A stretch of DNA of 64,000 bases, from contig CANQEI010000004.1 of NCBI GenBank assembly GCA_947594845.1, positions 29,890 to 93,889 of the forward strand. Reading direction: 5' to 3'. Of this stretch, positions 1 through 64,000 are shown piece after piece; position 1 is the first letter of the stretch, and the number at the start of each line of letters is the position of its first letter. Origin of the DNA: an uncultured Clostridia bacterium. GTDB taxonomy: Bacteria > Bacillota > Clostridia > TANB77 > CAG-508. The notes under the pieces were generated by a model that had not been told where the DNA came from, did not search any database, and saw nothing but the letters and a program-made list of their open reading frames with translations. The position numbers were made by a program, and so were the translations under genes.

Positions 1-360
1 AAGAACAGCAGCCGTGAACAAGAAATTTCAGAGATAAGTCGTTCTTTAAAAATATTAGCCAAAGAACTAAATATACCAGTTATTGCATTATCTCAATTAT
101 CTCGTGGAGCTGAAAAAAGAGATGATAAAAGACCAATGTTATCAGACTTGAGAGAATCTGGAGCTATAGAGCAAGATGCTGATATTGTAATGTTTTTATA
201 TAGAGACGATTACTATAATCAAGACAGCGAAAAGAAAAATATTGCAGAAGTAATTTTAGCAAAACACAGAGGAGGCTCAACAGGAACTGTAGAGCTATTA
301 TGGCTAGGCAATTATACAAAATTTGCTAATATTGAAAGATATAGAGATGAAAATCAATAG
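1..360 (+). CDS. dnaB: Replicative DNA helicase DnaB, C-terminal part (5' end outside window)
   Basis: Frame 1 is open from nt 1 and reads ...[51 protein letters not shown]...AKHRGGSTG. These are the conserved RecA-fold C-terminal motifs of DnaB-family helicases. Confidence 0.9.
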
Positions 361-443
361 TAAGCAAATAGGACGCTTTTAAGCGCCCTATTATTATATT
401 ATAAAACAGAAAGTAACTTTTTAGTTCTTATGTAGGAGGAAAA

Positions 444-1421
444 ATGCTATACGAACAAGTAAAAGAAACAATAAAAAAATATAATATGATAGAGCAAAAT
501 GATAAGATAGTAGTTGGAGTTTCTGGAGGTCCAGATTCTATGACTCTTATTAATTTATTAATACAATTAAAAAGCGAATATAATATAAAAATATTTGTTG
601 CACATGTAAATCATATGATAAGGGAAAATGCAAAAAAAGATGAAGAATATGTAAAAGATTTTTGCCAAAAAAATAATATTGAAATATTTATAAAGCATGA
701 AGATGTAAATAAAAAATCAAAAACAGAGAAAAAAGGCTTAGAAGAAGCCGGAAGAGAAGTCAGGTATAAATTTTTTGATGAGGTTCTAAAGAAAACTAAT
801 TCGAATAAAATAGCAATAGCACATAATTTAAACGATAATTGCGAAACTATAATAATGAATATAATTAGAGGAACAGGAATAAAAGGTTTAAAAGGAATAG
901 AACCTAAAAGAGAAAATTATATAAGACCACTAATAGAAACACCTAGAGAAGAAATTGAAAAATATTGTGAAGAAAATAAAATCAATCCAAGACATGATGA
1001 GTCAAACGATGATAATACATATACGAGAAATAAAATAAGAAATATAATAATTCCATATATAAAAAAAGAATTTAATCCTAATATAGTTAAAGGAATAAAT
1101 AGATTATCAAACATAGTACAAGAAGAAGAAAAGTATATAGAAAAAGAAGTAGAAAAAGCATATAAAGAAGTTATTATTAATGATGAAAAAGAGATAATAT
1201 ATGATTTAAAAAAATTTAATAGTAAAGACATTTTAATTCAAAAAAAATTAATTTTATTAGGGATAGAAAAAATTTTTGGCGATACAAAAGGAATAGAAAA
1301 AATAAATTTAGACGATATAATAAAATTATGTAATAACAATATAGGCAACAAGTTTTTAAAACCAAATCAAAGAACTAAAATAGAAATAAAAAATAAGTGC
1401 ATTAATATAAAAAAAGATTAG
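444..1421 (+). CDS. tilS: tRNA(Ile)-lysidine synthase, short form (325 aa)
   Basis: PP-loop motif VGVSGGPDSMTL near the N-terminus and the block AHNLNDNCETIIMNIIRGTG. It lies directly upstream of ftsH, as in many Firmicutes. Confidence 0.85.
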   Translation: MLYEQVKETIKKYNMIEQNDKIVVGVSGGPDSMTLINLLIQLKSEYNIKIFVAHVNHMIRENAKKDEEYVKDFCQKNNIEIFIKHEDVNKKSKTEKKGLEEAGREVRYKFFDEVLKKTNSNKIAIAHNLNDNCETIIMNIIRGTGIKGLKGIEPKRENYIRPLIETPREEIEKYCEENKINPRHDESNDDNTYTRNKIRNIIIPYIKKEFNPNIVKGINRLSNIVQEEEKYIEKEVEKAYKEVIINDEKEIIYDLKKFNSKDILIQKKLILLGIEKIFGDTKGIEKINLDDIIKLCNNNIGNKFLKPNQRTKIEIKNKCINIKKD

Positions 1422-1535
1422 AAAATTTGCCTGAAAATAGAAAAATAACAAGTGTTACAATCTTGTTTCAATTTAAATAATTATGTTGTAAATATAAAAA
1501 GGTTATGCTATATTGAATTATATAATTGATGAATT

Positions 1536-3383
1536 ATGCATACCAAGGAGGAATATAATTTGAAAAGTGGAATTAAAAAGATAGCAATGTGGCTGATTTT
1601 ATTAATCATCTTCATAATGGTCATATCTGCAATAAGTGGAAATGCAAACAAAAAGATGTCTTATTCAGAATTATTAAAAAATGTCCAAGATAACAAAGTT
1701 GAATCAATCCAAATATCAGATGATAATAAAACAGCTAGTGTAAAAATAAAAGATGATGCAATTGAAAAAACAGTTACAATACCTAGTTTAGATACATTTA
1801 TGTTTAAAATTTCTGATAAATTAGTAGAAGAAACAGAAAATCCAATTGAATTAGCACAATCAGAAGAATCAAAATTTTTAAGCATATTAGAAGCTTTTGG
1901 ACCAACAATTCTACTTATGGTATTTATATTTTTCATCTGGGTAATGTTTATGAACCCAAATTCCCAAGGTGGAAACAAGACAATGTCATTTGGAAAAAGC
2001 AAAGCTAGAATGATGACACCAGCAGATAAAAACAAAATAACATTTGCAGATGTTGCAGGAATAGAAGAAGAAAAACAAGAACTTGAGGAAGTAGTAGAAT
2101 TTTTAAAAAATCCAAAGAAATTTACAGATATGGGAGCAAGAATCCCAAAAGGTGTTTTACTTGTAGGACATCCTGGAACAGGAAAAACATTACTTGCTAA
2201 AGCTGTTGCTGGAGAAGCTGGAGTACCATTTTTCATAATAAGTGGTTCAGATTTCGTTGAAATGTTTGTTGGTGTAGGTGCTTCAAGAGTTAGAGATTTA
2301 TTTGAACAAGCAAAGAAAAGTGCACCATGTATAGTATTTATAGATGAAATTGATGCCGTTGGACGTCAAAGAGGAGCTGGACTTGGAGGAGGACATGATG
2401 AAAGAGAACAAACATTAAATCAATTACTTGTTGAAATGGATGGATTTGCACCAAATGAAGGTGTTATAGTTTTAGCAGCAACAAACAGACCAGACGTATT
2501 AGATAAAGCTTTACTAAGAGCAGGAAGGTTTGATAGACAAATAGTAGTTGGTGCACCAGATGTCAAAGCAAGAGAACAAATACTAGAAGTTCATGCTAAA
2601 AAGAAAAAATTAGCAGACGATGTAGATTTAGGAACAATAGCAAAAAATACAGCTGGATTTGTAGGTGCTGACTTAGAAAATATTTTAAATGAAGCTGCAT
2701 TAGTAGCAGCTAAACAAGATAAAAAAGAAATCAGCATGAAAGATATTGAAGATGCAATGATAAAAGTTACTATGGGACCAGAGAAAAAATCTAAAGTAAT
2801 AAGCGATAAAGAACGAAAACTAGTTGCGTTTCATGAAGCTGGTCATGCAGTAGTTAGTAGATTTCTTCCTACACAAGACCAAGTTCATCAAATATCAATA
2901 GTTCCAAGAGGAATGGCTGGAGGATATACAATGTATAGACCAGCAGAAGATAAATCATTTATGTCAAAAGTGGAAATGGAAGAAAATATAGTATCATTAT
3001 TAGGAGGAAGAGTTGCTGAAAAAATAGTTTTAGGAGATATTTCAACAGGTGCAAGCAATGATATAGAAAGAGCATCAAAGATAGCCAGAGATATGGTAAC
3101 ACGATATGGTATGAGTGATAAAATAGGAACAATAACTTTTGGAACAGGTCAAGAAGAAGTATTCTTAGGAAGGGATATTGCACAATCAAGAAATTATAGT
3201 GAAACAACATCAGCTCAAATTGATGTTGAAGTAAAAGCAATAATTGATAAAGCATATAGAACTGCTGAACAAATTCTTACAATGAACAGAGATAAATTAG
3301 ACAAAGTAGCTGGAGTACTTATGGAAAAAGAAAAAATTGATGGTGATGAGTTTAATGAAATATTTAATCCACAAGCGGAATAA
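1536..3383 (+). CDS. ftsH: ATP-dependent zinc metalloprotease FtsH
   Basis: Two N-terminal TM segments, Walker A GHPGTGKT, Walker [33 protein letters not shown] and zinc site HEAGHAV. Confidence 0.97.
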
Positions 3384-3397
3384 TCTCTAAAATAGAA

Positions 3398-3431
3398 AAT
3401 ACGCCTTTAAATATTTAAGGCGTATTTTTTT
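3398..3431 (+). terminator. Rho-independent terminator of ftsH
   Basis: 10-bp stem aatacgcctt (3398-3407) / aaggcgtatt (3417-3426), 9-nt loop, then a T-run. Confidence 0.75.
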
Positions 3432-3832
3432 ATGCCTTAAATTATAAAATGGAATATTAATATAAAATAATCGAAAATAAAGGGTAAAAAATAGTATAGA
3501 TTTAAAAATAAAAAATCTAAAAAAGCAAAAAATGATTTTTTGAAAATAAAAAAGTTTTGTAAAAAAATAAAATATAAAAAATACACAAAATGCAATAAAT
3601 AAAGCATAAAATAGAAAACATAAAAAATAAAAAAATAAATAAAAAATAGAAAAATGGAAAAAATCATTTTTTGAAAAATAAGAAAATGTAATTAAAATGT
3701 AACACAAAAAAGCGTATACCTACAGTATCAAAGAATGAGCAATTTTGAAAAAAATGGAATTATTAAACCTGAATGCGTGAACCGGTTGAAATTAAAAGAA
3801 AAAATGAACAGAGTTACATAATTTACATATGT

Positions 3833-3860
3833 TTGACATTATTATCGTGAGTGGTAAAAT
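3833..3860 (+). promoter_or_regulatory. Candidate sigma-A promoter of nrdDG
   Basis: TTGACA (3833-3838), 16-nt spacer, TAAAAT (3855-3860), about 58 nt upstream of the nrdD ATG. Confidence 0.5.
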
Positions 3861-3917
3861 ACAATCAGCCAAGGCGAAGAATAATAAATAAGGATGAAAA
3901 AATAGGGGGAAAAAAGT

Positions 3918-6218
3918 ATGCAAGTAATTAAAAGAGATGGAAGAGTAGTAGAATTTAATCCAGAAAGAATTGTTAAGGCTGTAACATTAGCAATGGCTCA
4001 AACACCAGGTGGTGTAGATATAGAATTAGCTAATAAGATAGCAGCAGATGTACAAAGAAAATTAGAAGATAAAAATCAATCAACAGTTTATGAGATTCAA
4101 GATTTAGTTGAAAAAAGATTAATGGCATCATCAAGAAAAGAAGTTGCACAAAGTTATATTACATATAGATATAACAGAGATGTTGCAAGAAAATCAAAAA
4201 CAAAAGAAGTTTTCTTAGATATTATTGGCGCTAAGGCAAACGATATAACAAGAGAAAACGCAAATATGAATGCTGATACACCAGCAGGAATGATGATGAA
4301 ATTTGCATCAGAAACTACAAAACCATTTGTTGATGATTTCTTATTATCAACCGAAGCAAGAGAAGCTGTAAAAAATGGTTATATACATGTTCATGATAAG
4401 GATTATTACCCAACAAAATCATTAACTTGTTTACAACATCCTTTAGATAAAATTTTAAAAAATGGATTTAGAGCAGGACATGGTTCATCAAGACCAGCAA
4501 AAAGAATTGAGACAGCAAGTATAATCGGATGTATTTCAATGGAAACTGTACAAAATGAAATGCACGGAGGACAAGCAATACCTGCATTTGATTATTACCT
4601 AGCACCATATGTTAAATTAACATTTAAAGAAGAATTAAAGAAAATAGGAGAACTATTAGATAAAGATTTATCAAAATTATATGATTATCAACCAAAAGAT
4701 TATATAAAACAAGATTTAGCAGGATTAAAGGGAGAAGAAAGAGATATTCAAGCTGCTATAAATAATACAGTATCAAGAGTTCATCAAGCAATGGAAGCAT
4801 TTATACATAATATGAACACAATACATTCAAGAGGTGGAAACCAAGTTGTATTTAGTTCTATAAACTATGGAACAGATACATCAGCAGAAGGAAGATGCAT
4901 CATAAGAGAAATACTTCTTTCAACAGAAAGAGGAGTAGGAAATGGTGAAACACCAATATTCCCAATTCAAATTTGGAAGAAAAAAAGAGGAGTAAACTAC
5001 GAGAAAAAAGATCCAAACTATGATTTATACAAATTAGCTTGCAAAGTAACAGCTAAAAGATTCTTCCCAAATTTCATAAACTTAGATGCAACATTTAATC
5101 AACATGAAAAATGGAAAGCAAATGATCCAGAAAGATATAAATATGAATGTGCTACAATGGGATGCAGAACTAGAGTTTTTGAAAACAGACATGGTGAGAA
5201 AACATCAATTGGAAGAGGTAACTTATCATTTACAACAATTAACTTACCAGGTTTAGCAATAGAATCAGCTTTAGAAGCACAAGAAAAATGTGGAATTACA
5301 TTTGATCTTGGCAAAGGTAGCGAAGAACAAATGACACCAGCATTTAAAAAAGCTGTAAAGAAAATATTCATGCAGAAATTAGAAGATGTAGCAGGAATTG
5401 CTGCAAGACAATTATATGATAGATATAAATTCCAATGCACAGCAATTGCAAAGCAATTTCCAATGTTAATGTCAGGACTATGGAATGGAAGCGAAAACTT
5501 AAAACCAACAGATAGTGTTGAACCAGTTTTAAAAGAAGGAACATTAGGAGTTGGATTTATAGGACTAGCAGAAGCATTAACAGTTTTAACAGGGAAACAT
5601 CATGGTGAATCAGAAGAATCACAAAAACTTGGACTTGAAATAATTACAGATTTAAAAGAAATGGTAACAGGATTTTCTGAAAGATATGATTTGAACTTCT
5701 CAGTATTGGCTACACCAGCAGAAGGATTAGCAGGAAGATTCACAAAAATGGATAGAAAGAAATATGGAACAATTTTAGGTGTAACAGATAAAGATTATTA
5801 TACAAATAGTAACCACGTTCCAGTATGGTACAAATGTACAGCAGAACATAAAGCAAAAATAGAGGCTCCATATCATGATTTAACAAGAGGTGGACATATC
5901 TTCTACATAGAGCTTGATGGAGATGCTGTTCATAATCCAGAAAGTATTGAAGCTGTCGTAGATTTAATGGATAAATATAATATGGGATATGGTAGTGTTA
6001 ATCACACAAGATCAAGATGTATGTCTTGCGGATTTGAAAATGCTGATGCAAACTTAAAAGTTTGTCCAGAATGCGGAAGCGAAGATATAGATATTATTCA
6101 AAGAATAACAGGATATTTAGTAGGAACAACTTCAAGATGGAATCAAGGAAAACTAGCTGAATTAAAAGATAGAGTAACACATATAGATGGAGATGCAAAC
6201 GGAATGAAAGGTGCATAA
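3918..6218 (+). CDS. nrdD: Anaerobic (class III) ribonucleoside-triphosphate reductase
   Basis: N-terminal ATP-cone (MQVIKRDGRVVEFNPERI), C-terminal Zn ribbon CMSCGF...CPECGS and glycyl-radical motif RITGYLVG. SD AGGGGGA sits upstream. Confidence 0.95.
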   Translation: MQVIKRDGRVVEFNPERIVKAVTLAMAQTPGGVDIELANKIAADVQRKLEDKNQSTVYEIQDLVEKRLMASSRKEVAQSYITYRYNRDVARKSKTKEVFLDIIGAKANDITRENANMNADTPAGMMMKFASETTKPFVDDFLLSTEAREAVKNGYIHVHDKDYYPTKSLTCLQHPLDKILKNGFRAGHGSSRPAKRIETASIIGCISMETVQNEMHGGQAIPAFDYYLAPYVKLTFKEELKKIGELLDKDLSKLYDYQPKDYIKQDLAGLKGEERDIQAAINNTVSRVHQAMEAFIHNMNTIHSRGGNQVVFSSINYGTDTSAEGRCIIREILLSTERGVGNGETPIFPIQIWKKKRGVNYEKKDPNYDLYKLACKVTAKRFFPNFINLDATFNQHEKWKANDPERYKYECATMGCRTRVFENRHGEKTSIGRGNLSFTTINLPGLAIESALEAQEKCGITFDLGKGSEEQMTPAFKKAVKKIFMQKLEDVAGIAARQLYDRYKFQCTAIAKQFPMLMSGLWNGSENLKPTDSVEPVLKEGTLGVGFIGLAEALTVLTGKHHGESEESQKLGLEIITDLKEMVTGFSERYDLNFSVLATPAEGLAGRFTKMDRKKYGTILGVTDKDYYTNSNHVPVWYKCTAEHKAKIEAPYHDLTRGGHIFYIELDGDAVHNPESIEAVVDLMDKYNMGYGSVNHTRSRCMSCGFENADANLKVCPECGSEDIDIIQRITGYLVGTTSRWNQGKLAELKDRVTHIDGDANGMKGA

Positions 6219-6238
6219 AGTAACAGGAGGAAAAGAAC

Positions 6239-6742
6239 ATGAATATGGCAGGATTTTATGATGAAAGTATATCAAATGGACTAGGTTGGAGAGCAGTTTT
6301 ATTTGTAAGTGGATGCCCACACAACTGCCCAGGATGCCAAAATAAAATGGCACAAGACTTTAACTATGGTCAGAAATTTAATAAACAAGAAATAATAGAT
6401 AGAATTTGTGAAAATTCAATATTAAAAGGAATAACAATAAGTGGAGGAGAACCACTTTGTCCAGAAAACATAAAAGAAGTTGCAGATTTTATTGAAGATG
6501 TAAAAAAAGTAAAACCAGAGTTTAATGTATGGTGCTATAGTGGATATACTTTTGAACAACTTCAAGAAAGAAATGATAAAGAAACGAATAGACTTTTAAA
6601 TGATATTGATGTTCTTGTAGACGGAAGATTTGTTGAAAATCAAAAAATACCAAACCTAAAATTTAGAGGTTCTGCTAATCAAAGAATTATAAATGTTCCT
6701 GAGACATTAAAAGTCCACAAAGTAATCAATTTAGATTTATAA
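6239..6742 (+). CDS. nrdG: Anaerobic RNR activating enzyme (radical SAM)
   Basis: CxxxCxxC cluster in SGCPHNCPGCQN, small size, 20 nt downstream of nrdD with SD AGGAGG. Confidence 0.9.
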   Translation: MNMAGFYDESISNGLGWRAVLFVSGCPHNCPGCQNKMAQDFNYGQKFNKQEIIDRICENSILKGITISGGEPLCPENIKEVADFIEDVKKVKPEFNVWCYSGYTFEQLQERNDKETNRLLNDIDVLVDGRFVENQKIPNLKFRGSANQRIINVPETLKVHKVINLDL

Positions 6743-6745
6743 AAA

Positions 6746-6786
6746 AAATCACCTTATTTATAAAAAATAAATAAGGTGATTTTTTA
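6746..6786 (+). terminator. Rho-independent terminator of nrdDG
   Basis: Perfect 15-bp stem aaatcaccttattta (6746-6760) / taaataaggtgattt (6768-6782), 7-nt loop, T-run. Confidence 0.8.
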
Positions 6787-6910
6787 TGCTTTGAAAGGTG
6801 CTTAATTCTAAACTTTATGTATCATAAATGAAATATAATTGTAAAAAATTATGTAACCTTGGAAGGATTTGAAATATTTATGTCGAATAATATTAAAAGA
6901 AAGGAACAAA

Positions 6911-8689
6911 ATGGTAAGATATAGTGATGAATTAATTGATGAAATTAGATCCTCAAATGATATAGTAGATATAATATCTCAATATGTAACATTAAAAAGG
7001 AGTGGTAGAAATTTTTTTGGATTATGTCCTTTTCACAGAGAAAAATCACCTTCCTTTTCTGTTTCACCAGATAAACAAATATTTCATTGCTTCGGTTGTG
7101 GAGTAGGAGGAAATGTTATTCATTTTATCAGTAAAATTGAAAATTTAGATTTTAGAGAATCGCTAGAATTTTTAGCTGAACGTGCTGGTATAGAATTACC
7201 AACCTCAGAAAATGATCAATTTAATAAAAAGCAATTTCTTAAAGATAAAGTTTTCAAAATTAACGAAGAAACAGCACAATTTTATCACGAAAATCTATAT
7301 AAACCAACAGCAAAAGAAGCTCAAGATTATATAAAAACTAGAAAACTAAATAATGCTACACTAAAATCTTTTTTAATAGGATATTCAGGAAAATATAATG
7401 AACTATATAATCACTTAAAACAAAAAGGATTTTCAGAAGAAGAAATTTTGGCTTCTAGCTTAGTAAACAAAAATGATAGAGGACAATTTATAGATAGATT
7501 TAGAAATAGATTAATAATACCTATAATGGATATAAGAGGAAAAGTTATAGCTTTTGGAGGAAGAGTTTTAGATAAGTCTTTACCTAAATATATTAACTCA
7601 CCTGAAAATATAGTATATTCAAAAGGTAGAAATTTGTTCGGATTAAACGTTGCTAAAAAAGGAAATTTGGATAAAATTGTTATAGTTGAAGGATATATGG
7701 ATGCTATTTCTTTATATCAAAGAGGAATAACTAATGTCGTTGCATCACTTGGAACAGCATTAACAGAGGCTCAAGGAAGGTTACTAAGAAAATACGCTGG
7801 ACAAGTTATAATAAGCTATGATTCAGATGCAGCAGGACAAGCAGCAACAATGAGAGGTTTAGAGATTTTAAAAAATCTTGGATGTGATGTTAGAATACTT
7901 CAAATGGAAGGCGCAAAAGATCCAGATGAATATGTTATCAAATATGGGAGTGGAAGATTTAATTTATTAATAGATAAAGCAATATCACTTGTAGAATTTA
8001 AAATAAAAATTGCTAAAAATAAGTACAATTTGGAAAATACAAATGATAAAATAAAATTTTTACAAGAAATTGCTAAAATATTATTAAATGTAGAAAGTCA
8101 GATTGAATTAGAAATTCAAATTGATAATGTTTCAAGAGAGTATGGAATTTCGAAAGAAGCAATTTATGCTGAAGTAAATAAAATAAGATATGTGAATAGA
8201 AAACAAGAAATAGAAAGCGAGAAAAAACCTAAGCCACGTATAATAACCAAAGAAGAAAAAAAGGTTGATGAAGCGACAATAAAAAGAGAAAATGTAATTA
8301 TTTATTTACTTATAAACGGTAATGAAGAGCATAAAAACAAAATAAAATCTAATATAAAAATAGAAGATTTTAAATATTCGCTAAATATAGAACTAATAAG
8401 AAAAATATATGAATACATCGAAAAAGACAAAGATATAAATAACATATTAGATACAATAGAAGAAAAACAATTAATAAGCCACTTCACAAGTATAATGGCA
8501 GATGATTATGAAATATCTGATATGGATAAATGCATAGAAGATATTATAAATAGTTATAATAAAGAAAGACTTATTAAAAGGAAAAACGAAATTTTAATTG
8601 AATTAGAAAAAAATTTAGAAGAAACAAGTAAAAAGGATCTAGAAAAAGAGCTAAATACAATCATTTTACAAATAACTAAAATGAAATAG
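6911..8689 (+). CDS. dnaG: DNA primase
   Basis: Zn finger CPFHREKSPSFSVSPDKQIFHCFGCG, TOPRIM EGYMD and YDSDAAG. I place the start at ATG 6911 (MVRYSDELIDEIR) rather than the TTG at 6869 in the ORF track. Confidence 0.93.
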   Translation: MVRYSDELIDEIRSSNDIVDIISQYVTLKRSGRNFFGLCPFHREKSPSFSVSPDKQIFHCFGCGVGGNVIHFISKIENLDFRESLEFLAERAGIELPTSENDQFNKKQFLKDKVFKINEETAQFYHENLYKPTAKEAQDYIKTRKLNNATLKSFLIGYSGKYNELYNHLKQKGFSEEEILASSLVNKNDRGQFIDRFRNRLIIPIMDIRGKVIAFGGRVLDKSLPKYINSPENIVYSKGRNLFGLNVAKKGNLDKIVIVEGYMDAISLYQRGITNVVASLGTALTEAQGRLLRKYAGQVIISYDSDAAGQAATMRGLEILKNLGCDVRILQMEGAKDPDEYVIKYGSGRFNLLIDKAISLVEFKIKIAKNKYNLENTNDKIKFLQEIAKILLNVESQIELEIQIDNVSREYGISKEAIYAEVNKIRYVNRKQEIESEKKPKPRIITKEEKKVDEATIKRENVIIYLLINGNEEHKNKIKSNIKIEDFKYSLNIELIRKIYEYIEKDKDINNILDTIEEKQLISHFTSIMADDYEISDMDKCIEDIINSYNKERLIKRKNEILIELEKNLEETSKKDLEKELNTIILQITKMK

Positions 8690-8698
8690 GGGGATATT

Positions 8699-10129
8699 AT
8701 GGCTAAAGCAAAAAAAGAAGAAACAGAAAATAAAGAAATTAAAAAAACATCAAAAAACATACCTAATGAGGAAAATAAAAAATCAAATAATAAAGATACA
8801 GAAAAAGCAAAAAAGAATGTAGAAGCTAAAAAACAGTCTGACGACCAAAAAAAAGAAATAAAGGGAAAAGAGAAAAAAGTAGTTCCTGAAGTTGAAGAGA
8901 AAAATGAAAAAGATGTTAAAAGCAAAACTATAAAAGAAGATAAAGAAGAAAAAGCAGAAAATGCTGAATCAGTCGAAAAAGGAACGGAAAATACAGCTAA
9001 AAAAAATAAAAAGGAAATTAAAAAAATAGAAAATCCACAAACAGAGGAAGAAATAGCTAATAATAAGGTTTATAATATACTTAAAACAGCTAAAGAAAGT
9101 GGAAAAATTACTTATGGAGAATTAGCTACTCAATTAGGAGATGTAACACCAGATCAAATAGATAAAGTTTTTGATGTTTTTGAAGAATTAGGTGTTGATG
9201 TATTAAAAGATGATGGAGATGAAGAACCAGACATTGAAGACTTAGAGGAAGTCGAAGAGATAAAACTAGATGAAATGAATGCAACAACAATGGATGGCGT
9301 AAGTGTAGATGACCCTGTTAGAATGTATTTAAGAGAAATAGGAAGAATTCCTTTATTGACTTTTGATGAAGAATTAGATTTAGCAAAAAGAATATTAGAA
9401 GATGATGAAGAAGCTAAACAAAAATTAGCAGAGTCAAACTTAAGACTAGTTGTAAGTATTGCTAAAAAATATGTTGGAAGAGGAATGCTATTTTTAGATT
9501 TAATACAAGAAGGAAACATGGGGCTAATCAAAGCTGTAGAAAAATTTGATTATACAAAAGGCTTTAAATTTAGCACATATGCTACATGGTGGATTAGACA
9601 AGCTATAACTAGAGCTATAGCAGATCAAGCTAGAACTATAAGAATACCAGTTCATATGGTTGAGACAATAAATAAATTAATAAGAACATCTAGACATCTA
9701 TTACAACAATTAGGTAGAGAACCTACGCCAGAAGAAATTGCGGAAGAAATGGAAATACCAGTTGAAAAAGTTATGGAAATACAAAAAATAGCTCAGGATC
9801 CAGTGTCATTAGAAACACCAATAGGTGAAGAAGATGATAGTCATCTTGGAGATTTTATACCAGATGATGAATCACCTGCACCACAAGATTCTGCTGCATA
9901 TACATTATTAAAAGAGCAACTAGAGGAAGTAATGGAAACATTAACTCCAAGAGAAGCAAAAGTTTTAAAACTTAGATTTGGTCTAGAAGATGGAAAAGCA
10001 AGAACTCTTGAAGAAGTAGGTAAAGAATTTCAAGTAACACGTGAAAGAATTAGACAAATAGAAGCAAAAGCTCTAAGAAAATTGAGACATCCTAGTAGAA
10101 GTAAACGTCTAAAAGATTACATGAGTTAA
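8699..10129 (+). CDS. rpoD: Primary RNA polymerase sigma factor (sigma-70/SigA) with a ~110-aa K/E-rich N-terminal extension
   Basis: Region 2 [40 protein letters not shown], region 3 and region 4 ([15 protein letters not shown]...[19 protein letters not shown]). dnaG-rpoD order is conserved. Confidence 0.95.
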
Positions 10130-10185
10130 TGAATTACTGTATAATAAATTTAAGCTATAATGTTTATTTTAAGGAGTGATTGATA

Positions 10186-10341
10186 ATGGATAAAAAAGAT
10201 ATTGAGATAGTTCCAGGTGATGGAAATATAGATATTTCTCCAGCAGAAGATCATATAAGCGATTTAGTAGGAAATAGTAAAAAGCCAAAAAAGGAAGACA
10301 TAGTAATTCCACAACCTACAAAAAAAGATGAAGAAGATTAA
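10186..10341 (+). CDS. Small acidic hypothetical protein (51 aa), below the ORF-track cutoff
   Basis: AAGGAG (10171-10176) lies 9 nt before the ATG. Translation is MDKKDIEIVPGDGNIDISPAEDHISDLVGNSKKPKKEDIVIPQPTKKDEED. A hairpin terminator follows. I recognise no family. Confidence 0.4.
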   Translation: MDKKDIEIVPGDGNIDISPAEDHISDLVGNSKKPKKEDIVIPQPTKKDEED

Positions 10342-10342
10342 C

Positions 10343-10375
10343 AAAAAAGCGCTAGTAAAATCTAGCGTTTTTTTA
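10343..10375. terminator. Bidirectional hairpin terminator (A-run / stem / T-run)
   Basis: aaaaaGCGCTAGtaaaatCTAGCGttttttt, with stem cgctag (10350-10355) / ctagcg (10362-10367) flanked by A- and T-runs. Confidence 0.6.
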
Positions 10376-10380
10376 ATCTA

Positions 10381-10412
10381 AAAAATAAAAAAACTTAGAA
10401 TAAACTAAGTTT
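10381..10412 (-). terminator. Rho-independent terminator of the tRNA gene
   Basis: Stem 10391-10398 / 10405-10412 (aaacttag / ctaagttt), loop aataaa. On the minus strand it starts right after the tRNA 3' end and is followed by a T-run. Confidence 0.6.
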
Positions 10413-10490
10413 TGGTAGCGAGGGGGAGATTCGAACTCTCGACCCACTGGGTATGAACCAGTTGCTCTAGCCAACTGAGCTACCTCGCCA
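10413..10490 (-). tRNA. tRNA with CAU anticodon, most likely elongator tRNA-Met (tRNA-Ile2/lysidine not excluded), CCA encoded
   Basis: The reverse complement reads GGCGAGGTAGCTCAGTTGGCTAGAGCAACTGGTTCATACCCAGTGGGTCGAGAGTTCGAATCTCCCCCTCGCTACCA. It has a canonical D-loop, an anticodon stem ACTGG/CCAGT with loop TTCATAC, a T-loop TTCGAAT and a 7-bp acceptor stem. One A-C mismatch falls in the T-stem. Confidence 0.85.
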
Positions 10491-10501
10491 TAACAGATAT
10501 T

Positions 10502-10530
10502 ATTATACTTGCTATTTTCAGTTTTGTCAA
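10502..10530 (-). promoter_or_regulatory. Sigma-A promoter of the tRNA gene
   Basis: On the minus strand: TTGACA (10530-10525), 17-nt spacer, TATAAT (10507-10502), 11 nt before the mature 5' end. Confidence 0.65.
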
Positions 10531-10582
10531 TTATTTTTTTAGATAATATGAAAAAATAACCTGAAATAATAAAAATCATTTT

Positions 10583-10795
10583 TTTAGTTTATCCTAAATT
10601 ATAAAAGCTAGTCAAAATAAGAAATAAAATTGTATCGTCAAAGTATTCTAAAACAATAAATTTAATTTAGTTTATCTTAAATTATAAAAAATAACCAAAA
10701 TAAGAAATTAAATTATAGCATAAAAATATTCTGGAACAATAAATTCAATTGATTTTAAATTATAAAAGACAGCAAAAAACAATAAACCTCATTTA
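10583..10795. repeat. Imperfect 83-nt tandem repeat, about 2.5 copies, intergenic
   Basis: Copies start at 10583, 10666 and 10749 (partial). Copies 1 and 2 are roughly 80% identical by hand alignment (tttagtttatcYtaaattataaaa...caaaataagaaat...tattct..caataaatt). Confidence 0.8.
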
Positions 10796-10815
10796 GAATA
10801 AACTAAATGAGGTTT
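10770..10815 (-). terminator. Rho-independent terminator of rplU-rpmA
   Basis: Perfect 12-bp stem aaacctcattta (10784-10795) / taaatgaggttt (10804-10815), loop gaataaac. The minus strand then reads ttgttttttg. Confidence 0.75.
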
Positions 10816-10822
10816 TATTATA

Positions 10823-11086
10823 TTATTTAGATTCAACAGGATAAACACTAACTTGTTTTTTATCTTTACCTAATTTTTCGAACTTAACTGTTCCATCTGA
10901 TAAAGCAAATAAAGTGTCATCGCTACCTTTTCCAACATTCATACCTGGATGAATGTGTGTGCCTCTTTGTCTAACTAAAATATTTCCAGCTAGTACAAAT
11001 TGTCCATCAGCTCTTTTTGGACCTAAACGTTTTGACTCACTATCTCTACCGTTTTTAACACTACCTTGACCTTTTTTATGTGCCAC
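10823..11086 (-). CDS. rpmA: 50S ribosomal protein L27 (no N-terminal propeptide)
   Basis: [31 protein letters not shown]...RQRGT matches the L27 signature from residue 1. Confidence 0.95.
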
Positions 11087-11139
11087 TTAAATTCACTCCC
11101 TTCACATATTTTTATATGTTACGTTTTATAATAATCTAA

Positions 11140-11607
11140 TTATTCAGCTTTTTTTGTTGTAGCTTTTTTAGCTGTTGTAGATTTTGCTGTTGTTTTTGTT
11201 GCAGTTGACTTTGTTGTTTTAGTTGTAGTAGTTTTTTCTTTAACTTCAGCAGCCTTTGGTGCTTTTTCTTCAGCTACAGTTTCTGATTTAGCTGTAGGTA
11301 ATTTTATAGCAGTAATTTCTACTTTTGTATATGGTTGTCTATGACCTTGTGTTCTTCTATAATTCTTTTTAGCCTTATATTTGAATACAAGAATTTTTTT
11401 ACCTTTACCATGAGAAACTACAGTTCCTTCAACTTTTACACCTTTAACATAAGGATTTCCAACTTGTACTTTTTTGTCATCTGAGAATAATATAACTTGA
11501 TCAAAAGTTACTTTTTTTCCTTCTTCAGCATCTAATTTTTCAAAAAATACAACATCTCCCTTTGTTACTTTGTACTGTTTTCCACATGCTTCAATAATTG
11601 CGTACAT
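11140..11607 (-). CDS. rplU: 50S ribosomal protein L21 with a ~50-aa T/K/A-rich C-terminal tail
   Basis: [25 protein letters not shown]...[15 protein letters not shown] is the L21 core. The tail is ...[31 protein letters not shown]. Confidence 0.93.
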
Positions 11608-11737
11608 TTAAGTACACCTCCCTTTTTTGTATACTCGCTAATCCTTAAACATGGGTAGTTAGAAAACTAACATTTATGGAACCCTAATTAAGCGGATTAC
11701 ATTTACATATTCTAGCACAGGAGGCAATAAATGTCAA
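11608..11737 (-). promoter_or_regulatory. rplU promoter plus ~100-nt 5' leader (possible L21-leader type autoregulatory RNA)
   Basis: On the minus strand: TTGACA (11737-11732), 17-nt spacer, TGcTAGAAT extended -10 (-10 hexamer 11714-11709). The long UTR contains hairpins such as gttagttttctaac. An L21 leader is known in low-GC Gram-positives, but I cannot verify its structure here. Confidence 0.5.
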
Positions 11738-11811
11738 CATAAAAATATATCTTTTTAAATTGACTTTAATTAAAATTTAATATATTATTTTAAAAGATAT
11801 TTGAAAAGGAG

Positions 11812-12591
11812 TTGAGAATTTTGGAAAATAAGGGTATATATATCACAATTGGATTAATTGCCGTTTTAGTATTTGCAGTAATTGTTATAATAATATTATC
11901 AGATGGAAGAGACAAAAAAGCTGATAACCAAGCAAATACTACAAATACTACAAATAAAATTAATTATGAAGAAGCTGCTGAAAAACAAATGGCAAAACCT
12001 GAAAAAGGGGAAACAATAGCAGTAATGCATGTTAAAAATTTTGGAGATATTACATTCAAATTTTTTGAAGATAAGGCACCAAAAGCCGTAGAAAATTTCT
12101 TAACACATGCAAAAGAAGGATACTATAATGGCGTAAAATTCCATAGAGTAATAGAAGAATTTATGATTCAAGGTGGAGATCCTAAAGGAGATGGAACAGG
12201 TGGAGAAAGCATTTGGGGAACAGGATTTGAAGAAGAATTTGATGATAGTCTAGTTCCATATAGAGGAGCTTTATGCATGGCAAGTGCAGGAGTAGGAAGA
12301 TCTTCATTGGGAAGCCAATTTTTTATAGTACAAGCAAATCCAGATAATCAAACAGCACAGGCATTAACATCAAGAAATTATGATTCTTCTTTAGTAGAAC
12401 AATACAAAAAATACGGAGGAAATATATATAGTTTATATAAACAATACACAGTATTTGGACAAGTTGTGGAAGGAATGGATGTTGTTGATAGCATAGCTAA
12501 AGTTGAAACAACTATGAGCTCAAATGGAGAAATGTCATCACCTGTAGAAGATGTAATAATAGAATCAATAGAAGTAAAAACACAAGAATAA
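11812..12591 (+). CDS. ppiB: Membrane-anchored cyclophilin-type peptidyl-prolyl cis-trans isomerase
   Basis: N-terminal TM (IYITIGLIAVLVFAVIVIIIL), then the cyclophilin core FHRVIEEFMIQGGDP...GTGGESIWG...LCMASAG...GSQFFIV. The start could instead be the TTG at 11821, which is better spaced from the AAGGAG. Confidence 0.88.
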   Translation: MRILENKGIYITIGLIAVLVFAVIVIIILSDGRDKKADNQANTTNTTNKINYEEAAEKQMAKPEKGETIAVMHVKNFGDITFKFFEDKAPKAVENFLTHAKEGYYNGVKFHRVIEEFMIQGGDPKGDGTGGESIWGTGFEEEFDDSLVPYRGALCMASAGVGRSSLGSQFFIVQANPDNQTAQALTSRNYDSSLVEQYKKYGGNIYSLYKQYTVFGQVVEGMDVVDSIAKVETTMSSNGEMSSPVEDVIIESIEVKTQE

Positions 12592-12644
12592 AGAATAATG
12601 CAGATTTATGAATCTGCATTATTTGTTTCTAATACAAAAAATAC

Positions 12645-12673
12645 TTGCATATTTAAATAAAGTATGCTAAAAT
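12645..12673 (+). promoter_or_regulatory. Sigma-A promoter of rpsF-ssb-rpsR
   Basis: TTGCAT (12645-12650), 17-nt spacer, TGcTAAAAT extended -10 (12668-12673). A ~60-nt leader precedes rpsF. Confidence 0.6.
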
Positions 12674-12736
12674 AATTGTCGTTAACCTTACTCATATCAC
12701 AGATATGGGTTATATATCCAAAAGGAGGTGTAAATA

Positions 12737-13018
12737 ATGAACAAATATGAAAGCATAATCATTATTAATCCAAGTTTAAGTGAACAAGAAAATAAGGAAA
12801 TTATAACAAAATTCACAGACTTAATTAATACTGATGGAAAAGTAGAAAATGTAGATGAAATGGGATTAAGAAAATTAGCTTATGAAATTCAAAAAAATAC
12901 AGAAGGATATTATGTTGTATACACATTTGAAGCTAACCCACAATTAATTGCTGAATTAGAAAGAGTCTACAGAATTACAGATGGCATTATGAAATTTATA
13001 ACAGTAAGAAAAGATTAA
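12737..13018 (+). CDS. rpsF: 30S ribosomal protein S6
   Basis: MNKYESIIIINPSLSEQE...GLRKLAYEI...GYYVV. It sits in the rpsF-ssb-rpsR operon context. Confidence 0.95.
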   Translation: MNKYESIIIINPSLSEQENKEIITKFTDLINTDGKVENVDEMGLRKLAYEIQKNTEGYYVVYTFEANPQLIAELERVYRITDGIMKFITVRKD

Positions 13019-13060
13019 TAATATTAAGGAAAACCCTTAATATAGAAGGGTGGAATAACA

Positions 13061-13477
13061 ATGAACAAAGTTGTATTAATGGGAAGATTAACAAGAGACC
13101 CTGAAACAAGATATACACAAACAAATAATACTCTAGTTGCTTCATTTACTTTAGCTGTAAATAGAAGATTTGCAAGACAAGGGGAAGAGAGACAAGCTGA
13201 TTTTATTCCTATAGTTGCATGGAACAAAACTGGAGAATTTTGTAGTAAATATTTTAAAAAAGGTCAACAAGTAGGTGTAATTGGTAGAATACAAACAAGA
13301 AATTGGGATGATGATCAAGGTCAAAAACATTATGTTACAGAAGTAATTGCTGAAGAAGCTTACTTTGCAGATAGTAGAAGAGATGGAGCAGGAGATAATT
13401 TTGAGAATACTTTCGGAACAGCAGTTTCAGAAAGCCAAGAGTTCCAAGTTTCTTCTGATGATGATCTACCATTCTAA
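13061..13477 (+). CDS. ssb: Single-stranded DNA-binding protein
   Basis: OB-fold [15 protein letters not shown]...FTLAVNR...[10 protein letters not shown] and the acidic C-terminal tip DDDLPF. Confidence 0.95.
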
Positions 13478-13503
13478 AATTAGAAAAGATTGGGGGTATA
13501 AAA

Positions 13504-13788
13504 ATGGCTGATAATAAGAAAAATAGAAAAAACAATAGAAACAATAATATGGATGATGATTTCAATCCAAAATTTAGAAAAGTTAGAAAAAAAGTTTGTC
13601 CTCTATGCAGCGATAAAAACTTTGAATTAGATTTTAAAAATGCTGAGCAATTAAAGAAATTTATTAATGATAAAGGTAAAATATTACCAAGAAGAGCAAC
13701 AGGAGCTTGTGCAAAACATCAAAGAGAAATTACATTAGCTGTAAAGAGAGCAAGACATATTGCTATATTACCATACACACAAGATTAA
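13504..13788 (+). CDS. rpsR: 30S ribosomal protein S18 (N/K-rich N-terminal extension)
   Basis: KVCPLCSDK...[49 protein letters not shown]. Confidence 0.93.
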
Positions 13789-13799
13789 TAAATAAAAAG

Positions 13800-13826
13800 A
13801 ACGTTGAGAAATCAACGTTTTTTTGT
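13800..13826 (+). terminator. Rho-independent terminator of the rpsF operon
   Basis: aacgttga (13800-13807) / tcaacgtt (13812-13819), loop gaaa, T-run. Confidence 0.75.
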
Positions 13827-13932
13827 TTTTTAATTTAAAATTTAATGCAACTAGAATTTTTTTGTAACTTTATTGACTTCATCATTATTTTTAATACATA
13901 CAAGATTGAGAAATTAAAGTAATATGGTGTAA

Positions 13933-13976
13933 GAAAAAATATGAGACTATAAATTAATATAGTCTCATATTTTTTT
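13933..13976. terminator. Bidirectional terminator (serves the PBP gene on the minus strand)
   Basis: Perfect 13-bp stem atatgagactata (13939-13951) / tatagtctcatat (13958-13970) flanked by an A-run and a T-run. Confidence 0.75.
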
Positions 13977-14009
13977 ATTTATCAATATATAATTTATTCT
14001 ATTTTTATA

Positions 14010-16256
14010 CTATTGAGCTCCACCAGAAATTTCTTCTTTAAGAGTTACTGTAATTACACTTCCTTCAGGAACTTCAGTTCCTGCCATGACATCTTGCGAA
14101 ACAACTCTACCTTCACCTTCAACAGAAATATTTAAGTCAACTGATAACAAAGAATTTTTTGCTTGATCTGCTGTTTTTCCTTTTAAATCTGGAACTTGTT
14201 TTTGAAGTTTTTCAGATCCATTTGTATATAAACAAATTACTGAACCAGATTGAAGAGATGTTCCAGCTATAGGATATTGTGAAGTAACAGTGACATCAGA
14301 ATCTGCAGAAGATCTTAAAATAACACTGAAACCAGAATTTTCTAAAATTTTTCTTGCTTCTGTTAAAGTTTTTCCAGTAACTGTAGGGACTGTTAATAAT
14401 TTATCTATATTTTCAGAAGTTATTGTTGAAGTAATTCCTAGATGAGGCAAAACTTCAGATAATATTTGAGATGCAACAGGAGCACAAACTGTACCACCTT
14501 GATGACTACCAGAAGTAGGTTTATAAAGAACAACTAAAACAGCAACCTCTGGATTTTCAACAGGAGATATTGCAACAAAAGATGCTGTATATCCCTCTTC
14601 AGGTTTACCAACTGGTGGTTCGGAAGTACCACTTTTTCCACCAACTGAATATCCTGCAACTGCAGCATTTTTACCAGTACCACCAGTAACAACAGATCCC
14701 ATCATATCTTTGATTTTGTCAGATGTTGTTTTAGAAATAACTTGTCTTACTTTTACTGGAGGAACCTCAGTTACAACTCCGGTATCTGGATTAACTAATT
14801 TACTAACAATACGTGGTTGCATTAAATCACCACCATTAACACAAGCGCAAACAGAAGTTATTAGTTGAAGTGGTGTAATTGTAAAACGTTGACCAAAAGA
14901 CATTGTTGCAAGTTCAACTGGTCCACAAGAATCGTAAGGATGAAAATATCCACTAGCTTCACCTGGCAATCTAACTCCTGTTTTTCCAAGTAATCCAAAA
15001 CCATTTAAGTACTTATAAAATCTTTCTTTACCAATACGTTGACCAAGTTGTATAAAAGAAGGGTTACAAGAATTTTGAAGGGCACCTCGAAGAGATAAAG
15101 AACCATGCGCATTTTTTGCCCAACATTGTATATCATAATTACCTACGTGATAAGAATGTGCACAATAAAAGTCACCTGGTGTATCTGTTTCTACTAGATT
15201 TTCTTCTAGACCAATTGCTGAAGTTATAATTTTAAAAGTAGAACCAGGTTCGTATCCGTTTGCGATAGGTTTATTACGCCACATTTGGAAAAGAGCAGAA
15301 TTTTTTTCTTCTTGGGACAAAGTATCCCAAACGGCTTGAAGTTCAGCAGTATTAGGCGTATATGGAGAATTTAAATCATATGTTGGATAGCTAGCTTCGG
15401 CTAAAATATCGCCAGTAGAAGGCTTCATTATTATAACACATCCACCATTTGATTTATTTTCAATAACTGCCTGCTCTAAGTATTTTTCAGCAATCTGCTG
15501 AACAGTTGCATCTATTGTTAAATAAAGATCACTACCATTTTGGGCTGGAATATATTGCTCATTTTCATCTGAAATAGCTTGTTTATTTACATTTGTTGAA
15601 GTAACGATCCTTCCAGGAGTTCCAGAAAGTTCATCATTCCAAGAATTTTCTATTCCATCAATTCCAGTATCTGTACCATAAAAACCAATAATGTTTGAAG
15701 CCAAATTATTATAAGGGTAAGTTCTCTTAGAATCTTCATCTATATTTATTCCAGAGGCAATACCTTTTTCTTCCATCCATGCTTTTAAATTGTCAACAGC
15801 TGTTTTATCAACTCTTCTAGCAACAGTTATAAGAGAAGAGGAAGAATTTAAAGTATTCATAACATCATCATAGTTTAAAGAAAATATTTCTGAAAACCCT
15901 TCTGCCAAAACTTCTTTTGGAACTTCAGTCTTATCATTATAAATAACATTTCCATTATTAATACTAATAGTATCAACAGAAGAGCTTATTGCCAAGATTT
16001 TATTGGTTGAATCATAAATTGTTCCTCTTTTACTAGCTAAAACTTGACTTTTAGTTTGCTGCTTATAGGCATTTTCTTTATATTCTGCACCCTTTACAAA
16101 TTGAATATAACCAATTCTAACAAGTAATGCTAAAAAACAAATAATAAAGCCAACCAGCAAAAATAAAGAACGAACATTAGATACTTGCTTTTGATTAACT
16201 GACGGCTTAGTAGAATTTTTCTTTTTTATTACGCGCTTTTTACCTATGATAATCAC
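14010..16256 (-). CDS. Class B penicillin-binding protein (FtsI/PBP2B/SpoVD family) with two C-terminal PASTA domains
   Basis: N-terminal TM anchor, SxxK (GSTFKI), SxN (NSCNPS) and KSG (GGKSGTS). PASTA-like repeats are VPTVTGKTLTEARKILENSGF... and VPDLKGKTADQAKNSL.... The GTG at 16256 abuts the SD, so the exact start is uncertain. Confidence 0.9.
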   Translation of the reverse strand: MIIIGKKRVIKKKNSTKPSVNQKQVSNVRSLFLLVGFIICFLALLVRIGYIQFVKGAEYKENAYKQQTKSQVLASKRGTIYDSTNKILAISSSVDTISINNGNVIYNDKTEVPKEVLAEGFSEIFSLNYDDVMNTLNSSSSLITVARRVDKTAVDNLKAWMEEKGIASGINIDEDSKRTYPYNNLASNIIGFYGTDTGIDGIENSWNDELSGTPGRIVTSTNVNKQAISDENEQYIPAQNGSDLYLTIDATVQQIAEKYLEQAVIENKSNGGCVIIMKPSTGDILAEASYPTYDLNSPYTPNTAELQAVWDTLSQEEKNSALFQMWRNKPIANGYEPGSTFKIITSAIGLEENLVETDTPGDFYCAHSYHVGNYDIQCWAKNAHGSLSLRGALQNSCNPSFIQLGQRIGKERFYKYLNGFGLLGKTGVRLPGEASGYFHPYDSCGPVELATMSFGQRFTITPLQLITSVCACVNGGDLMQPRIVSKLVNPDTGVVTEVPPVKVRQVISKTTSDKIKDMMGSVVTGGTGKNAAVAGYSVGGKSGTSEPPVGKPEEGYTASFVAISPVENPEVAVLVVLYKPTSGSHQGGTVCAPVASQILSEVLPHLGITSTITSENIDKLLTVPTVTGKTLTEARKILENSGFSVILRSSADSDVTVTSQYPIAGTSLQSGSVICLYTNGSEKLQKQVPDLKGKTADQAKNSLLSVDLNISVEGEGRVVSQDVMAGTEVPEGSVITVTLKEEISGGAQ

Positions 16257-16346
16257 CTCTTTTGTACAATCTACTTAACACAAATATTTTATAATATAGA
16301 AAAGTAAAAATCAATATGATATAATGCAAAATAGGAGAGAATAAGA

Positions 16347-17198
16347 ATGAATTTATATGATGAAACAAAATTTATAATGAAGCAAAATAATATAGTAGCA
16401 AATAAAAATTTAGGTCAAAATTTCTTAATAGATGAAGATATTGTTAATAACATAGTTAGTGCAGCAGAATTAACTCAGGAAGATTTAGTAATAGAAATTG
16501 GTCCAGGACTTGGAAACCTAACAAAAAAATTATTAGAAAAAGCAGGAAAAGTTATTTGCATAGAACTAGATTTAAAAATGGTAAAGCTATTATCTAATAG
16601 GTTCAAACTATATAAAAATTTTGAAATTATAAATGATGATGTATTAAAAGTAGATTTAAAGAAAATTATAGATGAAAGTAAAACAGACAAAATAAAAAAT
16701 GCAAAAATTGTAGCCAATCTACCATATTATATAACGACACCAATTATAATGAAATTATTAGAAGATAAGTTAGACATACAAAGTATAATAGTTATGATAC
16801 AGAAAGAAGTAGCAGAAAGATTAGCAGAAAGACCTGGAGGAAAAGAATCTGGAAGTATAACATATGCAATTTGGTATTATACAGAGCCAGAAATAATTTT
16901 AGAAGTACCAAATTCTTCATTTATTCCAGAACCAAAAGTACAATCTGCCGTAATAAAATTTAACATACTTAGTGAACCGAGAATAAAATTGTACAATGAG
17001 ACAATGTTCTTTAAAGTAATAAAAGCAGCATTTATGCAAAAAAGAAAAACTTTGGTAAATGCTTTAACAAATGCAGGAATTTTTAAAAATAGAGAAGAAG
17101 CAATAAATTGCCTAGGGAAACTGGGAATTGATGAAAAAATTAGAGGCGAAAAACTGACACTAGAGCAATATAATGAAATAACAAAGATGATAATATAA
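16347..17198 (+). CDS. rsmA: 16S rRNA (adenine1518/1519-N6)-dimethyltransferase
   Basis: LGQNFLIDEDIV, SAM site VIEIGPGLGNLT, and ANLPYYITTPI. Confidence 0.93.
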   Translation: MNLYDETKFIMKQNNIVANKNLGQNFLIDEDIVNNIVSAAELTQEDLVIEIGPGLGNLTKKLLEKAGKVICIELDLKMVKLLSNRFKLYKNFEIINDDVLKVDLKKIIDESKTDKIKNAKIVANLPYYITTPIIMKLLEDKLDIQSIIVMIQKEVAERLAERPGGKESGSITYAIWYYTEPEIILEVPNSSFIPEPKVQSAVIKFNILSEPRIKLYNETMFFKVIKAAFMQKRKTLVNALTNAGIFKNREEAINCLGKLGIDEKIRGEKLTLEQYNEITKMII

Positions 17199-17201
17199 TG
17201 A

Positions 17202-17241
17202 AATACTATGAATGCAAAATTACATTCATAGTATTTTTTTT
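17202..17241 (+). terminator. Rho-independent terminator of rsmA
   Basis: Perfect 13-bp stem aatactatgaatg (17202-17214) / cattcatagtatt (17223-17235), T-run. Confidence 0.8.
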
Positions 17242-17332
17242 ATTTACAATCATTGATATATGCATAATATAGAGAAAAAAGAACAAACGTAACACTTTTT
17301 TAAAAAAAGTGTAATATTTTTGAAATAAATTA

Positions 17333-17361
17333 TTGAAAAATGCCTATAGGTATAGTATAAT
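17333..17361 (+). promoter_or_regulatory. Sigma-A promoter of the giant surface-protein operon
   Basis: TTGAAA (17333-17338), 17-nt spacer, TATAAT (17356-17361), about 65 nt before the ATG at 17426. Confidence 0.6.
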
Positions 17362-17425
17362 ATTATTGTGAGTTTGCCTGAATGGAAAAGCTTACGGAAA
17401 GAAGGAAACCAAGGAGGATGTTTAT

Positions 17426-20400
17426 ATGTTAAAAAGGGGTGCAATTGACAGAAAGATAATAGCAACAATTTTAATTTTTTGTTTTGCTTTTATGAATTAC
17501 TTTACATTATTTTCAACAATAAGTTTTGCAGATGATAATGAACTAGGAAAACAAAAATCAAGCCGTTCATCTGCTAACGTTGAATATGATGTAAAGTTTT
17601 TTCAAAATAACGAAGAAAAAGGATATGAATATGAAGGTGGAATAAATGAAGAAAACTTATCTATTCATATAAAAACAGAAGTAAAAAATGAAGGATATCT
17701 TAGAAATGCAAAAATTTTAATCGAATCAGAAAATGGATTATCTTTTGATATTTTAGCAGAAAGCGGAGATAAGTATCAAATAAAAGATAATCAAATTGAC
17801 TTATCAAATATAGCTGCAGGAGAGATGTCTGAAATAGTATTACCAATTAAATATAAAGAAAGAGAAGACATAGAAAACCTAAACAAAAAAATAAATGCTA
17901 GATTAGTTGGTGTATACGTAGATAAAGACGGAAATGAAAAAGGAATTTCCGAAAATATCATATTAAGACTAGTTTGGAAAACAAATACGCAATTTGAATT
18001 AGAATCTAACATAGAAAAATATATTCCATATGTAAATGAAAATCAAAAAGGAATAATTATACAAACTAGTATAAAGGCTAATATGCCAATAAATAATTCT
18101 TTTGTAGAAAAAGAAGAATTACAAATTGAAGCCCTACAAATTGAAGATTATAAAATAGAAAAAGTATCAGTTGTAAGAAAATCTGGAGAAGAATTATCTC
18201 AAGATAATTGGAAATTTGATGAGGAAAATAATAAGGTAGAAATAAAATTAGAAGATTCTAAATCATTAAAATCTGAAGAATTTCTAATTACATATATTTT
18301 TTCTGGTGAAAAAGAATTACAAATGCCATTAAAATTAAATTCAAATATTAATGGTACTATTTTCATGTTTGGAAATAATGAAACTTCAGCAGCTCAATTA
18401 AATGCTGAATATGATATTACAGAAAAAATTGGAGAAATAGTTACATTTGAAGCAATATCAACAGAAAGTGTAAAAGTAGGTAATTTAATTTCAAATAAAT
18501 TTAATTCAGAAAATAATTATCCTGTAAATTATGAAACTAAAATAGTAAGCAACATTTCTTCAGCAGATTTAGTAGATGGAATAATGATTACTGAAAATAG
18601 TGATGAATTTGAAAAAGAAGAAGTTAAAGTTCCAACAAATTCACTAAATAAATCAATAAGAGTAAATAAAGATAACTTTGAAAAAATATTAGGACAAGAT
18701 GGAACAATACAAATTCTTAACTCAAATGGAGAAGTAGTTGCAGAATTGAATTCAAACATGCTAGTTGATGATAATTATGCAATTACATTTGAAAATGGAT
18801 TAGATACATTGACTATAAAAACAACAGCCCCAAAAACAGATGGAAACTTAATGATAAATATTGAAAAAGAAATTATCAATACTGATTATACAGTAGACGA
18901 AATAAAAACATTCTCAAATATAGATTTAAAATATACAGGAAGTATATTATATGAAGAAAATATTGAAAATAAAGTCTTAGAAATGGAATCAAAAATACAA
19001 TTAGAAAAACCACAAACTAAGGCTGATATAACTTTATCAAGAAATACATTAAGTACAATAGCTGAAAATAATGATATTGAGCTAACTATAAAATTGAATA
19101 ATACAAATGAAGAAGTAGATTTATATCAAAATCCAAGCTTTAGCTTAGTATTTCCTGAATATATAGAAGATGTCGAAGTATCAAATATAGCTTTAGCAAA
19201 CAATGAAGACGTATTTATAATAAAAGACGCTAATATAAATAAAAATGAAGAAGGAAAAATTGTTTTAAATATTGAATTAGAAGGAACACAAAGCAAATAT
19301 AACGCAAATCATTTAGCTAATGGAACAAATTTAATTGTAAAAGCTAATATGAAATTAAACATTTATACTCCAATGAAACAAGATTCAATAGAAATGATAT
19401 ATGCAAACCAAAATGCTACAAGTTATGCAAATACAATTAATGGAATGGGATATGCAGAAGCTAAAATTGAATATAAAGCCCCTGTGGGAATGGTAAGTGT
19501 AAATAAAATTTCTAATTATGGTCAAGAAGGAAAATCAATAGTATCTGTTGAACAAGGAAAAATTACTGACAAAATAGATATATATAGTGATGCAAAAATT
19601 GCTACAATGGAAATTTTAGTTATGAATAACAATGAAAATAATTGTAGCGATATAAAAATATTAGGACGTATACCTTTTAAAGGAAATAAAGACGTTAAAA
19701 CAGGAAAAGACTTAGGAACAACTGTTGACACAACTCTTGCTAGTGGCATTATAGCTGCCCAAGAAAATTTAGCAAATGCTACAGTATATTATTCTACAAA
19801 TGGAGAAGCAACAGAAAAATTAGATGATGAAAAAAATGGATGGACAACAGAAATAAATAATTTATCAGAAGTTAAATCATATCTAATTGTAGTAAATGAT
19901 TATGAAATTAAACCTGGAGATGTTCTAAGATATTCTTATCAATATAGAATACCAGAAAACCTAGAACACAATAATAATATTTATGGTTCTTTTGAAACTA
20001 TATACAGTAATCTAAAAGATGTAGCTACAACAACAGAAATATCAGCACCTGATTTAGTAGGACTTACAACTGGTGTTGGACCACAATTATCTGTAACAGT
20101 ATTGCCAAATATTAAAGATACTGCTAAGGAATATGAAAAAATAAAATATACTATCGAATTAGAAAATAAAGGAACAGATATTGCTGAAGATGTAAAAGTT
20201 AATGTAGCAATACCAAAAGGTTCAACTCTTGCAACACATCAAACACAAAGTACAGTAGAAGCATCAAAAGGTTGGACGCTAAAAGCTGACAAAGAATTTA
20301 CAAAAACAATAAAAAGCATAAATCCAGGAGAAAAACAAACAATAGAGTTTTTTGTACAAGTAAACAAATTGCCAACGATTGAAGAATTCTATGCAAGCAA

Positions 20401-22507
20401 AGAAGGATTTACAAAAAATTCAGATGGAACTTATAGTATTCATGAAAGTTATACTGACGAAAATGGAGAAACAAAATATAAAGATACTCAAGTAAGTGAA
20501 ATTCCTGAAATTAATCTAGTATGCGAAGCTACAATTACTGCAAAAGATCTTCAAAAAGAACTTAAAGTTAAAGATGAAGGTATTGTTGTTGAGAAATCAA
20601 ACTTAATAGCAGAAGAAAGTATTTCTGCAGAAGAAAATATTGTAAAAGTTAATGAAAAAATAGAATCAAAAATCGAAATAAAAAATAATAGTGATTCAAC
20701 AATGAGAAACATTAGAATAGAAAAAGTTTTACCAGAAGGATTAGAATATGTAGACAGTTACATACGAGGATATGATGAAGATGGAATTACTATTAAAAAA
20801 ATAGAAACAGAAGGATATGATTATGCTTCAAGAAAAATTGTATGGGAAATTGAAAGCCTAGAGCCAGGAAGAACAACTTTTGCAATTGCAGAATTGACTG
20901 TAGGAGAAATGAAAGAAAATGTATACAAAGATACAATTTCTACAATTTCAACCATATCAGTAGGTGGAGAAGAATATCAATCAGGACAAGTTGATATAGT
21001 TATAGGAAGGCCAAACTTACAAATAGAACAAAAAGTTCTTCAAACAAATAAATATGTAAAAGTTGGAGATGAAATTGAATATTTATTCAATATAAAAAAT
21101 GCTGGACCTGTAAGAGCTAATGATGTAGTATTAAAAGATTTACTTCCTAAAGAATTACAAATAAGAAAATTAGAATACATAGTTGATGGAGTTGAAGTTT
21201 CAAAGGTTGTTACATCAAATGAAGATGCAACTATATATACAAATATTCAACCTGAAAATGAAATGGTAGCAAAGGTTACAGCAAAAGTAAAAGATATATC
21301 AGATGAACAGAAAACTATAACTAATATAGCAGAATTAAATGCTGAAAACATTGAAACAATAAGGTCAAATGAAATAGAAAATGTAATTGAAAGAACAGTA
21401 AATGCTAATAATACTAATTCAAATGAAAATGAAGAAAACACAGAAAATCAAAATGGAAATCAAGAGTCTAATACAAACAATGCACCTGTTAAAACAAAAT
21501 ATGAGATCACAGGTACTGCATGGATAGATGATAATAAAAATGGTTCAAGAGATAATGGTGAAACAAAACTTTCAGGAGTAGAAGTAAAAATTGTAAATGC
21601 ATCAACAGGAGAACAAATTCAAACAGAAACAACAGCTTTAGATGGAAGTTATGAATTTAAAAACCTAGAAAATGGACAATACATAGTAATATTCTATTAT
21701 AATAGTTCAAAATATGGACTAACTGATTACAAGAAAACAGGTGTTGAAGATAACAAGAATTCTGATGTAATATCAGCAAATGAAGGAAATAAAATTGTTG
21801 CTACAACAGATATAATTACAATTAATAACGGAAGTGTATCTAGTGTAGATATAGGTGTAGTAGAAGCAACAAAATTTGATTTATCATTAGAAAAATCTAT
21901 AACAAAAATAACTGTACAAAATAATGATGGAACTAAAACATATAATTTTGATAATCAAAAACTAGCAAAAGTTGATATAAATGCAAAATACTTAAGCAAT
22001 GCAAAAGTATATGTAGAATATTCTTTCAAAATAAAAAATGAAGGAGAAGTAGAAGGATACGCAAAAAATATAGTAGACTACATGCCTTCAGAACTAGAAT
22101 TTAGTACAGAATTAAATAAAAATTGGTATAGAGGAAATGACGGAAACTTATATACAGAAGAATTATCAAATGCGCCAATAGCAGCAGGAGAGGAAAAAAC
22201 AGTAAAACTTACACTTGTAAAAACAATGACAGAAGAAAATACTGGTATTATAAACAATCAGGCAGAAATAGCAGAAAGCTATAATAAAGCAGGTATTGCA
22301 GATACAGACTCAGAGGCAAACAATAAAGATCAAAAAGAAGATGATATGTCTTCTGCAGATTTAATAATAGGTGTAAAAACTGGAGATACATTAATATACC
22401 TATCAGCAATATTAACAATAACAGTTGCTATGATAATTTTAGCAGTAATAATAAAGAAAAAGAAAATACTATTAAAACTCAAAGTAAAATTTGGAAAGGA
22501 GGTGTAG
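17426..22507 (+). CDS. Giant secreted surface protein (1693 aa): signal peptide, DUF11-type conserved repeats, SdrD/Cna-B-type domain, C-terminal TM + KKKK anchor
   Basis: Signal peptide ...FTLFSTISFA/DD. DUF11-like units are KYTIELENKGTDIAEDVKVNVAIPKGSTL, IEIKNNSDSTMRNIRIEKVLPEGLEYV and YLFNIKNAGPVRANDVVLKDLLPKELQI. The SdrD-B-like unit is GTAWIDDNKNGSRDNGETKLSGVEVKIV...LDGSYEFKNLENGQYIV. The C-terminus is IIGVKTGDTLIYLSAILTITVAMIILAVIIKKKK. SD AAGGAGG. Confidence 0.85.
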   Translation: MLKRGAIDRKIIATILIFCFAFMNYFTLFSTISFADDNELGKQKSSRSSANVEYDVKFFQNNEEKGYEYEGGINEENLSIHIKTEVKNEGYLRNAKILIESENGLSFDILAESGDKYQIKDNQIDLSNIAAGEMSEIVLPIKYKEREDIENLNKKINARLVGVYVDKDGNEKGISENIILRLVWKTNTQFELESNIEKYIPYVNENQKGIIIQTSIKANMPINNSFVEKEELQIEALQIEDYKIEKVSVVRKSGEELSQDNWKFDEENNKVEIKLEDSKSLKSEEFLITYIFSGEKELQMPLKLNSNINGTIFMFGNNETSAAQLNAEYDITEKIGEIVTFEAISTESVKVGNLISNKFNSENNYPVNYETKIVSNISSADLVDGIMITENSDEFEKEEVKVPTNSLNKSIRVNKDNFEKILGQDGTIQILNSNGEVVAELNSNMLVDDNYAITFENGLDTLTIKTTAPKTDGNLMINIEKEIINTDYTVDEIKTFSNIDLKYTGSILYEENIENKVLEMESKIQLEKPQTKADITLSRNTLSTIAENNDIELTIKLNNTNEEVDLYQNPSFSLVFPEYIEDVEVSNIALANNEDVFIIKDANINKNEEGKIVLNIELEGTQSKYNANHLANGTNLIVKANMKLNIYTPMKQDSIEMIYANQNATSYANTINGMGYAEAKIEYKAPVGMVSVNKISNYGQEGKSIVSVEQGKITDKIDIYSDAKIATMEILVMNNNENNCSDIKILGRIPFKGNKDVKTGKDLGTTVDTTLASGIIAAQENLANATVYYSTNGEATEKLDDEKNGWTTEINNLSEVKSYLIVVNDYEIKPGDVLRYSYQYRIPENLEHNNNIYGSFETIYSNLKDVATTTEISAPDLVGLTTGVGPQLSVTVLPNIKDTAKEYEKIKYTIELENKGTDIAEDVKVNVAIPKGSTLATHQTQSTVEASKGWTLKADKEFTKTIKSINPGEKQTIEFFVQVNKLPTIEEFYASKEGFTKNSDGTYSIHESYTDENGETKYKDTQVSEIPEINLVCEATITAKDLQKELKVKDEGIVVEKSNLIAEESISAEENIVKVNEKIESKIEIKNNSDSTMRNIRIEKVLPEGLEYVDSYIRGYDEDGITIKKIETEGYDYASRKIVWEIESLEPGRTTFAIAELTVGEMKENVYKDTISTISTISVGGEEYQSGQVDIVIGRPNLQIEQKVLQTNKYVKVGDEIEYLFNIKNAGPVRANDVVLKDLLPKELQIRKLEYIVDGVEVSKVVTSNEDATIYTNIQPENEMVAKVTAKVKDISDEQKTITNIAELNAENIETIRSNEIENVIERTVNANNTNSNENEENTENQNGNQESNTNNAPVKTKYEITGTAWIDDNKNGSRDNGETKLSGVEVKIVNASTGEQIQTETTALDGSYEFKNLENGQYIVIFYYNSSKYGLTDYKKTGVEDNKNSDVISANEGNKIVATTDIITINNGSVSSVDIGVVEATKFDLSLEKSITKITVQNNDGTKTYNFDNQKLAKVDINAKYLSNAKVYVEYSFKIKNEGEVEGYAKNIVDYMPSELEFSTELNKNWYRGNDGNLYTEELSNAPIAAGEEKTVKLTLVKTMTEENTGIINNQAEIAESYNKAGIADTDSEANNKDQKEDDMSSADLIIGVKTGDTLIYLSAILTITVAMIILAVIIKKKKILLKLKVKFGKEV

Positions 22508-22511
22508 CTAG

Positions 22512-25500
22512 ATGATGAATAACATAAAGAAAAAAATAATTTCAATTTTAACATTATTAACTTTAATAGCTGTAGCATATGCTGGATATAAAGTTTTAGC
22601 AACAGCAACAAATGAAATGTTATCCAAAGATGATAGCTTACCACCAAGTTTCCCATATATAGAATATAATACTTTGATTAGTGATCCATACATACTATGC
22701 TGTGGAAAAGGAATAACACTAAATGGTATGTCAAGAACAGTTGTAAGATCAGGGGATAGACAACAACAAGAACCTTATCTAACAATGAATGATATAGGTA
22801 AAAAAATATTTGAAGAAACTCAAAATGCAAGTGGAGATGTAACATCTAATAATTTTGAAAATCCATATGGTGCTACTACAAGTCGTACAATTGGTTTTTA
22901 TACAGAATCAGATAAAAAAGTTGCATCACCAATGGAAAGCTACATATTAGCAGAAGCATCTGAAAATTTACCATCACAAGGAAGCTCATTCTATAATGTA
23001 ACAGATAGAGAATATACAGGAGACCTTGATGCAGAAGCATATTTTTATAATGTAGAAGGAACTATAATATATGGTGTAAACATTGATGAAAATTCAGGAG
23101 AACCACAAGAATATGTTACACTAGATGAAGAGACAGGAAAATACTATTATATAGAAATAACTAATAGTGGAGAATTTTTCCCATACACATATGTACAATA
23201 TGCATGGTGGAAAACTCCAGCAGGTGGACAATCTAGCCAAGTACAATCAACACCATTTTTCAAAGAAGCAGAAGCATTTGAAGCATATATAAATAAAGTT
23301 GCAAAAAGAGATGAACAAGGAAAAATCGTTACAGAGCAAAAAACAGTCACAGTTAATGGAGAAACAGCAACAGTAACAGTTCCAGTAATAGATTATAAAA
23401 TTTCTGGAGAAGATGATAAATCACAAGTTTATTATGATGAAGACAATGGAAGATATTTAATAGGACCATTTGTATTACATTATTATGAAGAATCTGTAAC
23501 AACAGATAGAGGAACAGTATACTTTTCAAATATAACAGATGCAACAATAGTTAGCAATTTAGGCGCAGTAGATAATTCTAAATGGTTTTTCAAATATACA
23601 GATAGAGATGCAGACGATAAATCAACATTTCCACACAATAATGAAGAATTTTATATAGTAATGGACTATATAGAAGATATGAGATATTTGACAGATATAA
23701 GATTTGATTTTAGATACATGAATGCTGGAGGAGAATATTCAGAATTAAAAGGTGAATACTTTAATGCAAGTTGGGAACCAGAATCAAAAGCAATTTGGTG
23801 TAATGAAGGAGCAAAGAATTGTGCATGTGGAGGACACCATACAAGTGCTCAATATGATTCAAATAATAATTTAACATGTTCTGGCGGAGCAAAAAAATGT
23901 TCACATGGATATTATCATAATCACATTGTAAAATGGGAATATTGGCTAGAATTAGAAAGCTTAGATCCACAAACATCACAGCCATTAGCACAAGTATATG
24001 TAGGTGTAAGATGGTATGAAAAAGCAAATTATTCATTTAAAGCAGAATTTCCACCAGATGAACCAGGACCAAAAGAATATATAAAATTAACAATACCAAT
24101 GGCTGGAGAAGTATGGATAGATATATCTGCAGACAAGAAAAATCCTGATTTTACAGACGGAAAAAGAGAAAATGGAGAAAAAGGTTATAAAAATGCAGAA
24201 GTATATATCTATAAAACATATAAAAACAGTTCTGGTAAAATAGTAAAAAGAGAGTTAGCTGATATATATGATGAAGACAACGAAACAAAACTAAAATATC
24301 CTATTTACACAGACGAAAATGGACATTATGAAATTCCAAATATTAATGTGCCAGGCTCTGGAGACATGATAGAAAATGGATACACTATAGCATATGATGT
24401 AGAATTTAAATATGATGGACAACATTATGAGGCATCACCAGCATTACCAACAGTTAATGGAGATGCACAAAAATATATAAAAGCTTCTAAAAAAGCTAAG
24501 AAAACATATGAAAATGATTCATTAGCTACAGAAAACGAAAAAGTTAGAGAACAATTTAATGAAAAATTTTCAGAAATCTATGGCGGAAAAGCAATAGATA
24601 AAAATGGAGATACAACAGGATATGCTAAAAATGGAAATAACACTTTAAAATTAGATTACACTTCTGAAGAATATACATCACCTGATAATTCTAATAAAAG
24701 AAGACTATCAACATTAACAACTTTAGATAAAAATGAACATATAATTGAGCAATACAAAATGACTGCAACAACAGGAAATACAGGAATATATTTCCCAGTA
24801 AATCATAAAATTTCTTTAGACACAGCTGATGATGTTGTTGAATTAAGTGTTATCGAAAATGAAGATGGAAAAACAACTACATATAAAACAATCTATGATT
24901 ACATGTTACACATAAACTTTGGAGTAAAACAAAGAGAAAAAGCAGATTTATCTGTATTTAAAGATTTATACAAAGCAGAAATTTTAGTAAATGAAAAAGA
25001 AATAACTAAAACATATAACAAATACAGAGATGTGGAAGAAGAAGAAAATAAAGATGCTTTAGATATACAACTAGAAGCTTGCAAGATAGGAAAATATACA
25101 ATAGGATTATATAGCTCTGATTACGAATATCGTTCAACAGTTTATGAAACTAGCCAAGAAGTTGTTAAAAACATGAAAGCTGGAACAGATTTAAAAGTAT
25201 ACTTAACATATAGAATAGCTGTAAATAATGAAAGCCAAGCAGAAGAAGGATTAGATGCAACAATTAATCAAATTAATGATTATTATGATAAAACATTTAC
25301 TTTAATAGATTCTGATATTAGTGCAAACGTATTAGATGATAATCAAAATAGAGTAAACAAAGTAGTTGCAGAAAGCCCATACTATAGAGTCGTTAAAGCT
25401 GATGAAGACGCAGAATATACATATTGGTCTGACAATATGGAAAGATTCAAATGCAATGATACGAACAAAAAGGTAAACAAAGACTACAAAAAATTAACAA

Positions 25501-27695
25501 TAACAGATCTTAAAGGCACAAAATTATCAGCAGGAGATCAACTAGAAATGTTCATAACATTTGAAGTTGACAAAGACGGATATGTAGGAACAACTGATAG
25601 ACCAGAACTATTAGGAGAAAAGAATAATGTTGCTGAAATTGCAAATTACTCAACATTCTATCCAAATGGAAAAGTAGCTGGACTTATTGATAAAGATTCA
25701 GCTCCAGACAATATTGATTTGAATAGAAATGTAAAAGAGTGGTATGAAGATGATACAGAATCAGCACCAGCAACTAACATAGAACTATATGCTTATAACA
25801 GAGAAATTAATGGTACTGTTTGGGAAGACCAAGAAACTGTTAGCCTATTATATAATCAAAAAGTCGGCGATGGTTTAATGGAAGAACAAGAACCAGGTAT
25901 CAAAAATATTGATGTACAATTAGTAGAAAAAATTAAGATTGATGACATCGAATATGAAAAGATTTGGTCTGAAGACGACTTTAAAGGATTGACTGATGAA
26001 GAAAAGAAAGAATACAGATTAAAAGATGTTGAAACAGACGAAAATGGATATTACTATTTCAAAGGCGTATTAGCAGGAAACTATGTTGTAAGATTTAAAT
26101 ATGGAAATAAAGAAGCTAATATAAAATATAATGGTCAAGATTATAAAAATACTGCATATCAAGCAGAAATGCTAAATGAAGATGAAACAACAACATTAAA
26201 TAATGAATGGCAAGATTTAAAAACAAGTAATAAACTAAATGAAACTAGAGTATCAGATGCAAGAGATTATGAATTACAAAGAATGAAAGTAATAGCATAT
26301 TCTAAAAACATAAATAATCAAATAGGAACAGTATTAGAAAGTGCTGATAATCCTGATAAAAGCCATACAGAACTAATTGATAATACTCAAATGGTTGCTA
26401 ATACTGCAAAATTAAATATTGAAATTGAACATCAAGATTTCATTACTTATGGAACTGTTAAGAAGGTAAATGGATTACAAGAATTTACATACAATGTAAA
26501 AGATATAGACTTTGGATTAGAGAAAAGATCTGAAACCGCAATGGAACTTGACAAAAAAATATCAAAAATTTCTTTATATAAAGAAGATGGAGAAACTTTA
26601 TTATTAAATGCTATATATAATGAAGATGGAACAATTGATAGGACAAATCCAGAAGCAATGAGCTTGAATAAATTAACTCATGTTGATGAACAAAGTGATA
26701 TTCAAGGTTTAGATCATATCCATTCAGAAAGCGAATTTTTAAATGGAGCAACACTAAAAATTGAATACACAATAACTTTAACAAATAATTCAGAAGTAGA
26801 TTGGACAGGAAAAATTTCTAGATATGAAAAACCAGAAGAAATTATAGCAGAAGTAGAGAAACTAGAAAAATCTGATATATACGTATCAGGAGAATCAATC
26901 GAATATGGCGAATATGTAGGACTAAATTATTACAATAATAAGAACAATGATACTGACGAAATAGTTGAAACTAAGATAGAACAAATAATTGATTATATTG
27001 ACAATGATATTTCACCAGATGAAGATGCTAATTCACTAGTTGTAAATGAAAGCTGGAGAAAATTATCTTTAGATGAAATTAAAAATGGAAAAATGCTAGA
27101 TGAAAAAGTATACACAAATCTTAATGGAGAATTGACAATAGCAGATTCAAAACAAAGATCATTTATTGGTACAAATAAAAATAATATATTAGTTTCAGAA
27201 AGTGAAGAATATAATCCAAATGCAATTACTAAATTAGTACCTCAAAGTGCTGCTGAGGATTTAGACAAGAAATCAACTGGACAAATAAAAGTTGTAAGTA
27301 CAAAACAATTATCAGAAGAATCTTCAAAAGATGATGTTTATAATAATGTGGCTGAAGTATTAAGTTATTCAAATACAGTTGGTAGAAGAGATCCATTAGC
27401 AGTACCAGGAAATGCTGAAATAGCAAGAGGAGAATATGTTGCAGCAACAGGATATCAAAGCGGAGTACTAGTAATTGACTACGAAGGAGCAAAAGAAATA
27501 ACTATAGGAACATCAGAATTACACCTAAATGGTGAACGTGATACAGATGCATCAGATTATGTATCTATCGCAGAACCAACAGGTATTTCAATTAGAGAAT
27601 ACTATAGTAGAAATTACTATCCAATAATTGCATTAATTACAGGAAGTATATTAGTTGTAGCAATAATTGTAATAAAGAAAAAGATAAAAAAATAA
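22512..27695 (+). CDS. Giant secreted surface protein (1727 aa): signal peptide, Cys...Gln (TQXA-like) N-terminal domain, Cys/His cluster, two SdrD/Cna-B-type domains, C-terminal TM + KKKIKK anchor
   Basis: The start is 4 nt after the upstream stop, with SD AAGGAGGTG. SdrD-B-like units are AGEVWIDISADKKNPDFTDGKRENGEKGYKNAEVYIY...TDENGHYEIPNI and NGTVWEDQE...GIKNIDVQLV...TDENGYYYFKGVLAGNYVVRFKYG. The C-terminus is IAEPTGISIREYYSRNYYPIIALITGSILVVAIIVIKKKIKK. Confidence 0.85.
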   Translation: MMNNIKKKIISILTLLTLIAVAYAGYKVLATATNEMLSKDDSLPPSFPYIEYNTLISDPYILCCGKGITLNGMSRTVVRSGDRQQQEPYLTMNDIGKKIFEETQNASGDVTSNNFENPYGATTSRTIGFYTESDKKVASPMESYILAEASENLPSQGSSFYNVTDREYTGDLDAEAYFYNVEGTIIYGVNIDENSGEPQEYVTLDEETGKYYYIEITNSGEFFPYTYVQYAWWKTPAGGQSSQVQSTPFFKEAEAFEAYINKVAKRDEQGKIVTEQKTVTVNGETATVTVPVIDYKISGEDDKSQVYYDEDNGRYLIGPFVLHYYEESVTTDRGTVYFSNITDATIVSNLGAVDNSKWFFKYTDRDADDKSTFPHNNEEFYIVMDYIEDMRYLTDIRFDFRYMNAGGEYSELKGEYFNASWEPESKAIWCNEGAKNCACGGHHTSAQYDSNNNLTCSGGAKKCSHGYYHNHIVKWEYWLELESLDPQTSQPLAQVYVGVRWYEKANYSFKAEFPPDEPGPKEYIKLTIPMAGEVWIDISADKKNPDFTDGKRENGEKGYKNAEVYIYKTYKNSSGKIVKRELADIYDEDNETKLKYPIYTDENGHYEIPNINVPGSGDMIENGYTIAYDVEFKYDGQHYEASPALPTVNGDAQKYIKASKKAKKTYENDSLATENEKVREQFNEKFSEIYGGKAIDKNGDTTGYAKNGNNTLKLDYTSEEYTSPDNSNKRRLSTLTTLDKNEHIIEQYKMTATTGNTGIYFPVNHKISLDTADDVVELSVIENEDGKTTTYKTIYDYMLHINFGVKQREKADLSVFKDLYKAEILVNEKEITKTYNKYRDVEEEENKDALDIQLEACKIGKYTIGLYSSDYEYRSTVYETSQEVVKNMKAGTDLKVYLTYRIAVNNESQAEEGLDATINQINDYYDKTFTLIDSDISANVLDDNQNRVNKVVAESPYYRVVKADEDAEYTYWSDNMERFKCNDTNKKVNKDYKKLTITDLKGTKLSAGDQLEMFITFEVDKDGYVGTTDRPELLGEKNNVAEIANYSTFYPNGKVAGLIDKDSAPDNIDLNRNVKEWYEDDTESAPATNIELYAYNREINGTVWEDQETVSLLYNQKVGDGLMEEQEPGIKNIDVQLVEKIKIDDIEYEKIWSEDDFKGLTDEEKKEYRLKDVETDENGYYYFKGVLAGNYVVRFKYGNKEANIKYNGQDYKNTAYQAEMLNEDETTTLNNEWQDLKTSNKLNETRVSDARDYELQRMKVIAYSKNINNQIGTVLESADNPDKSHTELIDNTQMVANTAKLNIEIEHQDFITYGTVKKVNGLQEFTYNVKDIDFGLEKRSETAMELDKKISKISLYKEDGETLLLNAIYNEDGTIDRTNPEAMSLNKLTHVDEQSDIQGLDHIHSESEFLNGATLKIEYTITLTNNSEVDWTGKISRYEKPEEIIAEVEKLEKSDIYVSGESIEYGEYVGLNYYNNKNNDTDEIVETKIEQIIDYIDNDISPDEDANSLVVNESWRKLSLDEIKNGKMLDEKVYTNLNGELTIADSKQRSFIGTNKNNILVSESEEYNPNAITKLVPQSAAEDLDKKSTGQIKVVSTKQLSEESSKDDVYNNVAEVLSYSNTVGRRDPLAVPGNAEIARGEYVAATGYQSGVLVIDYEGAKEITIGTSELHLNGERDTDASDYVSIAEPTGISIREYYSRNYYPIIALITGSILVVAIIVIKKKIKK

Positions 27696-27710
27696 AGTTA
27701 AAAAATAAGA

Positions 27711-27750
27711 AATCTAGTTAGAAAATATTTCTAACTAGATTTTTTATTTT
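27711..27750 (+). terminator. Rho-independent terminator of the surface-protein operon
   Basis: Perfect 14-bp stem aatctagttagaaa (27711-27724) / tttctaactagatt (27728-27741), 3-nt loop, T-run. Confidence 0.85.
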
Positions 27751-27817
27751 GCATATATATTCACAAATTGGAAAAAATAGCAATAAAACCAAAAACAAGA
27801 GGAGAAGAAAAATTCCA

Positions 27818-30800
27818 ATGGAAAAATATAAATACTTAAATATAAAAGGAACCAATTTAGAAAAAGAGCAATTACAAAAGTATTTACAACAAATGGCAGA
27901 GGAACAGATAATAAGCAAAAATTCTGAAACCTTAACATATCCAATTGAAAAATTAAAAATAAATTATAGAAATATATTAAAAACATATGAAATATTAAAT
28001 GAGCATTTAAAATTAGGAATAAAAATACATTCTGCTGGAGAATGGCTACTCGACAATTTTTATATAATAGAAGAATCAATTAAAAACATAGAAAAAAATA
28101 TAAATTTAAAAAAATATGTTAAATTACCAGGATTAAGTAATGGCAAATATAAAGGATTCGCAAGAATATATGTGCTAGCTAGTGAAATTGCAGCTTTTAG
28201 TGGAGATAAAATTGATGAAGAGAAAATAATTGATGCACTTCAAAGCTATCAGACAAGGAAAATTTTATCAATGGAAGAAATTTGGAATATAGGTTTATTT
28301 ATTCAGATAGCAATAATACAGACTATTGCAGATATAAGTGAAAAAATTTATTTTTCGCAAATCCAAAAGTATAAAGTAGAAAATATATTTGAAAGATTAA
28401 TAGAAGCTAAAACAAATAAAGAACAAAGATTTAGAAAAAAATTTAAAAATAATAATTCATTAAAAATAAAAGATATAAATTATTCTTTTATTGAATATAT
28501 GTTGTATAAGCTTAGAAGAATTGGCAAAAGAGGAAATCAGTATATTGAAATATTAGAGAAACAAGTAAATAAGTTAGGCTTTAAAACAGATGAAATCGTG
28601 AAAAAGGAACATTTATATGTAGCAACACTTAAAATAAAAATAGGAAGTTGCATAACTAGTATAAAAGATATAAATAGAATTAATTTTCAAAAAGTATTTG
28701 AAAAAACTAATAAAACTGAAGAATTACTAAATGAAGATCCTTGCAAAGTATTTAAGAAAATGACAGAAGAAACTAAAGAGGTTTATAGAGAAAAGATAAA
28801 AGAAATATCAAATAAATTGAAAATATCTGAAATATATATAACAGAAGAAATATTGAAATTATCAAATAGATATAAAGACGAAAAAAATGTAAAAGAAAAA
28901 AGGAAATCACATGTAGGATATTATTTAATTGATGACGGAAAAAATGAATTAATGGAGGAATTAACTGAAAAAAGGATTAAGAAAAAACACAAGTTAAATC
29001 CAAAAACATACATTAATGGAATTATTTTTATATCACTCTTTATAGATCTTTTTTTTGTGTGGAATTTAAAAATGCCAGCATTAGTTAGCCTAATAACTGC
29101 AATCTTAATATATATACCAATCTATGAAATAGTAATAAAAATTATAAATTATATAATGTGTAAAATTATAAAACCAATAAAAATACCTAAGATAGATTAT
29201 GAAAATGGAATTGATGATGAAAATAAAACAATGGTAGTAATACCAACTGTTATAGATACAAAAGAAAAAATTATAAAAATGTTTAAAAAGATGGAAGTAT
29301 ATTATTTAGCAAACCAAGATAAAAACTTGTATTTTACCTTATTGGGGGATTGCACAAGTTCTGAAAAAGAAGTGGAAAAAATTGATCAAGAAATTATAGA
29401 ATGTGGAAAAAAAGAAGCGGAAAAATTGAATTCAATATATAAAACTAAAAATAAGTTTAATTTTTTATATAGAAGAAGAAAATGGAATCCAAATGAAGAA
29501 AAATTTCTAGGATGGGAGAGAAAAAGAGGTTTATTAATACAATTTAATGAACTTATATTAGAAAAAAACAAATCAGACTTTATTGCTAACACATTAGAAG
29601 ACTTTGATGAAAAAATAAAATATATAATAACATTAGATGCTGATACAAATTTAATTATTAATTCTGCACAACAACTAGTTGGGGCAATGAGTCATATCTT
29701 AAATAGACCTATAGAAGAAGAGGGTGTTATAAAAAAAGGATATGGAATAATGCAACCTAGGATTGGTATAACATTAGAAGATTCACAAAAAACAATATTC
29801 ACTAAAATATTTACATCAAATCCAGGTGTAGATTTTTATACAAATGCCATATCAGATTTATATCAAGATTGCTTTGGAGAAGGGATATTTACTGGAAAAG
29901 GTATATATGACTTAAATGTATATCAAAAAATACTAAAAAATAAATTACCAGAAAATAAAATATTGAGTCATGATTTGTTAGAAGGAAATTACTTAAGATG
30001 TGCTTTAGTATCAGATATTGTACTTTTAGATTCATTTCCAACTAAATATTTATCATATTTAGAAAGAGAAAATAGATGGATAAGAGGAGATTGGCAAATT
30101 TCTGGCTGGTTGGAAAGAAAAATAAACAATGAAAAAAATCCAATAAATAGTTTAAGTAAATTTAAAATATTTGAAAATTTAAGAAGAAGTGTATTACCAA
30201 TAACACAAATAACATTACTAATTTTTTCAATGCTAATAAATAATTTCTTTATAGCAATTGTTGTACTTTTATCTGTATTCACAGGCAGCATATTAGAGAT
30301 AATAAATAAAATAATTTTTAGAAAAAGCATAACAGAAGAAAAAATATATGCGAATAAAAAATTTGATAAAACAATTTCAGGTATAAAAGAATGCGTATTA
30401 AGAAATTCATTGGAATTTACATTTATTCCAACAACATCATTAAATTCTGCAACTGCAATAATAAAAACAATATATAGGCTAAAGAAAAATAAAAAGTTAT
30501 TGGAATGGAAAACGTCTGAAGAAGTTGAGAAAAAATCTATAGATTCTTTAGAGTATTATTGCAAAAAAATGTGGATTAATATAATAATTGGAATATTAAT
30601 GTTTGGAATAATAAATCCTTTTGGAATGATTATAGGAACATTATGGATTTTAGGACCATATATTGCATGGAATATAAGTAGAGATATAAGAAAAACAAAA
30701 ATAATAAATGAAAAAAGTAAAAAATATTTAATTGAAATTGCAAAGGAAACATGGATATATTTTAGTGAAAGTTTTAAAAGTGAAAATAATTTTTTGACAC

Positions 30801-33800
30801 CTGATAATTTTCAATTAGGGAGAAAAAAAGAATTTGTAAATAGGACTTCATCAACTAATATTGGGTTAGAAATATTATCAATAATTTCCGCATATGATTT
30901 AAAATTTATTAGCTTAGAAGAATGCATAAGTTCACTAAATAAAGTAATAAATACAATACAGAAATTAGAAAAATGGAATGGACACTTATACAATTGGTAT
31001 AACATAAAGACACTAAAACCATTGACTCCTAAGTATATATCAACAGTAGACAGCGGAAATTTTATTGGATATTTGTATTGCCTAAAAAATTTTTTAATAA
31101 GTAAAAATCAACCAGAAAAAATGATAGAAACAGTTAGCAAGATAATTGACGATACTGATTTTAAATTATTGTATAGTAACAAAAATAGATTATTTTCCAT
31201 AGGTTTTGATGTTGAAAATAACAAATTAACAGATTCTTATTATGATTTTTTAGCTTCAGAAGCAAGGCAAACGAGTTTTATTGCAATAGCCAAAAAAGAT
31301 ATAAAATATAAACATTGGACAAATTTAAGTAGAACATTAACATCTTCAAATGGATATAAAGGACTTATTTCTTGGTCTGGAACAGCATTTGAATACTTAA
31401 TGCCAAATTTAATAATGAAAGTTCCAGAAGGAAGTTTAATAGATGAATCTTGCAAATTTGCTAAAATCAGCCAATTAGAATATGCTAAAAATAATTCAAT
31501 ACCATGGGGAATTTCAGAATCAGCATATTCACTAAAAGATTTACAAAGTAATTATCAATATAAAGCATTTGGAATACCTGAACTAGGTTTAAAAAGAGGA
31601 CTAGAAGAAGAATTTGTAGTATCTCCATATAGTACTTTTTTATTTTTAGAATATGCTTTAGAAGAGGGAATAAAGAACTTAAAACAATTAGAAAAATTGG
31701 GTGCAAGAGGAAAATATGGATTTTATGATTCAATAGATTTTACCAAAGAAAGAATAAGAGAAAATAAAAAATATGAACTTGTAAAAACTTATATGGCACA
31801 CCATCAAGGATTAATATTGAACTCAATAAATAATATTATAAATAATAATATTTTATCAACAAGATTTAGCAATAATCCAGAAATTAAGTCAATAGAAATA
31901 TTATTAAATGAAAGAATGCCAGAATCAGTTATATTATCAAAAGAAAATTCTAACAAAGTAATAAAAGGAAAATATGTAAATAAATATGAAGATAAAGAAA
32001 TTGCTTACAAAAATGAAAATATATATAGAAGAGTAAATGCAATTTCTAATAATGATTACACATGCGTAATTGATACATCAGGAAAAGGATATAGTAAATA
32101 TCAGAATATTCAAATAAATAGATACAGAAATAGAAATAAAGAAAAAGAAGGAATTGCATTTTTTATTAAAAATCAGAGAAATAAAAAAGTATGGAGTACA
32201 TTTAAAAGCGACGAAATAAAGTTTACACAATATAAAGAAGAATTTACAAAAAGAGAAGATAATATAGAAACAAAAATGAAATTTTTTCTATCACCAGATG
32301 AACCTGGAGAAATTAGAAGTCTAAAATTAAAAAATCATGGAGTTTTGAAAGAAGAATTAGAAATATATAGTTATATAGAACCAATTTTATCAGAAAATAA
32401 AGATGATATAGCACATCCAATTTATAATAACATGTTCTTAAAATTAGAATATATAAAAGGAATAATAGTTATATCAAGGAAAATAAAAGAAAGAACAATT
32501 TATTTAGGAGTAAAATTACTAACTCCAAATGATGAAGAAACAGAAATAGAATTAGATAAAGAAAAATTTTGGGGAAGAAATTCAGAGTATCCTAAAAGTA
32601 TAATAGAAACAGATAATTTTACAAACGAATTAATAGAAACAGTAGAACCAATAGTTGCAATAAAAACAAAAATAGAAATAAGTCCGAAAGAAGAAAAAGA
32701 AATTGATTTATTATTATATATTTCAGAAAATAAAGAAGACCTAATAAATAAGATTGAAAGTATGAACATTGAAAATGTTAATAAAGATTTAGAATTAGCA
32801 AAAGCAAAAAGCGAAGAAGAAATAAAATTCTTAGAGATTAATGGAAATAAAATTGAAAACAATCATAAAATATTAGGACATTGCATAGAAAAAGACTTAC
32901 CTAAAACAATTGATATAGATTATAAAATAGAAAACGTTTGGAAATTTGGAATATCCGGAGATAATCCGATTATATTGGCTAAAATAAAAAATATAGAAGA
33001 AGCACATTTAGTCGAAGAACTTCTAGAGACTATTGAATTTTTTAATGTAAAAAACATAAGGATAGATCTATGTATATTAAATAATGAAAAAATAAGTTAT
33101 GAAACATTTGTAAAAGATGAAATAAACGAAATTATAAAAAATCATAGATTAGAATATCTAAGGAATAACCAAATTTTTGTATTTAACAAAAATGAATTAA
33201 CTGAACAAGATATACAAATAATACAAAGTATTTCATGTATGTGCTTTGATGGAGAAATCGGAGGAGTAAAAAACAATTTAGATGAAATTGAAAACATAGA
33301 AATAATCAGTGCAACACAAGAATACGAAAAAAGTAGTAAGAATGAAGAAGTAGAAAAAAGTAATCTAATATATGATAACTCGTTTGGAGGATTTTTAAAT
33401 GATGAATATGTAATAAATGTAAATAATGAAAATGTACCTCCACGAGTATGGAGCAACATTATTGCAAATAAAAAAATAGGAACAGTAATTACAGAAAACT
33501 TAGGAGGATACACTTGGATAAATAATTGTAGATTAAATAGAATTACAACTTGGGAGAACGATAGTATCAGAGATTTTTCAACAGAAACATTTTATATAAA
33601 AGATATAGATGAAAAACAATATTGGACATTAGGGTCAGAACCAAAATATAATTCATATCAAGTAAAATATGGACAAGGTTATGCAAAATTTATTCAAATC
33701 AATAACAATCTTGTTCAAGAAAATACAATATTTATACCAATTAATGGAGAAAGTAAAATAAATCATATTAGCATAAAAAATAAACTACCAAGTAAGAGAA

Positions 33801-35680
33801 AAATCACTATTTATTATGCTCTTGATTTAACAATGGGAGAAACAAAAGAAAAAAACTTAGGAAAAATTAGAGCAATAAAAGATAAAAACAATATTATAAT
33901 AGATAATGTGTGTAAAAGTGAATTTGATGATAAGATAAAAATAACATCTGATTTTAAAATAAATTCATATACTAACAGCAAATATGAATTCTTTAATAAA
34001 GACATGGAAGCTATTGGAATAAATAAAAAAATATTAAAATGTTTCGGAAATATTTCACAAGGAAATGAGATAGTTATAGAAATACCAATTGAACTTGAAG
34101 AATATGAAAAAAAGCTAGTAAATATAATTATAGGAAACGATGCCGAAAAATATTTAAACAATAATGATGTAGAAAATGAATTTGAAAATGTAGAAAAATA
34201 TTGGCGTGAAAAAACTGGAATTGTAAAAATAAAAACACCATCAGAAAAGATAAATTTATATATGAACAAATGGCTTGTATACCAAACCATTACAAGTAGA
34301 TTAAATGCCAAAACTGGGTTTTATCAATCTGGAGGTGCAACCGGATTCAGAGACCAATTACAAGATTCTATAGGAATGAAGTGGATTGATGAAGAAATTT
34401 TGAAACAGCAAATAATAGAAGCTGCTAAACACCAATTTATCGAAGGAGATGTAATGCATTGGTGGCACACAAAAAACAAATCAGGAATTAGAACAAACAT
34501 ATCAGATGATTTATTGTGGCTACCATATAGCGTATTAGAATATTTAAAATTTACAGAAGATGCGAGTATATTAGATGAAAAAATTGAATATGCAAAAGGA
34601 ATTGAACTAGAAGGAGAAAAGGAAAAATATGATAAATTTGAATATACAAAAGAAAAGGAAAGTCTATATCAACATTGTATGAGAGCAATTGAAAAATCTC
34701 TAAACTTCGGGAAAAATGGATTCCCTAAAATCGGAACTGGAGATTGGAATGATGGATTTAACAAGATTGGGCATAAAGGTCAAGGAGAAAGTGTATGGCT
34801 AGGTTTCTTTCTATATGATATATTAAGAAAATGGGAAAATGTCATAGAATATAAAAATGAGAGTAAAGAAAAATATAGTAATATAAGAAAAGAATTAAAA
34901 AAATCATTAAATGAAAATGGCTGGGATGGATTTTGGTTTAAAAGAGCAATAACAGATGACGGAGAAATTATCGGAAGTAGCAAAAGTAAAGAATGTAAAA
35001 TAGATAGTATTACACAGAGCTGGTCAGTAATTTCAGAAGCGGGAAATAATGATAAAAAGTATATAGCAATAGAATCTGCTAAAAAATACTTAATAGACGA
35101 AGAGAATAAAATAATAAAACTATTAACACCTCCATTTAATGGAGAAACTAATCCAGGATATATACAAGAATATCCTAATGGTGTAAGAGAAAATGGAGGG
35201 CAGTATACACATAGTGCAATATGGCTTATTATGGCTTTCGCAAAATTAGGTATGATAGATGAAGCAGTAAAGTATTTAGAAATGATTAATCCAATAACAC
35301 ATACAGAAACAAAAGAAGGAGTAATTAAATATAAAATAGAGCCATATGTAATTCCTGGAGATGTTTATAATAATAAATTTATGAATGGTAAAGGAGGATG
35401 GAGCTGGTATACTGGTTCTAGCAGCTGGTATTACAAAGTATGCTTAGAAGATATTTTAGGAATAAAGAGAGCAGGAAAAAAATTGTTTATTCCAAATAAA
35501 ATTCCAAATAATTGGGATAAATTTGAAATACAATACAGATATAAAAGTAATTTATATAATATAAAAGTAATGAAAGATAATACAGAGAAATCAATAAAAT
35601 ATAATGGTGAAAAAATAAATACAGAATACATTGAGTTAAAAGATGATAACAAAATTGAAAATATTGATATAAAATTGTAA
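27818..35680 (+). CDS. Cyclic beta-1,2-glucan synthase (Cgs/NdvB/ChvB) homologue, ~2620 aa: N-terminal domain, GT84 glycosyltransferase, TM helices, (alpha/alpha)6 cyclisation-type domain, C-terminal GH94 phosphorylase-type domain
   Basis: Family motifs, read in order. N-terminal domain: GEWLLDNFYIIEE. GT84: VVIPTVIDT, ITLDADTN (29635-29643), GIMQPRIG, LSHDLLEG (29966-29986), ENRWIRGDWQ (30074-30097). Cyclisation-type domain: RTSSTNIGLEILS, STVDSGNF, SWSGTAFEYLMP, PWGISESAY, YMAHHQGL. GH94: GFRDQLQDS, HWWH, GTGDWNDG (34733-34756), NGGQYTHSAIW, SWYTGSSSWYY. I place the start at ATG 27818 because the ATG at 27749 in the ORF track lies inside the upstream terminator T-run. Confidence 0.85.
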   Translation: MEKYKYLNIKGTNLEKEQLQKYLQQMAEEQIISKNSETLTYPIEKLKINYRNILKTYEILNEHLKLGIKIHSAGEWLLDNFYIIEESIKNIEKNINLKKYVKLPGLSNGKYKGFARIYVLASEIAAFSGDKIDEEKIIDALQSYQTRKILSMEEIWNIGLFIQIAIIQTIADISEKIYFSQIQKYKVENIFERLIEAKTNKEQRFRKKFKNNNSLKIKDINYSFIEYMLYKLRRIGKRGNQYIEILEKQVNKLGFKTDEIVKKEHLYVATLKIKIGSCITSIKDINRINFQKVFEKTNKTEELLNEDPCKVFKKMTEETKEVYREKIKEISNKLKISEIYITEEILKLSNRYKDEKNVKEKRKSHVGYYLIDDGKNELMEELTEKRIKKKHKLNPKTYINGIIFISLFIDLFFVWNLKMPALVSLITAILIYIPIYEIVIKIINYIMCKIIKPIKIPKIDYENGIDDENKTMVVIPTVIDTKEKIIKMFKKMEVYYLANQDKNLYFTLLGDCTSSEKEVEKIDQEIIECGKKEAEKLNSIYKTKNKFNFLYRRRKWNPNEEKFLGWERKRGLLIQFNELILEKNKSDFIANTLEDFDEKIKYIITLDADTNLIINSAQQLVGAMSHILNRPIEEEGVIKKGYGIMQPRIGITLEDSQKTIFTKIFTSNPGVDFYTNAISDLYQDCFGEGIFTGKGIYDLNVYQKILKNKLPENKILSHDLLEGNYLRCALVSDIVLLDSFPTKYLSYLERENRWIRGDWQISGWLERKINNEKNPINSLSKFKIFENLRRSVLPITQITLLIFSMLINNFFIAIVVLLSVFTGSILEIINKIIFRKSITEEKIYANKKFDKTISGIKECVLRNSLEFTFIPTTSLNSATAIIKTIYRLKKNKKLLEWKTSEEVEKKSIDSLEYYCKKMWINIIIGILMFGIINPFGMIIGTLWILGPYIAWNISRDIRKTKIINEKSKKYLIEIAKETWIYFSESFKSENNFLTPDNFQLGRKKEFVNRTSSTNIGLEILSIISAYDLKFISLEECISSLNKVINTIQKLEKWNGHLYNWYNIKTLKPLTPKYISTVDSGNFIGYLYCLKNFLISKNQPEKMIETVSKIIDDTDFKLLYSNKNRLFSIGFDVENNKLTDSYYDFLASEARQTSFIAIAKKDIKYKHWTNLSRTLTSSNGYKGLISWSGTAFEYLMPNLIMKVPEGSLIDESCKFAKISQLEYAKNNSIPWGISESAYSLKDLQSNYQYKAFGIPELGLKRGLEEEFVVSPYSTFLFLEYALEEGIKNLKQLEKLGARGKYGFYDSIDFTKERIRENKKYELVKTYMAHHQGLILNSINNIINNNILSTRFSNNPEIKSIEILLNERMPESVILSKENSNKVIKGKYVNKYEDKEIAYKNENIYRRVNAISNNDYTCVIDTSGKGYSKYQNIQINRYRNRNKEKEGIAFFIKNQRNKKVWSTFKSDEIKFTQYKEEFTKREDNIETKMKFFLSPDEPGEIRSLKLKNHGVLKEELEIYSYIEPILSENKDDIAHPIYNNMFLKLEYIKGIIVISRKIKERTIYLGVKLLTPNDEETEIELDKEKFWGRNSEYPKSIIETDNFTNELIETVEPIVAIKTKIEISPKEEKEIDLLLYISENKEDLINKIESMNIENVNKDLELAKAKSEEEIKFLEINGNKIENNHKILGHCIEKDLPKTIDIDYKIENVWKFGISGDNPIILAKIKNIEEAHLVEELLETIEFFNVKNIRIDLCILNNEKISYETFVKDEINEIIKNHRLEYLRNNQIFVFNKNELTEQDIQIIQSISCMCFDGEIGGVKNNLDEIENIEIISATQEYEKSSKNEEVEKSNLIYDNSFGGFLNDEYVINVNNENVPPRVWSNIIANKKIGTVITENLGGYTWINNCRLNRITTWENDSIRDFSTETFYIKDIDEKQYWTLGSEPKYNSYQVKYGQGYAKFIQINNNLVQENTIFIPINGESKINHISIKNKLPSKRKITIYYALDLTMGETKEKNLGKIRAIKDKNNIIIDNVCKSEFDDKIKITSDFKINSYTNSKYEFFNKDMEAIGINKKILKCFGNISQGNEIVIEIPIELEEYEKKLVNIIIGNDAEKYLNNNDVENEFENVEKYWREKTGIVKIKTPSEKINLYMNKWLVYQTITSRLNAKTGFYQSGGATGFRDQLQDSIGMKWIDEEILKQQIIEAAKHQFIEGDVMHWWHTKNKSGIRTNISDDLLWLPYSVLEYLKFTEDASILDEKIEYAKGIELEGEKEKYDKFEYTKEKESLYQHCMRAIEKSLNFGKNGFPKIGTGDWNDGFNKIGHKGQGESVWLGFFLYDILRKWENVIEYKNESKEKYSNIRKELKKSLNENGWDGFWFKRAITDDGEIIGSSKSKECKIDSITQSWSVISEAGNNDKKYIAIESAKKYLIDEENKIIKLLTPPFNGETNPGYIQEYPNGVRENGGQYTHSAIWLIMAFAKLGMIDEAVKYLEMINPITHTETKEGVIKYKIEPYVIPGDVYNNKFMNGKGGWSWYTGSSSWYYKVCLEDILGIKRAGKKLFIPNKIPNNWDKFEIQYRYKSNLYNIKVMKDNTEKSIKYNGEKINTEYIELKDDNKIENIDIKL

Positions 35681-35752
35681 AAAAAACTTGTAGAAAAATT
35701 TCCTTTATGATATATATTATGTTATAAATATGAGAAAGAAAGGGGTATCCTT

Positions 35753-36505
35753 GTGGAAGAAGTAGATATTGGAAGAGATTTTAATCGAAAAACTATATTA
35801 GTTGTTGATGATGAAGAAAGTATAGTTGATTTATTAGTATACCACCTACAAAAAGAAGGATATGACACATTACAAGCATACGATGGAGTAACAGCTGTAG
35901 AAATGGCATTAAAAGAAAAACCAGACTTAATATTATTAGATGTTATGCTTCCAAAAATGGACGGAATAAGTGTATGCAAAAGAATTAGATATTCGCTAAA
36001 TGTGCCAATATTAATGATATCTGCAAAAGATACAGAACTAGATAAGGTTGTAGGACTTGAAATGGGAGCAGACGATTATATAACAAAACCATTTCAACAC
36101 AGAGAAGTTATGGCAAGAATAAAAGCAAACTTAAGAAAAGCTGAATTAGTCGCACAAGCAGAATTAAAGAGCGAAAATTCAGAGAATGAAGGAAATATAA
36201 TAACTGTAGGAGATTTAACTCTTGATTTAAAAAAGGTTGAAGCTAGAGTTAAAGGAGAAATCGTAGACTTAACAATAAAAGAATTTGAAGTTTTAAAATA
36301 CTTGGCAACACAACCAGGAGAAGTTGTAACTAGAGAAACTCTTCTAAAAAAAGTTTGGGGATACGACGATTATGTTGGAGCTATTCGTACGGTAGATGTT
36401 ACAGTAAATAGAATAAGAGATAAAATAGAAAAAGATAAAGCAAATCCAAAAATATTAGTAACTAAAAGAGGCGTAGGCTATTATGTTATTGGAGATAAAC
36501 AATAA
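35753..36505 (+). CDS. OmpR/PhoB-family response regulator (WalR/PhoP-like)
   Basis: Receiver ILVVDDEESIVDLL...PDLILLDVMLPKMDG...ISAKD and winged helix LTIKEFEVLKYL...RTVDVTVNRIRDKIE...VTKRGVGY. GTG start follows AAAGGGG. No terminator separates it from the upstream giant gene. Confidence 0.92.
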   Translation: MEEVDIGRDFNRKTILVVDDEESIVDLLVYHLQKEGYDTLQAYDGVTAVEMALKEKPDLILLDVMLPKMDGISVCKRIRYSLNVPILMISAKDTELDKVVGLEMGADDYITKPFQHREVMARIKANLRKAELVAQAELKSENSENEGNIITVGDLTLDLKKVEARVKGEIVDLTIKEFEVLKYLATQPGEVVTRETLLKKVWGYDDYVGAIRTVDVTVNRIRDKIEKDKANPKILVTKRGVGYYVIGDKQ

Positions 36506-36511
36506 AAATAA

Positions 36512-36550
36512 AAAAAATGCATTGGGAGATTTCTTCTTAATGCATTTTTC
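36512..36550 (+). terminator. Terminator after the response regulator
   Basis: aatgcatt (36516-36523) / aatgcatt (36539-36546) stem with a 15-nt loop and a T-run. Confidence 0.55.
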
Positions 36551-36555
36551 GTTAT

Positions 36556-36600
36556 AAAAAGGGGAGGGGGACTCTAACAGGTTAGAGTCCCCCTATTTTT
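36556..36600. terminator. GC-rich bidirectional terminator at the 3' end of the inserted minus-strand gene
   Basis: 13-bp arms gggggactctaac (36566-36578) / gttagagtccccc (36581-36593). T-runs are present on both strands. Confidence 0.8.
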
Positions 36601-36614
36601 ATGAATGTTTCGCG

Positions 36615-37946
36615 CTAGTTAATCAAAGTTCCGTTAGAATCAAATGAGTACCACCGACCATCAATCAGCTTATTTCCAGTCACGTAACAGCCTGTTTCCG
36701 GATCAACATACTTCCAAAAATAGCCGCTTTTTATCCAGCCAGTCAACAGCCTGCCATCCTTTTGCAAGTAGTAGTAATTTTTACCATCGGCAGATTGAAT
36801 AGACGTATCTTTGGCGAGAACGCCATCAGAGTCGAAGTAATACCAACTTCCATCAATTCTCTGCCAACCAGTAAGCATCATACCGGAAGAATTCAAGTAA
36901 TATGTCTTGTTATTCCAGTCGAGCCAACCAGTAACTCTCCTACCATCCTCGCAAAGGAAGTACCAATTTGTGCCGTCCCAATGCCACGTATTTTTCAACA
37001 TAGCACCACTATTTTCGAAGAAATACCAGTAACCCTCTCGAGTAAGATACCAGCCGGTAATCATACTTCCGTCATCTCTGAACCCATAGGCCTTACCATC
37101 AATGACGTAAAATTTACCAGCTAAATAGGATCCTTGCCAATAGTAGTACCAATTTCCATCAATAAACTTCCAACCGTCGGTGGAATACTTATTAGATGGT
37201 GTTACGTTCGGCGTAGGTGTGCAACCCGAATTATAGAAATCCAACTCATCCCAGTAGTAGAATTCATCAGATTCGACATATTCGGAATCACGTAACACGC
37301 CAGAATACTTTGCCTTGGGAACTGCCTTGACTTTGAATGTTACATCTTCCCAATAGTAATCGGATGACAACAGCCAGGAAGAAAGATCATAGTAGTTGTC
37401 AGAGATGTTTTCAGCAATAACCTTTCCACTATTACCATTTTTGCAAAGCCTGATGGTATAGTTTACTTTATTGCTTACTTTAGACCATCTCGCCACACCA
37501 TTCTCTTCCCAGTAAAGATCCGATGGGGAATATGCATAGCCTCTGACTTGGTATAGAAGTGTAACTGAAATGCTACCGTCATCCAAATACTCAAAAGAGT
37601 CATATTCACCATTTGTGACAGTAAATGAACTCTTTTTTAGTGAGCTTTTGAAGAAGTAGCCCGACTTAGGAGAAATTGTCACAGTTACATAAACAAAATC
37701 TCCTGGCTCGCAGTAAGCCACATTTGATTCCCAGTATACGCCACCATAGGGGATGTAATACCCAGTTCCACTTACAGTAACTGCTGGATTGCCGGATGTC
37801 TGTCCCCAGTCGTTCTTTTCAATCCGAATGTTTACTTTCGAGATTGAACTGGCAGCATATGCCGTTGCCGATGTTGCGGTGGAAAAAAGCATGAACACCA
37901 TTACCACGCAACTTAAACCAATGAAAAACCGCTTTGTACCCTTCAT
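36615..37946 (-). CDS. Secreted protein with about nine C-terminal cell-wall/choline/glucan-binding repeats (CW_binding type) and an uncharacterised N-terminal half; foreign codon usage
   Basis: Signal peptide MKGTKRFFIGLSCVVMVFMLFSTATSATAYA. The C-terminal ~190 aa hold ~20-aa repeats of the form GW..(D)G.WYYF...G.M.TGW (e.g. TGWQRIDGSWYYFDSDGVLA, TGWLDWNNKTYYLNSSGMMLTGW). Codons CGG, CTG, GCC, ATC, TTC and TAC are frequent, whereas neighbouring genes end almost every codon in A/T. Confidence 0.85.
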   Translation of the reverse strand: MKGTKRFFIGLSCVVMVFMLFSTATSATAYAASSISKVNIRIEKNDWGQTSGNPAVTVSGTGYYIPYGGVYWESNVAYCEPGDFVYVTVTISPKSGYFFKSSLKKSSFTVTNGEYDSFEYLDDGSISVTLLYQVRGYAYSPSDLYWEENGVARWSKVSNKVNYTIRLCKNGNSGKVIAENISDNYYDLSSWLLSSDYYWEDVTFKVKAVPKAKYSGVLRDSEYVESDEFYYWDELDFYNSGCTPTPNVTPSNKYSTDGWKFIDGNWYYYWQGSYLAGKFYVIDGKAYGFRDDGSMITGWYLTREGYWYFFENSGAMLKNTWHWDGTNWYFLCEDGRRVTGWLDWNNKTYYLNSSGMMLTGWQRIDGSWYYFDSDGVLAKDTSIQSADGKNYYYLQKDGRLLTGWIKSGYFWKYVDPETGCYVTGNKLIDGRWYSFDSNGTLIN

Positions 37947-38013
37947 AACTCTACTCCCCTTTCATTTTTATTTGGCGAAACCGCCATCATAGAAGTTATT
38001 GGGTTACATAATA

Positions 38014-38042
38014 ATTCTATCACAAGAGGAATATAAAGTCAA
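38014..38042 (-). promoter_or_regulatory. Sigma-A promoter of the inserted repeat-protein gene
   Basis: On the minus strand: TTGACT (38042-38037), 17-nt spacer, TGaTAGAAT (-10 hexamer 38019-38014). A ~70-nt UTR follows with SD GAAAGGGGAG. Confidence 0.6.
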
Positions 38043-38160
38043 TTTGATGATTCACTAAAATCATATATTGTCAAGCATAAAAATAGAAGTAATACTTTTT
38101 TAATTATTCTAAAAAGAAAATGTTACCTTATTACATATGCATTACAACTCTAATAAATAC

Positions 38161-38188
38161 TTGAATATTACACAAATAATGATATAAT
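38161..38188 (+). promoter_or_regulatory. Separate promoter for the histidine kinase
   Basis: TTGAAT (38161-38166), 16-nt spacer, TGaTATAAT (38183-38188), 28 nt before the ATG at 38217. Confidence 0.55.
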
Positions 38189-38216
38189 AAGGGAAACGCT
38201 TGCGTAGGAGAAAAAG

Positions 38217-39680
38217 ATGTTAAAAAGTACACAAATAAAAATTGTTTTGATATTTATGATACTTGGAATTTTTATGTTATCAATTCAAGGAATAATATTT
38301 TCAACACAGCTACAAAAAGTATCATTAGAGACAAATGGAAATGAATTAATTGTAGAAACAATAAAGTCACAAATACATCAACAACAAGTAATAACAATTG
38401 TTTTAATAGTAATATTTACAATCGTTTCTATACTCGTTGGAATATTCGTTGCTAAAACTATACTAGAACCGATGTCAAAACTTACTAAAAGTGCTGAAAT
38501 AGCAGCTAAGGGTGGACAATATCAGATAAAGTATTTAGGAGAAGGAAAAAATAAAAACGAAGTAGATGAATTAGCAAAAGCATTCAATTTAATGCACAAT
38601 GAGTTAAACGAAAATTTAAAAGAAGTATCAAGGCAGAAAAAACAAATAGAAACTATTTTATTGCACATGAATGATGGAATATTAGCTTTTAATATAAACG
38701 GCGATATAATCCATAAAAATAGTGCAGCAGACAAACTATTTGGATTGACAGGGAAAGAAAAGAATTTTAATGAAATATTTGATAAATTAGATGTTAATAT
38801 AAATTTAGAGAAAATAATTTACTTAGAAAATTGGACTTCAACTCAGGAAAGAATATCTGTAGGAGAAAAGACACTAAACTTATTTTTTGCAGCTTTTAGA
38901 GATGAGGCAGAAAGACCAGGAGGAGCAATAGTTGTTATACAAGATATTACTGAGCATGTTAAACTAGATTCAATGAGGACAGAATTTGTTGCAGATGTAT
39001 CACATGAATTAAAAACTCCAATTACTTCAATAATGGGATATGCAGATACGTTATTAGAAGATGACTGTGATAAAGCAACAACAGAGAAATTTTTAAAAAG
39101 AATATCAACACAAGCTAATAGAATGGCTGTATTAGTTAGCGATTTATTAACATTATCAAGATATGATGCAGACATGATAAAAAATAGAGAAGAAGAATTT
39201 GACTTAGGAGAATTAGTAAAAAATACATATGACACCTTATCCTTCGAAATAGAACAAAAAAACCAAAAAGCAGAATGTTTTGTAACAGCTGATGTACCAC
39301 ATGTAAAAGCTGATAAAGCTGGAATAGAAAGAGTTGTTACAAATATCTTAACAAATGCAATAAAATATACTCCAGAAAATGGAGAAATAAAGATATATGT
39401 TGGTTTTGTCTATAATGATGCATATATTAAGGTAATAGATAATGGAATTGGAATTCCAGAAGAAGACTTAGAAAGAGTATTTGATAGGTTTTATAGAGTA
39501 GATAAAGCACGTACAAGAGAAATGGGAGGAACAGGATTAGGCTTATCAATTGCAAAAGAAATATTAGAAAAGAACAACTCAAAAATAAATATAAATAGCG
39601 AATTGGGAAAAGGAACAGAAGTAGTAATAAGAATACCTGCAATGAAAAGTGAAGACAATTCTGCTAATAAAACTGTTTAA
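38217..39680 (+). CDS. Sensor histidine kinase (WalK/PhoR/ResE-like; 2 TM, HAMP, PAS-like, HisKA, HATPase)
   Basis: TM helices at residues ~10-30 and ~58-80, H-box VSHELKTPITSI, N-box TNILTNAIKYTP, G1 DNGIGIP, G2 GGTGLGLSIAKE. Confidence 0.92.
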   Translation: MLKSTQIKIVLIFMILGIFMLSIQGIIFSTQLQKVSLETNGNELIVETIKSQIHQQQVITIVLIVIFTIVSILVGIFVAKTILEPMSKLTKSAEIAAKGGQYQIKYLGEGKNKNEVDELAKAFNLMHNELNENLKEVSRQKKQIETILLHMNDGILAFNINGDIIHKNSAADKLFGLTGKEKNFNEIFDKLDVNINLEKIIYLENWTSTQERISVGEKTLNLFFAAFRDEAERPGGAIVVIQDITEHVKLDSMRTEFVADVSHELKTPITSIMGYADTLLEDDCDKATTEKFLKRISTQANRMAVLVSDLLTLSRYDADMIKNREEEFDLGELVKNTYDTLSFEIEQKNQKAECFVTADVPHVKADKAGIERVVTNILTNAIKYTPENGEIKIYVGFVYNDAYIKVIDNGIGIPEEDLERVFDRFYRVDKARTREMGGTGLGLSIAKEILEKNNSKININSELGKGTEVVIRIPAMKSEDNSANKTV

Positions 39681-39702
39681 AAATATAGAGAGGCGAAGAA
39701 AA

Positions 39703-40350
39703 TTGAATCCAAAAGTAAAAAATATTTTAGAATGGGGATATTGCATCTTAATAGCTGTTGCACTAGCTTTAGTAGTAAGATATTTTATTGGTACACCTAC
39801 AATAGTTCAACAAAGATCAATGTATCCAACACTTAAGCCAAATGAAAGGCTAATATTAAATAGAATACCAATAACATTTCATAGTGATATTAAAAGAGGA
39901 GAAATAATAACTTTTGAAGCACCAAGTGTAACACAAAGAAATTCAGATAAAGTGGATTTATCAAATCCAGTAGCAATATATGAAAATGAACCTAAATCAA
40001 TATTTTCAAAGTTTGTATATTATGTGTTAGAATGGGGAAAAACAAGCTATATTAAGAGAGTAATTGCACTTCCAGGAGAACATGTACAAATAAAAGACAA
40101 TAAAGTATATATAAATGGCGAGCTGTATAATGAGCCATACTTAGAAAGTTCAGTAATAACACCAGCAGATGGACCATTTACAGATTTAATTGTTCCAGAA
40201 GGATACATATTTGCAATGGGAGATAACAGAGAACAGAGTACAGATTGCAGATCTTTTGGATGCATTCCTATAGAAAAAATAGAAGGAAAAGTAGCTTTCA
40301 GATTCTGGCCATTGAACAGGTTTGGAAATCCAGATAAAATTAAAAAGTAA
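39703..40350 (+). CDS. lepB: Signal peptidase I
   Basis: TM anchor, Ser box QRSMYPTL, Lys box YIKRVIALPGE, and GDNREQSTDCR. I prefer the TTG at 39703 (SD GAGAGG 9 nt upstream) over the GTG at 39649, which overlaps the kinase. Confidence 0.9.
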   Translation: MNPKVKNILEWGYCILIAVALALVVRYFIGTPTIVQQRSMYPTLKPNERLILNRIPITFHSDIKRGEIITFEAPSVTQRNSDKVDLSNPVAIYENEPKSIFSKFVYYVLEWGKTSYIKRVIALPGEHVQIKDNKVYINGELYNEPYLESSVITPADGPFTDLIVPEGYIFAMGDNREQSTDCRSFGCIPIEKIEGKVAFRFWPLNRFGNPDKIKK

Positions 40351-40359
40351 TGGAGAGAT

Positions 40360-41274
40360 ATGAATAGCAATATAAAAGGTAATTTTAAACAAATAGAAGA
40401 ATTAAAAAAAATAGTAGAAAATAATAGTATACTACATAGTTATTTATTTTTAGGAGAAGAAGGAATCGGCAAAAAAGAAATTGCATGTGAATTTGCAAAA
40501 GAAATTTTGTGCCAAACAGGTGATTCGGATTGCAATTGTAAATCATGTAATTGCTTTGACAGCAACAATCATCCAGACTTTCAGATTATAAATTTAGAAG
40601 GCGAAACTATTAAAATAAATACAATAAGAGAAATGATACAGGATGTATATGAAAAACCAATTCTATCCGATAAAAAAGTATATATCATAAATGATAGCGA
40701 CAAAATGACGAAAGAAGCACAAAATAGCTTATTAAAGACTTTGGAAGAACCGCCTGAATATATAGTAATTATTTTAATTGCTGCAAATATAGATATGCTA
40801 TTAAATACAATAAAGTCAAGATGCACAAAAATAGTTTTTGAAAAATTAACTGACTCAGAAATACAAAGCATAATTAAAGAAAAAAACATAGATGTAAAAA
40901 TTCCAGAAAATTTGTATAAATTATTTAATGGAAGTGCAGGAAAAGCCCTAAAGATACTAGAGAAAAATAGTACTTATAGCCAATTAGAAGATTTTGCAAA
41001 TTGTATAAACACATCAACAAAAGTAGATTTCTTAACAAATTCAAAAGAAATTTTTATTAAAGAAGAAATCAACGAGATATTAGAATATTTAATTGTCCTT
41101 CTATTTAACATTGGACAAAAAAATGAAAATATTAAATATTTAAAATGTGTAAATATAGTTCAAGAAACAATTAATCGAATAAAATCTAATTGCAATTTTG
41201 ATATGAGTATTGATGATATGTTATTAAAATTATGGGAGGAAGTAAATGAAGACAATAGTTGGAATCAAGTTTAA
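40360..41274 (+). CDS. holB: DNA polymerase III delta-prime subunit
   Basis: HSYLFLGEEGIGKKEIA, Zn module CNCKSCNCFDSNNHPD, SRC motif IKSRCTKI. Confidence 0.88.
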   Translation: MNSNIKGNFKQIEELKKIVENNSILHSYLFLGEEGIGKKEIACEFAKEILCQTGDSDCNCKSCNCFDSNNHPDFQIINLEGETIKINTIREMIQDVYEKPILSDKKVYIINDSDKMTKEAQNSLLKTLEEPPEYIVIILIAANIDMLLNTIKSRCTKIVFEKLTDSEIQSIIKEKNIDVKIPENLYKLFNGSAGKALKILEKNSTYSQLEDFANCINTSTKVDFLTNSKEIFIKEEINEILEYLIVLLFNIGQKNENIKYLKCVNIVQETINRIKSNCNFDMSIDDMLLKLWEEVNEDNSWNQV

Positions 41275-42166
41275 GAAACCAGGAAAGACATATTGTTTCG
41301 ATCCAAAAGGATTGCAACTACAAAATGGAGATAAGGTAATTGTTGAGACAACTTTAGGTGATGAATATGGTGAAGTAATAATAGGAAATAAAGAGGTACA
41401 AGAAGAAAGTTTAACTGCTCCATTGAAAAGAGTTATTCGTGTAGCTACGCCAAAAGACACAAAATCTTATAACGAATATAAACAAAAAGAACCAGATGCA
41501 TTAAAAAAATGTCAAGAAAAAATTGAAAAACATCAACTAGATATGAAACTTGTTGATGCTGAATACAAATTTGATGGAAGTAAATTAATTTTTTACTTTA
41601 CTGCAGATGGAAGAATAGATTTTAGAGAATTAGTTAAAGATTTAGCTGCTATATTTAAAACAAGAATTGAACTTAGACAAATTGGAGTAAGAGATGAAAT
41701 AAGAAGAATTGGCGGAAATGGGGCATGTGGAAGAGAATTATGCTGCTGTACTTTTCTTGGAAATTTTGAAACAGTATCCATAAAAATGGCAAAGGAACAA
41801 AATATTTCGCTTAATCCATCAAAAATTTCAGGATGTTGCGGTAGACTAATGTGTTGCCTAAAATATGAGCAAAATGTGTATGAAGAAAAATTAAAGCGAT
41901 TACCTAAAATTGGAGCAATTGTAGAAACTGATGAAGGTGAAGGCGAAGTATGTGGGATAGAAACTTTAAAAGAAACTGTTAAAGTAAAACTAAATGATGG
42001 AGAAGATATCTATTATAAAAAATTTAATGCAAAAGATATAAAAATAATAAAGGATGCAGAAGATGAAGATAAGTTAGATGTTGAGAATCAGGAAGATTTG
42101 AAGGAACTTGAACAATTAGAAAAACTTGAAGAAATGGATAGCAAAAATACTGATGAAAACATATAA
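41246..42166 (+). CDS. ricT: PSP1-domain protein YaaT/RicT (stage 0 sporulation / RNA-processing complex subunit)
   Basis: PSP1 core with Cys clusters GACGRELCCCTFL and GCCGRLMCCLKYE. It follows holB as in Bacillus. The 29-nt overlap carries SD GGGAGGAAG. Confidence 0.85.
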   Translation: MKTIVGIKFKKPGKTYCFDPKGLQLQNGDKVIVETTLGDEYGEVIIGNKEVQEESLTAPLKRVIRVATPKDTKSYNEYKQKEPDALKKCQEKIEKHQLDMKLVDAEYKFDGSKLIFYFTADGRIDFRELVKDLAAIFKTRIELRQIGVRDEIRRIGGNGACGRELCCCTFLGNFETVSIKMAKEQNISLNPSKISGCCGRLMCCLKYEQNVYEEKLKRLPKIGAIVETDEGEGEVCGIETLKETVKVKLNDGEDIYYKKFNAKDIKIIKDAEDEDKLDVENQEDLKELEQLEKLEEMDSKNTDENI

Positions 42167-42186
42167 CTTTTTAAGGAGAAGAAAAA

Positions 42187-43458
42187 ATGAAAACACTAAT
42201 AAAAAATGCCGTACTACTAGACATGGTAGGAAATGCACCAAATGTGCGCAAAACAGATTTACTAATAGATGAAAATAGAATTAGTAAAATAGAAGAAAAC
42301 ATTGAAGATGAAGAAGCTCAAATAATAGATGCAAAAGAATATGTTGTAATGCCTGGATTGGTAAATACACATACACATTTGGCAATGAGCATTTTTAGAG
42401 GTTATAAAGATGACCAAAAATTAATGGATTGGCTTGAAAATGCAATTTTTCCAGTTGAAGACAAGCTAAGACCAGATGATATATACTGGAATTCTTTTTT
42501 GTCATGCATAGAATTAATAAAAACAGGAACAACAACTTTTAATGACATGTATTTTAGAATGGACAAAACTATTGAAGCTGTTGAAGAATCTGGATTGAGA
42601 GGCGTTATTGCTTGGAGCATAACAGATACATCAATTAGGGATAAAATCGAAAGAACAAGAGAATATCATAAAAAATATAATAATGAAGACAGCAAAATAA
42701 AAATATATGTATCAGCACATGCACCTTATTCATGCAATCCAGATACAATAAAATTATGTGTTGATTTGGCAAAAGAATTAAATACTGGATTACACATACA
42801 TTTATCAGAAACTCTTCAAGAAGAAAAAATAATAAGAGAAAGATATAATAAGACAGGTACAGAATATTTGAATGACTTACATGCTTTTGATGTTCCAGTA
42901 GTATTAGCACATGGCATATATATTTCAGATTCAGACTTAGAAATATTAAAAAATATTAAAGGCGGAATTTCACATAACCCTATAAGTAATTGTAAGTTAT
43001 CATCAGGAATATGTGATGTAGTAAAACTTAGAAAAAATGGAATAAATATTGGTCTAGGAACAGATGGAATCGGAAGCACTACAACTTTAGATATGTTTGA
43101 AGAAATGAAAACAGCTGCATATTTACAAAAGATAAACACAATGGAACCTACATCAATTAATGCATATGAGATATTAAAAATGGCAACAATTGAGGGGGCA
43201 AGGGTATTAGGACTAGATAATGATATTGGTACAATTGAAGTAGGAAAAAAAGCAGATTTAATATTTATAAATACAGACAAAACACACTTATATCCAGAAA
43301 ATGATTTATGCACAAATTTAGTTTATTCTGCAAATGGAGCAGACGTTGATACAGTTATGATAGATGGAAAACTAATAATGAGAAATAGAAAATTAATAAA
43401 TATAAATGAAAAACAAGTAAAGAAAAATATTGCAAAAGTAGTAAAAAGATTGTTATAA
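42187..43458 (+). CDS. mtaD: Amidohydrolase, 5-methylthioadenosine/S-adenosylhomocysteine deaminase-like
   Basis: Metal site VNTHTHLAMS, then HLSE, HGIY, and GTDG...; the size (423 aa) is typical of MtaD/SsnA-type deaminases. Confidence 0.75.
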   Translation: MKTLIKNAVLLDMVGNAPNVRKTDLLIDENRISKIEENIEDEEAQIIDAKEYVVMPGLVNTHTHLAMSIFRGYKDDQKLMDWLENAIFPVEDKLRPDDIYWNSFLSCIELIKTGTTTFNDMYFRMDKTIEAVEESGLRGVIAWSITDTSIRDKIERTREYHKKYNNEDSKIKIYVSAHAPYSCNPDTIKLCVDLAKELNTGLHIHLSETLQEEKIIRERYNKTGTEYLNDLHAFDVPVVLAHGIYISDSDLEILKNIKGGISHNPISNCKLSSGICDVVKLRKNGINIGLGTDGIGSTTTLDMFEEMKTAAYLQKINTMEPTSINAYEILKMATIEGARVLGLDNDIGTIEVGKKADLIFINTDKTHLYPENDLCTNLVYSANGADVDTVMIDGKLIMRNRKLININEKQVKKNIAKVVKRLL

Positions 43459-43487
43459 TATAAACATAGCTGAAAGGAGGTAATTTT

Positions 43488-43658
43488 ATGGCTTACAAAA
43501 TTACAGACAAATGCATTAGTTGTGGTGCATGCGCAGCAGGATGTCCAGTTGAATGTATTTCTCAAGGAAACGAACATTATGAAATAAATAAAGAAGTTTG
43601 TATCGAATGTGGAACATGTGCAAATGTATGCCCTGTTGGAGCACCTGAACAAGAATAA
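43488..43658 (+). CDS. fdx: Clostridial-type 2x[4Fe-4S] ferredoxin (56 aa), below the ORF-track cutoff
   Basis: MAYKITDKCISCGACAAGCPVECISQGNEHYEINKEVCIECGTCANVCPVGAPEQE contains two CxxCxxCxxxCP motifs. SD AAAGGAGG. Confidence 0.92.
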   Translation: MAYKITDKCISCGACAAGCPVECISQGNEHYEINKEVCIECGTCANVCPVGAPEQE

Positions 43659-43668
43659 TTTAGTACAT

Positions 43669-43703
43669 AAAACGACTATAATACATAATAGTCGTTTTTT
43701 TTT
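43669..43703 (+). terminator. Rho-independent terminator of the ferredoxin gene
   Basis: aacgactat (43671-43679) / atagtcgtt (43688-43696), T-run of 9. Confidence 0.8.
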
Positions 43704-43776
43704 GTATTTTAGATATAGGCATAAAACTTTTCGGTTTTATGATTTTTTTGATTTATAACAGAAGTAATTTAAAAAG

Positions 43777-44260
43777 TTAATAGCAAACCTTACAAGGCTG
43801 CCTACCTTCTGCTAGTGCCTGCTTTAAAGTTATTTGATGTCCGTTACCCTTTAAAGTTCTACAAGACTGATGATGATATTTTGTTCCTGTATCTCCGAAC
43901 CCATACCATTTCTGAATTAGTATCAGGACTAGAAATAGTATTACTTTTTTCAGAAGAGATATTATTTGTGAGTGAAGGTTGAATAGAATTATTTGAAAAA
44001 GATGCTGGTGTAGCATTTTGAGAAATTGATGAAGTATTAGATGTTTCTACTTGGTTAGTTGTATTTTCAAAATTGCTAGACTGTTCAATTTCTGCAACAT
44101 TAGAATTTATAATATTTTCTTCAAGAACATTATTTTTTTCTTGAAATGAAGTAGTTTGCGAATTTTTATTATTAAGTAAAAAGTAAAAAAATATTGATAA
44201 AAAAATTACCGAAATTCCCAAAAAAATTAATAATACTTTATCCTCTCTACCTAATTTCAT
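43777..44260 (-). pseudogene. Membrane-anchored protein with low-complexity S/N/T linker and C-terminal Ada-like Zn-ribbon (KYH..C...PCxxC), split by a 1-nt frameshift near 43897
   Basis: The ORF 43859..44260 gives a TM anchor plus linker and ends ...NSEMVWVRRYRNK*. The overlapping ORF 43777..44016 continues in the +1 frame as GDTGTKYHHQSCRTLKGNGHQITLKQALAEGRQPCKVCY. Removing one nt at about 43897 fuses them into ...EMVWVGDTGTKYHH..., about 160 aa. Confidence 0.65.
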
Positions 44261-44487
44261 AAAACTTCCCCACTTCTATAAATTTACCTCTAATAATATT
44301 TTTATCATTACACTATTCTATTTATAATTTATACTATAATAAATTGTTAAAATTTTCAAGATGAAATATGAATAATAATAACTTTATAAATTTTTATGTG
44401 ATTACAATAAACAAGATAATCATATATAATAATTCGGGTATTAAATGACAAAGTAGAAAATTAAGATTAGTTTAGGAAAATTTAATA

Positions 44488-44517
44488 TTGACATTTTTGT
44501 ATATATTAATGTATAAT
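44488..44517 (+). promoter_or_regulatory. Sigma-A promoter of rpsU
   Basis: TTGACA (44488-44493), 18-nt spacer, TGtATAAT extended -10 (44512-44517). Confidence 0.6.
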
Positions 44518-44608
44518 ATCTTACATCGGAAGGTTACATATACCAATCGAAAAGAGAAAAAGTTAAATCCCACAAGATGGTTTTAAGCTTCGGAAGGAGG
44601 GAGATAAA

Positions 44609-44779
44609 ATGTCAGAGATTAAAGTTAATAATGGTAATATAGAAGATGCTCTAAAAAGATTTAAAAGACAATGTGCTAGAAATGGAGTTATACAAGAAGT
44701 TAGAAAAAGAGAGCATTACGAAAAACCAAGCGTAAGAAGAAAGAAAAAATCAGAGGCTGCTAGAAAAAGAAAATTTTAA
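44609..44779 (+). CDS. rpsU: 30S ribosomal protein S21 (56 aa), below the ORF-track cutoff
   Basis: [68 protein letters not shown]. Confidence 0.93.
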
Positions 44780-44787
44780 TTAAAATT

Positions 44788-44818
44788 AAGAAGATGCTAA
44801 ACGTATCTTCTTTTTTAT
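44788..44818 (+). terminator. Rho-independent terminator of rpsU
   Basis: aagaagat (44788-44795) / atcttctt (44805-44812), T-run. Confidence 0.7.
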
Positions 44819-44904
44819 TTTGCTAATATATAATCTTGTTAAAATAGCATGAATGTGATAATATCTAAAAATAAAGATAAATAAAATTTAGAAAGGAAAA
44901 GTTT

Positions 44905-45342
44905 ATGAAAGAAAGATTATTAAATGACTTAAAAGAAGCAATGAAAGAGAAAAATGAAATAAAGAAAAATGCAATTCAAATGGTAAGAGCAGGTATATTA
45001 CAAATTGAAAAAGATAAAGGAATACAATTAGATGATAATCAAATAATAGATGTAATAGCAAAAGAAGTAAAAAAGAGAAAAGATTCTATTGCTGATTATG
45101 AACGCGGAGGAAGAGAAGATTTAGTAAACCAAATAAAAGAAGAAATAAGCTATTTGGAAGTATATTTACCAAAGCAACTATCTAAAGAGGAGCTAATTCC
45201 AATAATAAAAAATATAATTGAAAAAATAGGAGCTTCATCAATGAAAGATATGGGTGCTGTAATGAAACAAGCTAAAGAAGAAATTGGAGCTGCAGCAGAT
45301 GGAAAAACAATAAATGAAGTAGTAAAATCATTATTAAATTAG
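44905..45342 (+). CDS. yqeY: GatB/YqeY-domain protein
   Basis: LNDLKEAMKEKNE..KNAIQMVRAGILQIEKD...EISYLEVYLPKQLS matches the YqeY family. Its position after rpsU is conserved in Firmicutes. Confidence 0.85.
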   Translation: MKERLLNDLKEAMKEKNEIKKNAIQMVRAGILQIEKDKGIQLDDNQIIDVIAKEVKKRKDSIADYERGGREDLVNQIKEEISYLEVYLPKQLSKEELIPIIKNIIEKIGASSMKDMGAVMKQAKEEIGAAADGKTINEVVKSLLN

Positions 45343-45394
45343 AATAAATAAAAGGATAATTGCAAATAATAAAGAAAAAGCAAGGAGAAAATAA

Positions 45395-46675
45395 GTGAAT
45401 TATATAAAGAAAGAAATCAAAGATGGAGTTAATCTCCATCTTATTATTAATGATAATTTTAAAACAGATTATGTAGTATTTTTTCTAACAGTTCCACTAG
45501 AAAAAGAAACTGTAACACAAAATGCACTAATACCAAATGTACTAAAAAGCGGTTGTCAAAAATACCCAAACTACAAAAAAATAGTTGAAGAACTTGAAAT
45601 GATGTACGGAGCAGAATTTGATTGCGGTGTAGATAAAGAGGGAGACAATTTAATAATTAAATTCTTTATAAATAGCATAAATGATAGCTTTTTACCAGAG
45701 AAAAATAATAATATTGAAAAATCTTTAAAAATATTAACAGAAATAATATTTAATCCATTAATAGAAAATGACAAATTTAAAGAAGAATATATAAATATAG
45801 AAAAACAAAATCTAGAATTACTAATTAATTCACAAAAAGATGATAAAGATGAATATGCATTTGAAAGATGTATAAACATAATGTACAAAGATAGTGGATT
45901 TGGGTTAAGCAAATATGGAAAGATTGTGGATTTAGAAAAAATAAATTCTGAAAATTTATATAAACATTACAAACAACTTATAGATACAGCAAAAATTGAT
46001 ATTTTTATAAGTGGAAATTTTGAAAAAGAAAAAATCACATCAGAGGTTGAAACAAATGAATTGATACAGAAAATAAAAGAACGTAAAGAAAAAATAAACA
46101 TAAATCATTTTAAAAAAGAGATAAAGAACAAAATAGAAAATCCTGAGGTAAAACAAGAAAAAATGGAAATTACCCAAGGAAAATTAGTAATTGGCTTAGA
46201 TATTCTCCCAAACAACTTTGAAGATTTCAGATTTATTGCACTATTATATAATGCAATTTATGGAGACGGGGTAAATTCCAAATTATTTCAAATTGTAAGA
46301 GAAAAAGAAAGTTTAGCTTATACAGCAAAATCTATGTATATTCCTAAAAAGAATAACATTTTTATTCGATGTGGAATAGAAATAGAAAAATATGAAAAAA
46401 CACTAGAATTGTCAAAAAGATTATTAGAAGAAATGAAAAATGGTGAATTTACAGATGACGATTTTGAAAAAGCCAAAAAATATATATTAGCAGGAATAAA
46501 TTCAATAGAAGCTGAACAGGATACTCAAATTATATATTTATTTGGACAAGAACTATCAAAATTGCCACTTACTGTAGAGGAATATAGGGAAAAAATTATT
46601 AGCATAAAAAAAGAAGAAATAATAGAGTTTGCAAAGTCAATTCAAATTAACACAATATATTTTTTAAGAAATTAG
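45395..46675 (+). CDS. M16 (pitrilysin) family protein lacking the HxxEH zinc motif (non-catalytic partner)
   Basis: It has the size and layout of the M16 fold and pairs with the downstream M16 gene. No HxxEH occurs in the N-terminal 100 aa. GTG start follows AAGGAG. Confidence 0.7.
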   Translation: MNYIKKEIKDGVNLHLIINDNFKTDYVVFFLTVPLEKETVTQNALIPNVLKSGCQKYPNYKKIVEELEMMYGAEFDCGVDKEGDNLIIKFFINSINDSFLPEKNNNIEKSLKILTEIIFNPLIENDKFKEEYINIEKQNLELLINSQKDDKDEYAFERCINIMYKDSGFGLSKYGKIVDLEKINSENLYKHYKQLIDTAKIDIFISGNFEKEKITSEVETNELIQKIKERKEKININHFKKEIKNKIENPEVKQEKMEITQGKLVIGLDILPNNFEDFRFIALLYNAIYGDGVNSKLFQIVREKESLAYTAKSMYIPKKNNIFIRCGIEIEKYEKTLELSKRLLEEMKNGEFTDDDFEKAKKYILAGINSIEAEQDTQIIYLFGQELSKLPLTVEEYREKIISIKKEEIIEFAKSIQINTIYFLRN

Positions 46676-46707
46676 TATTTTACCTTTTTAATTAAATAGG
46701 AGGAAAT

Positions 46708-47976
46708 ATGCAGATAATTGAAAACAACTTATTGAAAGAAAAAGTATATATAGAAAAAACTGAATCAGGAATTACACTTATTTGTATACCAAAAGAGAAA
46801 TCAATAAAAAAATATGCAATTTGTGGAATAGGTTTTGGATCAAATGATAATCACTTCATATTGCAAAAAGAAAAAAAGGAAATAAAAAATCCGGATGGAG
46901 TAGCTCATTTCCTAGAGCATAAATTGTTCGAACAAGAAAACGGTCAAAATAGCTTAGATGTATTAGCTTCATTAGGAATAGATGCTAACGCATATACTAC
47001 AAACGATCATACAGCGTATTTATTTGAATGCACAGACAATTTTTATAAAGGATTAGATGAATTATTTAATTATATACAAAATCCATATTTTACAGATGAG
47101 AATGTAGAAAAAGAAAAAGGAATAATATCACAAGAAATAAATATGTATGATGATGAAGCTGATTGGAAAGTATATATAAATGCAATGAAAGCTTTATACC
47201 ATAAAAATCCAATTAGAATAGATGTTGCAGGAAGTATTGACAGTATAAATAAGATTACAAAAGAAACTTTGTATGATACGTATAACAGTTTTTATGTTCC
47301 TTCAAATATGGTAGTTGTAGTATCAGGAGACTTTAAACCAGAAGAAATATTTAAAGAAATAAAAAATAGAATAAATATAAAGAATGTAGTTCCAGCTAAA
47401 AAAATTGAGGAAAAGGAAAATTTAGAAATAAATCAAAAAGAAATAAATGAAAAAATGGATATTTCTTTGCCAACATTTATATTTGCTTTTAAAGTTGACC
47501 CAGAAGAAAAAGAAAAGTTAAAAAGAGCAATAGCAATAGAAATATTACTAGAATTAATAATAGGACAAAGTACAGATTTATATGAAAATTTGTATGAAAA
47601 TGGAAACATTTTTGAAGATGTTATGCCAACATTTGAATGGAGTAGAGACTACGCACATATACTAATACAAGGAAAAAGTAATGATGTAGAAATAGTAAAA
47701 GAAAAATTACTAAATAAAATAAATGATTTAAAGAAAAATGGAATAGAGGACAAGCAGTTTGAGAGAGCAAAAAGAAAAATATATGGAAATTATGTAAGAG
47801 AATTTAATGATGTGAGTCAAGTTGCTTTATTATTTATTGCAAACTATTTCAGACAAATAAATCCTTTTGAATATGTCGAAAACTACAAAATAATCTCAAA
47901 AGAATATGTTGAAAATATTTTAAAAGAAGTTTTTGATGAAAAAAATATGGTAAAATCAACAATAAATCCATATTAA
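46708..47976 (+). CDS. M16 family zinc peptidase (catalytic subunit)
   Basis: Inverted zinc motif HFLEH in GVAHFLEHKLFE and a downstream E in the ...NAYTTNDHTAY... region. SD AGGAGG. Confidence 0.8.
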   Translation: MQIIENNLLKEKVYIEKTESGITLICIPKEKSIKKYAICGIGFGSNDNHFILQKEKKEIKNPDGVAHFLEHKLFEQENGQNSLDVLASLGIDANAYTTNDHTAYLFECTDNFYKGLDELFNYIQNPYFTDENVEKEKGIISQEINMYDDEADWKVYINAMKALYHKNPIRIDVAGSIDSINKITKETLYDTYNSFYVPSNMVVVVSGDFKPEEIFKEIKNRINIKNVVPAKKIEEKENLEINQKEINEKMDISLPTFIFAFKVDPEEKEKLKRAIAIEILLELIIGQSTDLYENLYENGNIFEDVMPTFEWSRDYAHILIQGKSNDVEIVKEKLLNKINDLKKNGIEDKQFERAKRKIYGNYVREFNDVSQVALLFIANYFRQINPFEYVENYKIISKEYVENILKEVFDEKNMVKSTINPY

Positions 47977-48143
47977 TTTGACGAATAAAGTAGGAATTTA
48001 TAGTATAAAAGAGCAATTTAGCATAAAAACACATACGAAATACGCACAAATTAGGGAATATAAGTTGACGAGATTGTAAAAATATGGTATTTTAAAAACA
48101 AGAAATTCATAGTTTTGTAGAATAAAAGGAGTGAGTTATCTCA

Positions 48144-48278
48144 ATGAATGAAAAAATTTGTAAATTAAGAGAGAAACTGAACACAAGCATAGAGAATGAA
48201 GAAGATTATGAAGTAATATACAAAATTAGTGTAGAATTAGATGAATTAATAGCTGAATATTATAGAGATATAGAATAA
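48144..48278 (+). CDS. Spo0E-family aspartyl-phosphate phosphatase-like small protein (44 aa), below the ORF-track cutoff
   Basis: MNEKICKLREKLNTSIENEEDYEVIYKISVELDELIAEYYRDIE fits the Spo0E pattern (I..LR..L......EV...S.ELD.LI..Y). SD AAAGGAG is at 48125. Confidence 0.6.
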   Translation: MNEKICKLREKLNTSIENEEDYEVIYKISVELDELIAEYYRDIE

Positions 48279-48366
48279 AATGGACTAAAAAATAGGGAAT
48301 ATGAAAAACATATTCCTTTTTTATATATTTTTTGATATAATACATTCATAATTTAGGAGGAAAAAT

Positions 48367-49005
48367 ATGTTTGAATTAGATGGAATAAGTGTATTAAAAC
48401 ATAGTAGTATTAAGATAAAAAAAGAAAAAATAATTTATATAGATCCATATAAAATAGATATTCCAGCCCATGATGCAGACTTGATATTATGTACACATTC
48501 TCATTATGATCACTTTTCACCAGAAGATATAAAAGCTGTTTCAAATGAAAGTACAGCAATAATAGTAACAGCAGATTGTCAAAAAGAAGTAGAAGAGATG
48601 GGATTTTTAAAAGAAAACACTCATTATACAAAGCCATATGAAAGATTTGATTTTGATGGAATTATCATAGAAACAGTTCCAGCATACAATAAATTTAAAG
48701 AGTTTCATCCAAAAGAAAAACAATGGGTAGGATATTTAATAAATATTGAAAATACAATATATTATATTGCAGGAGATACAGATAAAACTAGAGAAAATTC
48801 AAACATTGATTGCGATGTAGCATTTTTACCAGTTGGTGGTACGTATACAATGGATTATATTGAAGCTGCATCTCTAGCAAATAAACTAAAACCAAAATAT
48901 GCAATACCAATACATTATGGCTCAATAGTTGGAGATCCAGAATGTGGAGAGTTATTTAAAGAACTAGTAGAAAACAAAAATACTAAATGTGAAATTTACA
49001 TATAA
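48367..49005 (+). CDS. Metallo-beta-lactamase-fold hydrolase (UPF0173-like)
   Basis: HSHYDH motif in LILCTHSHYDHF and a later conserved D/H (AGDTD, PIHYG). SD AGGAGG. Confidence 0.75.
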   Translation: MFELDGISVLKHSSIKIKKEKIIYIDPYKIDIPAHDADLILCTHSHYDHFSPEDIKAVSNESTAIIVTADCQKEVEEMGFLKENTHYTKPYERFDFDGIIIETVPAYNKFKEFHPKEKQWVGYLINIENTIYYIAGDTDKTRENSNIDCDVAFLPVGGTYTMDYIEAASLANKLKPKYAIPIHYGSIVGDPECGELFKELVENKNTKCEIYI

Positions 49006-49090
49006 GAAAAATAAAAAGATTAAAAATATAAGTAAAAAAATGAGATTTGAAATTATTTTAATTCAAATCTCATTTTTATTATAAGCAATT

Positions 49091-49759
49091 TTAATTCAAA
49101 ATTGTTGTATTAGAAGCACCATTTCCAACAATTTCAGTCATCAAACTATTCCAAGTAATGTTACCAATTTTACCGTCCTGTGATAATCCATTATTTCCCT
49201 GATATTGAATAACAGCTTCTCGAGTTTTGTTTCCAAAAATTCCATCTAAGCCACCTGTATTCAAACCTAAAGTATTTAATGCATCTTGGGCTATTAAAAC
49301 ATATATACCTCGACTTCCAAATTGAGTTAATGGATAACCACTTGCAATCCATCGATCATCGAAATGGACCCAACGGGGAGTGTCAGCAGAAGGCTCGATG
49401 TATCTCCAATAACCTGAAGCTCGTGCCAAATTTCGCATATAATCGCGTTGCTGAGCATTTAAATTTTGGGCAACATCAAAAGCAACACCAGCATAATGTT
49501 GAGATAAAATTCCATGCCCACCTTCCCATGGACGCTTAAAAGCAAAACCAACAAAAATTGGTGCACCATATAAAGTTCTAAAATTATTCCAAGACTGCAT
49601 AGTTCGTCTATCTGTCCATAAAATATTAGAATTACTAGAGCCTCTAAACTCTTTTACTGTTAATGTACGATTTACATTATAAGGCATAGCCTCATTTTCA
49701 CCCTTATAATATGTTTCCATCCTATTAGAATTGTTATTATAAACAAGTATTTTAGCCAT
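49091..49759 (-). CDS. LAS/M15-family zinc peptidoglycan peptidase fused to a C-terminal PG_binding_1 domain; no signal peptide (endolysin-like)
   Basis: Zinc ligand motifs SQHYAGVAFDV (SxHxxGxAxD) and WVHFD. The C-terminus AQDALNTLGLNTGGLDGIFGNKTREAVIQYQGNNGLSQDGKIGNITW is a peptidoglycan-binding repeat. Arg is mostly CGN here, against AGA in neighbouring genes. Confidence 0.8.
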   Translation of the reverse strand: MAKILVYNNNSNRMETYYKGENEAMPYNVNRTLTVKEFRGSSNSNILWTDRRTMQSWNNFRTLYGAPIFVGFAFKRPWEGGHGILSQHYAGVAFDVAQNLNAQQRDYMRNLARASGYWRYIEPSADTPRWVHFDDRWIASGYPLTQFGSRGIYVLIAQDALNTLGLNTGGLDGIFGNKTREAVIQYQGNNGLSQDGKIGNITWNSLMTEIVGNGASNTTILN

Positions 49760-49990
49760 TTTATCCTCCTTATTTTTTTATATCTTATGCAAGAATTTAA
49801 AAATATGTTAAAAGATATTATTTTATTAATATGGTTTCAAATAGAAACAGAACAGACAGAAAATTATTTTGAAAGATTAGAAATTTGGCTAATTATGAAA
49901 AATTGATAAAAAGATAATTTAATGTAAAATCTAATATTTTTATATTTTTTATAAGTATAAACCCCTATATAATCCCTCAGGGGTGATAAT

Positions 49991-50149
49991 ATGAGAAAAA
50001 GAATGAACTACACACAATTTACATGCAGAATAGAAGATGAGTTATTAGAAGAAATAAAAGAAATAGTTTTAGATAATAATTTATATTCTATTAATAGTTT
50101 TATTAATGAATGTTTAAAATTTGCTATCGAGAATATGACAATTAATTAA
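49991..50149 (+). CDS. Small ribbon-helix-helix-like protein (52 aa), below the ORF-track cutoff
   Basis: MRKRMNYTQFTCRIEDELLEEIKEIVLDNNLYSINSFINECLKFAIENMTIN shows the strand-helix-helix pattern of CopG/Arc-type proteins. SD AGGGGTGA. The assignment is by pattern only. Confidence 0.45.
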   Translation: MRKRMNYTQFTCRIEDELLEEIKEIVLDNNLYSINSFINECLKFAIENMTIN

Positions 50150-50224
50150 TCTCAATTATATAAGTTTAAATATACAAAATATTGCGCAAATAAACTTTTA
50201 TATATCTGCATAGAAAATCCCTTT

Positions 50225-50234
50225 TGACCGGTCA
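50225..50234. promoter_or_regulatory. Perfect 10-bp palindrome TGACCGGTCA upstream of the fab/acc cluster (candidate operator)
   Basis: TGACCGGTCA lies 29 nt upstream of an extended -10 TGcTAAAAT (50260-50268) and 64 nt upstream of the ATG at 50298. It is the only GC-rich element in this spacer. Confidence 0.35.
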
Positions 50235-50297
50235 GTCTAATAAAATCAAGGAGAATATGTGCTAAAATATTAAAAGATTTTACTAGGAGAAAAATAA

Positions 50298-51992
50298 ATG
50301 AAAGAAATTATAAAAGTTAAAGATTTAAAAGACATGTTGAAAAAAACTGGTGAAATTTATAAAGATAAGCCAGCATATAAACTAAGAATTTCTGAAGGAA
50401 AATATAAAATTTTTACGCATGCAGAAGTTAGAGAAATGATAGATGCTTTAGGAACAGCTTTAATAGATATGGGATTAAAAGGAAAAAGAATAGCTGTAAT
50501 AGGAGAAAATAGATATGAGTGGGAAATCGCTTACCTATCTATAGTATGTGGGACAGGAATAGTTGTACCATTTGACAGATCATTACCAGATAATGAATTA
50601 AAAAGAGTAATAGAACGATCAGAAGTAGAAGCAATATTTTATTCTGAAAAATATGAAGAAAGACTACAAAAAATTATTTTAAGTAATACAGGAAAGTTAA
50701 AACATTTAATTTCTATGGATGCAAAAGTTCATAAAGAAGGAATATATGCACAAGAAGAATTAATAGAAAAAGGTAAAAAACTAATAAAACAAGGAAATAA
50801 AGAATTTATTAATGCAGAAATTAATTCAGAAGAAATGAGCATAATGCTTTTTACATCAGGAACAACATCAGAATCAAAAGTAGTAAGCTTATGCCATAGA
50901 AATTTATGTTCAAACTTAATGGATTTAGCAAGTGTATTAGATATAGATTCAACTGATAGAATACTATCTTTTTTACCATTACATCATGTATTTGAGTGTA
51001 CAGTAGGATTTTTGTTTTCACTATACAGTGGAGCACAAACTTCTTTCTGTGATGGAATTAAACATATTGTAGAAAACTTGAATGAATATAAAATAACATT
51101 TGCTGCATTTGTTCCAGCAATATATGAAAATATATATAAAAACATAATGAAAAAACTTGATAAACAAGGAAAACTTGAAGAAACAAGACAATTAATGGAA
51201 ATACATAGAAATGACGAAATAATGCAAAAGAAAAAAATATTTAAGCAGATACATGATTTTTTTGGTGGAAATATAAAAATGCTTATAAGTGGAGCAGCAG
51301 CACTAGACCCTAATGTTGCACAGGCATATAGAGATTGGGGAATAAATCTTTGCCAGGGATATGGATTAACAGAAACTTCACCAGTTGTGGCAATTGAAAC
51401 AAAGGAACATTTTAAGGTAGGTTCAATTGGAAAATGTCTGCCACATGTTAATGCAAAAATAGAAGATGTCAATAAAGATGGAATTGGGGAATTAGTAGTT
51501 AAGGGACCTAATATAATGTTAGGCTATTATGGAAATAAAAAAGCAACAAATGAGGCTTTGGTTAATAACTGGTTTTACACAGGAGATTTGGCAACAATAG
51601 ATAAAGAAGGATATATCTTTATAAAAGGAAGAAAGAAAAGTGTTATTGTATTGAAAAATGGCAAAAATATTTTTCCAGAAGAAATGGAAAACCTAACAAA
51701 TAGAATAGAAGGCATAACAGAATCTTTTATATATGGAAAATCAAATAAACAAGATAAGGATGATATAAAAATTTATGTAAAACTGGTATATGATGAGTCT
51801 GTAGTTAAATCTGCATATAAAGTAAAAACATATGAAGAAATATATAATGCAATAAATCAAAAAGTCAGAGAAATCAATAAGACAATGCCAGCATATAAAA
51901 CAATTAGAGGGATTACTCTTTCAAAAGAGCCTTTAATAAAAACAACAACAGGAAAAATAAAAAGACAAGAGGAGCTTAAAACAATTGAGTAA
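50298..51992 (+). CDS. AMP-forming long-chain acyl-CoA (or acyl-ACP) synthetase
   Basis: AMP-binding motifs MLFTSGTTSESK, QGYGLTETS, YTGDLATIDKEGYIFIKGRKK and C-terminal GKIKR. Confidence 0.85.
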   Translation: MKEIIKVKDLKDMLKKTGEIYKDKPAYKLRISEGKYKIFTHAEVREMIDALGTALIDMGLKGKRIAVIGENRYEWEIAYLSIVCGTGIVVPFDRSLPDNELKRVIERSEVEAIFYSEKYEERLQKIILSNTGKLKHLISMDAKVHKEGIYAQEELIEKGKKLIKQGNKEFINAEINSEEMSIMLFTSGTTSESKVVSLCHRNLCSNLMDLASVLDIDSTDRILSFLPLHHVFECTVGFLFSLYSGAQTSFCDGIKHIVENLNEYKITFAAFVPAIYENIYKNIMKKLDKQGKLEETRQLMEIHRNDEIMQKKKIFKQIHDFFGGNIKMLISGAAALDPNVAQAYRDWGINLCQGYGLTETSPVVAIETKEHFKVGSIGKCLPHVNAKIEDVNKDGIGELVVKGPNIMLGYYGNKKATNEALVNNWFYTGDLATIDKEGYIFIKGRKKSVIVLKNGKNIFPEEMENLTNRIEGITESFIYGKSNKQDKDDIKIYVKLVYDESVVKSAYKVKTYEEIYNAINQKVREINKTMPAYKTIRGITLSKEPLIKTTTGKIKRQEELKTIE

Positions 51993-52548
51993 AATTTTAG
52001 GAAAATACAAAGTACATTATAAAGAATTAGATTCTACACAAAAGGAAATTTGGAGAAAAATTGAAAATGGAAATATTAAAAATGGAACAATAATAATAGC
52101 TGATATACAGACAGATGCAATTGGAACACATGGCAGAAAGTGGTATACGACTCAAAAAAACAATATAGCATTTTCAATTTTCGTTGATATTGATACTAAT
52201 ATTAATAATTTAGAGAATTTAACTATAGAGAGTGCAAAAATTTTAAAAAATATATTTTTAGAAAAATATAAAATAAAAATAGAAATAAAAACACCAAATG
52301 ATTTAATTATAAACAATAAAAAAATAGGTGGAATACTTATACAAACGAAGCTTCAAGGAGAAATAGTAAGGAAACTAGTAATAGGGATAGGAATAAATAC
52401 TTTTCAAGAAGAATTTGATGACGAAATAAAGGATATAGCTACATCCATAAAAAAAGAATTTGGTATTGATGTAGATAATAAATATATAATAGACGAATTT
52501 TGTAATAGATTTGAACAAGAATTATTTAATAGATTAGGAGAATTTTAA
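51985..52548 (+). CDS. birA: Biotin--[acetyl-CoA-carboxylase] ligase, short form (187 aa, no HTH; C-terminal domain appears absent)
   Basis: YKELDSTQKEI, GTHGRKW (a variant of the GRGRxGRxW biotin loop), KIGGILIQ. The TTG start overlaps the upstream stop by 8 nt. Confidence 0.75.
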   Translation: MSKILGKYKVHYKELDSTQKEIWRKIENGNIKNGTIIIADIQTDAIGTHGRKWYTTQKNNIAFSIFVDIDTNINNLENLTIESAKILKNIFLEKYKIKIEIKTPNDLIINNKKIGGILIQTKLQGEIVRKLVIGIGINTFQEEFDDEIKDIATSIKKEFGIDVDNKYIIDEFCNRFEQELFNRLGEF

Positions 52549-52549
52549 A

Positions 52550-53482
52550 ATGAGAATTGGATTTTTATTTCCAGGACAAGGCGCACAATATATTGGAATG
52601 GGAAAAGATTTATACGATAACTTTCAAGAATATAGAGAAGTATATGAAGAAATTAATAAAATAACAGGAATAGACGTTGCAGATCTAAGTTTTAACTCAG
52701 ATGAAGAAACATTAAATCAAACTAAAAACACACAAATTTGTATATTAGCAATGAGCTTAGGAATTTTAAAATTGTTGGAAAAAGAAAATATAAAGGCAGA
52801 AATATCTAGTGGGCTAAGCTTAGGAGAATATACTGCTTTAATATATAGTGGTGCAATTTCTTTTGAAGATGGTGTAAAAATAGTAAAGACAAGAGGAGAA
52901 TTAATGCAAAATCTTTGCCCAAATGGGGACTGGAGTATGGCTGCAATATTAGGTCTAAATGAAGAACAAGTAAAAGAAATATGCTCTAAAATAACAGATG
53001 GTTTTATCTCACCAGCAAATTATAATTGCCCAGGACAAATAGTTGTTTCAGGAGAAAGAAAAGCAATAAATGAAGCAATGGAAAAATCAAAAGCTTTAGG
53101 AGCCAAAAAAGCTGTTGAATTAAAAACATCAGGACCTTTTCATACTAAAATGCTAGAAGGTGCGTCAATCCAATTAAGAAAAGAGTTAGAAAATATTAAT
53201 ATAAATAAATTTAATACAAAAGTTGTTAAAAATTTAGACGGAAAAATTTACTCAAATGATGAAAACATCAAAGATATATTATCAAAGCATATAACAAATT
53301 CAGTAAGATTTGAGCAAGGTATTCAAACAATGTTAAACGAGAAAATTGATACATTTATAGAAATAGGACCTGGAAAGACTTTATCAGGATTTGTTAAAAG
53401 AACAAATAGAGAAGTTACAACCCTTAATATAAACGACGTAGAGTCTTTTAATAATACGTTAGAAATTTTAAAAAATAAATAA
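52550..53482 (+). CDS. fabD: Malonyl-CoA:ACP transacylase
   Basis: FPGQGAQYIGMG, active-site GLSLGEY, and SGPFHT. Confidence 0.93.
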   Translation: MRIGFLFPGQGAQYIGMGKDLYDNFQEYREVYEEINKITGIDVADLSFNSDEETLNQTKNTQICILAMSLGILKLLEKENIKAEISSGLSLGEYTALIYSGAISFEDGVKIVKTRGELMQNLCPNGDWSMAAILGLNEEQVKEICSKITDGFISPANYNCPGQIVVSGERKAINEAMEKSKALGAKKAVELKTSGPFHTKMLEGASIQLRKELENININKFNTKVVKNLDGKIYSNDENIKDILSKHITNSVRFEQGIQTMLNEKIDTFIEIGPGKTLSGFVKRTNREVTTLNINDVESFNNTLEILKNK

Positions 53483-53500
53483 TTTTTATAGGAGGTAAAA

Positions 53501-54235
53501 ATGAATAAAATAGCATTGATCACAGGAGCATCAAGAGGAATAGGTAAACAAATTGCAATAACACTAGCAAAAGAAGGATATGATATTGCAATGAACTGCA
53601 GAGCAGAAAATGAAGAAGTATTATTAGCCAAAAAAGAAATAGAAAAAAATAATGTACAATGCTTATGTTTGCCAGGTGATGTATCAAAATTTGAAGAATG
53701 CGAAAATATGGTAAAAACAGTAATAGAAAAATTCGGCAAAATAGATATATTGATAAATAATGCAGGAATTACAAACGATATGCTATTACTTAGAATGAAA
53801 GAAGAAGATTTTAGAAAAGTAATAGATGTGAACTTAATAGGAACATATAACATGACAAAAAATGTATCTCAATATATGATGAAAGCAAGAACAGGAAGAA
53901 TTATTAACTTAGCTTCTGTTGTAGGAATTTCTGGAAATGCTGGACAATCTAATTATGCAGCATCAAAAGCAGGAATTATTGGTTTTACTAAAAGTATAGC
54001 AAAAGAACTTGCATCAAGAAATATATTAGTAAATGCAGTAGCTCCAGGATTTATCCAAACAGATATGACAAATGTTTTAAAAGATGATGTAAAAGAAAAT
54101 ATTTTAAATAATATACCACTAAAGAGAGCAGGTACACCACAAGATGTTGCAAATGTAGTTAAATTTTTATGTTCAGAAGATAGTTCATATATCACAGGAC
54201 AGATAATTAACATTGACGGTGGAATGCTAATGTAA
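53501..54235 (+). CDS. fabG: 3-oxoacyl-ACP reductase
   Basis: TGASRGIG, NNAGIT, and the S...YAASKAG catalytic triad. Confidence 0.93.
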   Translation: MNKIALITGASRGIGKQIAITLAKEGYDIAMNCRAENEEVLLAKKEIEKNNVQCLCLPGDVSKFEECENMVKTVIEKFGKIDILINNAGITNDMLLLRMKEEDFRKVIDVNLIGTYNMTKNVSQYMMKARTGRIINLASVVGISGNAGQSNYAASKAGIIGFTKSIAKELASRNILVNAVAPGFIQTDMTNVLKDDVKENILNNIPLKRAGTPQDVANVVKFLCSEDSSYITGQIINIDGGMLM

Positions 54236-54265
54236 GAAAGCGAAATAATATATAGTGGAGGGAAT

Positions 54266-55507
54266 ATGGAAAATAGAAGAGTAGTAGTAACAGGGTTAGG
54301 AGCTATAAGCCCAATAGGAAATGATGTAGAAAAATTATGGGAAGGAATAAAAGAGAACAAGTGTGGCATAGACAAAATTACTTTATTTGATACATCTACA
54401 TTTAAAACAACATTGGCAGCAGAAGTAAAAAACTATGAACCAACAGAATATTTTGATGCAAAACAAGCTAAAAGATTAGATAGAGTTTCACAATTTGCAC
54501 TAATAGCTGCAAGAGAAGCCTTTAAAGATAGTGGAATAACAAAAGAAAATACTGATTTAAATAGAGTAGGAATTTTTGTAAGTTCTGGAATTGGTGGATT
54601 AATAACAATACAAAATCAATGTGAAGTAAATAAAGAAAAAGGAAACAATAGAATTTCACCAATGTTTATTCCAATGTCAATTGCAAATATGCCAGCAGGA
54701 AACATATCAATTGAATTAGGATTAAAAGGAGAATCTATTTCAATTGTAACAGCATGTGCTTCATCTACTAATTCAATTGGAGAAGCTTATAGAAATATAA
54801 AAGCAGGATATGAAGATGCAATCGTAGCAGGTGGAACTGAAGCTGCAATATGCCAAGTTGGTATAGGTGGATTCGAGAATATGAAAGCACTATCAAATAG
54901 TACAGATCCTAATAGATCTAGCATACCTTTTGATAAAGAAAGAAGCGGATTTGTAATGGGAGAAGGAGCCGGAATAGTAATTTTAGAAGAGTTAGAACAT
55001 GCACAAAAAAGAGGAGCAAAAATATATGCAGAAGTAATAGGATATGGAGCAACATCTGATGCATACCACATAACATCACCAGATCCAGAAGGAAATGGTG
55101 GAGCTTCAGCTATGATAAGAGCAATGGAAGATGCAAATATAAAACCTGATGAAATAGACTATATAAATGCACATGGCACATCTACTCATCTAAATGATTC
55201 AATAGAAACAAAAGCTGTAAAAATAGCATTAAAAGATGCAAGCAAGAAAATAAAGATTAGTTCTACAAAGGGAAATACAGGACATCTACTTGGAGCAGCA
55301 GGAGCTATGGAAGCAATAATAAGTATAAAAGCTATTGATGAAGGACTAATTCCAGCAACAATTAACTTTAAAGAAAAAGATGAAGAATGTGATTTAGATA
55401 TAGTTCCTAATAAAAATATAAAACAAGATGTAAATATTGTAATGTCAAACTCATTAGGATTTGGCGGACATAATGCAAGTATAATTTTCAAAAAATTTAG
55501 AGATTAA
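54266..55507 (+). CDS. fabF: 3-oxoacyl-ACP synthase II
   Basis: VVVTGLGAISPIGN, active Cys in TACASS, His pair NAHGTST and GHLLGAAG. Confidence 0.95.
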   Translation: MENRRVVVTGLGAISPIGNDVEKLWEGIKENKCGIDKITLFDTSTFKTTLAAEVKNYEPTEYFDAKQAKRLDRVSQFALIAAREAFKDSGITKENTDLNRVGIFVSSGIGGLITIQNQCEVNKEKGNNRISPMFIPMSIANMPAGNISIELGLKGESISIVTACASSTNSIGEAYRNIKAGYEDAIVAGGTEAAICQVGIGGFENMKALSNSTDPNRSSIPFDKERSGFVMGEGAGIVILEELEHAQKRGAKIYAEVIGYGATSDAYHITSPDPEGNGGASAMIRAMEDANIKPDEIDYINAHGTSTHLNDSIETKAVKIALKDASKKIKISSTKGNTGHLLGAAGAMEAIISIKAIDEGLIPATINFKEKDEECDLDIVPNKNIKQDVNIVMSNSLGFGGHNASIIFKKFRD

Positions 55508-55536
55508 ATTATTATTTTTAAAGAAAGGAGAAAATT

Positions 55537-55971
55537 ATGGAATACGATAAAATTAAACAATTAATGGATGACATGGGAAATTCAAAATTAACATCGGTAG
55601 ATATTGAATTTCCAGATGGAACTAAAGTAAAAATGGAAAAGAACAATGAAAAACAAACTATAGTTGAAACTCAAATTGCTGAAAAAACAACCAATACAGT
55701 TCGAGAAGAAGAAGAAAAAAAACCAGAAAAAGAAGAAGGAAATATAATAACTTCACCAATGATAGGAACTTTTTACAGTAAATCATCACCAACAAGTGAA
55801 CCATATGTTGAAGTGGGAACAACTGTGAAAAAAGGAGATGTACTTTGCATAATCGAAGCAATGAAACTAATGAATGAAATTGAATCAGAATACAATGGAA
55901 CAGTAGTAGAAATTTTTGCCAAAGATGGAGATGCTATTGAATATGGAAAGCCACTATTTAGAATTAAATAA
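55537..55971 (+). CDS. accB: Biotin carboxyl carrier protein
   Basis: Biotinyl-lysine motif CIIEAMKLMNEIE near the C-terminus. Confidence 0.93.
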   Translation: MEYDKIKQLMDDMGNSKLTSVDIEFPDGTKVKMEKNNEKQTIVETQIAEKTTNTVREEEEKKPEKEEGNIITSPMIGTFYSKSSPTSEPYVEVGTTVKKGDVLCIIEAMKLMNEIESEYNGTVVEIFAKDGDAIEYGKPLFRIK

Positions 55972-55992
55972 ATATTTGAAAGAAGGTACAAA

Positions 55993-56415
55993 ATGCTTAA
56001 TAAAGAAGAAATAAAAAAAATAATTCCACAAAGAGAGCCTTTTTTAATGATTGACGAAGTTGAAGAATATATACCTGGCGAAAGTTGCACAGCATACAAA
56101 AATGTAAATGAAGATGAATGGTATTTTAAAGGACATTTCCCAGGAAATCCAATAATGCCAGGAGTATTAATAACAGAAAGTTTAGCTCAAGCAGGAGCAA
56201 TTGCAATATTGTCAATGGAAGAGAATAAAGGAAAAAATGCACTTTTTGGTGGAATTGATAAAATGAAATTCAAAAAGATGGTAGTTCCAGGAAATAGACT
56301 AAAACTTGAAGTTAAAATAATAAAAAGAAAAGGACCTATCGGAGTAGGAGAGGCTATTGCTACAGTGGATGGAAAAGTTGCAGCAAAAGGAGAATTAACA
56401 TTCGCAGTAGTATAA
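55993..56415 (+). CDS. fabZ: 3-hydroxyacyl-ACP dehydratase
   Basis: PQREPFLMIDEV and GHFPGNPIMPGVLITESLAQ (hot-dog fold catalytic His/Glu region). Confidence 0.93.
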   Translation: MLNKEEIKKIIPQREPFLMIDEVEEYIPGESCTAYKNVNEDEWYFKGHFPGNPIMPGVLITESLAQAGAIAILSMEENKGKNALFGGIDKMKFKKMVVPGNRLKLEVKIIKRKGPIGVGEAIATVDGKVAAKGELTFAVV

Positions 56416-56441
56416 AAAATATTTCAATTGAGAGGTAAAAA

Positions 56442-57782
56442 ATGAATAAAATACTAATTGCTAATCGAGGAGAAATTGCTGTAAGAATAATAAGAGCATG
56501 TAAAGAAATGAATATTAAAACTGTTGCAATATATTCAGAAGCAGATAAAGAATCACTTCACACAAAACTTGCAGATGAAGCTATTTGTATAGGACCTGCA
56601 GAATCTGGAAAAAGCTATTTAAATATAAAAAATATAATAGAAGCTGCATATTTAACTGGAGCTGATAGTATACATCCAGGATTTGGATTCTTATCTGAAA
56701 ATGCACAATTTGCAAGAATATGCCAAGAGTCAAATATAAAATTTATTGGTCCATCTGCAGAAGTTATTGAGCTATTAGGAAATAAATCAAATGCAAAAGA
56801 AATGATGAAAAATGCAGGTGTACCTGTAATACCTGGCTCAGAAGGAAGTATTAATGGATTAAAAGAAGCAATAACAATAGCAAATAAAATAGGATATCCT
56901 ATAATGCTAAAAGCAGCTGCTGGTGGCGGAGGAAAAGGAATACGAATAGTAAACAATGATAAAGAGTTAGAAGCAAATTACAATATTGTAAAACAGGAAG
57001 CAAAAATTTCATTTAATGATGATGAAATTTATATAGAAAAATTTATAAAAAATCCGAGACATGTTGAAATTCAAATTTTGGCAGATGAACATGGAAATGT
57101 AATACATCTAGGTGAAAGAGATTGCTCAATTCAAAGAAGACATCAAAAAGTTATTGAAGAAACACCATCAACTGCAGTTGATGAAAAATTAAGAAATAAA
57201 ATGGGAGAAGCTGCAGTAAAAGCAGCTAGAACTGCTGGATATTCTAATTGTGGAACAGTTGAATTTTTATTAGATAGTGACAAAAATTTTTATTTTATGG
57301 AAATGAATACAAGAATTCAAGTGGAACATCCAATAACAGAAATGCGAACAGGTTTAGATATTGTTAAAGAACAAATACGAATTGCTGCAGGAGAACCTTT
57401 AAGAATAAAACAAAAAGAAGTAAATTTTAAAGGACATTCAATAGAATGTAGAATAAATGCAGAAAACCCGGAAAAAAACTTCATGCCATGCCCTGGAAAA
57501 ATAACAGGATTACACTTGCCAGGAGGAAATGGAATTAGAATAGATACAGCAATTTATGAAGGTTATACAATTCCAGCAAATTATGATTCAATGATAGCAA
57601 AGTTAGTTGTATTAGGAACAAATAGAAATGAAGCAATAGCAAAAATGAAAAGAGCATTAGAAGAGTTAGTAATAGAAGGAATAGAAACAAATAGAGATTT
57701 CTTATTTGAAATTATTAAAAACTTAAATTTTATAAGAGGCGATTTTGATACGTCATTTATAGAAAAAGAATTAAAGAAATAA
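56442..57782 (+). CDS. accC: Biotin carboxylase subunit of acetyl-CoA carboxylase
   Basis: [16 protein letters not shown], the ATP-grasp loop [13 protein letters not shown], and [14 protein letters not shown]. Confidence 0.96.
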
Positions 57783-57794
57783 GTGAGATAAGGT

Positions 57795-58634
57795 ATGATT
57801 GTAGATAAAATAAAAAAAAGAGAACCAACAGCCAAAAGAAAAACTGCTAATATAGATATACCTGTTGGTAAGTGGATAAAATGCGATGAATGCAAAGAAA
57901 TAATATATAGAGATACACTTAGAGAAAATTTAAGTATTTGCCCAAATTGCGGACATTATTTCAGAATGCACATAAATAAAAGACTAGAACTTGTAATAGA
58001 TGAAGGAACATACAAAAAATTTGATTTAAATATTGAGACTACAAACCCTTTACAAATAGAGGAATACCCTAAAAAGCTAAAAACATTAAGAGAAAAAACA
58101 GGAATTAATGAAGCAGTAGCTTGTGGAACAGGAAAAATAAATGGAGAAGAAGTTGTTATATGTGTAATGGATAGTGGATTTTTAATGGGAAGTATGGGAA
58201 TTGTTGTTGGAGAAAAAATAACATACTCAATTGAACAAGCAATTCAAAGAAAATTACCACTTATAATATTTTCTGTATCTGGTGGAGCAAGAATGCAAGA
58301 AGGAATAATTTCATTAATGCAAATGGCAAAAACTGTGTCAGCACTAACAAAATTAGATGAAGCAGGACTTTTATATATATCAGTACTAACAGATCCAACA
58401 TATGGAGGAGTAACAGCTTCATTTGCCAGTTTAGGTGATATTGTTTTATCAGAGCCAAAAGCAATGATTGGATTTGCAGGTCAAAGAGTTATTGAACAAA
58501 CAATAGGAGAATCATTACCAGAAGGTTTTCAAACAGCAGAATTTTTATTAGAACATGGATTTATAGATAAAATTGTAGAAAGAAAAGATTTAAAAGATAC
58601 ACTAGCAAAATTAATAAAATATCATAAGAACTAA
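57795..58634 (+). CDS. accD: Acetyl-CoA carboxylase carboxyltransferase beta subunit
   Basis: Zn ribbon CDECKEIIY...[10 protein letters not shown], and SGGARMQEG. Confidence 0.94.
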
Positions 58635-58654
58635 CCTAAAAGGGGGAAATATAA

Positions 58655-59471
58655 TTGTATAAAAAAAGTTTAACTGCCTGGGAAAGAGTAGAAATAGCAC
58701 GTAATCCAAAAAGAAAAACTGCTTTAGATTACATTAATGAGATATTTGATGAATTTATAGAATTACACGGAGATAGAAACTTTAAAGATGATAAATCTAT
58801 TGTATGTGGATTAGCTAAAATTGGTGAACAAAATTTTACAGTAATAGCAGAGCAAAAAGGAAGAACAACTAAAGAAAATATTGAAAGAAATTTTGGAATG
58901 CCAAATCCTGAAAGCTATAGAAAAGCTATAAGATTTATGCATCAGGCTGAAAAATTTAATAGACCAGTAATTACTTTTATAGATACAAAAGGAGCATATC
59001 CTGGAATTGGAGCAGAAGAAAGGGGACAACGGAGAAGCAATTGCAAAATCAATGTTTGAAATGGCAAGATTAAAAGTTCCAATAATTTCAATTGTAATAG
59101 GAGAAGGTTCAAGTGGTGGTGCATTAGCAATTGGAGTAGGAAATAAAGTACTTATGCTTGAAAATGCAATATATTCAATACTTTCACCAGAAGGATATAG
59201 CAGTATTTTATGGAAAGATTCATCAAGATACAAAGAGGCTGCAGAAAAAATGAGACTAACGGCTAAAGATTTATATGATTTAAAAGTTATTGATAAAATA
59301 ATAAAAGAACCACAAGAAGAAAATGAAGAAGAAAACTTTGAAAAAGTTGCAAAGACTTTAAAAAGAGAAATAAAAAATTTAATATTAGAAATGAAACAAT
59401 GTACTACAGAACAGATTGTAGAGCAGAGATATGAAAAGTTTAGAAATATGGGTGAATATATAAATTTGTAG
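58655..59471 (+). pseudogene. accA: Acetyl-CoA carboxylase carboxyltransferase alpha subunit, interrupted by a 1-nt insertion at about 59030 (or a sequence error)
   Basis: The ORF 58655..59059 reads ...[18 protein letters not shown] then RRSNCKINV*. The ORF 59007..59471 in the next frame reads [35 protein letters not shown].... Deleting C59030 joins them as AEERGQGEAIAKS, the conserved AccA block, giving about 271 aa. Confidence 0.85.
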
Positions 59472-59480
59472 GAGGTAAAA

Positions 59481-60254
59481 ATGTTATTAAAAGATAAAAA
59501 GATACTAATAATGGGAATAAGAAATAAATGGAGTATAGCATATGGAATAGCAAAATCAGCTTATGACAATGGTGCAAAGTTAATATTTACATACATGGGA
59601 GAAGAAAATAAAGAAAAAATAGAAGAGCTTATAAGTGAATTTGAAGGAAGCAAAGCATATGTATTAAATGGAGCATCAGAAGATGATTTAGTAAAAGAAA
59701 CATTTACAAAAATAAAAAAAGAAAATGGAAAAATTGATGGAATAGTTCATGCAATAGCACATGCGAATACAGAAGATTTGCATAATGATTTTATATATAC
59801 TAGTAAAGAAGGATTTAGCCATGCTAATGATGTAAGTGCATATTCTTTTGTACTTACAGCTAGAATTGCAAAAGAGATAGATATGTTGAACGAGAATGCA
59901 AGTTTAGTAACGTTAACATACTATGGCTCAAGCAAAGTATTAGAAGGATATAATGTAATGGGTATTGCAAAAGCTGCATTAGAGTCAAGTGTTAGATACT
60001 TAGCAAGCAATATGGGAAAAGAAGGATATAGAGTTAATGCAATTTCTGCAGGACCAATTAAAACATTATCTGCTAAAGGAATAAAAGATTTCTCATCAAT
60101 TTTAACAGTTGTTGAAGAAAAAGCACCATTACATAGAAATGTAACAACTCTCGAAGTTGGAAATGTTGCAACTTTTATGCTAAGTGACATGTCTAAAGCA
60201 ATTACAGGACAAGTAATTTATGCAGATAGTGGATATAATATCATGGGAATATAA
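59481..60254 (+). CDS. fabI: Enoyl-ACP reductase (NADH), FabI type
   Basis: KILIMGIRNKWSIAYGIA (FabI-type glycine-poor NAD site), Y...MGIAKAALE (Tyr/Lys), and NAISAGPIKTLSA. Confidence 0.92.
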   Translation: MLLKDKKILIMGIRNKWSIAYGIAKSAYDNGAKLIFTYMGEENKEKIEELISEFEGSKAYVLNGASEDDLVKETFTKIKKENGKIDGIVHAIAHANTEDLHNDFIYTSKEGFSHANDVSAYSFVLTARIAKEIDMLNENASLVTLTYYGSSKVLEGYNVMGIAKAALESSVRYLASNMGKEGYRVNAISAGPIKTLSAKGIKDFSSILTVVEEKAPLHRNVTTLEVGNVATFMLSDMSKAITGQVIYADSGYNIMGI

Positions 60255-60266
60255 TAAAATTGAAAA

Positions 60267-60301
60267 GACCCGCGCACTATAGTGTAAGTACGCGGGTTTT
60301 T
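60267..60301 (+). terminator. GC-rich terminator after fabI at the edge of the GC-rich island
   Basis: acccgcg (60268-60274) / cgcgggt (60291-60297) stem enclosing an inner palindrome cactatagtg, followed by a T-run. Confidence 0.65.
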
Positions 60302-60356
60302 CTCCGTTCTTCGAGTGTGGACTTGCGGGTTGTGGGCTAGTGGACAATAACGGCCA

Positions 60357-60740
60357 TCAGATGACCATCAAGATACCACGGAGCCACTGCGGAACGACCG
60401 GACCTCCGGCAGTGATGGGACGATGCGCATCAGCACGCAGGAAGCGGTTAATGTGCGTCTTAATGGTAACCGTACCGATGAAAGCGATGAAAGCCGAACC
60501 GAGAATCACGAGCATGCCCTCAAAGGGAGCCAGAATATCGATAGCGACCATGGCGATCACAGCAAGGAACATAAGACCCCACCAGCGATTCTGATTGTGA
60601 GCAGTCAGCGCCAAGGCGACGAAAGCAAAAATCAGGAGAACGCAGAAGGAGGTGACGGCACCGCTAGCAGCAAAGAGCGCTGCGAAAAACGGGTCGAGGA
60701 GCGAAAACACTCCGAGGAACAGCAAGATGAAAATGACCAT
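60357..60740 (-). CDS. Small 4-TM membrane protein of unknown function (127 aa) in a ~55% GC island
   Basis: SD GGAGGG lies 9 nt upstream of the ATG. There are four hydrophobic segments (VIFILLFLGVFSLL, VTSFCVLLIFAFVALALTA, WWGLMFLAVIAMVAIDIL, MLVILGSAFIAFIGTVTI). Codons end overwhelmingly in G/C (gtc ttc atc ctg ctc gcg ...). My hand count gave 33 G+C in the 60 nt at 60301-60360. Confidence 0.7.
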   Translation of the reverse strand: MVIFILLFLGVFSLLDPFFAALFAASGAVTSFCVLLIFAFVALALTAHNQNRWWGLMFLAVIAMVAIDILAPFEGMLVILGSAFIAFIGTVTIKTHINRFLRADAHRPITAGGPVVPQWLRGILMVI

Positions 60741-60850
60741 GAAGATGATCCCTCCTATATAAGATAAAATATATTATATCACAAATGGCAATAAAAAACA
60801 AGCACATATAAATTGTTGTTATATGATCTAAAATATGATATATTCATATT

Positions 60851-61531
60851 ATGGAAAATAAAATAAGAGAAAAAATATTTAGTTTAGCTGATAAAAAATA
60901 TAAAGAATTTCATTCTGGACTTTGTCCAAACACTGATAATATAGTTGGCGTAAGAGTACCCATTCTTAGGGAATATGCTAAACAGTTAGTAAAAGATGGA
61001 TTTGAAAAAAATTATCATGAAATAAAAAATGAATATTATGAAGAAATTATGCTAAAAGGAATGATGATAGGACTTAAAAAAATGGACATAAAAAATAAAT
61101 TAGCATATATCGAAGAATTTATTCCATATATAGATAACTGGGCTATCTGTGACGTATTTGTAGCCGGATTAAAAATAAAAGAAAAAGAAGAATTTTATAA
61201 ATTTATTCAGACATATTTATCAAATGATAGAACAGAATTTGAAATTAGATTTGGATTAGTTTCACTACTTGACTATTTTATAGATAAAGACCACATAAAG
61301 GATATTTTTAAAATCACAGATAAAATAAGAAAAGATGAATATTACGTTGAAATGGCAATAGCATGGCTGATTTCAATATGTTACATAAAGTTTCCAAATG
61401 AAACGAGAGAATATTTAAACAAAAATAAACTAAGTGATTTTGCATATAATAAATCTATTCAGAAAATAATAGAGTCAAGAAGAATAACTGACGAAGAAAA
61501 AAATATGTTACGAAAATTAAAAAGAAAATAA
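60851..61531 (+). CDS. DNA alkylation repair protein (AlkC/AlkD-like HEAT-repeat family)
   Basis: ADKKYKEFHSGLCPNTDNIVGVRVPILREYAKQL..., then WAICDVF and MAIAWLIS, match the 'DNA alkylation repair enzyme' family pattern. Confidence 0.75.
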   Translation: MENKIREKIFSLADKKYKEFHSGLCPNTDNIVGVRVPILREYAKQLVKDGFEKNYHEIKNEYYEEIMLKGMMIGLKKMDIKNKLAYIEEFIPYIDNWAICDVFVAGLKIKEKEEFYKFIQTYLSNDRTEFEIRFGLVSLLDYFIDKDHIKDIFKITDKIRKDEYYVEMAIAWLISICYIKFPNETREYLNKNKLSDFAYNKSIQKIIESRRITDEEKNMLRKLKRK

Positions 61532-61555
61532 TCATATAAATTTAAAGGAGTAATT

Positions 61556-62389
61556 ATGTTAAAAATAGGATGTCATTTATCTGTTTCAAAAGGATTTTAT
61601 GAAATGGGAAAACAAGCAGTATCAATAAATGCGAATACTATACAATTTTTTACTAGAAATCCACGTGGTGGATCAGCAAAAGAAATTGATGAAGAAGACG
61701 TTAGAAAATTTAAAGAACTAGCAAAAGAAAATAAAATAGAAGTATTGCTAGCACATGCACCATATACATTAAATGCATGTGCAGCTACAGAAAACATAAG
61801 AAATTTTGCCAAAAATACTATGGAAGATGATTTAAAAAGAATGGAATATTTTCCAGGAAACTATTATAACTTTCACCCAGGAAGCCATGTGGGGCAAGGA
61901 GTAGATATAGGAATTAATTATATTGTAGAAATGTTAAACGAAATAATAAAGCCAGAGCAACATACAAAAATTTTATTAGAAACAATGGCGGGAAAAGGCT
62001 CTGAAATAGGAAGAAACTTTGAAGAAATAAAAGAAATAATGGACAGAGTAGAACTTAAAGAACATATAGGAGTTTGCTTAGATACATGTCATATTTTTGA
62101 TGGAGGATATGATATTGTAAATAAATTAGATGAGGTAATAGATGAATTTGATAAAATCATAGGCTTAAAAAATTTATATGCAATTCATTTAAATGATAGC
62201 ATGAATACATTAGAATCACACAAAGATAGACATGCCAAAATAGGAGAGGGAAAAATAGGAATTGAAGCAATTACAAGAATTATAAATCATCCTAAATTGA
62301 GAAATTTACCTTTTTTCTTGGAAACTCCAAATGAATTAGAAGGATATGGTAAAGAAATAGCATTATTAAGAAGTAAATATGAAGAATAA
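61556..62389 (+). CDS. nfo: Endonuclease IV (AP endonuclease family 2)
   Basis: [43 protein letters not shown] and FLETP are metal-ligand motifs of Nfo. Confidence 0.92.
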
Positions 62390-62400
62390 AAAGAGAAATA

Positions 62401-62437
62401 AAAAAATAGACTTAACTTTAAGTTAAGTCTATTTTTT
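62401..62437. terminator. Bidirectional terminator between nfo and the convergent MBL gene
   Basis: Perfect 13-bp stem aatagacttaact (62405-62417) / agttaagtctatt (62421-62433), flanked by A- and T-runs. Confidence 0.8.
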
Positions 62438-63449
62438 ATTCTTCAGTAGTAGTTCCTGTCTTATCTGCAGTTGAAGGATTGCCATCAAGAGCAGTAGCAA
62501 AAGTTTGAACATTATAAGTTTTACCATCACTAGTTAATAAAATTGTTCCATTCTCATCAGTTCTATATATTTTAGCACCAGAATCGGAAATACGTTTAAT
62601 TATTTCTGCAGAAGGATGAGAATAAGTATTATGCATTCCAACAGAAATAATTGCAGTTTCTGGCTTTACGCTTGATAAAAATTTTTCTGATGTACTTGTA
62701 TCAGAACCATGATGACCAACTTTTAGAACATCTACATCAGGCCAAGAAAATTTATCTTCATTATCCTTTTCTGCATCTCCCATAAATAGAAAAGTCTTTT
62801 CACCATACACCATATGAATAACAATAGAATTAAGATTCAAATTTGATTGTTCTTCATTTTCAACAGACATTATAGTACATATACCATCACCAAGACCAAA
62901 AGTGTTTCCAACTTCACAGCGTGTTATTGAAAGACCTCTTGCTGAAATAGCTTCTAATACAGATTGAAAAGTAGCTGTGGTAGTAGTGGCATCAGGCATA
63001 TAAATTTTACCAATTTCAAAATTATATATTATATCATCAAGTCCACCAATATGATCTTCATGAGGATGAGTACCAACCAAATAATCTATTTTTGAAATTC
63101 CTAATGAGGAAATATAATTTACTAAAAGTGGACCGTCTTCATTATTACCAGCATCAATAAGCATTGTTTGACCGTCTGCAATAACTAAAGCTGAATCTGC
63201 TTGCCCAACATCAAAATAATAAATCTGCAATTTTGAATCTGCAGAGACTACTGTATTTCCAACAGTATTAACAGAAATCATATTTGATGAATTGGTAGGA
63301 ATGTTAAGATTTTCTTCTATTAAGTTATTAACTTCATCAGGAAATTGATTACTTACAAAAGCAGCAATAATCAATAAAATCCCAAGGAAAAGTGTGATAA
63401 TAAAACCTCGTATTTGAGGATATTTCACACGCTTTTTTGCATGCTTCAT
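62436..63449 (-). CDS. Membrane-anchored extracytoplasmic metallo-beta-lactamase-fold hydrolase (ComEC C-terminal-domain-like)
   Basis: N-terminal TM (GFIITLFLGILLIIAAFV), GQADSALV, HPHEDHIGG, and VGHHGSDTS. I prefer the ATG at 63449 (GGAGG 5 nt upstream) to 63461. Confidence 0.8.
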   Translation of the reverse strand: MKHAKKRVKYPQIRGFIITLFLGILLIIAAFVSNQFPDEVNNLIEENLNIPTNSSNMISVNTVGNTVVSADSKLQIYYFDVGQADSALVIADGQTMLIDAGNNEDGPLLVNYISSLGISKIDYLVGTHPHEDHIGGLDDIIYNFEIGKIYMPDATTTTATFQSVLEAISARGLSITRCEVGNTFGLGDGICTIMSVENEEQSNLNLNSIVIHMVYGEKTFLFMGDAEKDNEDKFSWPDVDVLKVGHHGSDTSTSEKFLSSVKPETAIISVGMHNTYSHPSAEIIKRISDSGAKIYRTDENGTILLTSDGKTYNVQTFATALDGNPSTADKTGTTTEE

Positions 63450-63551
63450 AAAAACCTCCATTTCTATGCACCCTCATTATAAATATACTAATTTAAAAAA
63501 TCAACATCTAATAAAAAATTAATAATAATGTAAAAAAATCTTAAAAAATAC

Positions 63552-63580
63552 TTGCAAATATTAAATTTATGTATTAAAAT
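63552..63580 (+). promoter_or_regulatory. Sigma-A promoter of mraZ / dcw cluster
   Basis: TTGCAA (63552-63557), 17-nt spacer, TAAAAT (63575-63580). Confidence 0.6.
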
Positions 63581-63589
63581 TTATACAAA

Positions 63590-63613
63590 GTGGAGAGAAG
63601 TGGTGAAAAGTGG
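63590..63613 (+). promoter_or_regulatory. Three direct GTGG repeats with exact 10-nt phasing: MraZ operator
   Basis: GTGGagagaaGTGGtgaaaaGTGGttag, with boxes at 63590, 63600 and 63610. They lie between the -10 and the mraZ SD. MraZ is known to bind phased direct repeats of this kind in its own promoter. Confidence 0.7.
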
Positions 63614-63638
63614 TTAGTAACCAGAAAGGGTGAGAAGC

Positions 63639-64000
63639 ATGTTAATTGGTGAATTTGAACATTCATTAGATGTCAAAGGAAGATTAATAATGCCTGCAAA
63701 ACTAAGAGATTCAATCGGTGATAGTTTTGTTGTAACTAAAGGTCTAGATGGTTGCTTATTTGCGTTTTCAAAATCAGAATGGGCAAACTTCGAAGAAAAA
63801 TTAAAATCACTACCACTTTCAAACAAAAATTCAAGAGAATTTACAAGATTTTTTCTATCTGGTGCAACAGAATGCGAAATAGATAAGCAAGGTAGATTTT
63901 TAATACCAAATAATTTAAGAGAAGTTGCAGGATTGACAAAAGAGGTTGTAATTATTGGTGTAGGAACCAGAATTGAATTTTGGGATAAACAAAAATGGAA
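63639..64000 (+). CDS. mraZ: Transcriptional regulator MraZ (3' end outside window)
   Basis: [25 protein letters not shown]...[20 protein letters not shown] shows the duplicated SpoVT/AbrB-type DxxGR motifs of MraZ. SD AAAGGGTGAG. It is absent from the ORF track because it runs off the window. Confidence 0.92.

Follow-up and report, generated by a model that had tools for sequence, protein, structure and literature searches.

Three consecutive giant genes, called here P1, P2 and P3, occupy 18.25 kb (28.5%) of the 64,000-nucleotide stretch of DNA from an uncultured Clostridia bacterium that was analysed (hereafter the window). We conclude that this block very probably consists of two independent units, a P1-P2 operon and a gene for a cyclic-glucan-type synthase (CGS, that is P3). 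P1-P2 is a genuine conserved unit, and the triple adjacency P1-P2-CGS is lineage-specific. The initial annotation of this DNA, made from the letters alone, had proposed a single module made up of the fibre pair, the synthase and the downstream two-component system. This proposal did not hold: the families separate in relatives, and the two-component system belongs to the backbone.

Organisation and composition of the block

The coordinates and features given for the block in the initial annotation were all present on re-check, and its estimate that three envelope-type genes fill more than a quarter of the window agrees with the measured fraction. The block lies between housekeeping genes, with tilS, ftsH, nrdDG, dnaG, rpoD, a PBP gene and rsmA on one side, and holB, fab and acc genes on the other. 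The main genes are the following.

17426 to 22507, forward strand: P1, 1693 aa; signal peptide, long beta-rich stalk, TM helix (aa 1653-1683), basic tail
22512 to 27695, forward strand: P2, 1727 aa; signal peptide or anchor, head of ~500 aa, TM helix (aa 1701-1725), KKKIKK
27818 to 35680, forward strand: CGS (P3); N-terminal domain, TM blocks (aa 397-444, 797-834, 920-945), GT84 (aa 426-799), GH189 cyclase (aa ~975-1400), GH94 phosphorylase (aa 1405-2548)
35753 to 36505, forward strand: OmpR-type response regulator, best NCBIfam match YycF/WalR, 91-97% identity among relatives
38217 to 39680, forward strand: HAMP-PAS-HisKA histidine kinase, best NCBIfam match WalK

Although the block interrupts a conserved backbone with content that varies between close relatives, as a horizontally acquired genomic island in a housekeeping region would, its GC content (0.23-0.30) and skew are the same as those of the flanks. 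No integrase, flanking tRNA or flanking repeat was found at the block, the sole tRNA lying 7 kb upstream. Moreover, the divergence of P1, P2 and CGS parallels that of backbone genes (56-74%, versus 64-72% for rsmA and the PBP gene). Given this flank-like composition, and with neither integrase nor flanking tRNA, we rejected the island as extremely unlikely.

P1 and P2 form a translationally coupled pair

The signals around the three genes were located as follows.

17200 to 17237, forward strand: rsmA intrinsic terminator, a hairpin and T-run that closes the upstream unit
17333 to 17361, forward strand: sigma-70-like promoter of P1-P2, TTGAAA-17-TATAAT, 11/12 matches, a consensus match only
22497 to 22514, forward strand: P1-P2 coupling junction, with the P2 Shine-Dalgarno AGGAGG within the last P1 codons (GKEV and stop), a 4-nt spacer and the P2 ATG
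27704 to 27749, forward strand: P2 terminator, a perfect 15-bp stem (27710-27742) with an A-U extension, then TTTATTT; about -21 kcal/mol
27750 to 27785, forward strand: CGS leader or promoter element, conserved (TGCATATATATTCACAAATTGGAAAAAATAGCAAT), also found in L013, behind a gene other than P2

The initial annotation had remarked that P1 and P2, only 4 nt apart, look translationally coupled. An AGGAGG lies within the P1 end, and the coupling is conserved far beyond the clade of the window: in ~48 loci, with P2 identities of 29-100%, a P1-like gene lies immediately 5′ of a P2-like gene, and the distance from the P1 stop to the P2 start stays between -8 and +6 nt. The last residues of P1 are conserved because they encode the P2 Shine-Dalgarno. 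Since the coupling is strictly conserved, P1 and P2 would be made together in fixed proportion. The earlier description of P1-P2 as a pair of surface-fibre-type proteins is supported, the fibre character being predicted from sequence. All the genomes compared, here and below, are uncultured MAGs.

P2 was also seen by itself. In L007, L008 and L101, which represent one genome type, it occupies the same backbone without P1 and without CGS.

Both the clean rsmA terminator and the promoter that had been reported in front of P1 were recovered, and L007 carries a similar CTTGAAAAA...TATAAT in the same place. Promoter-like matches are as frequent in the AT-rich DNA of the window as in its shuffles (143 observed versus 143.6), and the scan has no discriminating power; the weight of the match at 17333-17361 therefore comes only from its intergenic position. 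At the other end of the pair, a perfect terminator with a 14-bp stem had been described; the terminator is there, with a stem of 15 bp. A strong hairpin followed by a T-run was present 3′ of P2 in 8/8 genomes compared in which P2 stands beside CGS, with divergent sequences. Read-through of this terminator into CGS is possible. The CGS leader is conserved irrespective of the gene upstream of it. A search of the P1 and CGS leaders for riboswitches or other known RNA elements (Rfam, gathering thresholds) yielded none, one tRNA being the only match in the window.

P1 is a stalk protein of the fibrillar-adhesin type

P1 had been annotated as a signal-peptide protein with DUF11-type and SdrD-type Ig repeats, and both repeat types scored above their Pfam cut-offs. 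The DUF11/CLIPPER model reached 86.6 bits (cut-off 24.6) over four stretches, the best being aa 1198-1319, and SdrD_B reached 58.6 bits (cut-off 29.7) at aa 1363-1457; TIGR01451 also matched, with 82 bits. The stalks of fibrillar adhesins contain CLIPPER, a CnaA-like isopeptide domain, and some DUF11 domains lack the isopeptide bond (PMC12617251). P1 thus combines a signal peptide with both stalk domain types above curated thresholds, as a fibrillar adhesin with a CLIPPER/DUF11 stalk would. In P1, no adhesive head domain was recognised. On these matches, we assign P1 to the fibrillar-adhesin-type stalk proteins, with CLIPPER (CnaA-like) and SdrD_B (CnaB-like) Ig domains.

P2 gave weaker matches. 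Its Pfam scan returned SdrD_B and CarboxypepD_reg, all below threshold, and scans of four distant homologues returned SdrD_B, SpaA and CarboxypepD_reg, again sub-threshold only. At least two SdrD_B/CnaB-like modules can be placed at this sub-threshold level, from ~aa 532 and at aa 1165-1235. Of the original picture of P2 as a protein of SdrD/Cna-B repeats, the signal peptide (or anchor), TM helix and Lys tail stand, while the identity of the repeats is weakly shown by such matches. No internal repeats were detected in P1 or P2 by BLASTP self-comparison at E <= 1e-3, nor any mutual homology between the two at E <= 1e-2; Ig-like modules are too divergent for BLAST.

The C-termini of P1 and P2 resemble sorting signals

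Each protein has one N-terminal hydrophobic segment (aa 10-30 in P1) and one at the C-terminus, the latter followed by a Lys-rich tail, in agreement with the TM helix and poly-Lys tail first noticed in both. The TM helix of P1 is preceded by ‘DxDSxxNN..EDD..SADLII-GVKTGD’, and that of P2 by a conserved ‘ERDxDA..V(S/T)xxEPTG’. The element of P1 is:

22370 to 22474, forward strand: sorting-signal-like C-terminal module of P1, GVKTGD with the TM helix immediately behind it, then the basic tail

P1 relatives down to ~30% identity keep an [IV]-x-TG-[EDG] motif, which is not LPXTG. When P1 and P2 were examined as LPXTG sortase substrates, the tripartite layout was present in both, with GVKTGD (P1) and AEPTG (P2) in place of the canonical motif. 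No sortase gene was found in the window or in the gene-called neighbourhoods inspected.

These features bear on whether P1 and P2 could be subunits, shaft and tip, of a sortase-assembled pilus-like structure, polymerised and linked to the wall through their C-terminal xxTG motifs. Gram-positive pilins typically carry CnaA/CnaB-type domains, the types encountered above (see also PMC12617251). Both proteins end, like cell-wall sorting signals, in a motif, a hydrophobic helix and a basic tail, and the motifs, [IV]xTG[EDG] in P1 and [EPD]PTG in P2, are kept across the two families. Against this, the motifs of both proteins are devoid of the LP of LPXTG, the sortase gene is absent from the DNA inspected, and proteins of 1700-2900 aa far exceed known pilins in size. 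We therefore regard a pilus as unlikely. A fibre or adhesin pair held at the envelope by sorting-signal-like C-termini is the reading that we retain for P1-P2.

P2 carries a conserved head domain

The N-terminal part of P2 was analysed separately.

22599 to 24101, forward strand: P2 head domain, aa 30-530, without Pfam match; AlphaFold2 model

The AlphaFold2 model of the head is confident (pLDDT 89, pTM 0.81). No significant PDB structural neighbour was retrieved by Foldseek with two models, and no sequence relative of P2 among solved structures at E <= 1, whether a single sequence or the family profile was compared with PDB. In a library of 1.84 billion proteins, the head matched only 89 representatives. 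In an alignment of 36 sequences reaching down to 31% identity, C63 and Q229 (in a VQYAWW helix) are invariant and Q490, at the tip of a long beta-hairpin in the model, is at least 90% conserved. A Cys/His-rich loop (aa 430-471) is lineage-specific. From its sequence, we place P2 in a small family that lacks Pfam matches and combines a conserved N-terminal head of ~500 aa with CnaB-like modules.

These conserved residues would suit a covalent adhesin of the thioester type (TED/TIE-like), with a C63-Gln (Q490) thioester beside the TQxxΦW-like VQ229YAWW helix and P1 as stalk or partner fibre. The TED fold joins a beta-barrel to a three-helix bundle, in class II with a beta-sandwich slipknot. Published thioester domains have the Cys on a strand, a Q/W motif on a helix and the Gln on a long hairpin folding back onto the N-lobe, and the order of the P2 motifs and their secondary structure fit this description (PMC6194298). 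When the N-lobe was modelled alone, pLDDT dropped from 89 to 75 and strands were lost, as expected of an interlocked fold, and the full head model retrieved the class II TED protein BaTIE (6FWV) among weak Foldseek matches (E 0.03-0.05). The TM-scores of such matches are however ~0.1 and their probabilities ~0.2, the N-lobe model alone retrieved no TED, and class I TED came up with neither model. Neither P2 nor three homologue heads matched a Pfam or NCBIfam TED or TQXA model even at E <= 10, the P2 family profile retrieved no TED among PDB sequences, and LCCG, around the Cys, is only partly canonical. AlphaFold2, Foldseek, HMM and PDB profile searches taken together show compatibility at the level of motifs only, and we did not adopt a thioester identity for the head, which we hold to be quite unlikely.

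P3 is a cyclic-glucan-type synthase

The third ORF had been called a beta-glucan synthase homologue of ~2620 aa, which proved correct: it matched the A. tumefaciens cyclic glucan synthase (8RF0/8RF9) with E = 0 and 1348 bits, in two stretches, one over the GT region and the other over aa 1112-2584, and the TiCGS cyclase (8WY1) with E = 7e-128. Two starts can be considered, a TTG at 27749 giving 2643 aa and the ATG at 27818, preceded by AGGAG, giving 2620 aa. The GH94 part matches Pfam Glyco_hydro_94 over the full model (E = 4e-99) and the GH94 supersandwich (E = 7.5e-79).

We then compared catalytic residues. All the GT84 residues D527, D624, D626, D739 (catalytic base) and R773 (of the RW motif), in At Cgs numbering and with roles as assigned in At Cgs (PMC10901819), are conserved in P3, where LLGDC, TLDADT, SHDLLEG and ENRWIRGDWQ align with the active-site positions. 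In the GH189 cyclase, P3 conserves the residues corresponding to TiCGS E1356 (acid/base), E1400, E1442 (nucleophile), H1536 and H1537 (PMC10834661), and to At D1104 and E1300, with STVDSGN, LASEAR, FEY, WGISES and MAHHQG aligned at catalytic positions. Likewise, the D of GDWNDG aligns with the GH94 catalytic Asp, At D2528. As judged from sequence, P3 is a cyclic-glucan-type synthase, complete and apparently active. By homology, it would start a glucan chain on itself (GT84), have its length set by GH94 and cyclise it by GH189, at the cytoplasmic membrane. No glucan exporter gene of the Cgt/ChvA/NdvA ABC type was found among the window genes scanned.

Such synthases, complete and apparently active, are common in these Clostridia, with matches in 275 species-level genomes. 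To our knowledge, cyclic beta-1,2-glucan synthases have been studied almost only in Proteobacteria, and a literature search for beta-1,2-glucan synthases of gut Clostridia found no relevant work.

The P1-P2 pair, CGS and the two-component system separate in relatives

CGS is followed by the response regulator, a minus-strand gene with choline/glucan-binding repeats, the histidine kinase and signal peptidase I, so that the neighbours initially listed there, including a two-component system and a glucan/cell-wall-binding-repeat protein, were all found. The claim that no terminator separates P3 from the response regulator also stood, no terminator-like site being present in the 72 nt between them. 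The scores of the two-component proteins are below the curated NCBIfam cut-offs (YycF 290.5 versus 340, WalK 349 versus 725); these are nonetheless the best matches. The system is retained where CGS or P1 is absent (L007). A WalRK-like pair adjoins CGS in ~17/66 loci, an arrangement that regulation, instead of an inherited gene order, might explain. By sequence, we classify this two-component system as WalRK-like backbone genes, outside any module.

Within the clade of the window, the order P1-P2-CGS-walR was found in ~8 species-level genomes and ~9 metagenome contigs (it is kept in L003, L011, L012, L019, L020, L024, L036, L095-L100, L104 and L105). CGS lies 3′ of P1-P2 only where P2 is at least 68% identical. 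The same backbone in L102 and L106 reads rsmA-P1-P2-walR-walK-lepB-holB, without CGS, and L013, which has the closest relative of the CGS, shows a different adhesin, then CGS-walRK. Further away, ~35 distant loci have P1-P2 without CGS (available flank up to 10 kb). Conversely, among CGS loci of species whose upstream flank reaches at least 5.5 kb, P1-P2 was present at 6/67 and absent in 61/67. The three families are thus not neighbours more often than they are apart, and the co-occurrence proposed in the initial annotation failed the neighbourhood comparison that it had itself suggested.

A single surface-matrix or adhesion system under common regulation, with glucan and fibres working together and the two-component system included, can still draw on several facts: the genes share one strand and are tightly packed, their order is kept across the clade, and CGS and walR are not separated by a terminator. 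WalRK-like systems are also known to control envelope genes in Firmicutes. The separate occurrences of P1-P2 and CGS in one and the same backbone, and their being apart in all distant lineages, speak against it, as do the conserved P2 terminator, the leader that belongs to CGS itself, the persistence of the two-component system without CGS or P1, and the absence of a glucan exporter gene from the window. We consider such a system very unlikely. As the fibre-plus-glucan module does not hold, no new system can be claimed from this adjacency. Functional cooperation of P1-P2 and CGS may nevertheless exist inside this one clade.

Discussion

The two-unit organisation can be pictured as follows. The first unit (17333-27749) would be a two-gene operon with one promoter, translational coupling and one terminator, encoding two giant, Sec-exported surface proteins anchored by their C-termini. 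We infer the function of P1-P2 from their domain types: the two most likely act jointly as an extended surface fibre or adhesin assembly, which the motif, TM helix and basic tail would hold at the envelope. CGS would be the second unit, and both would fill a variable slot between rsmA and the WalRK-like two-component system, standing side by side only in a single clade, of about genus rank, of uncultured gut Clostridia.

A bolder proposal makes P1 and P2 obligate subunits of an undescribed giant heteromeric fibre, with the P2 head as a new covalent-capture domain (a thioester-like Cys-Gln) or another binding domain, anchoring through non-LPXTG ‘xxTG’ motifs, and a CGS that, in the clade of the window, could condition the envelope for it. 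As a whole, we find it rather improbable.

The strictly coupled pair, with identities of 29-100%, occurs in gut Clostridia sampled from humans, rabbits and ruminants. These organisms have never been cultured, and the pair is a candidate for a colonisation factor of theirs. Its P2 head has a confident model resembling no solved structure. The frequency of CGS in these Clostridia raises the question of the role of a cyclic glucan in the cells and in the gut.

Comparison with known systems

P3 is colinear over its full length with Agrobacterium Cgs: GT84, cyclase and GH94 follow one another in the same order, the TM blocks are the same, and every catalytic residue checked is conserved. It differs in being ~200 aa shorter, in its host, an uncultured low-GC gut Clostridia lineage, and in having no cgt/chvA-type ABC exporter nearby.

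The SrtB substrates of C. difficile carry (S/P)PxTG or NVQTG sorting signals. P1 and P2 resemble these clostridial surface proteins in having a non-LPXTG ‘xxxTG’ motif with a TM helix and a basic tail behind it. The P1 motif is without any proline, and that of P2 reads xEPTG or xPPTG.

With TIE adhesins that have class II thioester domains (BaTIE 6FWV, SaTIE; PMC6194298), P2 shares an N-terminal head on a CnaB-like stalk, and a Cys, a Q/W-helix and a Gln in the same order and secondary structure. Its head, however, has no HMM match and non-significant structural scores, and is twice the size of a TED.

Finally, P1 is close to the CLIPPER/SdrD_B fibrillar adhesins (Protein Sci 2025, PMC12617251) and to staphylococcal SdrD: it is likewise very long, starts with a signal peptide, carries CLIPPER and SdrD_B domains in tandem and ends in a C-terminal anchor. 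It departs from them by a GVKTGD-type motif instead of LPXTG, and by the translationally coupled second giant gene, P2, that always lies 3′ of it.

Layout of the block

The three giant ORFs proposed by the initial annotation were found in a housekeeping backbone, with tilS, ftsH, nrdDG, dnaG, rpoD, PPIase, PBP and rsmA upstream and a two-component system, lepB, holB, fab genes and acc genes downstream. Composition of the block resembles that of its flanks (window GC about 27%, uniform skew). The rsmA terminator and the promoter expected ahead of P1, the first of two adjacent giant surface-protein genes, were both recovered.

Features of the block
17200-17237, rsmA terminator
17333-17361, promoter TTGAAA-17-TATAAT, consensus match
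17426-22507, + strand, P1 ORF, 1693 aa
22512-27695, + strand, P2 ORF, 1727 aa
27710-27742, hairpin after P2, perfect 15-bp stem, then T-run
27749-35680, + strand, P3 ORF, open frame

Promoter-like matches numbered 143, against 143.6 in shuffled sequence; as shuffles match equally often, the site at 17333-17361 gains weight from its intergenic position alone. The terminator announced after P2 is present as a perfect hairpin, albeit with a stem of 15 bp and not 14. P3, the cyclic-glucan-type synthase gene (CGS), probably starts at the ATG at 27818, 3′ of an AGGAG, giving 2620 aa. As annotated, no terminator-like site was detected by site scan in the 72 nt ahead of the response regulator. Rfam yielded no element within the block.

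The P1-P2 pair

Ig-like repeats had been read in the first two products. This held for P1, where four stretches of DUF11 (now CLIPPER) and SdrD_B scored above Pfam cut-offs; for P2, matches to SdrD_B and CarboxypepD_reg were sub-threshold only. P1 also matched TIGR01451 (NCBIfam), and in the PDB its sequence resembles the SdrD and UafA B-domains. In fibrillar adhesins, CLIPPER serves as a CnaA-like stalk domain, in which an isopeptide bond can form (PMC12617251). A single hydrophobic segment lies towards each end of P1, and the protein closes with '...SADLIIGVKTGD', then a TM helix followed by a basic tail. By sequence, P1 belongs with the fibrillar-adhesin-type proteins of CLIPPER/SdrD_B make-up, and its anchor motif is non-canonical.

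Relatives of P2 were surveyed by nine context look-ups and a metagenome scan, which returned 44 loci. A P1-like gene lay directly 5′ of P2 at about 48 loci (P2 identity 29-100%), and at all of them the distance from P1 stop to P2 start was between -8 and +6 nt. The translational coupling first suspected from the window is thus well founded: there, the gap measures 4 nt and an AGGAGG falls within the final codons of P1. The terminal P1 residues, GKEV* or KGGV* (window 22490-22514), persist in relatives (loci L001-L130) at identities as low as about 30%, apparently because the ribosome-binding site of P2, GGAGG, is encoded within their codons.

Both C-termini have the layout of a cell-wall sorting signal without LPXTG: a conserved motif, [IV]xTG[EDG] in P1 and [EPD]PTG in P2, then a TM helix and a basic tail. 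Surface proteins of related MAGs share this ending, e.g. 'ISIKTGA...IKKFVI', so that motif, helix and tail may form a general, lineage-wide non-LPXTG anchoring signal. Large proteins with 'I-S-I-x-T-G', a TM helix and an 'IKKFVI'-type tail were also seen a few kb 5′ of CGS in related MAGs (L025 2-1885; L033 3250-7098; L080 15-4406; L083 66-5051; L013 247-2958).

In the arrangement that we propose, one promoter would drive two giant Sec-exported proteins, kept at a fixed ratio by translational coupling, P1 providing an Ig-domain stalk and P2 CnaB-like modules topped by a conserved head. Since the genes are coupled and the domains are of these types, we infer that P1 and P2 act jointly as a surface fibre or adhesin. 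At three loci (L007, 6848-7198; L008; L101), all that is left of P1 behind the same promoter is a remnant of 116 aa, matching residues 9-92 of P1 at 30% identity, with P2 intact; as these are independent assemblies, P2 can be retained when P1 is lost. Distant lineages carry, directly 5′ of the P1-like gene, a third giant gene (2047 to >3500 aa), and unrelated genes downstream (L092 1-4115; L093 1-4363; L094 1-4074; contig of P0044, a distant P2 relative). By tblastn it is a P2 paralogue in L092 and L094, and gave no P2 match in L093 and the P0044 contig. An ancestral three-gene cluster is therefore possible.

The P2 head

P2 had no match in an NCBIfam scan and no PDB sequence relative, by single sequence or family profile. 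Its family is small (62 clusters among 5.8 billion proteins). A search of 1.84 billion proteins with the head, about 500 aa, found only 89 matching representatives; many of these targets are giant, and the matched region lies at their N-terminus or close to it. Its predicted structure is confident (pLDDT 89, pTM 0.81), and Foldseek returned no significant structural neighbour.

That this head is a thioester domain (TED) seems to us improbable. Three of its residues occur in the order described for class II thioester domains (PMC6194298): C63, invariant and on a strand; Q229, likewise invariant, within the helix 'VQYAWW', which resembles the TQxxΦW motif; and Q490, near-invariant, where a long hairpin has its tip. 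Removing the hairpin half also lowers confidence of the model. However, no Pfam or NCBIfam HMM detected a TED in the head, the only TED among Foldseek hits was BaTIE (E 0.03-0.05, TM ~0.1), and the N-lobe model alone retrieved none. P2 is a member of an uncharacterised family. A Cys/His-rich loop of the head, CNEGAKNCACGGHH...CSGGAKKCSHGYYHNH (window 23799-23924, P2 aa 430-471), may be a lineage-specific metal or disulfide site; P0043 (P2 about 36% identical) has a reduced version of it, and P0044 (about 35%) has none.

The glucan synthase

The match of P3 to A. tumefaciens Cgs had an E-value of 0, and that to the T. italicus GH189 cyclase one of 7e-128. All residues marked catalytic in the structural papers are conserved across its GT84, cyclase and GH94 domains, and its TM blocks sit where expected, which bears out the annotation as a glucan synthase homologue. 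By every testable criterion P3 is a predicted Cgs family member. At the membrane, Cgs-type synthases start, elongate, trim and cyclise beta-1,2-glucan (PMC10901819, PMC10834661), and by homology P3 would do the same. No exporter gene for its product was found within the window.

A scan with one genome per species gave 275 CGS relatives, of which the best 80 were analysed by tblastn and ORF analysis; all 80 came from uncultured gut Clostridia MAGs. Full-length homologues (L011-L090) were widespread, in MAGs from human, Hadza, rabbit and ruminant samples.

Pair and synthase are probably separate units

The initial annotation had grouped fibre pair, synthase and two-component system into one module. 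Among the best 80 of 275 relatives, 67 loci had at least 5.5 kb of upstream flank, and P1-P2 was 5′ of CGS in 6 of these, all close relatives (CGS 61-73% identical). The closest CGS relative, L013 (74% identical), has no P2, and another adhesin upstream, of at least 903 aa with a P1-like C-terminal anchor 'ISIATGEE' and a TM helix. Conversely, CGS was 3′ of P1-P2 only where P2 was at least 68% identical. L102 and L106 (P2 65% identical) read rsmA-P1-P2-walR-walK-lepB-holB, the same backbone without CGS, and CGS is also missing from L007, L008 and L101, where P1 is lost.

The P2-CGS spacer opens with a strong hairpin and T-run in 8/8 genomes where P2 abuts CGS; the hairpin sequence varies between genomes, so that function is conserved rather than sequence. 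At the spacer end is an element of about 35 nt, TGCATATATATT...TTGGAAAAAATA (also TGCATATATATT..TTGGAAAAAATAGCAAT; window 27750-27785), which stands 30-70 nt 5′ of the CGS start irrespective of the upstream gene. It occupies the same position in L003, L011, L012, L013, L019, L020, L024 and L036, and L013 thus keeps it though P2 is not upstream; more distant CGS loci have a related 'ATGCATAAAAATT...' / 'ATGCATAAAAATTCCAC' element. This leader element may be a promoter or operator. Given the hairpin and this element, P1-P2 looks like a bicistronic operon, and CGS appears to be separately controlled from its own region.

A three-gene module was rejected on two grounds: either unit occurs without the other in the same backbone, and their transcription signals appear separate. 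It is not a real unit. Co-occurrence in gene neighbourhoods, checked in both directions, was that of a gene pair and a synthase scattered independently, the outcome named beforehand as refuting the module. What stands of the initial reading is the coupled P1-P2 pair; its association with CGS and the two-component system does not.

The two-component system

Best NCBIfam matches were YycF/WalR for the regulator and WalK for the kinase, both under equivalog cut-offs. The regulator is 91-97% identical among relatives, neighbouring genes 56-78%, and the pair keeps its place with lepB and holB where CGS or P1 is missing. We read it as a backbone envelope-homeostasis system. Of the 66 loci with sufficient flank, about 17, distant ones included, have a WalRK-like pair immediately next to CGS, which could reflect inherited gene order or a regulatory link; in L044 it lies upstream of CGS.

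Between regulator and kinase the window has a choline-binding/glucan-binding-repeat gene (36615-37946, - strand), with a local GC of about 0.39 vs about 0.28 around it. Regulator and kinase are adjacent in most relatives, and the insert is common only to L020 (44% identity). The gene appears to have been inserted recently, splitting the two-component pair.

Comparison with known systems

A non-exhaustive literature search found no paper on the P1-P2 pair or on the abundance of CGS in gut Clostridia. Novelty is modest and lies in two points: a deeply conserved coupled pair of giant proteins, with a head fold lacking a significant structural neighbour, and the frequency with which intact CGS genes occur in uncultured gut Clostridia. 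P3 and P1 themselves fit known kinds, the Cgs family and the CLIPPER/SdrD_B fibrillar adhesins, respectively.

Follow-up and report, generated by a model that had tools for sequence, protein, structure and literature searches.

Research on cyclic beta-1,2-glucans has treated them as osmoprotectants of the periplasm and as factors in the virulence or symbiosis of Brucella, Agrobacterium and rhizobia. The question raised by the present locus is what a monoderm gut bacterium would do with the enzyme that makes them, and where the product would go. In the papers that could be searched, we found nothing on the role of these glucans in Gram-positive bacteria, and the literature on cyclic glucan synthase (Cgs) in Gram-positive physiology or sporulation consisted of CAZyme inventories only; no cyclic glucan synthase was reported in a sporulation regulon in the papers searched. 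In the present study, we analysed a cgs gene in a 64-kb stretch of DNA (the window) from an uncultured low-GC gut Clostridia bacterium. The reading that we hold, with slightly more confidence than doubt, is that the gene encodes a true cyclic glucan synthase of a clade without the four-helix insert, forms its own transcription unit behind a sigma-F-class promoter and is likely expressed in the developing spore. As a type of protein it is no novelty, since it belongs to a known family, one Firmicute member of which is partly characterised. New here are the missing four-helix insert in the gut and rumen clade and the sigma-F-type motif upstream of the gene.

The cgs gene (27818..35680, + strand) is a single ORF coding for a protein of 2620 aa. 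The open frame in the ORF list extends over 27749..35680 (+), with the first ATG at 27818 and AGAGGAG 5' of it at 27798-27804. In a PDB sequence search, Cgs matched the A. tumefaciens Cgs (8RF0/8RF9) over its full length with 1348 bits and the TiCGS cyclization domain (8WY1) with 431 bits, both far above chance. The preliminary description had seen in the protein a Cgs/NdvB homologue of full length whose domains stand in the canonical order, and the full-length match, the Pfam domains and the order of motifs all bear this out. Each of the ten motifs on which it relied occurs only once in Cgs and in the order claimed, namely WLLDNFY (aa 76), DAD (aa 607), SHDLLEG (aa 717), RWIRGDWQ (aa 753), TSSTNIGLE (aa 1010), SWSGTAFEYLMP (aa 1185), PWGISESAY (aa 1229), FRDQLQDS (aa 2177), GDWNDG (aa 2308) and GGQYTHS (aa 2460). 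Annotation by Pfam gave a Glycoamylase domain at 1141-1353, two GH94 supersandwich stretches and a GH94 catalytic domain at 2128-2548 (E 4e-99).

The closest described system is that of the diderm alphaproteobacterium A. tumefaciens, whose Cgs likewise has an N-terminal scaffold, six membrane helices, a GT84 domain, a cyclization domain and, within a GH94 half, a Rossmann-fold-like subdomain; the deposited chain has 2818 aa. In the present protein, the scaffold domain covers aa 1 to about 397 (27818..29008, +), includes WLLDNFY and aligns with 8RF9 from residue 41 onward, which is residue 60 onward in the numbering of 8RF0 and the paper; its scaffold role is taken from the A. tumefaciens enzyme (PMC10901819). 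The membrane anchor and GT84 region follows at aa about 398-955 (29009..30682, +; HMMER against 8RF0, E 2.4e-81), with the GT core at about aa 447-790. Hydrophobic helices were located at about aa 398-446, 791-830 and 916-955 by a Kyte-Doolittle scan and by eye. It had been stated that the transmembrane helices follow GT84; four of them do (about 791-830 and 916-955), but two (about 398-446) precede it, and the predicted topology places the three hydrophobic hairpins where the solved six-helix Agrobacterium enzyme has its helices. GT84 retains its UDP-binding Asp residues, DxD motif, catalytic base (D719) and RW motif, and D511, D607/D609, D719 and R753 correspond to At D527, D624/D626, D739 and R773. 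The predicted primer tyrosine is Y674 (GVDFY); it is aligned with Y694 (GIDPY), which is self-glucosylated in the A. tumefaciens enzyme and lies on the IF1-homology loop (PMC10901819).

The GH189-type cyclization (transglycosylase) domain was assigned to aa about 960-1385 (30695..31972, +) from its match to 8WY1 (E 1.5e-122). Its acid/base E1148, E1192, nucleophile E1234 and H1328/H1329 align with Ti E1356, E1400, E1442 and H1536/H1537, and S1075/D1078 are also among the mapped residues. An AlphaFold2 model of this domain matched 8WY1 with a TM-score of 0.79-0.80 in Foldseek, as the GH189 (alpha/alpha)6 fold; the model is of moderate quality (pLDDT 67.5, from a 12-sequence alignment) and was used for the fold match only. 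The GH94-type phosphorylase half occupies aa about 1386-2620 (31973..35677, +; Pfam and alignments to 8RF0) and contains two supersandwich subdomains with the Rossmann-fold-like subdomain (about aa 1707-1850) between them, residues 1707-2061 aligning with At 1886-2263 in this region. Its catalytic acid D2312 corresponds to At D2528, and its D2179 to At D2393. The GH94 catalytic domain alone matched 8HO9 and 4ZLE with E about 1e-47, and the 1,2-beta-oligoglucan phosphorylases (Lin1839 of L. innocua and SOGP of Lachnoclostridium phytofermentans) and the cellobiose/chitobiose phosphorylases have the fold and the catalytic Asp in common with the C-terminal half. These enzymes are catabolic, soluble and stand-alone and have a length of about 800-1100 aa, whereas GH94 is here fused to the synthase, with a proposed role in chain-length control.

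No catalytic residue was found to be missing in alignments to characterised enzymes, an absence that would have spoken against the assignment. The residues of the A. tumefaciens enzyme kept here are D527, D624, D626, Y694, D739, R773, S1101, D1104, E1300, D2393 and D2528. In total, 15 residues that are shown or proposed to be important by mutagenesis or structure (PMC10901819, PMC10834661) were mapped; all 15 are present in Cgs and invariant in 120 of 120 homologues with about 46-74% identity, Y674 included. The architecture, the full set of catalytic residues and their strict conservation are shown by these data. Since neither the primer tyrosine nor any catalytic residue of the three activities varies, a loss of the full synthesis cycle is hard to reconcile with these data, and by analogy with the characterised enzymes the product is probably cyclic beta-1,2-glucan.

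That the family is already annotated in Firmicutes is correct: the cyclization domain of TiCGS (Thit_1831) from Thermoanaerobacter italicus, which founded GH189 (PDB 8WY1), makes cyclic beta-1,2-glucan in vitro (PMC10834661). TiCGS, also from a Firmicute, is the nearest solved relative of the cyclization domain described here; in the papers found it was studied only as the isolated domain, with no published expression or cellular role. Sequence searches gave 2710 protein clusters matching Cgs at E <= 1e-10, and relatives were encoded at 275 genome loci, the best 80 of which all came from uncultured Clostridia or Clostridium genomes of gut and rumen metagenomes. Genomes of the species collection reached at most 74% identity. 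Cgs therefore belongs, as judged from these sequences, to a large insert-less clade of uncultured gut and rumen Clostridia. Across genomes, the identity of Cgs drops in parallel with that of the syntenic holB (75/73, 67/67, 52/48 and 47/46% for Cgs/holB), which argues for vertical descent. A recent horizontal transfer from Proteobacteria was considered and rejected, as the cyclization domain is nearer to the Firmicute TiCGS (412 bits, against 297 bits for Agrobacterium Cgs) and Cgs identity tracks holB.

The region upstream of the gene carries the main evidence on its expression. The preceding giant surface-protein gene, whose operon has its own perfect sigma-A promoter, stops at 27695 and is followed by a hairpin with a T-run at 27702..27750 (+), a likely terminator with a core stem at 27710-27742, which was also listed by the terminator scan; its fold energy is -24.1 kcal/mol (z = -10.2 against shuffles). 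Because this strong hairpin and T-run lie between the two genes, cgs is likely a separate transcription unit. Directly behind it, at 27751..27779 (+), lies a sigma-F-type promoter-like element, with -35 GCATA (27751-27755), a 14-nt spacer and -10 GGAAAAAATA (27770-27779), which ends 38 nt 5' of the ATG. The element scores 13/13 against the consensus and is the sole such match within the 64-kb window. From the terminator to the cgs start, no sigma-A-like -10 was visible. At the gathering threshold, Rfam gave one tRNA alone in the window, and no riboswitch or known RNA 5' of cgs or the giant genes.

The same element recurs upstream of cgs in related genomes, as GYATA-N14/15-G[G/C/T]AAANAMTA. A score of at least 12/13 was reached upstream of cgs in 74 of 80 genomes; the ORFs that flank cgs in these genomes reached it in 3 of 457 cases, environmental cgs loci in 0 of 67 and random 270-nt windows in 1.3%. 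Out of 72 pattern matches in 3.9 Mb, 58 stand directly 5' of cgs. In the -10 block, G1, A5, T9 and A10 are found in 80/80 genomes, as is the leading G of the -35; the spacer sequence differs from clade to clade, and the distance from the end of the -10 block to the start codon is 25-50 nt (median 34). The published sigma-F consensus is GTATA / GGNAANAMTR (PMC3416734), and a G conserved at the -10's upstream side tells sigma-F from sigma-G in C. difficile (PMC3789822). Mapped C. difficile promoters include those of spoVT (GTATA-14-GGTAAAAATA), sspB (GTATA-15-GGAGAAATTA) and spoIIQ (GTATA-15-GTCAATAATC) (PMC7438776 Table S5). With the forespore sigma-F promoters of B. subtilis and C. difficile, the cgs motif has in common the -35 GYATA, the 14-15-nt spacer, the -10 G(G)NAANAMTA, whose leading G is the hallmark, and the start-codon distance. 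It differs from them in the second base of the -10, which is C instead of G in 45 of the 80 cgs genomes, the majority form. By comparison with the published consensus and these mapped promoters, the motif fits the forespore sigma-F promoter class, and it sets the present gene apart from A. tumefaciens Cgs.

The host had been called a sporulation-type Firmicute. The gene content of the window does not show this, but the sigma-F-type promoter and the CwlD-like and SpoVD-like genes make it plausible. In the sequence covered, 64 kb of this genome and 10-kb flanks of relatives, a CwlD-like amidase is close to cgs in 25 loci (221.5 bits against a cut-off of 221.55), and the window itself encodes a SpoVD-like penicillin-binding protein with 563 bits, under the cut-off of 688; no convincing sigma-E-type promoter was seen by eye 5' of the latter. 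Motif scores stayed at background level for the neighbouring genes, among them those for the CwlD-like amidase, the deacetylase and the transglycosylase, so that these neighbours gave no calibration of the motif. On the strength of the upstream motif, we infer that cgs is a sporulation gene in these Clostridia, with probable sigma-F dependence, spore localisation and physiological role there.

It had also been argued that an organism lacking a periplasm has no obvious compartment for the product. This puzzle is less strong than it was put, since all catalytic domains of the solved Agrobacterium Cgs are cytoplasmic, and synthesis therefore requires no periplasm; a separate transporter is needed for export (PMC10901819). 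In known systems a dedicated ABC exporter, Cgt/ChvA/NdvA, carries the glucan across the membrane. Unlike in the A. tumefaciens system, no adjoining ChvA/Cgt exporter gene was found here, and Pfam annotation of almost every ORF of 150 aa or more revealed no Cgt/ChvA-type ABC exporter in the window. A fused ABC exporter within 10 kb was found in none of 81 related loci and in 1 of 80 environmental control loci. As the control loci are equally empty, exporter linkage is unusable as a criterion.

Downstream, a 72-nt gap separates cgs from an OmpR-family response regulator (RR; 35753..36505, +; Pfam Response_reg and Trans_reg_C), with which it had been described as apparently co-transcribed. The gap is compatible with this, as no terminator was found in it and its structure is insignificant (z = -0.96), but the regulator has its own sigma-A-type promoter-like element at 35688..35716 (+), with -35 TTGTAG (35688-35693), a 17-nt spacer, TG (35708-35709) and -10 TATATA (35711-35716). 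In nine genomes this promoter is kept as TTGTAc-N17-(TG)nTATAwA, together with the blocks CTTGTAnAAA and TGATATA and the RBS GAAAGGGGTAT, the remaining gap being variable. The regulator also pairs with a WalK-like kinase. Its best NCBIfam match is YycF/WalR (290 bits, under the cut-off of 340); a strong bidirectional terminator lies 3' of it (36565-36594; terminator scan and folding), and the HAMP-PAS-HisKA-HATPase histidine kinase (HK) at 38217..39680 (+; Pfam), with WalK as best NCBIfam match (349 bits, under the cut-off of 725), is its probable partner, as the two genes adjoin in most relatives.

This arrangement bears on the best surviving alternative, a vegetative envelope function in which the glucan would leave the cell for the wall zone or the medium and serve in osmoadaptation, biofilm or host interaction, under joint control with the WalRK-like system. 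Periplasmic cyclic glucans of Proteobacteria serve these roles (PMC10901819), and the gap without terminator, the cgs-RR-HK order, kept in 17 of 66 loci even where Cgs identity is as low as 41%, and the envelope genes found as neighbours elsewhere (peptidoglycan transglycosylase, polysaccharide deacetylase and amidase) would suit it. We nevertheless consider it unlikely: a conserved sigma-A-type promoter belongs to the regulator itself, which is not the neighbour of cgs in 49 of the 66 loci and shows 92-98% identity among relatives against 61-74% for Cgs, conserved far above Cgs as a core gene would be. In addition, a near-universal sigma-F-type motif, and no sigma-A-like -10, precedes cgs, and no exporter is linked to it. 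The order cgs-RR-HK-signal peptidase-holB-PSP1 looks like a conserved chromosome backbone.

Somewhat less probable still is that the motif serves another sigma factor (sigma-B-like, ECF stress, or sigma-E/K), in which case stress would induce the enzyme or the mother cell would make it. In favour, sigma-F, sigma-G and sigma-B form a related set of group-3 sigmas whose -10 contains GG. The majority form GCAAACAATA also agrees with the sigma-E/K -10 KCATANANTN at 6 of its 7 specified positions (PMC3416734). Against this, the T of the sigma-E/K CATA core is present in 0/80 genomes, the leading G of the -35, invariant in all 80, is like GNATA and unlike TYATATTT or KCACM, and the spacing and both boxes match the mapped C. 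difficile sigma-F promoters. We retain forespore expression under sigma-F as the preferred reading.

One feature of the protein that the preliminary description had overlooked is the absence of the four-helix insert. The alignment of Cgs runs unbroken where At carries ~148 and Ti about 150 additional residues, the latter as extra mid-domain helices at chain residues about 151-304. This insert was called CGS-specific and is part of the Agrobacterium dimer interface, to which the GH94 half contributes too (PMC10901819). None of the 120 nearest homologues has it and 53 of the 150 best family representatives lack it; over the family its length spans 0-216 aa continuously; for distant representatives, length was taken from HMMER domain coordinates, which replaced a noisy regex measure with negative spacings. 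The insert is a feature of characterised members and no catalytic requirement, and its continuously variable length suggests a dispensable decoration, but its loss could alter the oligomeric state or the product length. That the enzyme has drifted from a dimeric assembly line, so that its beta-1,2-glucan would be linear or of another size or it would act mainly as phosphorylase or transglycosylase on imported glucans, is improbable: the dimer-contributing insert of ~150 aa is indeed missing throughout the closest homologues and the isolated TiCGS cyclization domain yields linear or cyclic products by substrate length (PMC10834661), but the GH94 half is also part of the dimer, insert length is continuous over the family, and the catalytic residues of the three activities and the primer tyrosine are invariant in the clade.

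In the mechanism that we propose for a forespore synthase, the GT84 domain would glucosylate its own Y674, by homology with the Agrobacterium enzyme, and would then lengthen the beta-1,2 chain with UDP-glucose as donor. The C-terminal GH94 domain would shorten this chain by phosphorolysis, and the GH189 domain would free the ring by transglycosylation, with E1234 as nucleophile and E1148 as acid/base. The characterised cyclic beta-1,2-glucan has about 17-25 glucose units and is made from UDP-glucose. With the synthase in the developing spore, the glucan would most likely accumulate in the spore core; given an unlinked exporter, it could instead be located between the two forespore membranes, topologically a periplasm. 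The cortex is built in this space, which is the sole periplasm-like compartment of a monoderm. That cyclic beta-1,2-glucan is a spore component in this clade, made by a forespore synthase under sigma-F and kept in the core or exported to the inter-membrane space, is a tentative proposal, which we rate below the synthase and promoter assignments from which it is built.

Overall, the puzzle of a missing periplasm becomes a specific question, that is, whether cgs is a forespore sigma-F gene and whether the spores contain cyclic glucan. The natural insert-less Cgs is in addition a ready test of whether the synthesis cycle needs the four-helix dimer contact. If the promoter assignment is wrong, Cgs would be one more ordinary member of an enzyme family already known. 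If it is right and the glucan is a spore component, this would bring a new class of molecule into spore biology and give a new role to one that is so far known solely from the diderm periplasm and secretions. It would also be an unrecognised glucan from abundant uncultured gut anaerobes, and the clade may then be a candidate source of substrate for the beta-1,2-glucanases (GH144) of gut Bacteroidetes.

The gene for a synthase of cyclic beta-1,2-glucan (cgs, 27818-35680, forward strand) lies in an AT-rich window (G+C about 23-33%). In the ORF listing of the window, the long open frame extends from 27749 to 35680 on the plus strand; its first ATG at 27818 is preceded by a Shine-Dalgarno-like AGAGGAG, and the product has 2620 amino acids. 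The preliminary description had recognised a Cgs homologue here, and each of its ten motifs was found once in the protein, in the order claimed. Pfam placed a Glycoamylase-type (alpha/alpha)6 region at aa 1141-1353, the GH94 supersandwich in two stretches and the GH94 catalytic domain at aa 2128-2548 (E 4e-99); NCBIfam gave no model for the protein. In the PDB sequence search, the solved Agrobacterium tumefaciens Cgs (8RF0) matched over the full length with 1348 bits, the cyclization domain of Thermoanaerobacter italicus Cgs (TiCGS, 8WY1) matched with 431 bits, and GH94 phosphorylases aligned with the C-terminal third only. The homology was thus borne out by the ORF, the motifs and the Pfam and PDB matches. 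In addition, the GH94 half has its Rossmann-fold-like subdomain, and a hydrophobicity scan with inspection put three predicted helical hairpins (about aa 398-446, 791-830 and 916-955) where the solved A. tumefaciens enzyme, whose soluble domains are all cytoplasmic, has its six membrane helices (PMC10901819).

The activity-defining residues were taken from two structural papers, on A. tumefaciens Cgs (PMC10901819) and TiCGS (PMC10834661). In the former, UDP is bound by D527 and D624, the DxD motif is D624/D626, the base is D739, R773 is part of the RW motif and the covalently attached glucan primer is on Y694; the cyclase pocket contains S1101, D1104 and E1300, and the phosphorylase site D2393 and D2528 (PMC10901819). 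In TiCGS, the nucleophile is E1442 and the acid/base E1356, with pKa tuning by E1400 and H1536/H1537 (PMC10834661). The 8RF0 chain is numbered as in its paper, and the 8WY1 chain is offset by 1003 (construct of residues 1005-1591). HMMER alignments showed conservation of D511, D607, D609, Y674, D719 and R753 in the GT region, of S1075, D1078, E1148, E1192, E1234, H1328 and H1329 in the cyclization domain, and of D2179 and D2312 in the phosphorylase. Missing catalytic residues had been named beforehand as evidence against the assignment; none of the 15 is missing, and all 15 columns were invariant in the MAFFT alignment of the 120 best homologues (120/120, about 46-74% identity). We are highly confident that the window protein belongs to the Cgs family (GT84/GH189/GH94), and a non-catalytic four-helix insert is the sole family feature that it fails.

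This insert breaks the cyclization domain by about 150 residues in both solved relatives (about 1117-1263 in the A. tumefaciens enzyme, 151-304 of the TiCGS chain), whereas the alignment of the window Cgs is uninterrupted there. The extra helices of the domain have been called unique to CGSs (PMC10834661), and the Cgs dimer is formed by the four-helix domain together with the GH94 half (PMC10901819). The insert was absent from 120/120 nearest homologues. At E <= 1e-3, an exhaustive HMMER search with the cyclization domain recovered 6908 proteins. Of the 150 top cluster representatives, 53 were contiguous, and an insert of 24-216 residues (median 143) was present in 94. By these counts (120/120 homologues and 53/150 representatives), the insert-less form makes up a sizeable natural subfamily and is not an assembly error. 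When aa 960-1401 were modelled with AlphaFold2, at moderate quality (pLDDT 67.5, pTM 0.76), the best structural matches were 8WY1 and the Agrobacterium enzyme, with TM-scores of 0.79-0.80 (query-normalised) and 0.62 (normalised to the longer target), followed by GH144 and related bacterial beta-1,2-glucanases and a fungal GH162 enzyme. The same fold search (model of window 30695-32020) also gave the gut Bacteroides 'putative glucoamylase' crystal structures 3EU8, 4QT9 and 4GL3 and the Parabacteroides beta-1,2-glucanase 5Z06 as structural relatives, which suggests this clade of gut Clostridia, with the synthase, and gut Bacteroidetes, with beta-1,2-glucan-degrading folds, as a possible producer-consumer pair.

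In the protein database, 2710 clusters matched Cgs at E <= 1e-10 (nearest, 74% identity), and the homologues comprised a small clade at 61-74% identity and a large one at about 48%. Furthermore, 275 loci of a species-level genome collection encode Cgs relatives; the best 80 all belong to metagenome-assembled uncultured 'Clostridia' or 'Clostridium sp.', and the isolate names suggest human gut, rabbit, deer and further animals as the sources. In the close clade, the gene order is giant gene 1, giant gene 2, cgs, response regulator, histidine kinase, signal peptidase, holB and PSP1. The order from cgs to PSP1 was found in 17 of the 66 loci with enough downstream sequence, the most distant being that of Clostridium sp. 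CAG:793, whose Cgs is 41% identical. Recent transfer of cgs would appear less probable than vertical inheritance, as the identities of Cgs and holB drop in parallel (75/73, 67/67, 52/48 and 47/46%). Between TiCGS, from a Firmicute, and the Agrobacterium enzyme, the window cyclization domain is nearer to TiCGS.

The two giant surface-protein genes upstream, at 17426-22507 (+; 1693 aa, signal peptide, DUF11 and SdrD-B repeats) and 22512-27695 (+; 1727 aa, signal peptide, no Pfam match above the gathering cut-off), both encode a membrane anchor at the C-terminus, with a tail rich in lysine, and their position beside cgs is conserved in no clade but the closest (Cgs identity 61-74%). They are preceded by a perfect sigma-A promoter, TTGAAA-17-TATAAT, at 17333-17361, and a strong hairpin with a T-run behind it closes the pair (-24.1 kcal/mol, z = -10.2); having their own promoter and terminator, they leave cgs as a separate transcription unit. 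In the 45-48% clade, a gene for a lysine-rich protein of about 280-300 aa lies immediately upstream on the same strand (gap about 90-180 nt); the protein has one membrane helix and no NCBIfam match, the gene is without a sigma-F-type motif, and its two related clusters cover 22 loci (L030, L056, L027, L011 and about 18 others). In the distant clade, cell-wall and signalling genes recur one to three genes upstream (L023, L046, L051, L070 and others). A CwlD-like amidase is encoded there in 25 loci, a cysteine-rich 154-aa protein in 14, a monofunctional peptidoglycan transglycosylase in 13, and a polysaccharide deacetylase and a response-regulator-GGDEF protein in 9 each.

Among nine close genomes, the region upstream of cgs was mostly unalignable outside two conserved blocks, GYATA and, 14 nt on, GGAAAAAATA. 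This bipartite element was present in essentially all 80 genomes, with a -35 of GCATA (38), GTATA (34) or GAATA (8), a clade-dependent spacer sequence of 14 or 15 nt, and a -10 of G(80/80)-[G26/C45/T9]-A-A-A(80)-N-A(79)-[A/C]-T(80)-A(80) ending 25-50 nt upstream of the start codon (median 34). On a 13-point scale derived from the published sigma-F consensus, applied to the interval -130 to -15, a score of at least 12 was reached upstream of cgs in 74/80 genomes and by 3/457 flanking ORFs in the same test. Random 270-nt segments of these loci reached 12 in 1.3% of cases. Directly before cgs lay 58 of the 72 pattern matches in 3.9 Mb, and the cgs site was the only 13/13 match within the 64-kb window. 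The control set comprised 80 cgs loci of environmental metagenomes (40-70% G+C), all distant and insert-bearing; 67 had usable upstream sequence, and a score of 12 was reached by 0/67. The few strict pattern matches elsewhere, putative as forespore promoters, preceded four tandem pilin-like genes of one genome (L067, 19233, 21207, 23524 and 24683, +), an M16 peptidase gene orthologous to window 45395-46675 (L001, 26212, and L026, 26373, +) and a gene for a small TauE-like membrane protein (L020, 7222, and L048, 7390, +).

In B. subtilis, the consensus is GTATA / GGNAANAMTR for sigma-F, GNATA / CAWAMTA for sigma-G, TYATATTT / KCATANANTN for sigma-E and KCACM / GCATANNNTA for sigma-K (PMC3416734), and a closely similar forespore consensus is reported for C. 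difficile, in which a conserved G at the upstream end of the -10 sets sigma-F apart from sigma-G (Saujet et al, PMC3789822). The mapped C. difficile promoters of spoVT (GTATA-14-GGTAAAAATA), sspB (GTATA-15-GGAGAAATTA) and spoIIQ (GTATA-15-GTCAATAATC) (PMC7438776, Table S5) share the build of the cgs element, and the window element, GCATA-14-GGAAAAAATA, is nearly a copy of that of spoVT. The T that sigma-E and sigma-K require in their CATA core occurred in 0/80 genomes. From this absence and the fit to the sigma-F consensus and the mapped promoters, we infer a forespore sigma-F-type promoter, possibly used by sigma-G as well. On this sequence evidence, we lean towards sporulation-specific (forespore) expression of cgs. 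Two matches below cut-off, the CwlD-like amidase close to cgs in 25 loci (TIGR02883, 221.5 bits vs 221.55) and a SpoVD-like penicillin-binding protein in the window (563 bits vs 688), may lend indirect support for sporulation in the lineage.

Co-transcription of cgs with the OmpR-type response regulator gene (35753-36505, +) had also been proposed. The 72-nt gap 3' of cgs contains no terminator-like structure, therefore read-through is possible. Within the gap, TTGTAG-17 nt-(TG)aTATATA and a strong ribosome-binding site stand out as conserved across nine genomes, against a variable remainder. Thus, co-transcription is possible and not required. For the regulator, the nearest match is YycF/WalR, at 290 bits against a cut-off of 340; the regulator is 92-98% identical among relatives whose Cgs identity is 61-74%, and a functional link with cgs is not indicated. 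The HAMP-PAS kinase at 38217-39680 (+), nearest to WalK, is probably the partner of the regulator, and the two genes adjoin each other in most relatives. A choline-binding-repeat protein gene (36615-37946, -) lies between them in the window and two relatives only (L010 and L081), in a 2-kb region of about 39% G+C vs about 27% for the window and bracketed by a strong bidirectional terminator (36565-36594); it looks like a later insertion that split the two-component operon. Elsewhere in the window, the acetyl-CoA carboxylase alpha-subunit ORF (59007-59471, +), with a TTG start and a gap after the beta-subunit gene, matches Pfam positions 169-310 of 310 only (the C-terminal half) and may reflect a frameshift or a miscalled start.

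By analogy with the solved enzyme, Y674 would be self-glucosylated, the chain would be elongated from UDP-glucose at the cytoplasmic face, phosphorolysis at D2312 would trim its length, and E1234 and E1148 would close the ring, releasing cyclic beta-1,2-glucan into the cytoplasm. The promoter would place this synthesis in the forespore, so that the glucan would accumulate in the future spore core. Alternatively, with an unlinked exporter, it could enter the intermembrane space, the site of cortex making. No exporter gene was found near cgs in the window or related loci, and the environmental control loci were equally empty; therefore, this search carries no weight. A spore-related physiological role of the glucan is put forward tentatively. 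Homologues in Firmicutes were indeed already annotated, as the preliminary description had remarked: CAZyme surveys list them, and TiCGS has been studied in vitro. In the open-access literature, we found no paper that deals with what Cgs does in Gram-positive cells or connects it with sporulation. The enzyme itself is familiar, and what appears new is the insert-less gut-Clostridia clade and the putative sporulation-type promoter. The protein alone would be ordinary, but its conserved promoter gives a specific, surprising and directly testable hypothesis.

Follow-up and report, generated by a model that had tools for sequence, protein, structure and literature searches.

The WalR-like response regulator gene and the WalK-like histidine kinase gene of this locus are separated by a foreign gene on the opposite strand, and we put at roughly 78% the probability that this gene is part of an old surface-protein cassette which entered a pre-existing spacer and left the WalRK-like pair not rewired. 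The cassette would extend from about 36555 to about 38100-38125 and comprise a terminator, a gene, a 5' UTR and a strong sigma-70-type promoter. Most likely a single acquisition, from a markedly more GC-rich Firmicute, took place in the ancestor that this organism shares with two sister species, to be followed by vertical inheritance, purifying selection, fast evolution and partial drift toward host composition. Its landing site would have been a permissive intergenic spacer already situated between two transcription units, with the insertion lying upstream of the kinase operator and promoter and between two terminators. Because an insertion placed in this way spares both signalling genes and their signals, it would have contributed a surface protein and left the wiring of the two-component system as it was.

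Coordinates (Table 1) refer to the window, the whole 64,000-nt stretch of DNA that was analyzed. A sequence-only reading of the region had located both genes, the distance between them (exactly 1711 nt), the two terminators in the gap and the promoters of the insert and the kinase, all of which we reproduced; its hand counts of G+C (24, 24, and 26 per 60 nt) were exact.

Table 1. Features of the regulator-kinase locus, in window coordinates.
Feature	Position	Strand	Details
Regulator promoter	35688-35716	+	TTGTAG-17-TATATA with TG; predicted from consensus and conservation only
Regulator gene	35753-36505	+	250 aa; GTG start; RBS AAAGGGG at 35739-35745
Regulator intrinsic terminator	36513-36549	+	16-pair fold around 11-bp perfect inverted repeat, then T-run
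GC-rich bidirectional terminator	36565-36594	both	13-14 bp stem; -24.3 kcal/mol, z -5.6 on minus strand
Inserted gene	36615-37946	-	443 aa; GC 0.417, GC3 0.439
Cell-wall-binding (choline-binding-type) C-terminal repeat domain	36618-37181	-	residues about 256-443
N-terminal module, two tandem FN3-like beta-sandwiches	37227-37853	-	residues 32-240
Signal peptide	37854-37946	-	residues 1-31, ending ...SATAYA, then ASS
5' UTR hairpin of inserted gene	37973-37986	-	in all three cassettes
Insert promoter	38014-38042	-	TTGACT-17-TAGAAT, TG-extended; predicted, conserved in relatives
WalR-type direct repeat	38130-38146	-	TGTAAT-GCATA-TGTAAT; exact match to TGTWAH-N5-TGTWAH
Kinase promoter	38161-38188	+	TTGAAT-16-TATAAT, TG-extended; predicted, conserved in relatives
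Kinase gene	38217-39680	+	487 aa; Pfam HAMP-PAS-HisKA-HATPase_c

The spacer and its signals before the insertion

The sequence-only reading took the pair to be normally adjacent and co-transcribed and held that the insertion had uncoupled their transcription and that the kinase promoter was new; comparison with relatives shows that this premise fails in the present lineage. Regulator and kinase do stand without the insert in 10 of 13 syntenic genomes, as well as in eight metagenome loci, but in the uninserted relatives they are already separated by 167-375 nt. The regulator terminator of the window (-15.9 kcal/mol, z -6.0, with none of 200 shuffles as good) has analogous hairpins 3' of the regulator gene in relatives, and a hairpin followed by a T-run scores -10.6 to -19.4 kcal/mol by script in 9 of the 10 uninserted loci; in the remaining one, L004, weak by that score, a long palindrome seen by eye serves as the hairpin. 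The promoter of the regulator itself, directly 3' of the stop codon of a gene for a 2643-aa GH94 protein, is kept, in the form CTTGTAC...TGATATAAA, by each of the 12 relatives examined. The spacer also contains other small elements: L001 and L003 carry a MITE-like repeat there, and L004 and L010 carry palindromes.

The predicted kinase promoter is equally constant, and each of the 13 relatives has one. Its CTTGAA and TGATATAAT elements show no variation across 11 aligned loci (the window and 10 relatives; 8 of the 11 without the insert), the same elements are kept in the eight metagenome loci, and the kinase leader sequence is conserved in all aligned relatives; a related promoter is visible in L013, which lies outside the alignment. 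Promoter-like matches overall are about as frequent in this AT-rich region as chance predicts (22 found, 20.4 expected), and despite this class-wide frequency both the kinase promoter and the insert promoter are conserved in relatives. Since the kinase promoter and leader are conserved in aligned relatives, insert-free ones included, the predicted promoter is ancestral and older than the insertion. Spacer, terminator and kinase promoter being already in place in uninserted relatives, the insertion is not what uncoupled the pair; as judged from predicted starts and stops, each gene is a transcription unit of its own throughout the clade. That a recent insertion split a contiguous, co-transcribed operon, after which a new promoter arose for the kinase, would fit both the foreign gene between the two and the kinase's own extended -10 promoter, but it is very improbable in view of the spacer, hairpin and promoter of all uninserted relatives, the identity of the promoter sequence in 10 aligned relatives, and the occurrence of the insertion in three species.

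Upstream of the kinase promoter, centered at about -57 from the predicted transcription start, lies a direct repeat inverted relative to the kinase gene, matching the WalR consensus cited in PMC9210968. Its conserved form is TGTAAY-N5-TGTAAY; the repeat is intact in 11 of 13 relatives (degenerate in L001, absent in L013), its offset from the kinase ATG is fixed at -87 to -89 in 12 of 13 genomes, and TTACA is retained in 23 of the 24 half-sites of 12 tabulated loci, with seven versions of the N5 spacer. As the motif is about as common in the window as expected by chance (2 observed, 1.3 expected), the significance of this repeat lies entirely in its conservation. We consider it a putative operator which the regulator may bind, and phosphorylated regulator would probably control kinase transcription through it; its inverted orientation and the report that canonical wal operons are not autoregulated (PMC9210968) count against the operator reading.

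Composition, boundaries and descent of the insert

G+C is 0.41-0.45 over 36600-37950 as against 0.22-0.33 in the flanks, and the GC3 of the inserted gene compares with 0.08-0.19 in the other 42 ORFs of the window, with one exception. CGG and CTG each occur three times in the insert and not once in approximately 3380 flanking codons. The sharply different codon usage that had been noticed by eye was thus borne out, and the k-mer calculation proposed along with it identified the insert as the window's most deviant 1.3-kb segment (tetranucleotide z = 5.9). The exception in GC3 is a second GC-rich minus-strand ORF at 60357-60740.

The GC-rich bidirectional terminator is predicted to end the transcript of the inserted gene and to form the left end of the cassette; its hairpin and the sequence AAAAAGGGGARGGG are common to the cassettes of the two closest sister species (L002 and L003), which also keep the insert promoter as TTGACT-17-TATAAT. 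The 5' UTR hairpin, of ordinary stability by itself (z -0.8), differs by one compensatory change between the window, which has G-C, and L002 and L003, which have A-U. We found no transposase, integrase or tRNA at the insert, and no direct repeats, terminal inverted repeats or target-site duplications there beyond chance, in agreement, for transposase, integrase and direct repeats, with the first inspection; exact junctions could not be reconstructed since the insert-free spacers cannot be aligned outside the promoter block. The abrupt switch in composition, together with the fact that the window and its relatives are metagenome-assembled genomes, could raise the suspicion of an artefact of assembly or binning that produced a chimeric contig with a fragment of another organism. 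This is extremely unlikely, the same arrangement being present in three independent assemblies, with host sequence on both sides of the cassette within one contig and with the kinase promoter block running straight on from the cassette promoter region in all three.

In L002 and L003 the orthologues of the insert occupy the same site and strand, and the cassettes share with the window the terminator motif, the promoter and the right-junction sequence. Orthologue GC3 values of 0.42 and 0.31, compared with 0.11-0.15 in their hosts, show that these relatives do not carry the gene with host-like codon usage. The tree of flanking genes is (L001,(WIN,(L002,L003))), with the insert-bearing clade recovered in 199 of 200 bootstraps, and the insert identities of 61%, 50%, and 44% are congruent with it; dN/dS of the insert is 0.11, indicating purifying selection, and at 4-fold sites the numbers permit an ancestral GC4 of about 0.5. 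Taken together, these results favor a single, old acquisition and vertical descent thereafter: with orthologues at the same site in sister species, the insertion is not private to this genome and would be old and inherited vertically. Synonymous sites are close to saturation in insert and flanks alike, which makes any argument on timing only rough. The proposal of a single-gene horizontal insertion stands as regards a foreign, opposite-strand gene missing from most syntenic genomes, but not as regards the uncoupling and the new promoter.

Two other histories bear on this descent. The spacer could be a recombination hotspot at which the three genomes gained or replaced the cassette independently, or underwent allelic exchange through conserved flanks, from a pool of diverged alleles. 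In its favor, identity is only 44-61% among insert proteins as against 74-98% among flanking proteins, GC3 has stayed high although synonymous divergence is near saturation, the spacer gathers the other elements described above, and the family forms islets at other loci of other AT-rich genomes. We nevertheless regard such a history as unlikely, because the insert identities agree with the species tree, the cassettes have promoter, UTR hairpin, terminator motif and right-junction sequence in common, the L002-L003 relative saturation at 4-fold sites differs little between the insert (about 0.76) and the flanks (0.44-0.72), and a dN/dS of 0.11 in a fast-evolving protein is what surface proteins usually show. 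Alternatively, the gene might be ancestral to the locus, intrinsically atypical in composition and deleted where it is missing. Elevated GC3 of the family in every AT-rich host examined makes a gene-specific constraint possible in principle, and L001 shares extra spacer elements with L003; on the tree, however, this history would cost at least three to four precise deletions, each independent of the others, against one gain, tblastn and blastn reveal no gene remnant in the uninserted spacers, and the gene matches its neighbors in a GC-rich genome. Moreover, GC3 in the window does not exceed 0.19 outside the two GC-rich minus-strand ORFs, so that selection on GC3 is not a host trait. We judge ancestral presence highly unlikely.

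With a single old acquisition as the preferred reading, the near-saturated synonymous sites imply that GC3 persisting at 0.31-0.44 requires a donor whose GC3 was at least about 0.5. The family is native in composition in one 53% G+C genome (GC3 0.665, neighbors 0.62-0.67), but no donor of native composition closer than 25-30% identity was found. The closest homologues (45-52% identity) sit in hosts that are themselves AT-rich, and members of the family form foreign-looking, GC-rich single-gene islets in other gut Clostridia of AT-rich composition, at three loci different from this one.

The predicted surface protein

The product of the insert would be a secreted, non-catalytic cell-wall-binding surface protein, presumably held to the wall non-covalently, where its ligand may be choline-teichoic acid, another polymer or a glucan. 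As read from sequence, its signal peptide has a basic N-terminus and an A-x-A site, with a hydrophobic helix at residues 7-21 in the model. The N-terminal module, for which we found no Pfam family match, is modeled by AlphaFold with pLDDT 91.4 and pTM 0.78, and has weak Foldseek matches to the FN3 tandems of tissue factor and class-II cytokine receptors (E about 3e-4, TM 0.33-0.37). The approximately eight or nine C-terminal repeats match PF19127 and PF01473 well above cut-off (Choline_bind_3, 109 bits), and in Foldseek they match Pce/CbpE (E 4.5e-18), CbpF, LytA, LytB and the CROPs of TcdA/TcdB, with E from 1e-18 to 1e-11 over Pce, CbpF, LytA, LytB and TcdA CROPs.

Comparison with known systems

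The pair resembles WalRK (YycFG/VicRK), which serves cell-wall homeostasis in Firmicutes. The regulator (Response_reg plus Trans_reg_C) has YycF as its top NCBIfam model, among solved structures its DNA-binding domain is nearest to those of VicR, WalR and YycF, and the recognition helix RTVDVTVxRxRxKIE is retained, which makes it a WalR-like member of the OmpR family. The kinase appears WalK-like in its top NCBIfam model (ahead of PnpS and PhoR) and in its cytoplasmic HAMP-PAS-DHp-CA layout, and the locus carries the perfect WalR-type repeat. Unlike WalRK, both proteins fall below the equivalog cut-offs (290.5 bits against 340 for YycF; 349 against 725 for WalK, covering only model positions 166-593), and the kinase, read as TM, loop, TM, then HAMP, has an extracytoplasmic loop of only ~27 aa without a Cache/PAS sensor domain. 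In further contrast to WalRK, accessory genes of the walH/I/J type are absent here, regulator and kinase form separate predicted transcription units, the one closed by a terminator and the other served by a promoter of its own, and a WalR-type box precedes the kinase gene, whereas autoregulation is reportedly absent from wal operons (PMC9210968).

The inserted protein shares a signal peptide and C-terminal aromatic repeats of ~20 residues with pneumococcal choline-binding proteins (CbpF, Pce, LytA) and with clostridial CROP and 'glucan-binding YG repeat' proteins, but its functional module would be the two FN3-like beta-sandwiches instead of an enzyme or toxin domain.

The insert is an ordinary gene islet, and it resembles small genomic islets in its sharp compositional deviation, sporadic presence, intergenic location between convergent and divergent signals, and possession of its own promoter and terminator. 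It differs from them in lacking any signature of a tRNA, integrase, direct repeat or inverted repeat, in having no phage or plasmid homologue that we could find of its N-terminal module, and in being fixed in three species under purifying selection rather than strain-specific.

Composition and product of the inserted gene

[quoted passage not shown] The open reading frames, gap, terminators and both promoters described by a sequence-only reading were all reproduced accurately, and its hand counts of 24, 24 and 26 G+C per 60 nt were exact.

Features of the RR-insert-HK locus and segments of the inserted protein
Feature	Position	Strand	Score or basis
RR's own conserved promoter, extended -10, form CTTGTAC...TGATATAAA	35688-35716	+	
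RR, OmpR family	35753-36505	+	Gene call and domains
RR terminator, hairpin and T-run	36513-36549		-15.9 kcal/mol, z -6.0
Bidirectional terminator, hairpin and T-run	36565-36594		-24.3 kcal/mol
Insert ORF, 443 aa	36615-37946	-	Gene call
Candidate operator ATTACA-TATGC-ATTACA, immediately 5' of HK -35	38130-38146		Match to WalR consensus
HK, HAMP-PAS-HisKA-HATPase	38217-39680	+	Gene call and domains
Insert protein: signal peptide (...AYA, cleaved before ASS)	residues 1-31		A-x-A site
Insert protein: two tandem beta-sandwiches	residues 32-240		Confident model, pLDDT 91, pTM 0.78
Insert protein: choline-binding-type wall-binding repeats, after a disordered linker	residues ~256-443		

The foreign codon usage claimed for the inserted gene was borne out. 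G+C content is 0.22-0.33 in the flanks and 0.41-0.45 across 36600-37950, and G+C at third codon positions (GC3) is 0.439 in the insert compared with 0.08-0.19 (mean ~0.13) in the other ORFs of the window, barring a small second island (60357-60740). The insert contains three CGG and three CTG codons, whereas neither occurs among ~3380 flanking codons, where AGA and TTA serve. In a k-mer comparison by tetranucleotide profile, no other 1.3-kb stretch of the window deviated as strongly as the insert (z = 5.9). In agreement with the earlier remark on the junctions, the site has neither mobility genes nor significant flanking repeats; nor is a tRNA present there. Rfam searches of the window and five related loci returned one tRNA only, far from the site, and no known RNA family in any spacer. 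Two repeats at the junctions, one inverted (11 nt, perfect; 36593-36603 / 38076-38086) and one direct (21-22 nt, imperfect; 36502 / 38077), were considered as terminal repeats or a target-site duplication and rejected, both being at chance level and not conserved in the two sister species described below; by our own estimate, AT-rich DNA of this kind should yield approximately four such junction matches by chance.

The encoded protein is secreted by prediction and modular. Its paired beta-sandwiches, for which no Pfam family was found, have a weak structural likeness to the FN3 tandems of tissue factor and class-II cytokine receptors (E ~3e-4, TM ~0.35). The repeat region matches PF19127 (109.4 bits, cut-off 27) and PF01473 (51.4 bits, cut-off 20.5), and Foldseek placed it closest to Pce/CbpE (2bib, E 4.5e-18), with further matches to CbpF, LytA, LytB and the TcdA/TcdB CROPs. 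No catalytic domain was detected in the protein, which is most likely a non-covalently wall-anchored binding or adhesion protein.

Cell-envelope functions are abundant around the locus. The upstream neighbour (27749-35680, +; 2643 aa) encodes a protein with glucoamylase-like, GH94 supersandwich and GH94 catalytic domains that resembles a cyclic beta-1,2-glucan synthase, and is preceded by genes for two putative surface proteins of ~1700 aa (DUF11, SdrD_B; 17426-22507 and 22512-27695, +). A minus-strand gene for a 222-aa PG_binding_1 protein (49091-49759; GC 0.35) has the highest GC3 among ordinary window genes (0.19). The second island (60357-60740, -; GC 0.54, GC3 0.64) lies between plus-strand genes. 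Its 127-aa product is predicted to be a multi-pass membrane protein, and the gene has a good RBS and a GC-rich, bidirectional terminator (hairpin ~60264-60300); no homologue other than itself was found among 5.8 billion proteins, nor any Pfam match. It resembles the insert in being on the opposite strand, with its own signals and without a mobility gene.

Distribution and history of the insertion

A scan of one genome per species yielded 13 syntenic loci (L001-L013), all from MAGs of uncultured gut Clostridia with 26-29% G+C, which share the order GH94 giant gene, RR, HK, signal peptidase and holB. No gene lies between RR and HK in 10 of the 13, where the spacer is 167-375 nt, and the eight further loci recovered from a metagenome scan are all uninserted. 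A homologue of the insert occurs solely in two MAGs from rabbit gut, L002 and L003, in the same position and orientation, so that the event is not private to one genome. The neighbor-joining tree of five flanking proteins is (L001,(window,(L002,L003))), with the insert-bearing clade recovered in 199 of 200 bootstraps, and its topology is matched by the identities of the insert proteins (61% for L002-L003, 50% for window-L002 and 44% for window-L003). Furthermore, all three cassettes have in common the terminator motif AAAAAGGGGARGGG plus hairpin, an extended -10 promoter of the form TTGACT-17-TAxAAT, a small hairpin in the 5' UTR that shows one compensatory change, and the sequence from the cassette promoter to the HK operator. 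The orthologues are also compositionally distinct, with GC3 of 0.42 (L002) and 0.31 (L003) vs. 0.11-0.15 in their neighbors. The simplest reading of these results is that the common ancestor of the three species acquired the gene once; that the gene was instead ancestral and lost many times is unlikely.

The same architecture of the junctions recurs in three independent assemblies, which makes a chimera very unlikely, and we consider an assembly artefact an improbable source of the compositional break. A further alternative is that the RR-HK spacer is a hotspot that acquired such genes independently or repeatedly. The very high divergence of the insert proteins and the tendency of the spacer to gather other small elements speak for it, but the congruence of the trees and the shared junction sequence speak against it, and we regard repeated acquisition as rather unlikely. 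The insert has evolved several times faster than its flanks, and its dN/dS of 0.11 between L002 and L003 indicates a functional gene under purifying selection. Dating the insertion by insert-versus-flank dS proved uninformative because both are near composition-specific saturation.

Several smaller elements were recorded in the same spacer. A MITE-like palindromic dispersed repeat of ~150 nt occurs once in L001 (7690-7864) and twice in L003, flanking the cassette terminator (6291-6395 and 6518-6608), with another copy elsewhere in L003 (14747-14897); the window lacks it, and it matches no Rfam family. In L004, L010 and L013 the spacer holds long palindromes or structured inserts of other kinds, and together these elements indicate that the spacer tolerates insertions. 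The 5' UTR hairpin of the insert mRNA (37973-37986, -, with equivalents in L002 and L003; G-C to A-U) may be an mRNA-stabilizing 5' stem-loop; its stability was not significant by shuffling (z -0.8).

Transcription units of RR and HK

The sequence-only reading took RR and HK to be a normally adjacent pair which the insertion had uncoupled, with a new extended -10 promoter arising for HK. The relatives make such a split unlikely, as RR and HK are never adjacent among the syntenic loci and the uninserted genomes already have a spacer, a terminator-like hairpin after RR and an HK promoter. The hairpin with T-run follows RR in every uninserted relative, with script scores of -10.6 to -19.4 kcal/mol in nine of the ten; in the tenth, L004, which scored weakly, a long palindrome noted on visual inspection fills the terminator role. 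The 90 nt 5' of the HK ATG are strongly conserved, with CTTGAA (-35) and TGATATAAT (extended -10) invariant in 11 aligned loci, eight of which lack the insert, and the same block is present in the eight metagenome loci. In L013, where HK is just 60% identical, a related promoter is visible 3' of a terminator. A predicted terminator after RR and a separate conserved HK promoter are found in the window and in all 13 relatives. RR's own promoter lies directly 3' of the stop codon of the GH94 gene and resembles the HK promoter in form. The conserved HK block, the RR terminators and the RR promoter together argue that the HK promoter is ancestral, and that RR and HK were, as judged from these predicted signals, separate transcription units before the insertion. 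What stands of the earlier model is the foreign single-gene insertion, shorn of uncoupling, new promoter and private event.

The cassette entered the spacer between the RR terminator and the HK control region, and the bidirectional terminator it brought would block read-through in both directions. The insertion left the signaling genes and their signals intact. On the far side of HK, the outgroup species (L004-L013 and L057-L064) have a further gene between HK and the signal peptidase gene (L005 9476-10252; L009 9456-10355). It encodes a single-pass membrane protein of 260-300 aa, without a Pfam match, which contains a long, acidic stretch of low complexity and a basic tail rich in T and K. 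The window and L001-L003 lack this gene, the signal peptidase gene there directly following HK, and it could encode a lost accessory protein of HK.

The candidate operator before HK is the reverse complement of TGTAAT-N5-TGTAAT and fits the consensus for WalR, TGTWAH-N5-TGTWAH as quoted in PMC9210968, without a mismatch. The window as a whole is not enriched in this motif (2 matches vs. 1.3 expected) and a single match is not significant alone; the second match (3687-3703, +), which lies in a very A-rich spacer ~215 nt upstream of nrdD (anaerobic ribonucleotide reductase), is probably due to chance. The repeat before HK is found at -87 to -89 from the HK ATG in 12 of 13 genomes, and among the 12 loci tabulated all but one of the 24 half-sites (23) keep TTACA, whereas the 5-nt spacer exists in seven versions, a pattern which reads as the footprint of a bound direct repeat. 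The repeat is centered at ~-57 from the predicted HK start, a position typical of OmpR-family activation. Among solved structures, the RR DNA-binding domain is most like those of VicR, WalR and YycF, and it retains the recognition helix RTVDVTVxRxRxKIE. From the conserved repeat and this WalR-like domain we infer that RR may control transcription of its own kinase. A bolder version, in which the spacer is a regulated node where RR binds TGTAAY-N5-TGTAAY and activates HK alone, with the insert gene captured into the cell-wall regulon, appears doubtful; the insert's divergent promoter is ~90 bp from the putative operator.

Donor lineage and comparison with known systems

The closest homologues of the insert protein (34-52% identity) are all found in AT-rich genomes as GC-rich single-gene islets at unrelated loci, namely between an MBOAT gene and pyruvate:ferredoxin oxidoreductase genes in L050 and L051 (GC3 0.36-0.375 vs. 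0.13-0.20), between scpA and ytfJ in L055 (0.437 vs. 0.10-0.15), and in L048 (0.24 vs. 0.09). Distant members (25-30% identity) lie beside flagellar genes in a 53% G+C genome, with a GC3 of 0.665 equal to that of their neighbors (0.62-0.67). Islets on one side and a homologue of native composition on the other suggest that GC-richer Firmicutes are the native hosts of the family and that it has been transferred into AT-rich gut Clostridia more than once. No close donor with native composition was found, the native-composition homologue being ~27% identical, and an exact-protein contig look-up returned no identical insert protein. A two-state estimate at 4-fold sites (host pairs at ~55-90% of saturation; insert G+C of 0.30 at these sites vs. 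0.06-0.10 in the host) gave, in rough and noisy numbers, an insert value of ~0.5 when the three species split, which is compatible with a GC-richer donor. A tblastn search of phages and plasmids with the N-terminal module gave no match, and hence no vector was identified; transfer by illegitimate recombination after DNA uptake is our guess.

Compared with genomic islets in general, the insert shows both deviation from host composition and codon usage and absence from the orthologous site in relatives, and lacks the mobility signatures (integrase or transposase, tRNA target, flanking repeats). It is a small horizontally acquired surface-protein islet, and the kind of event is ordinary, surface-protein genes being common cargo of horizontal transfer. 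Like choline-binding repeat proteins, its product has tandem ~20-residue aromatic repeats above Pfam gathering thresholds and a beta-hairpin solenoid fold (pLDDT 85-95 for residues 256-443). In several AT-rich gut lineages the FN3-FN3-wall-binding-repeat family turns up again and again, at different loci, as GC-rich islets that run from promoter to terminator and carry no mobility gene, which suggests that acquisition of this surface function has been selected for repeatedly.

The WalRK system is essential for viability and controls peptidoglycan hydrolases. The pair studied here is WalRK-like and not a certified orthologue: the best match of RR, to the YycF/WalR model NF040534 (NCBIfam), is below the curated cut-off (290.5 vs. 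340 bits), and HK scores 349 bits against the WalK model (cut-off 725), aligned to model positions 166-593 alone, and 221 bits against the VicK model (cut-off 680). HK differs from WalK in lacking the extracytoplasmic sensor domain, its external loop being ~27 aa, and the locus has no wal accessory genes and, by prediction, a terminator and separate HK promoter in place of a single walR-walK operon. This clade of AT-rich gut Clostridia thus keeps a WalRK-like pair as two units with a WalR-type box before the kinase gene, a modest side result which, like the recurrent surface-protein islets, does not alter a long-standing question. If the box is functional, kinase-only autoregulation would depart from the textbook arrangement, in which wal operons are co-transcribed and reported as non-autoregulated (PMC9210968).
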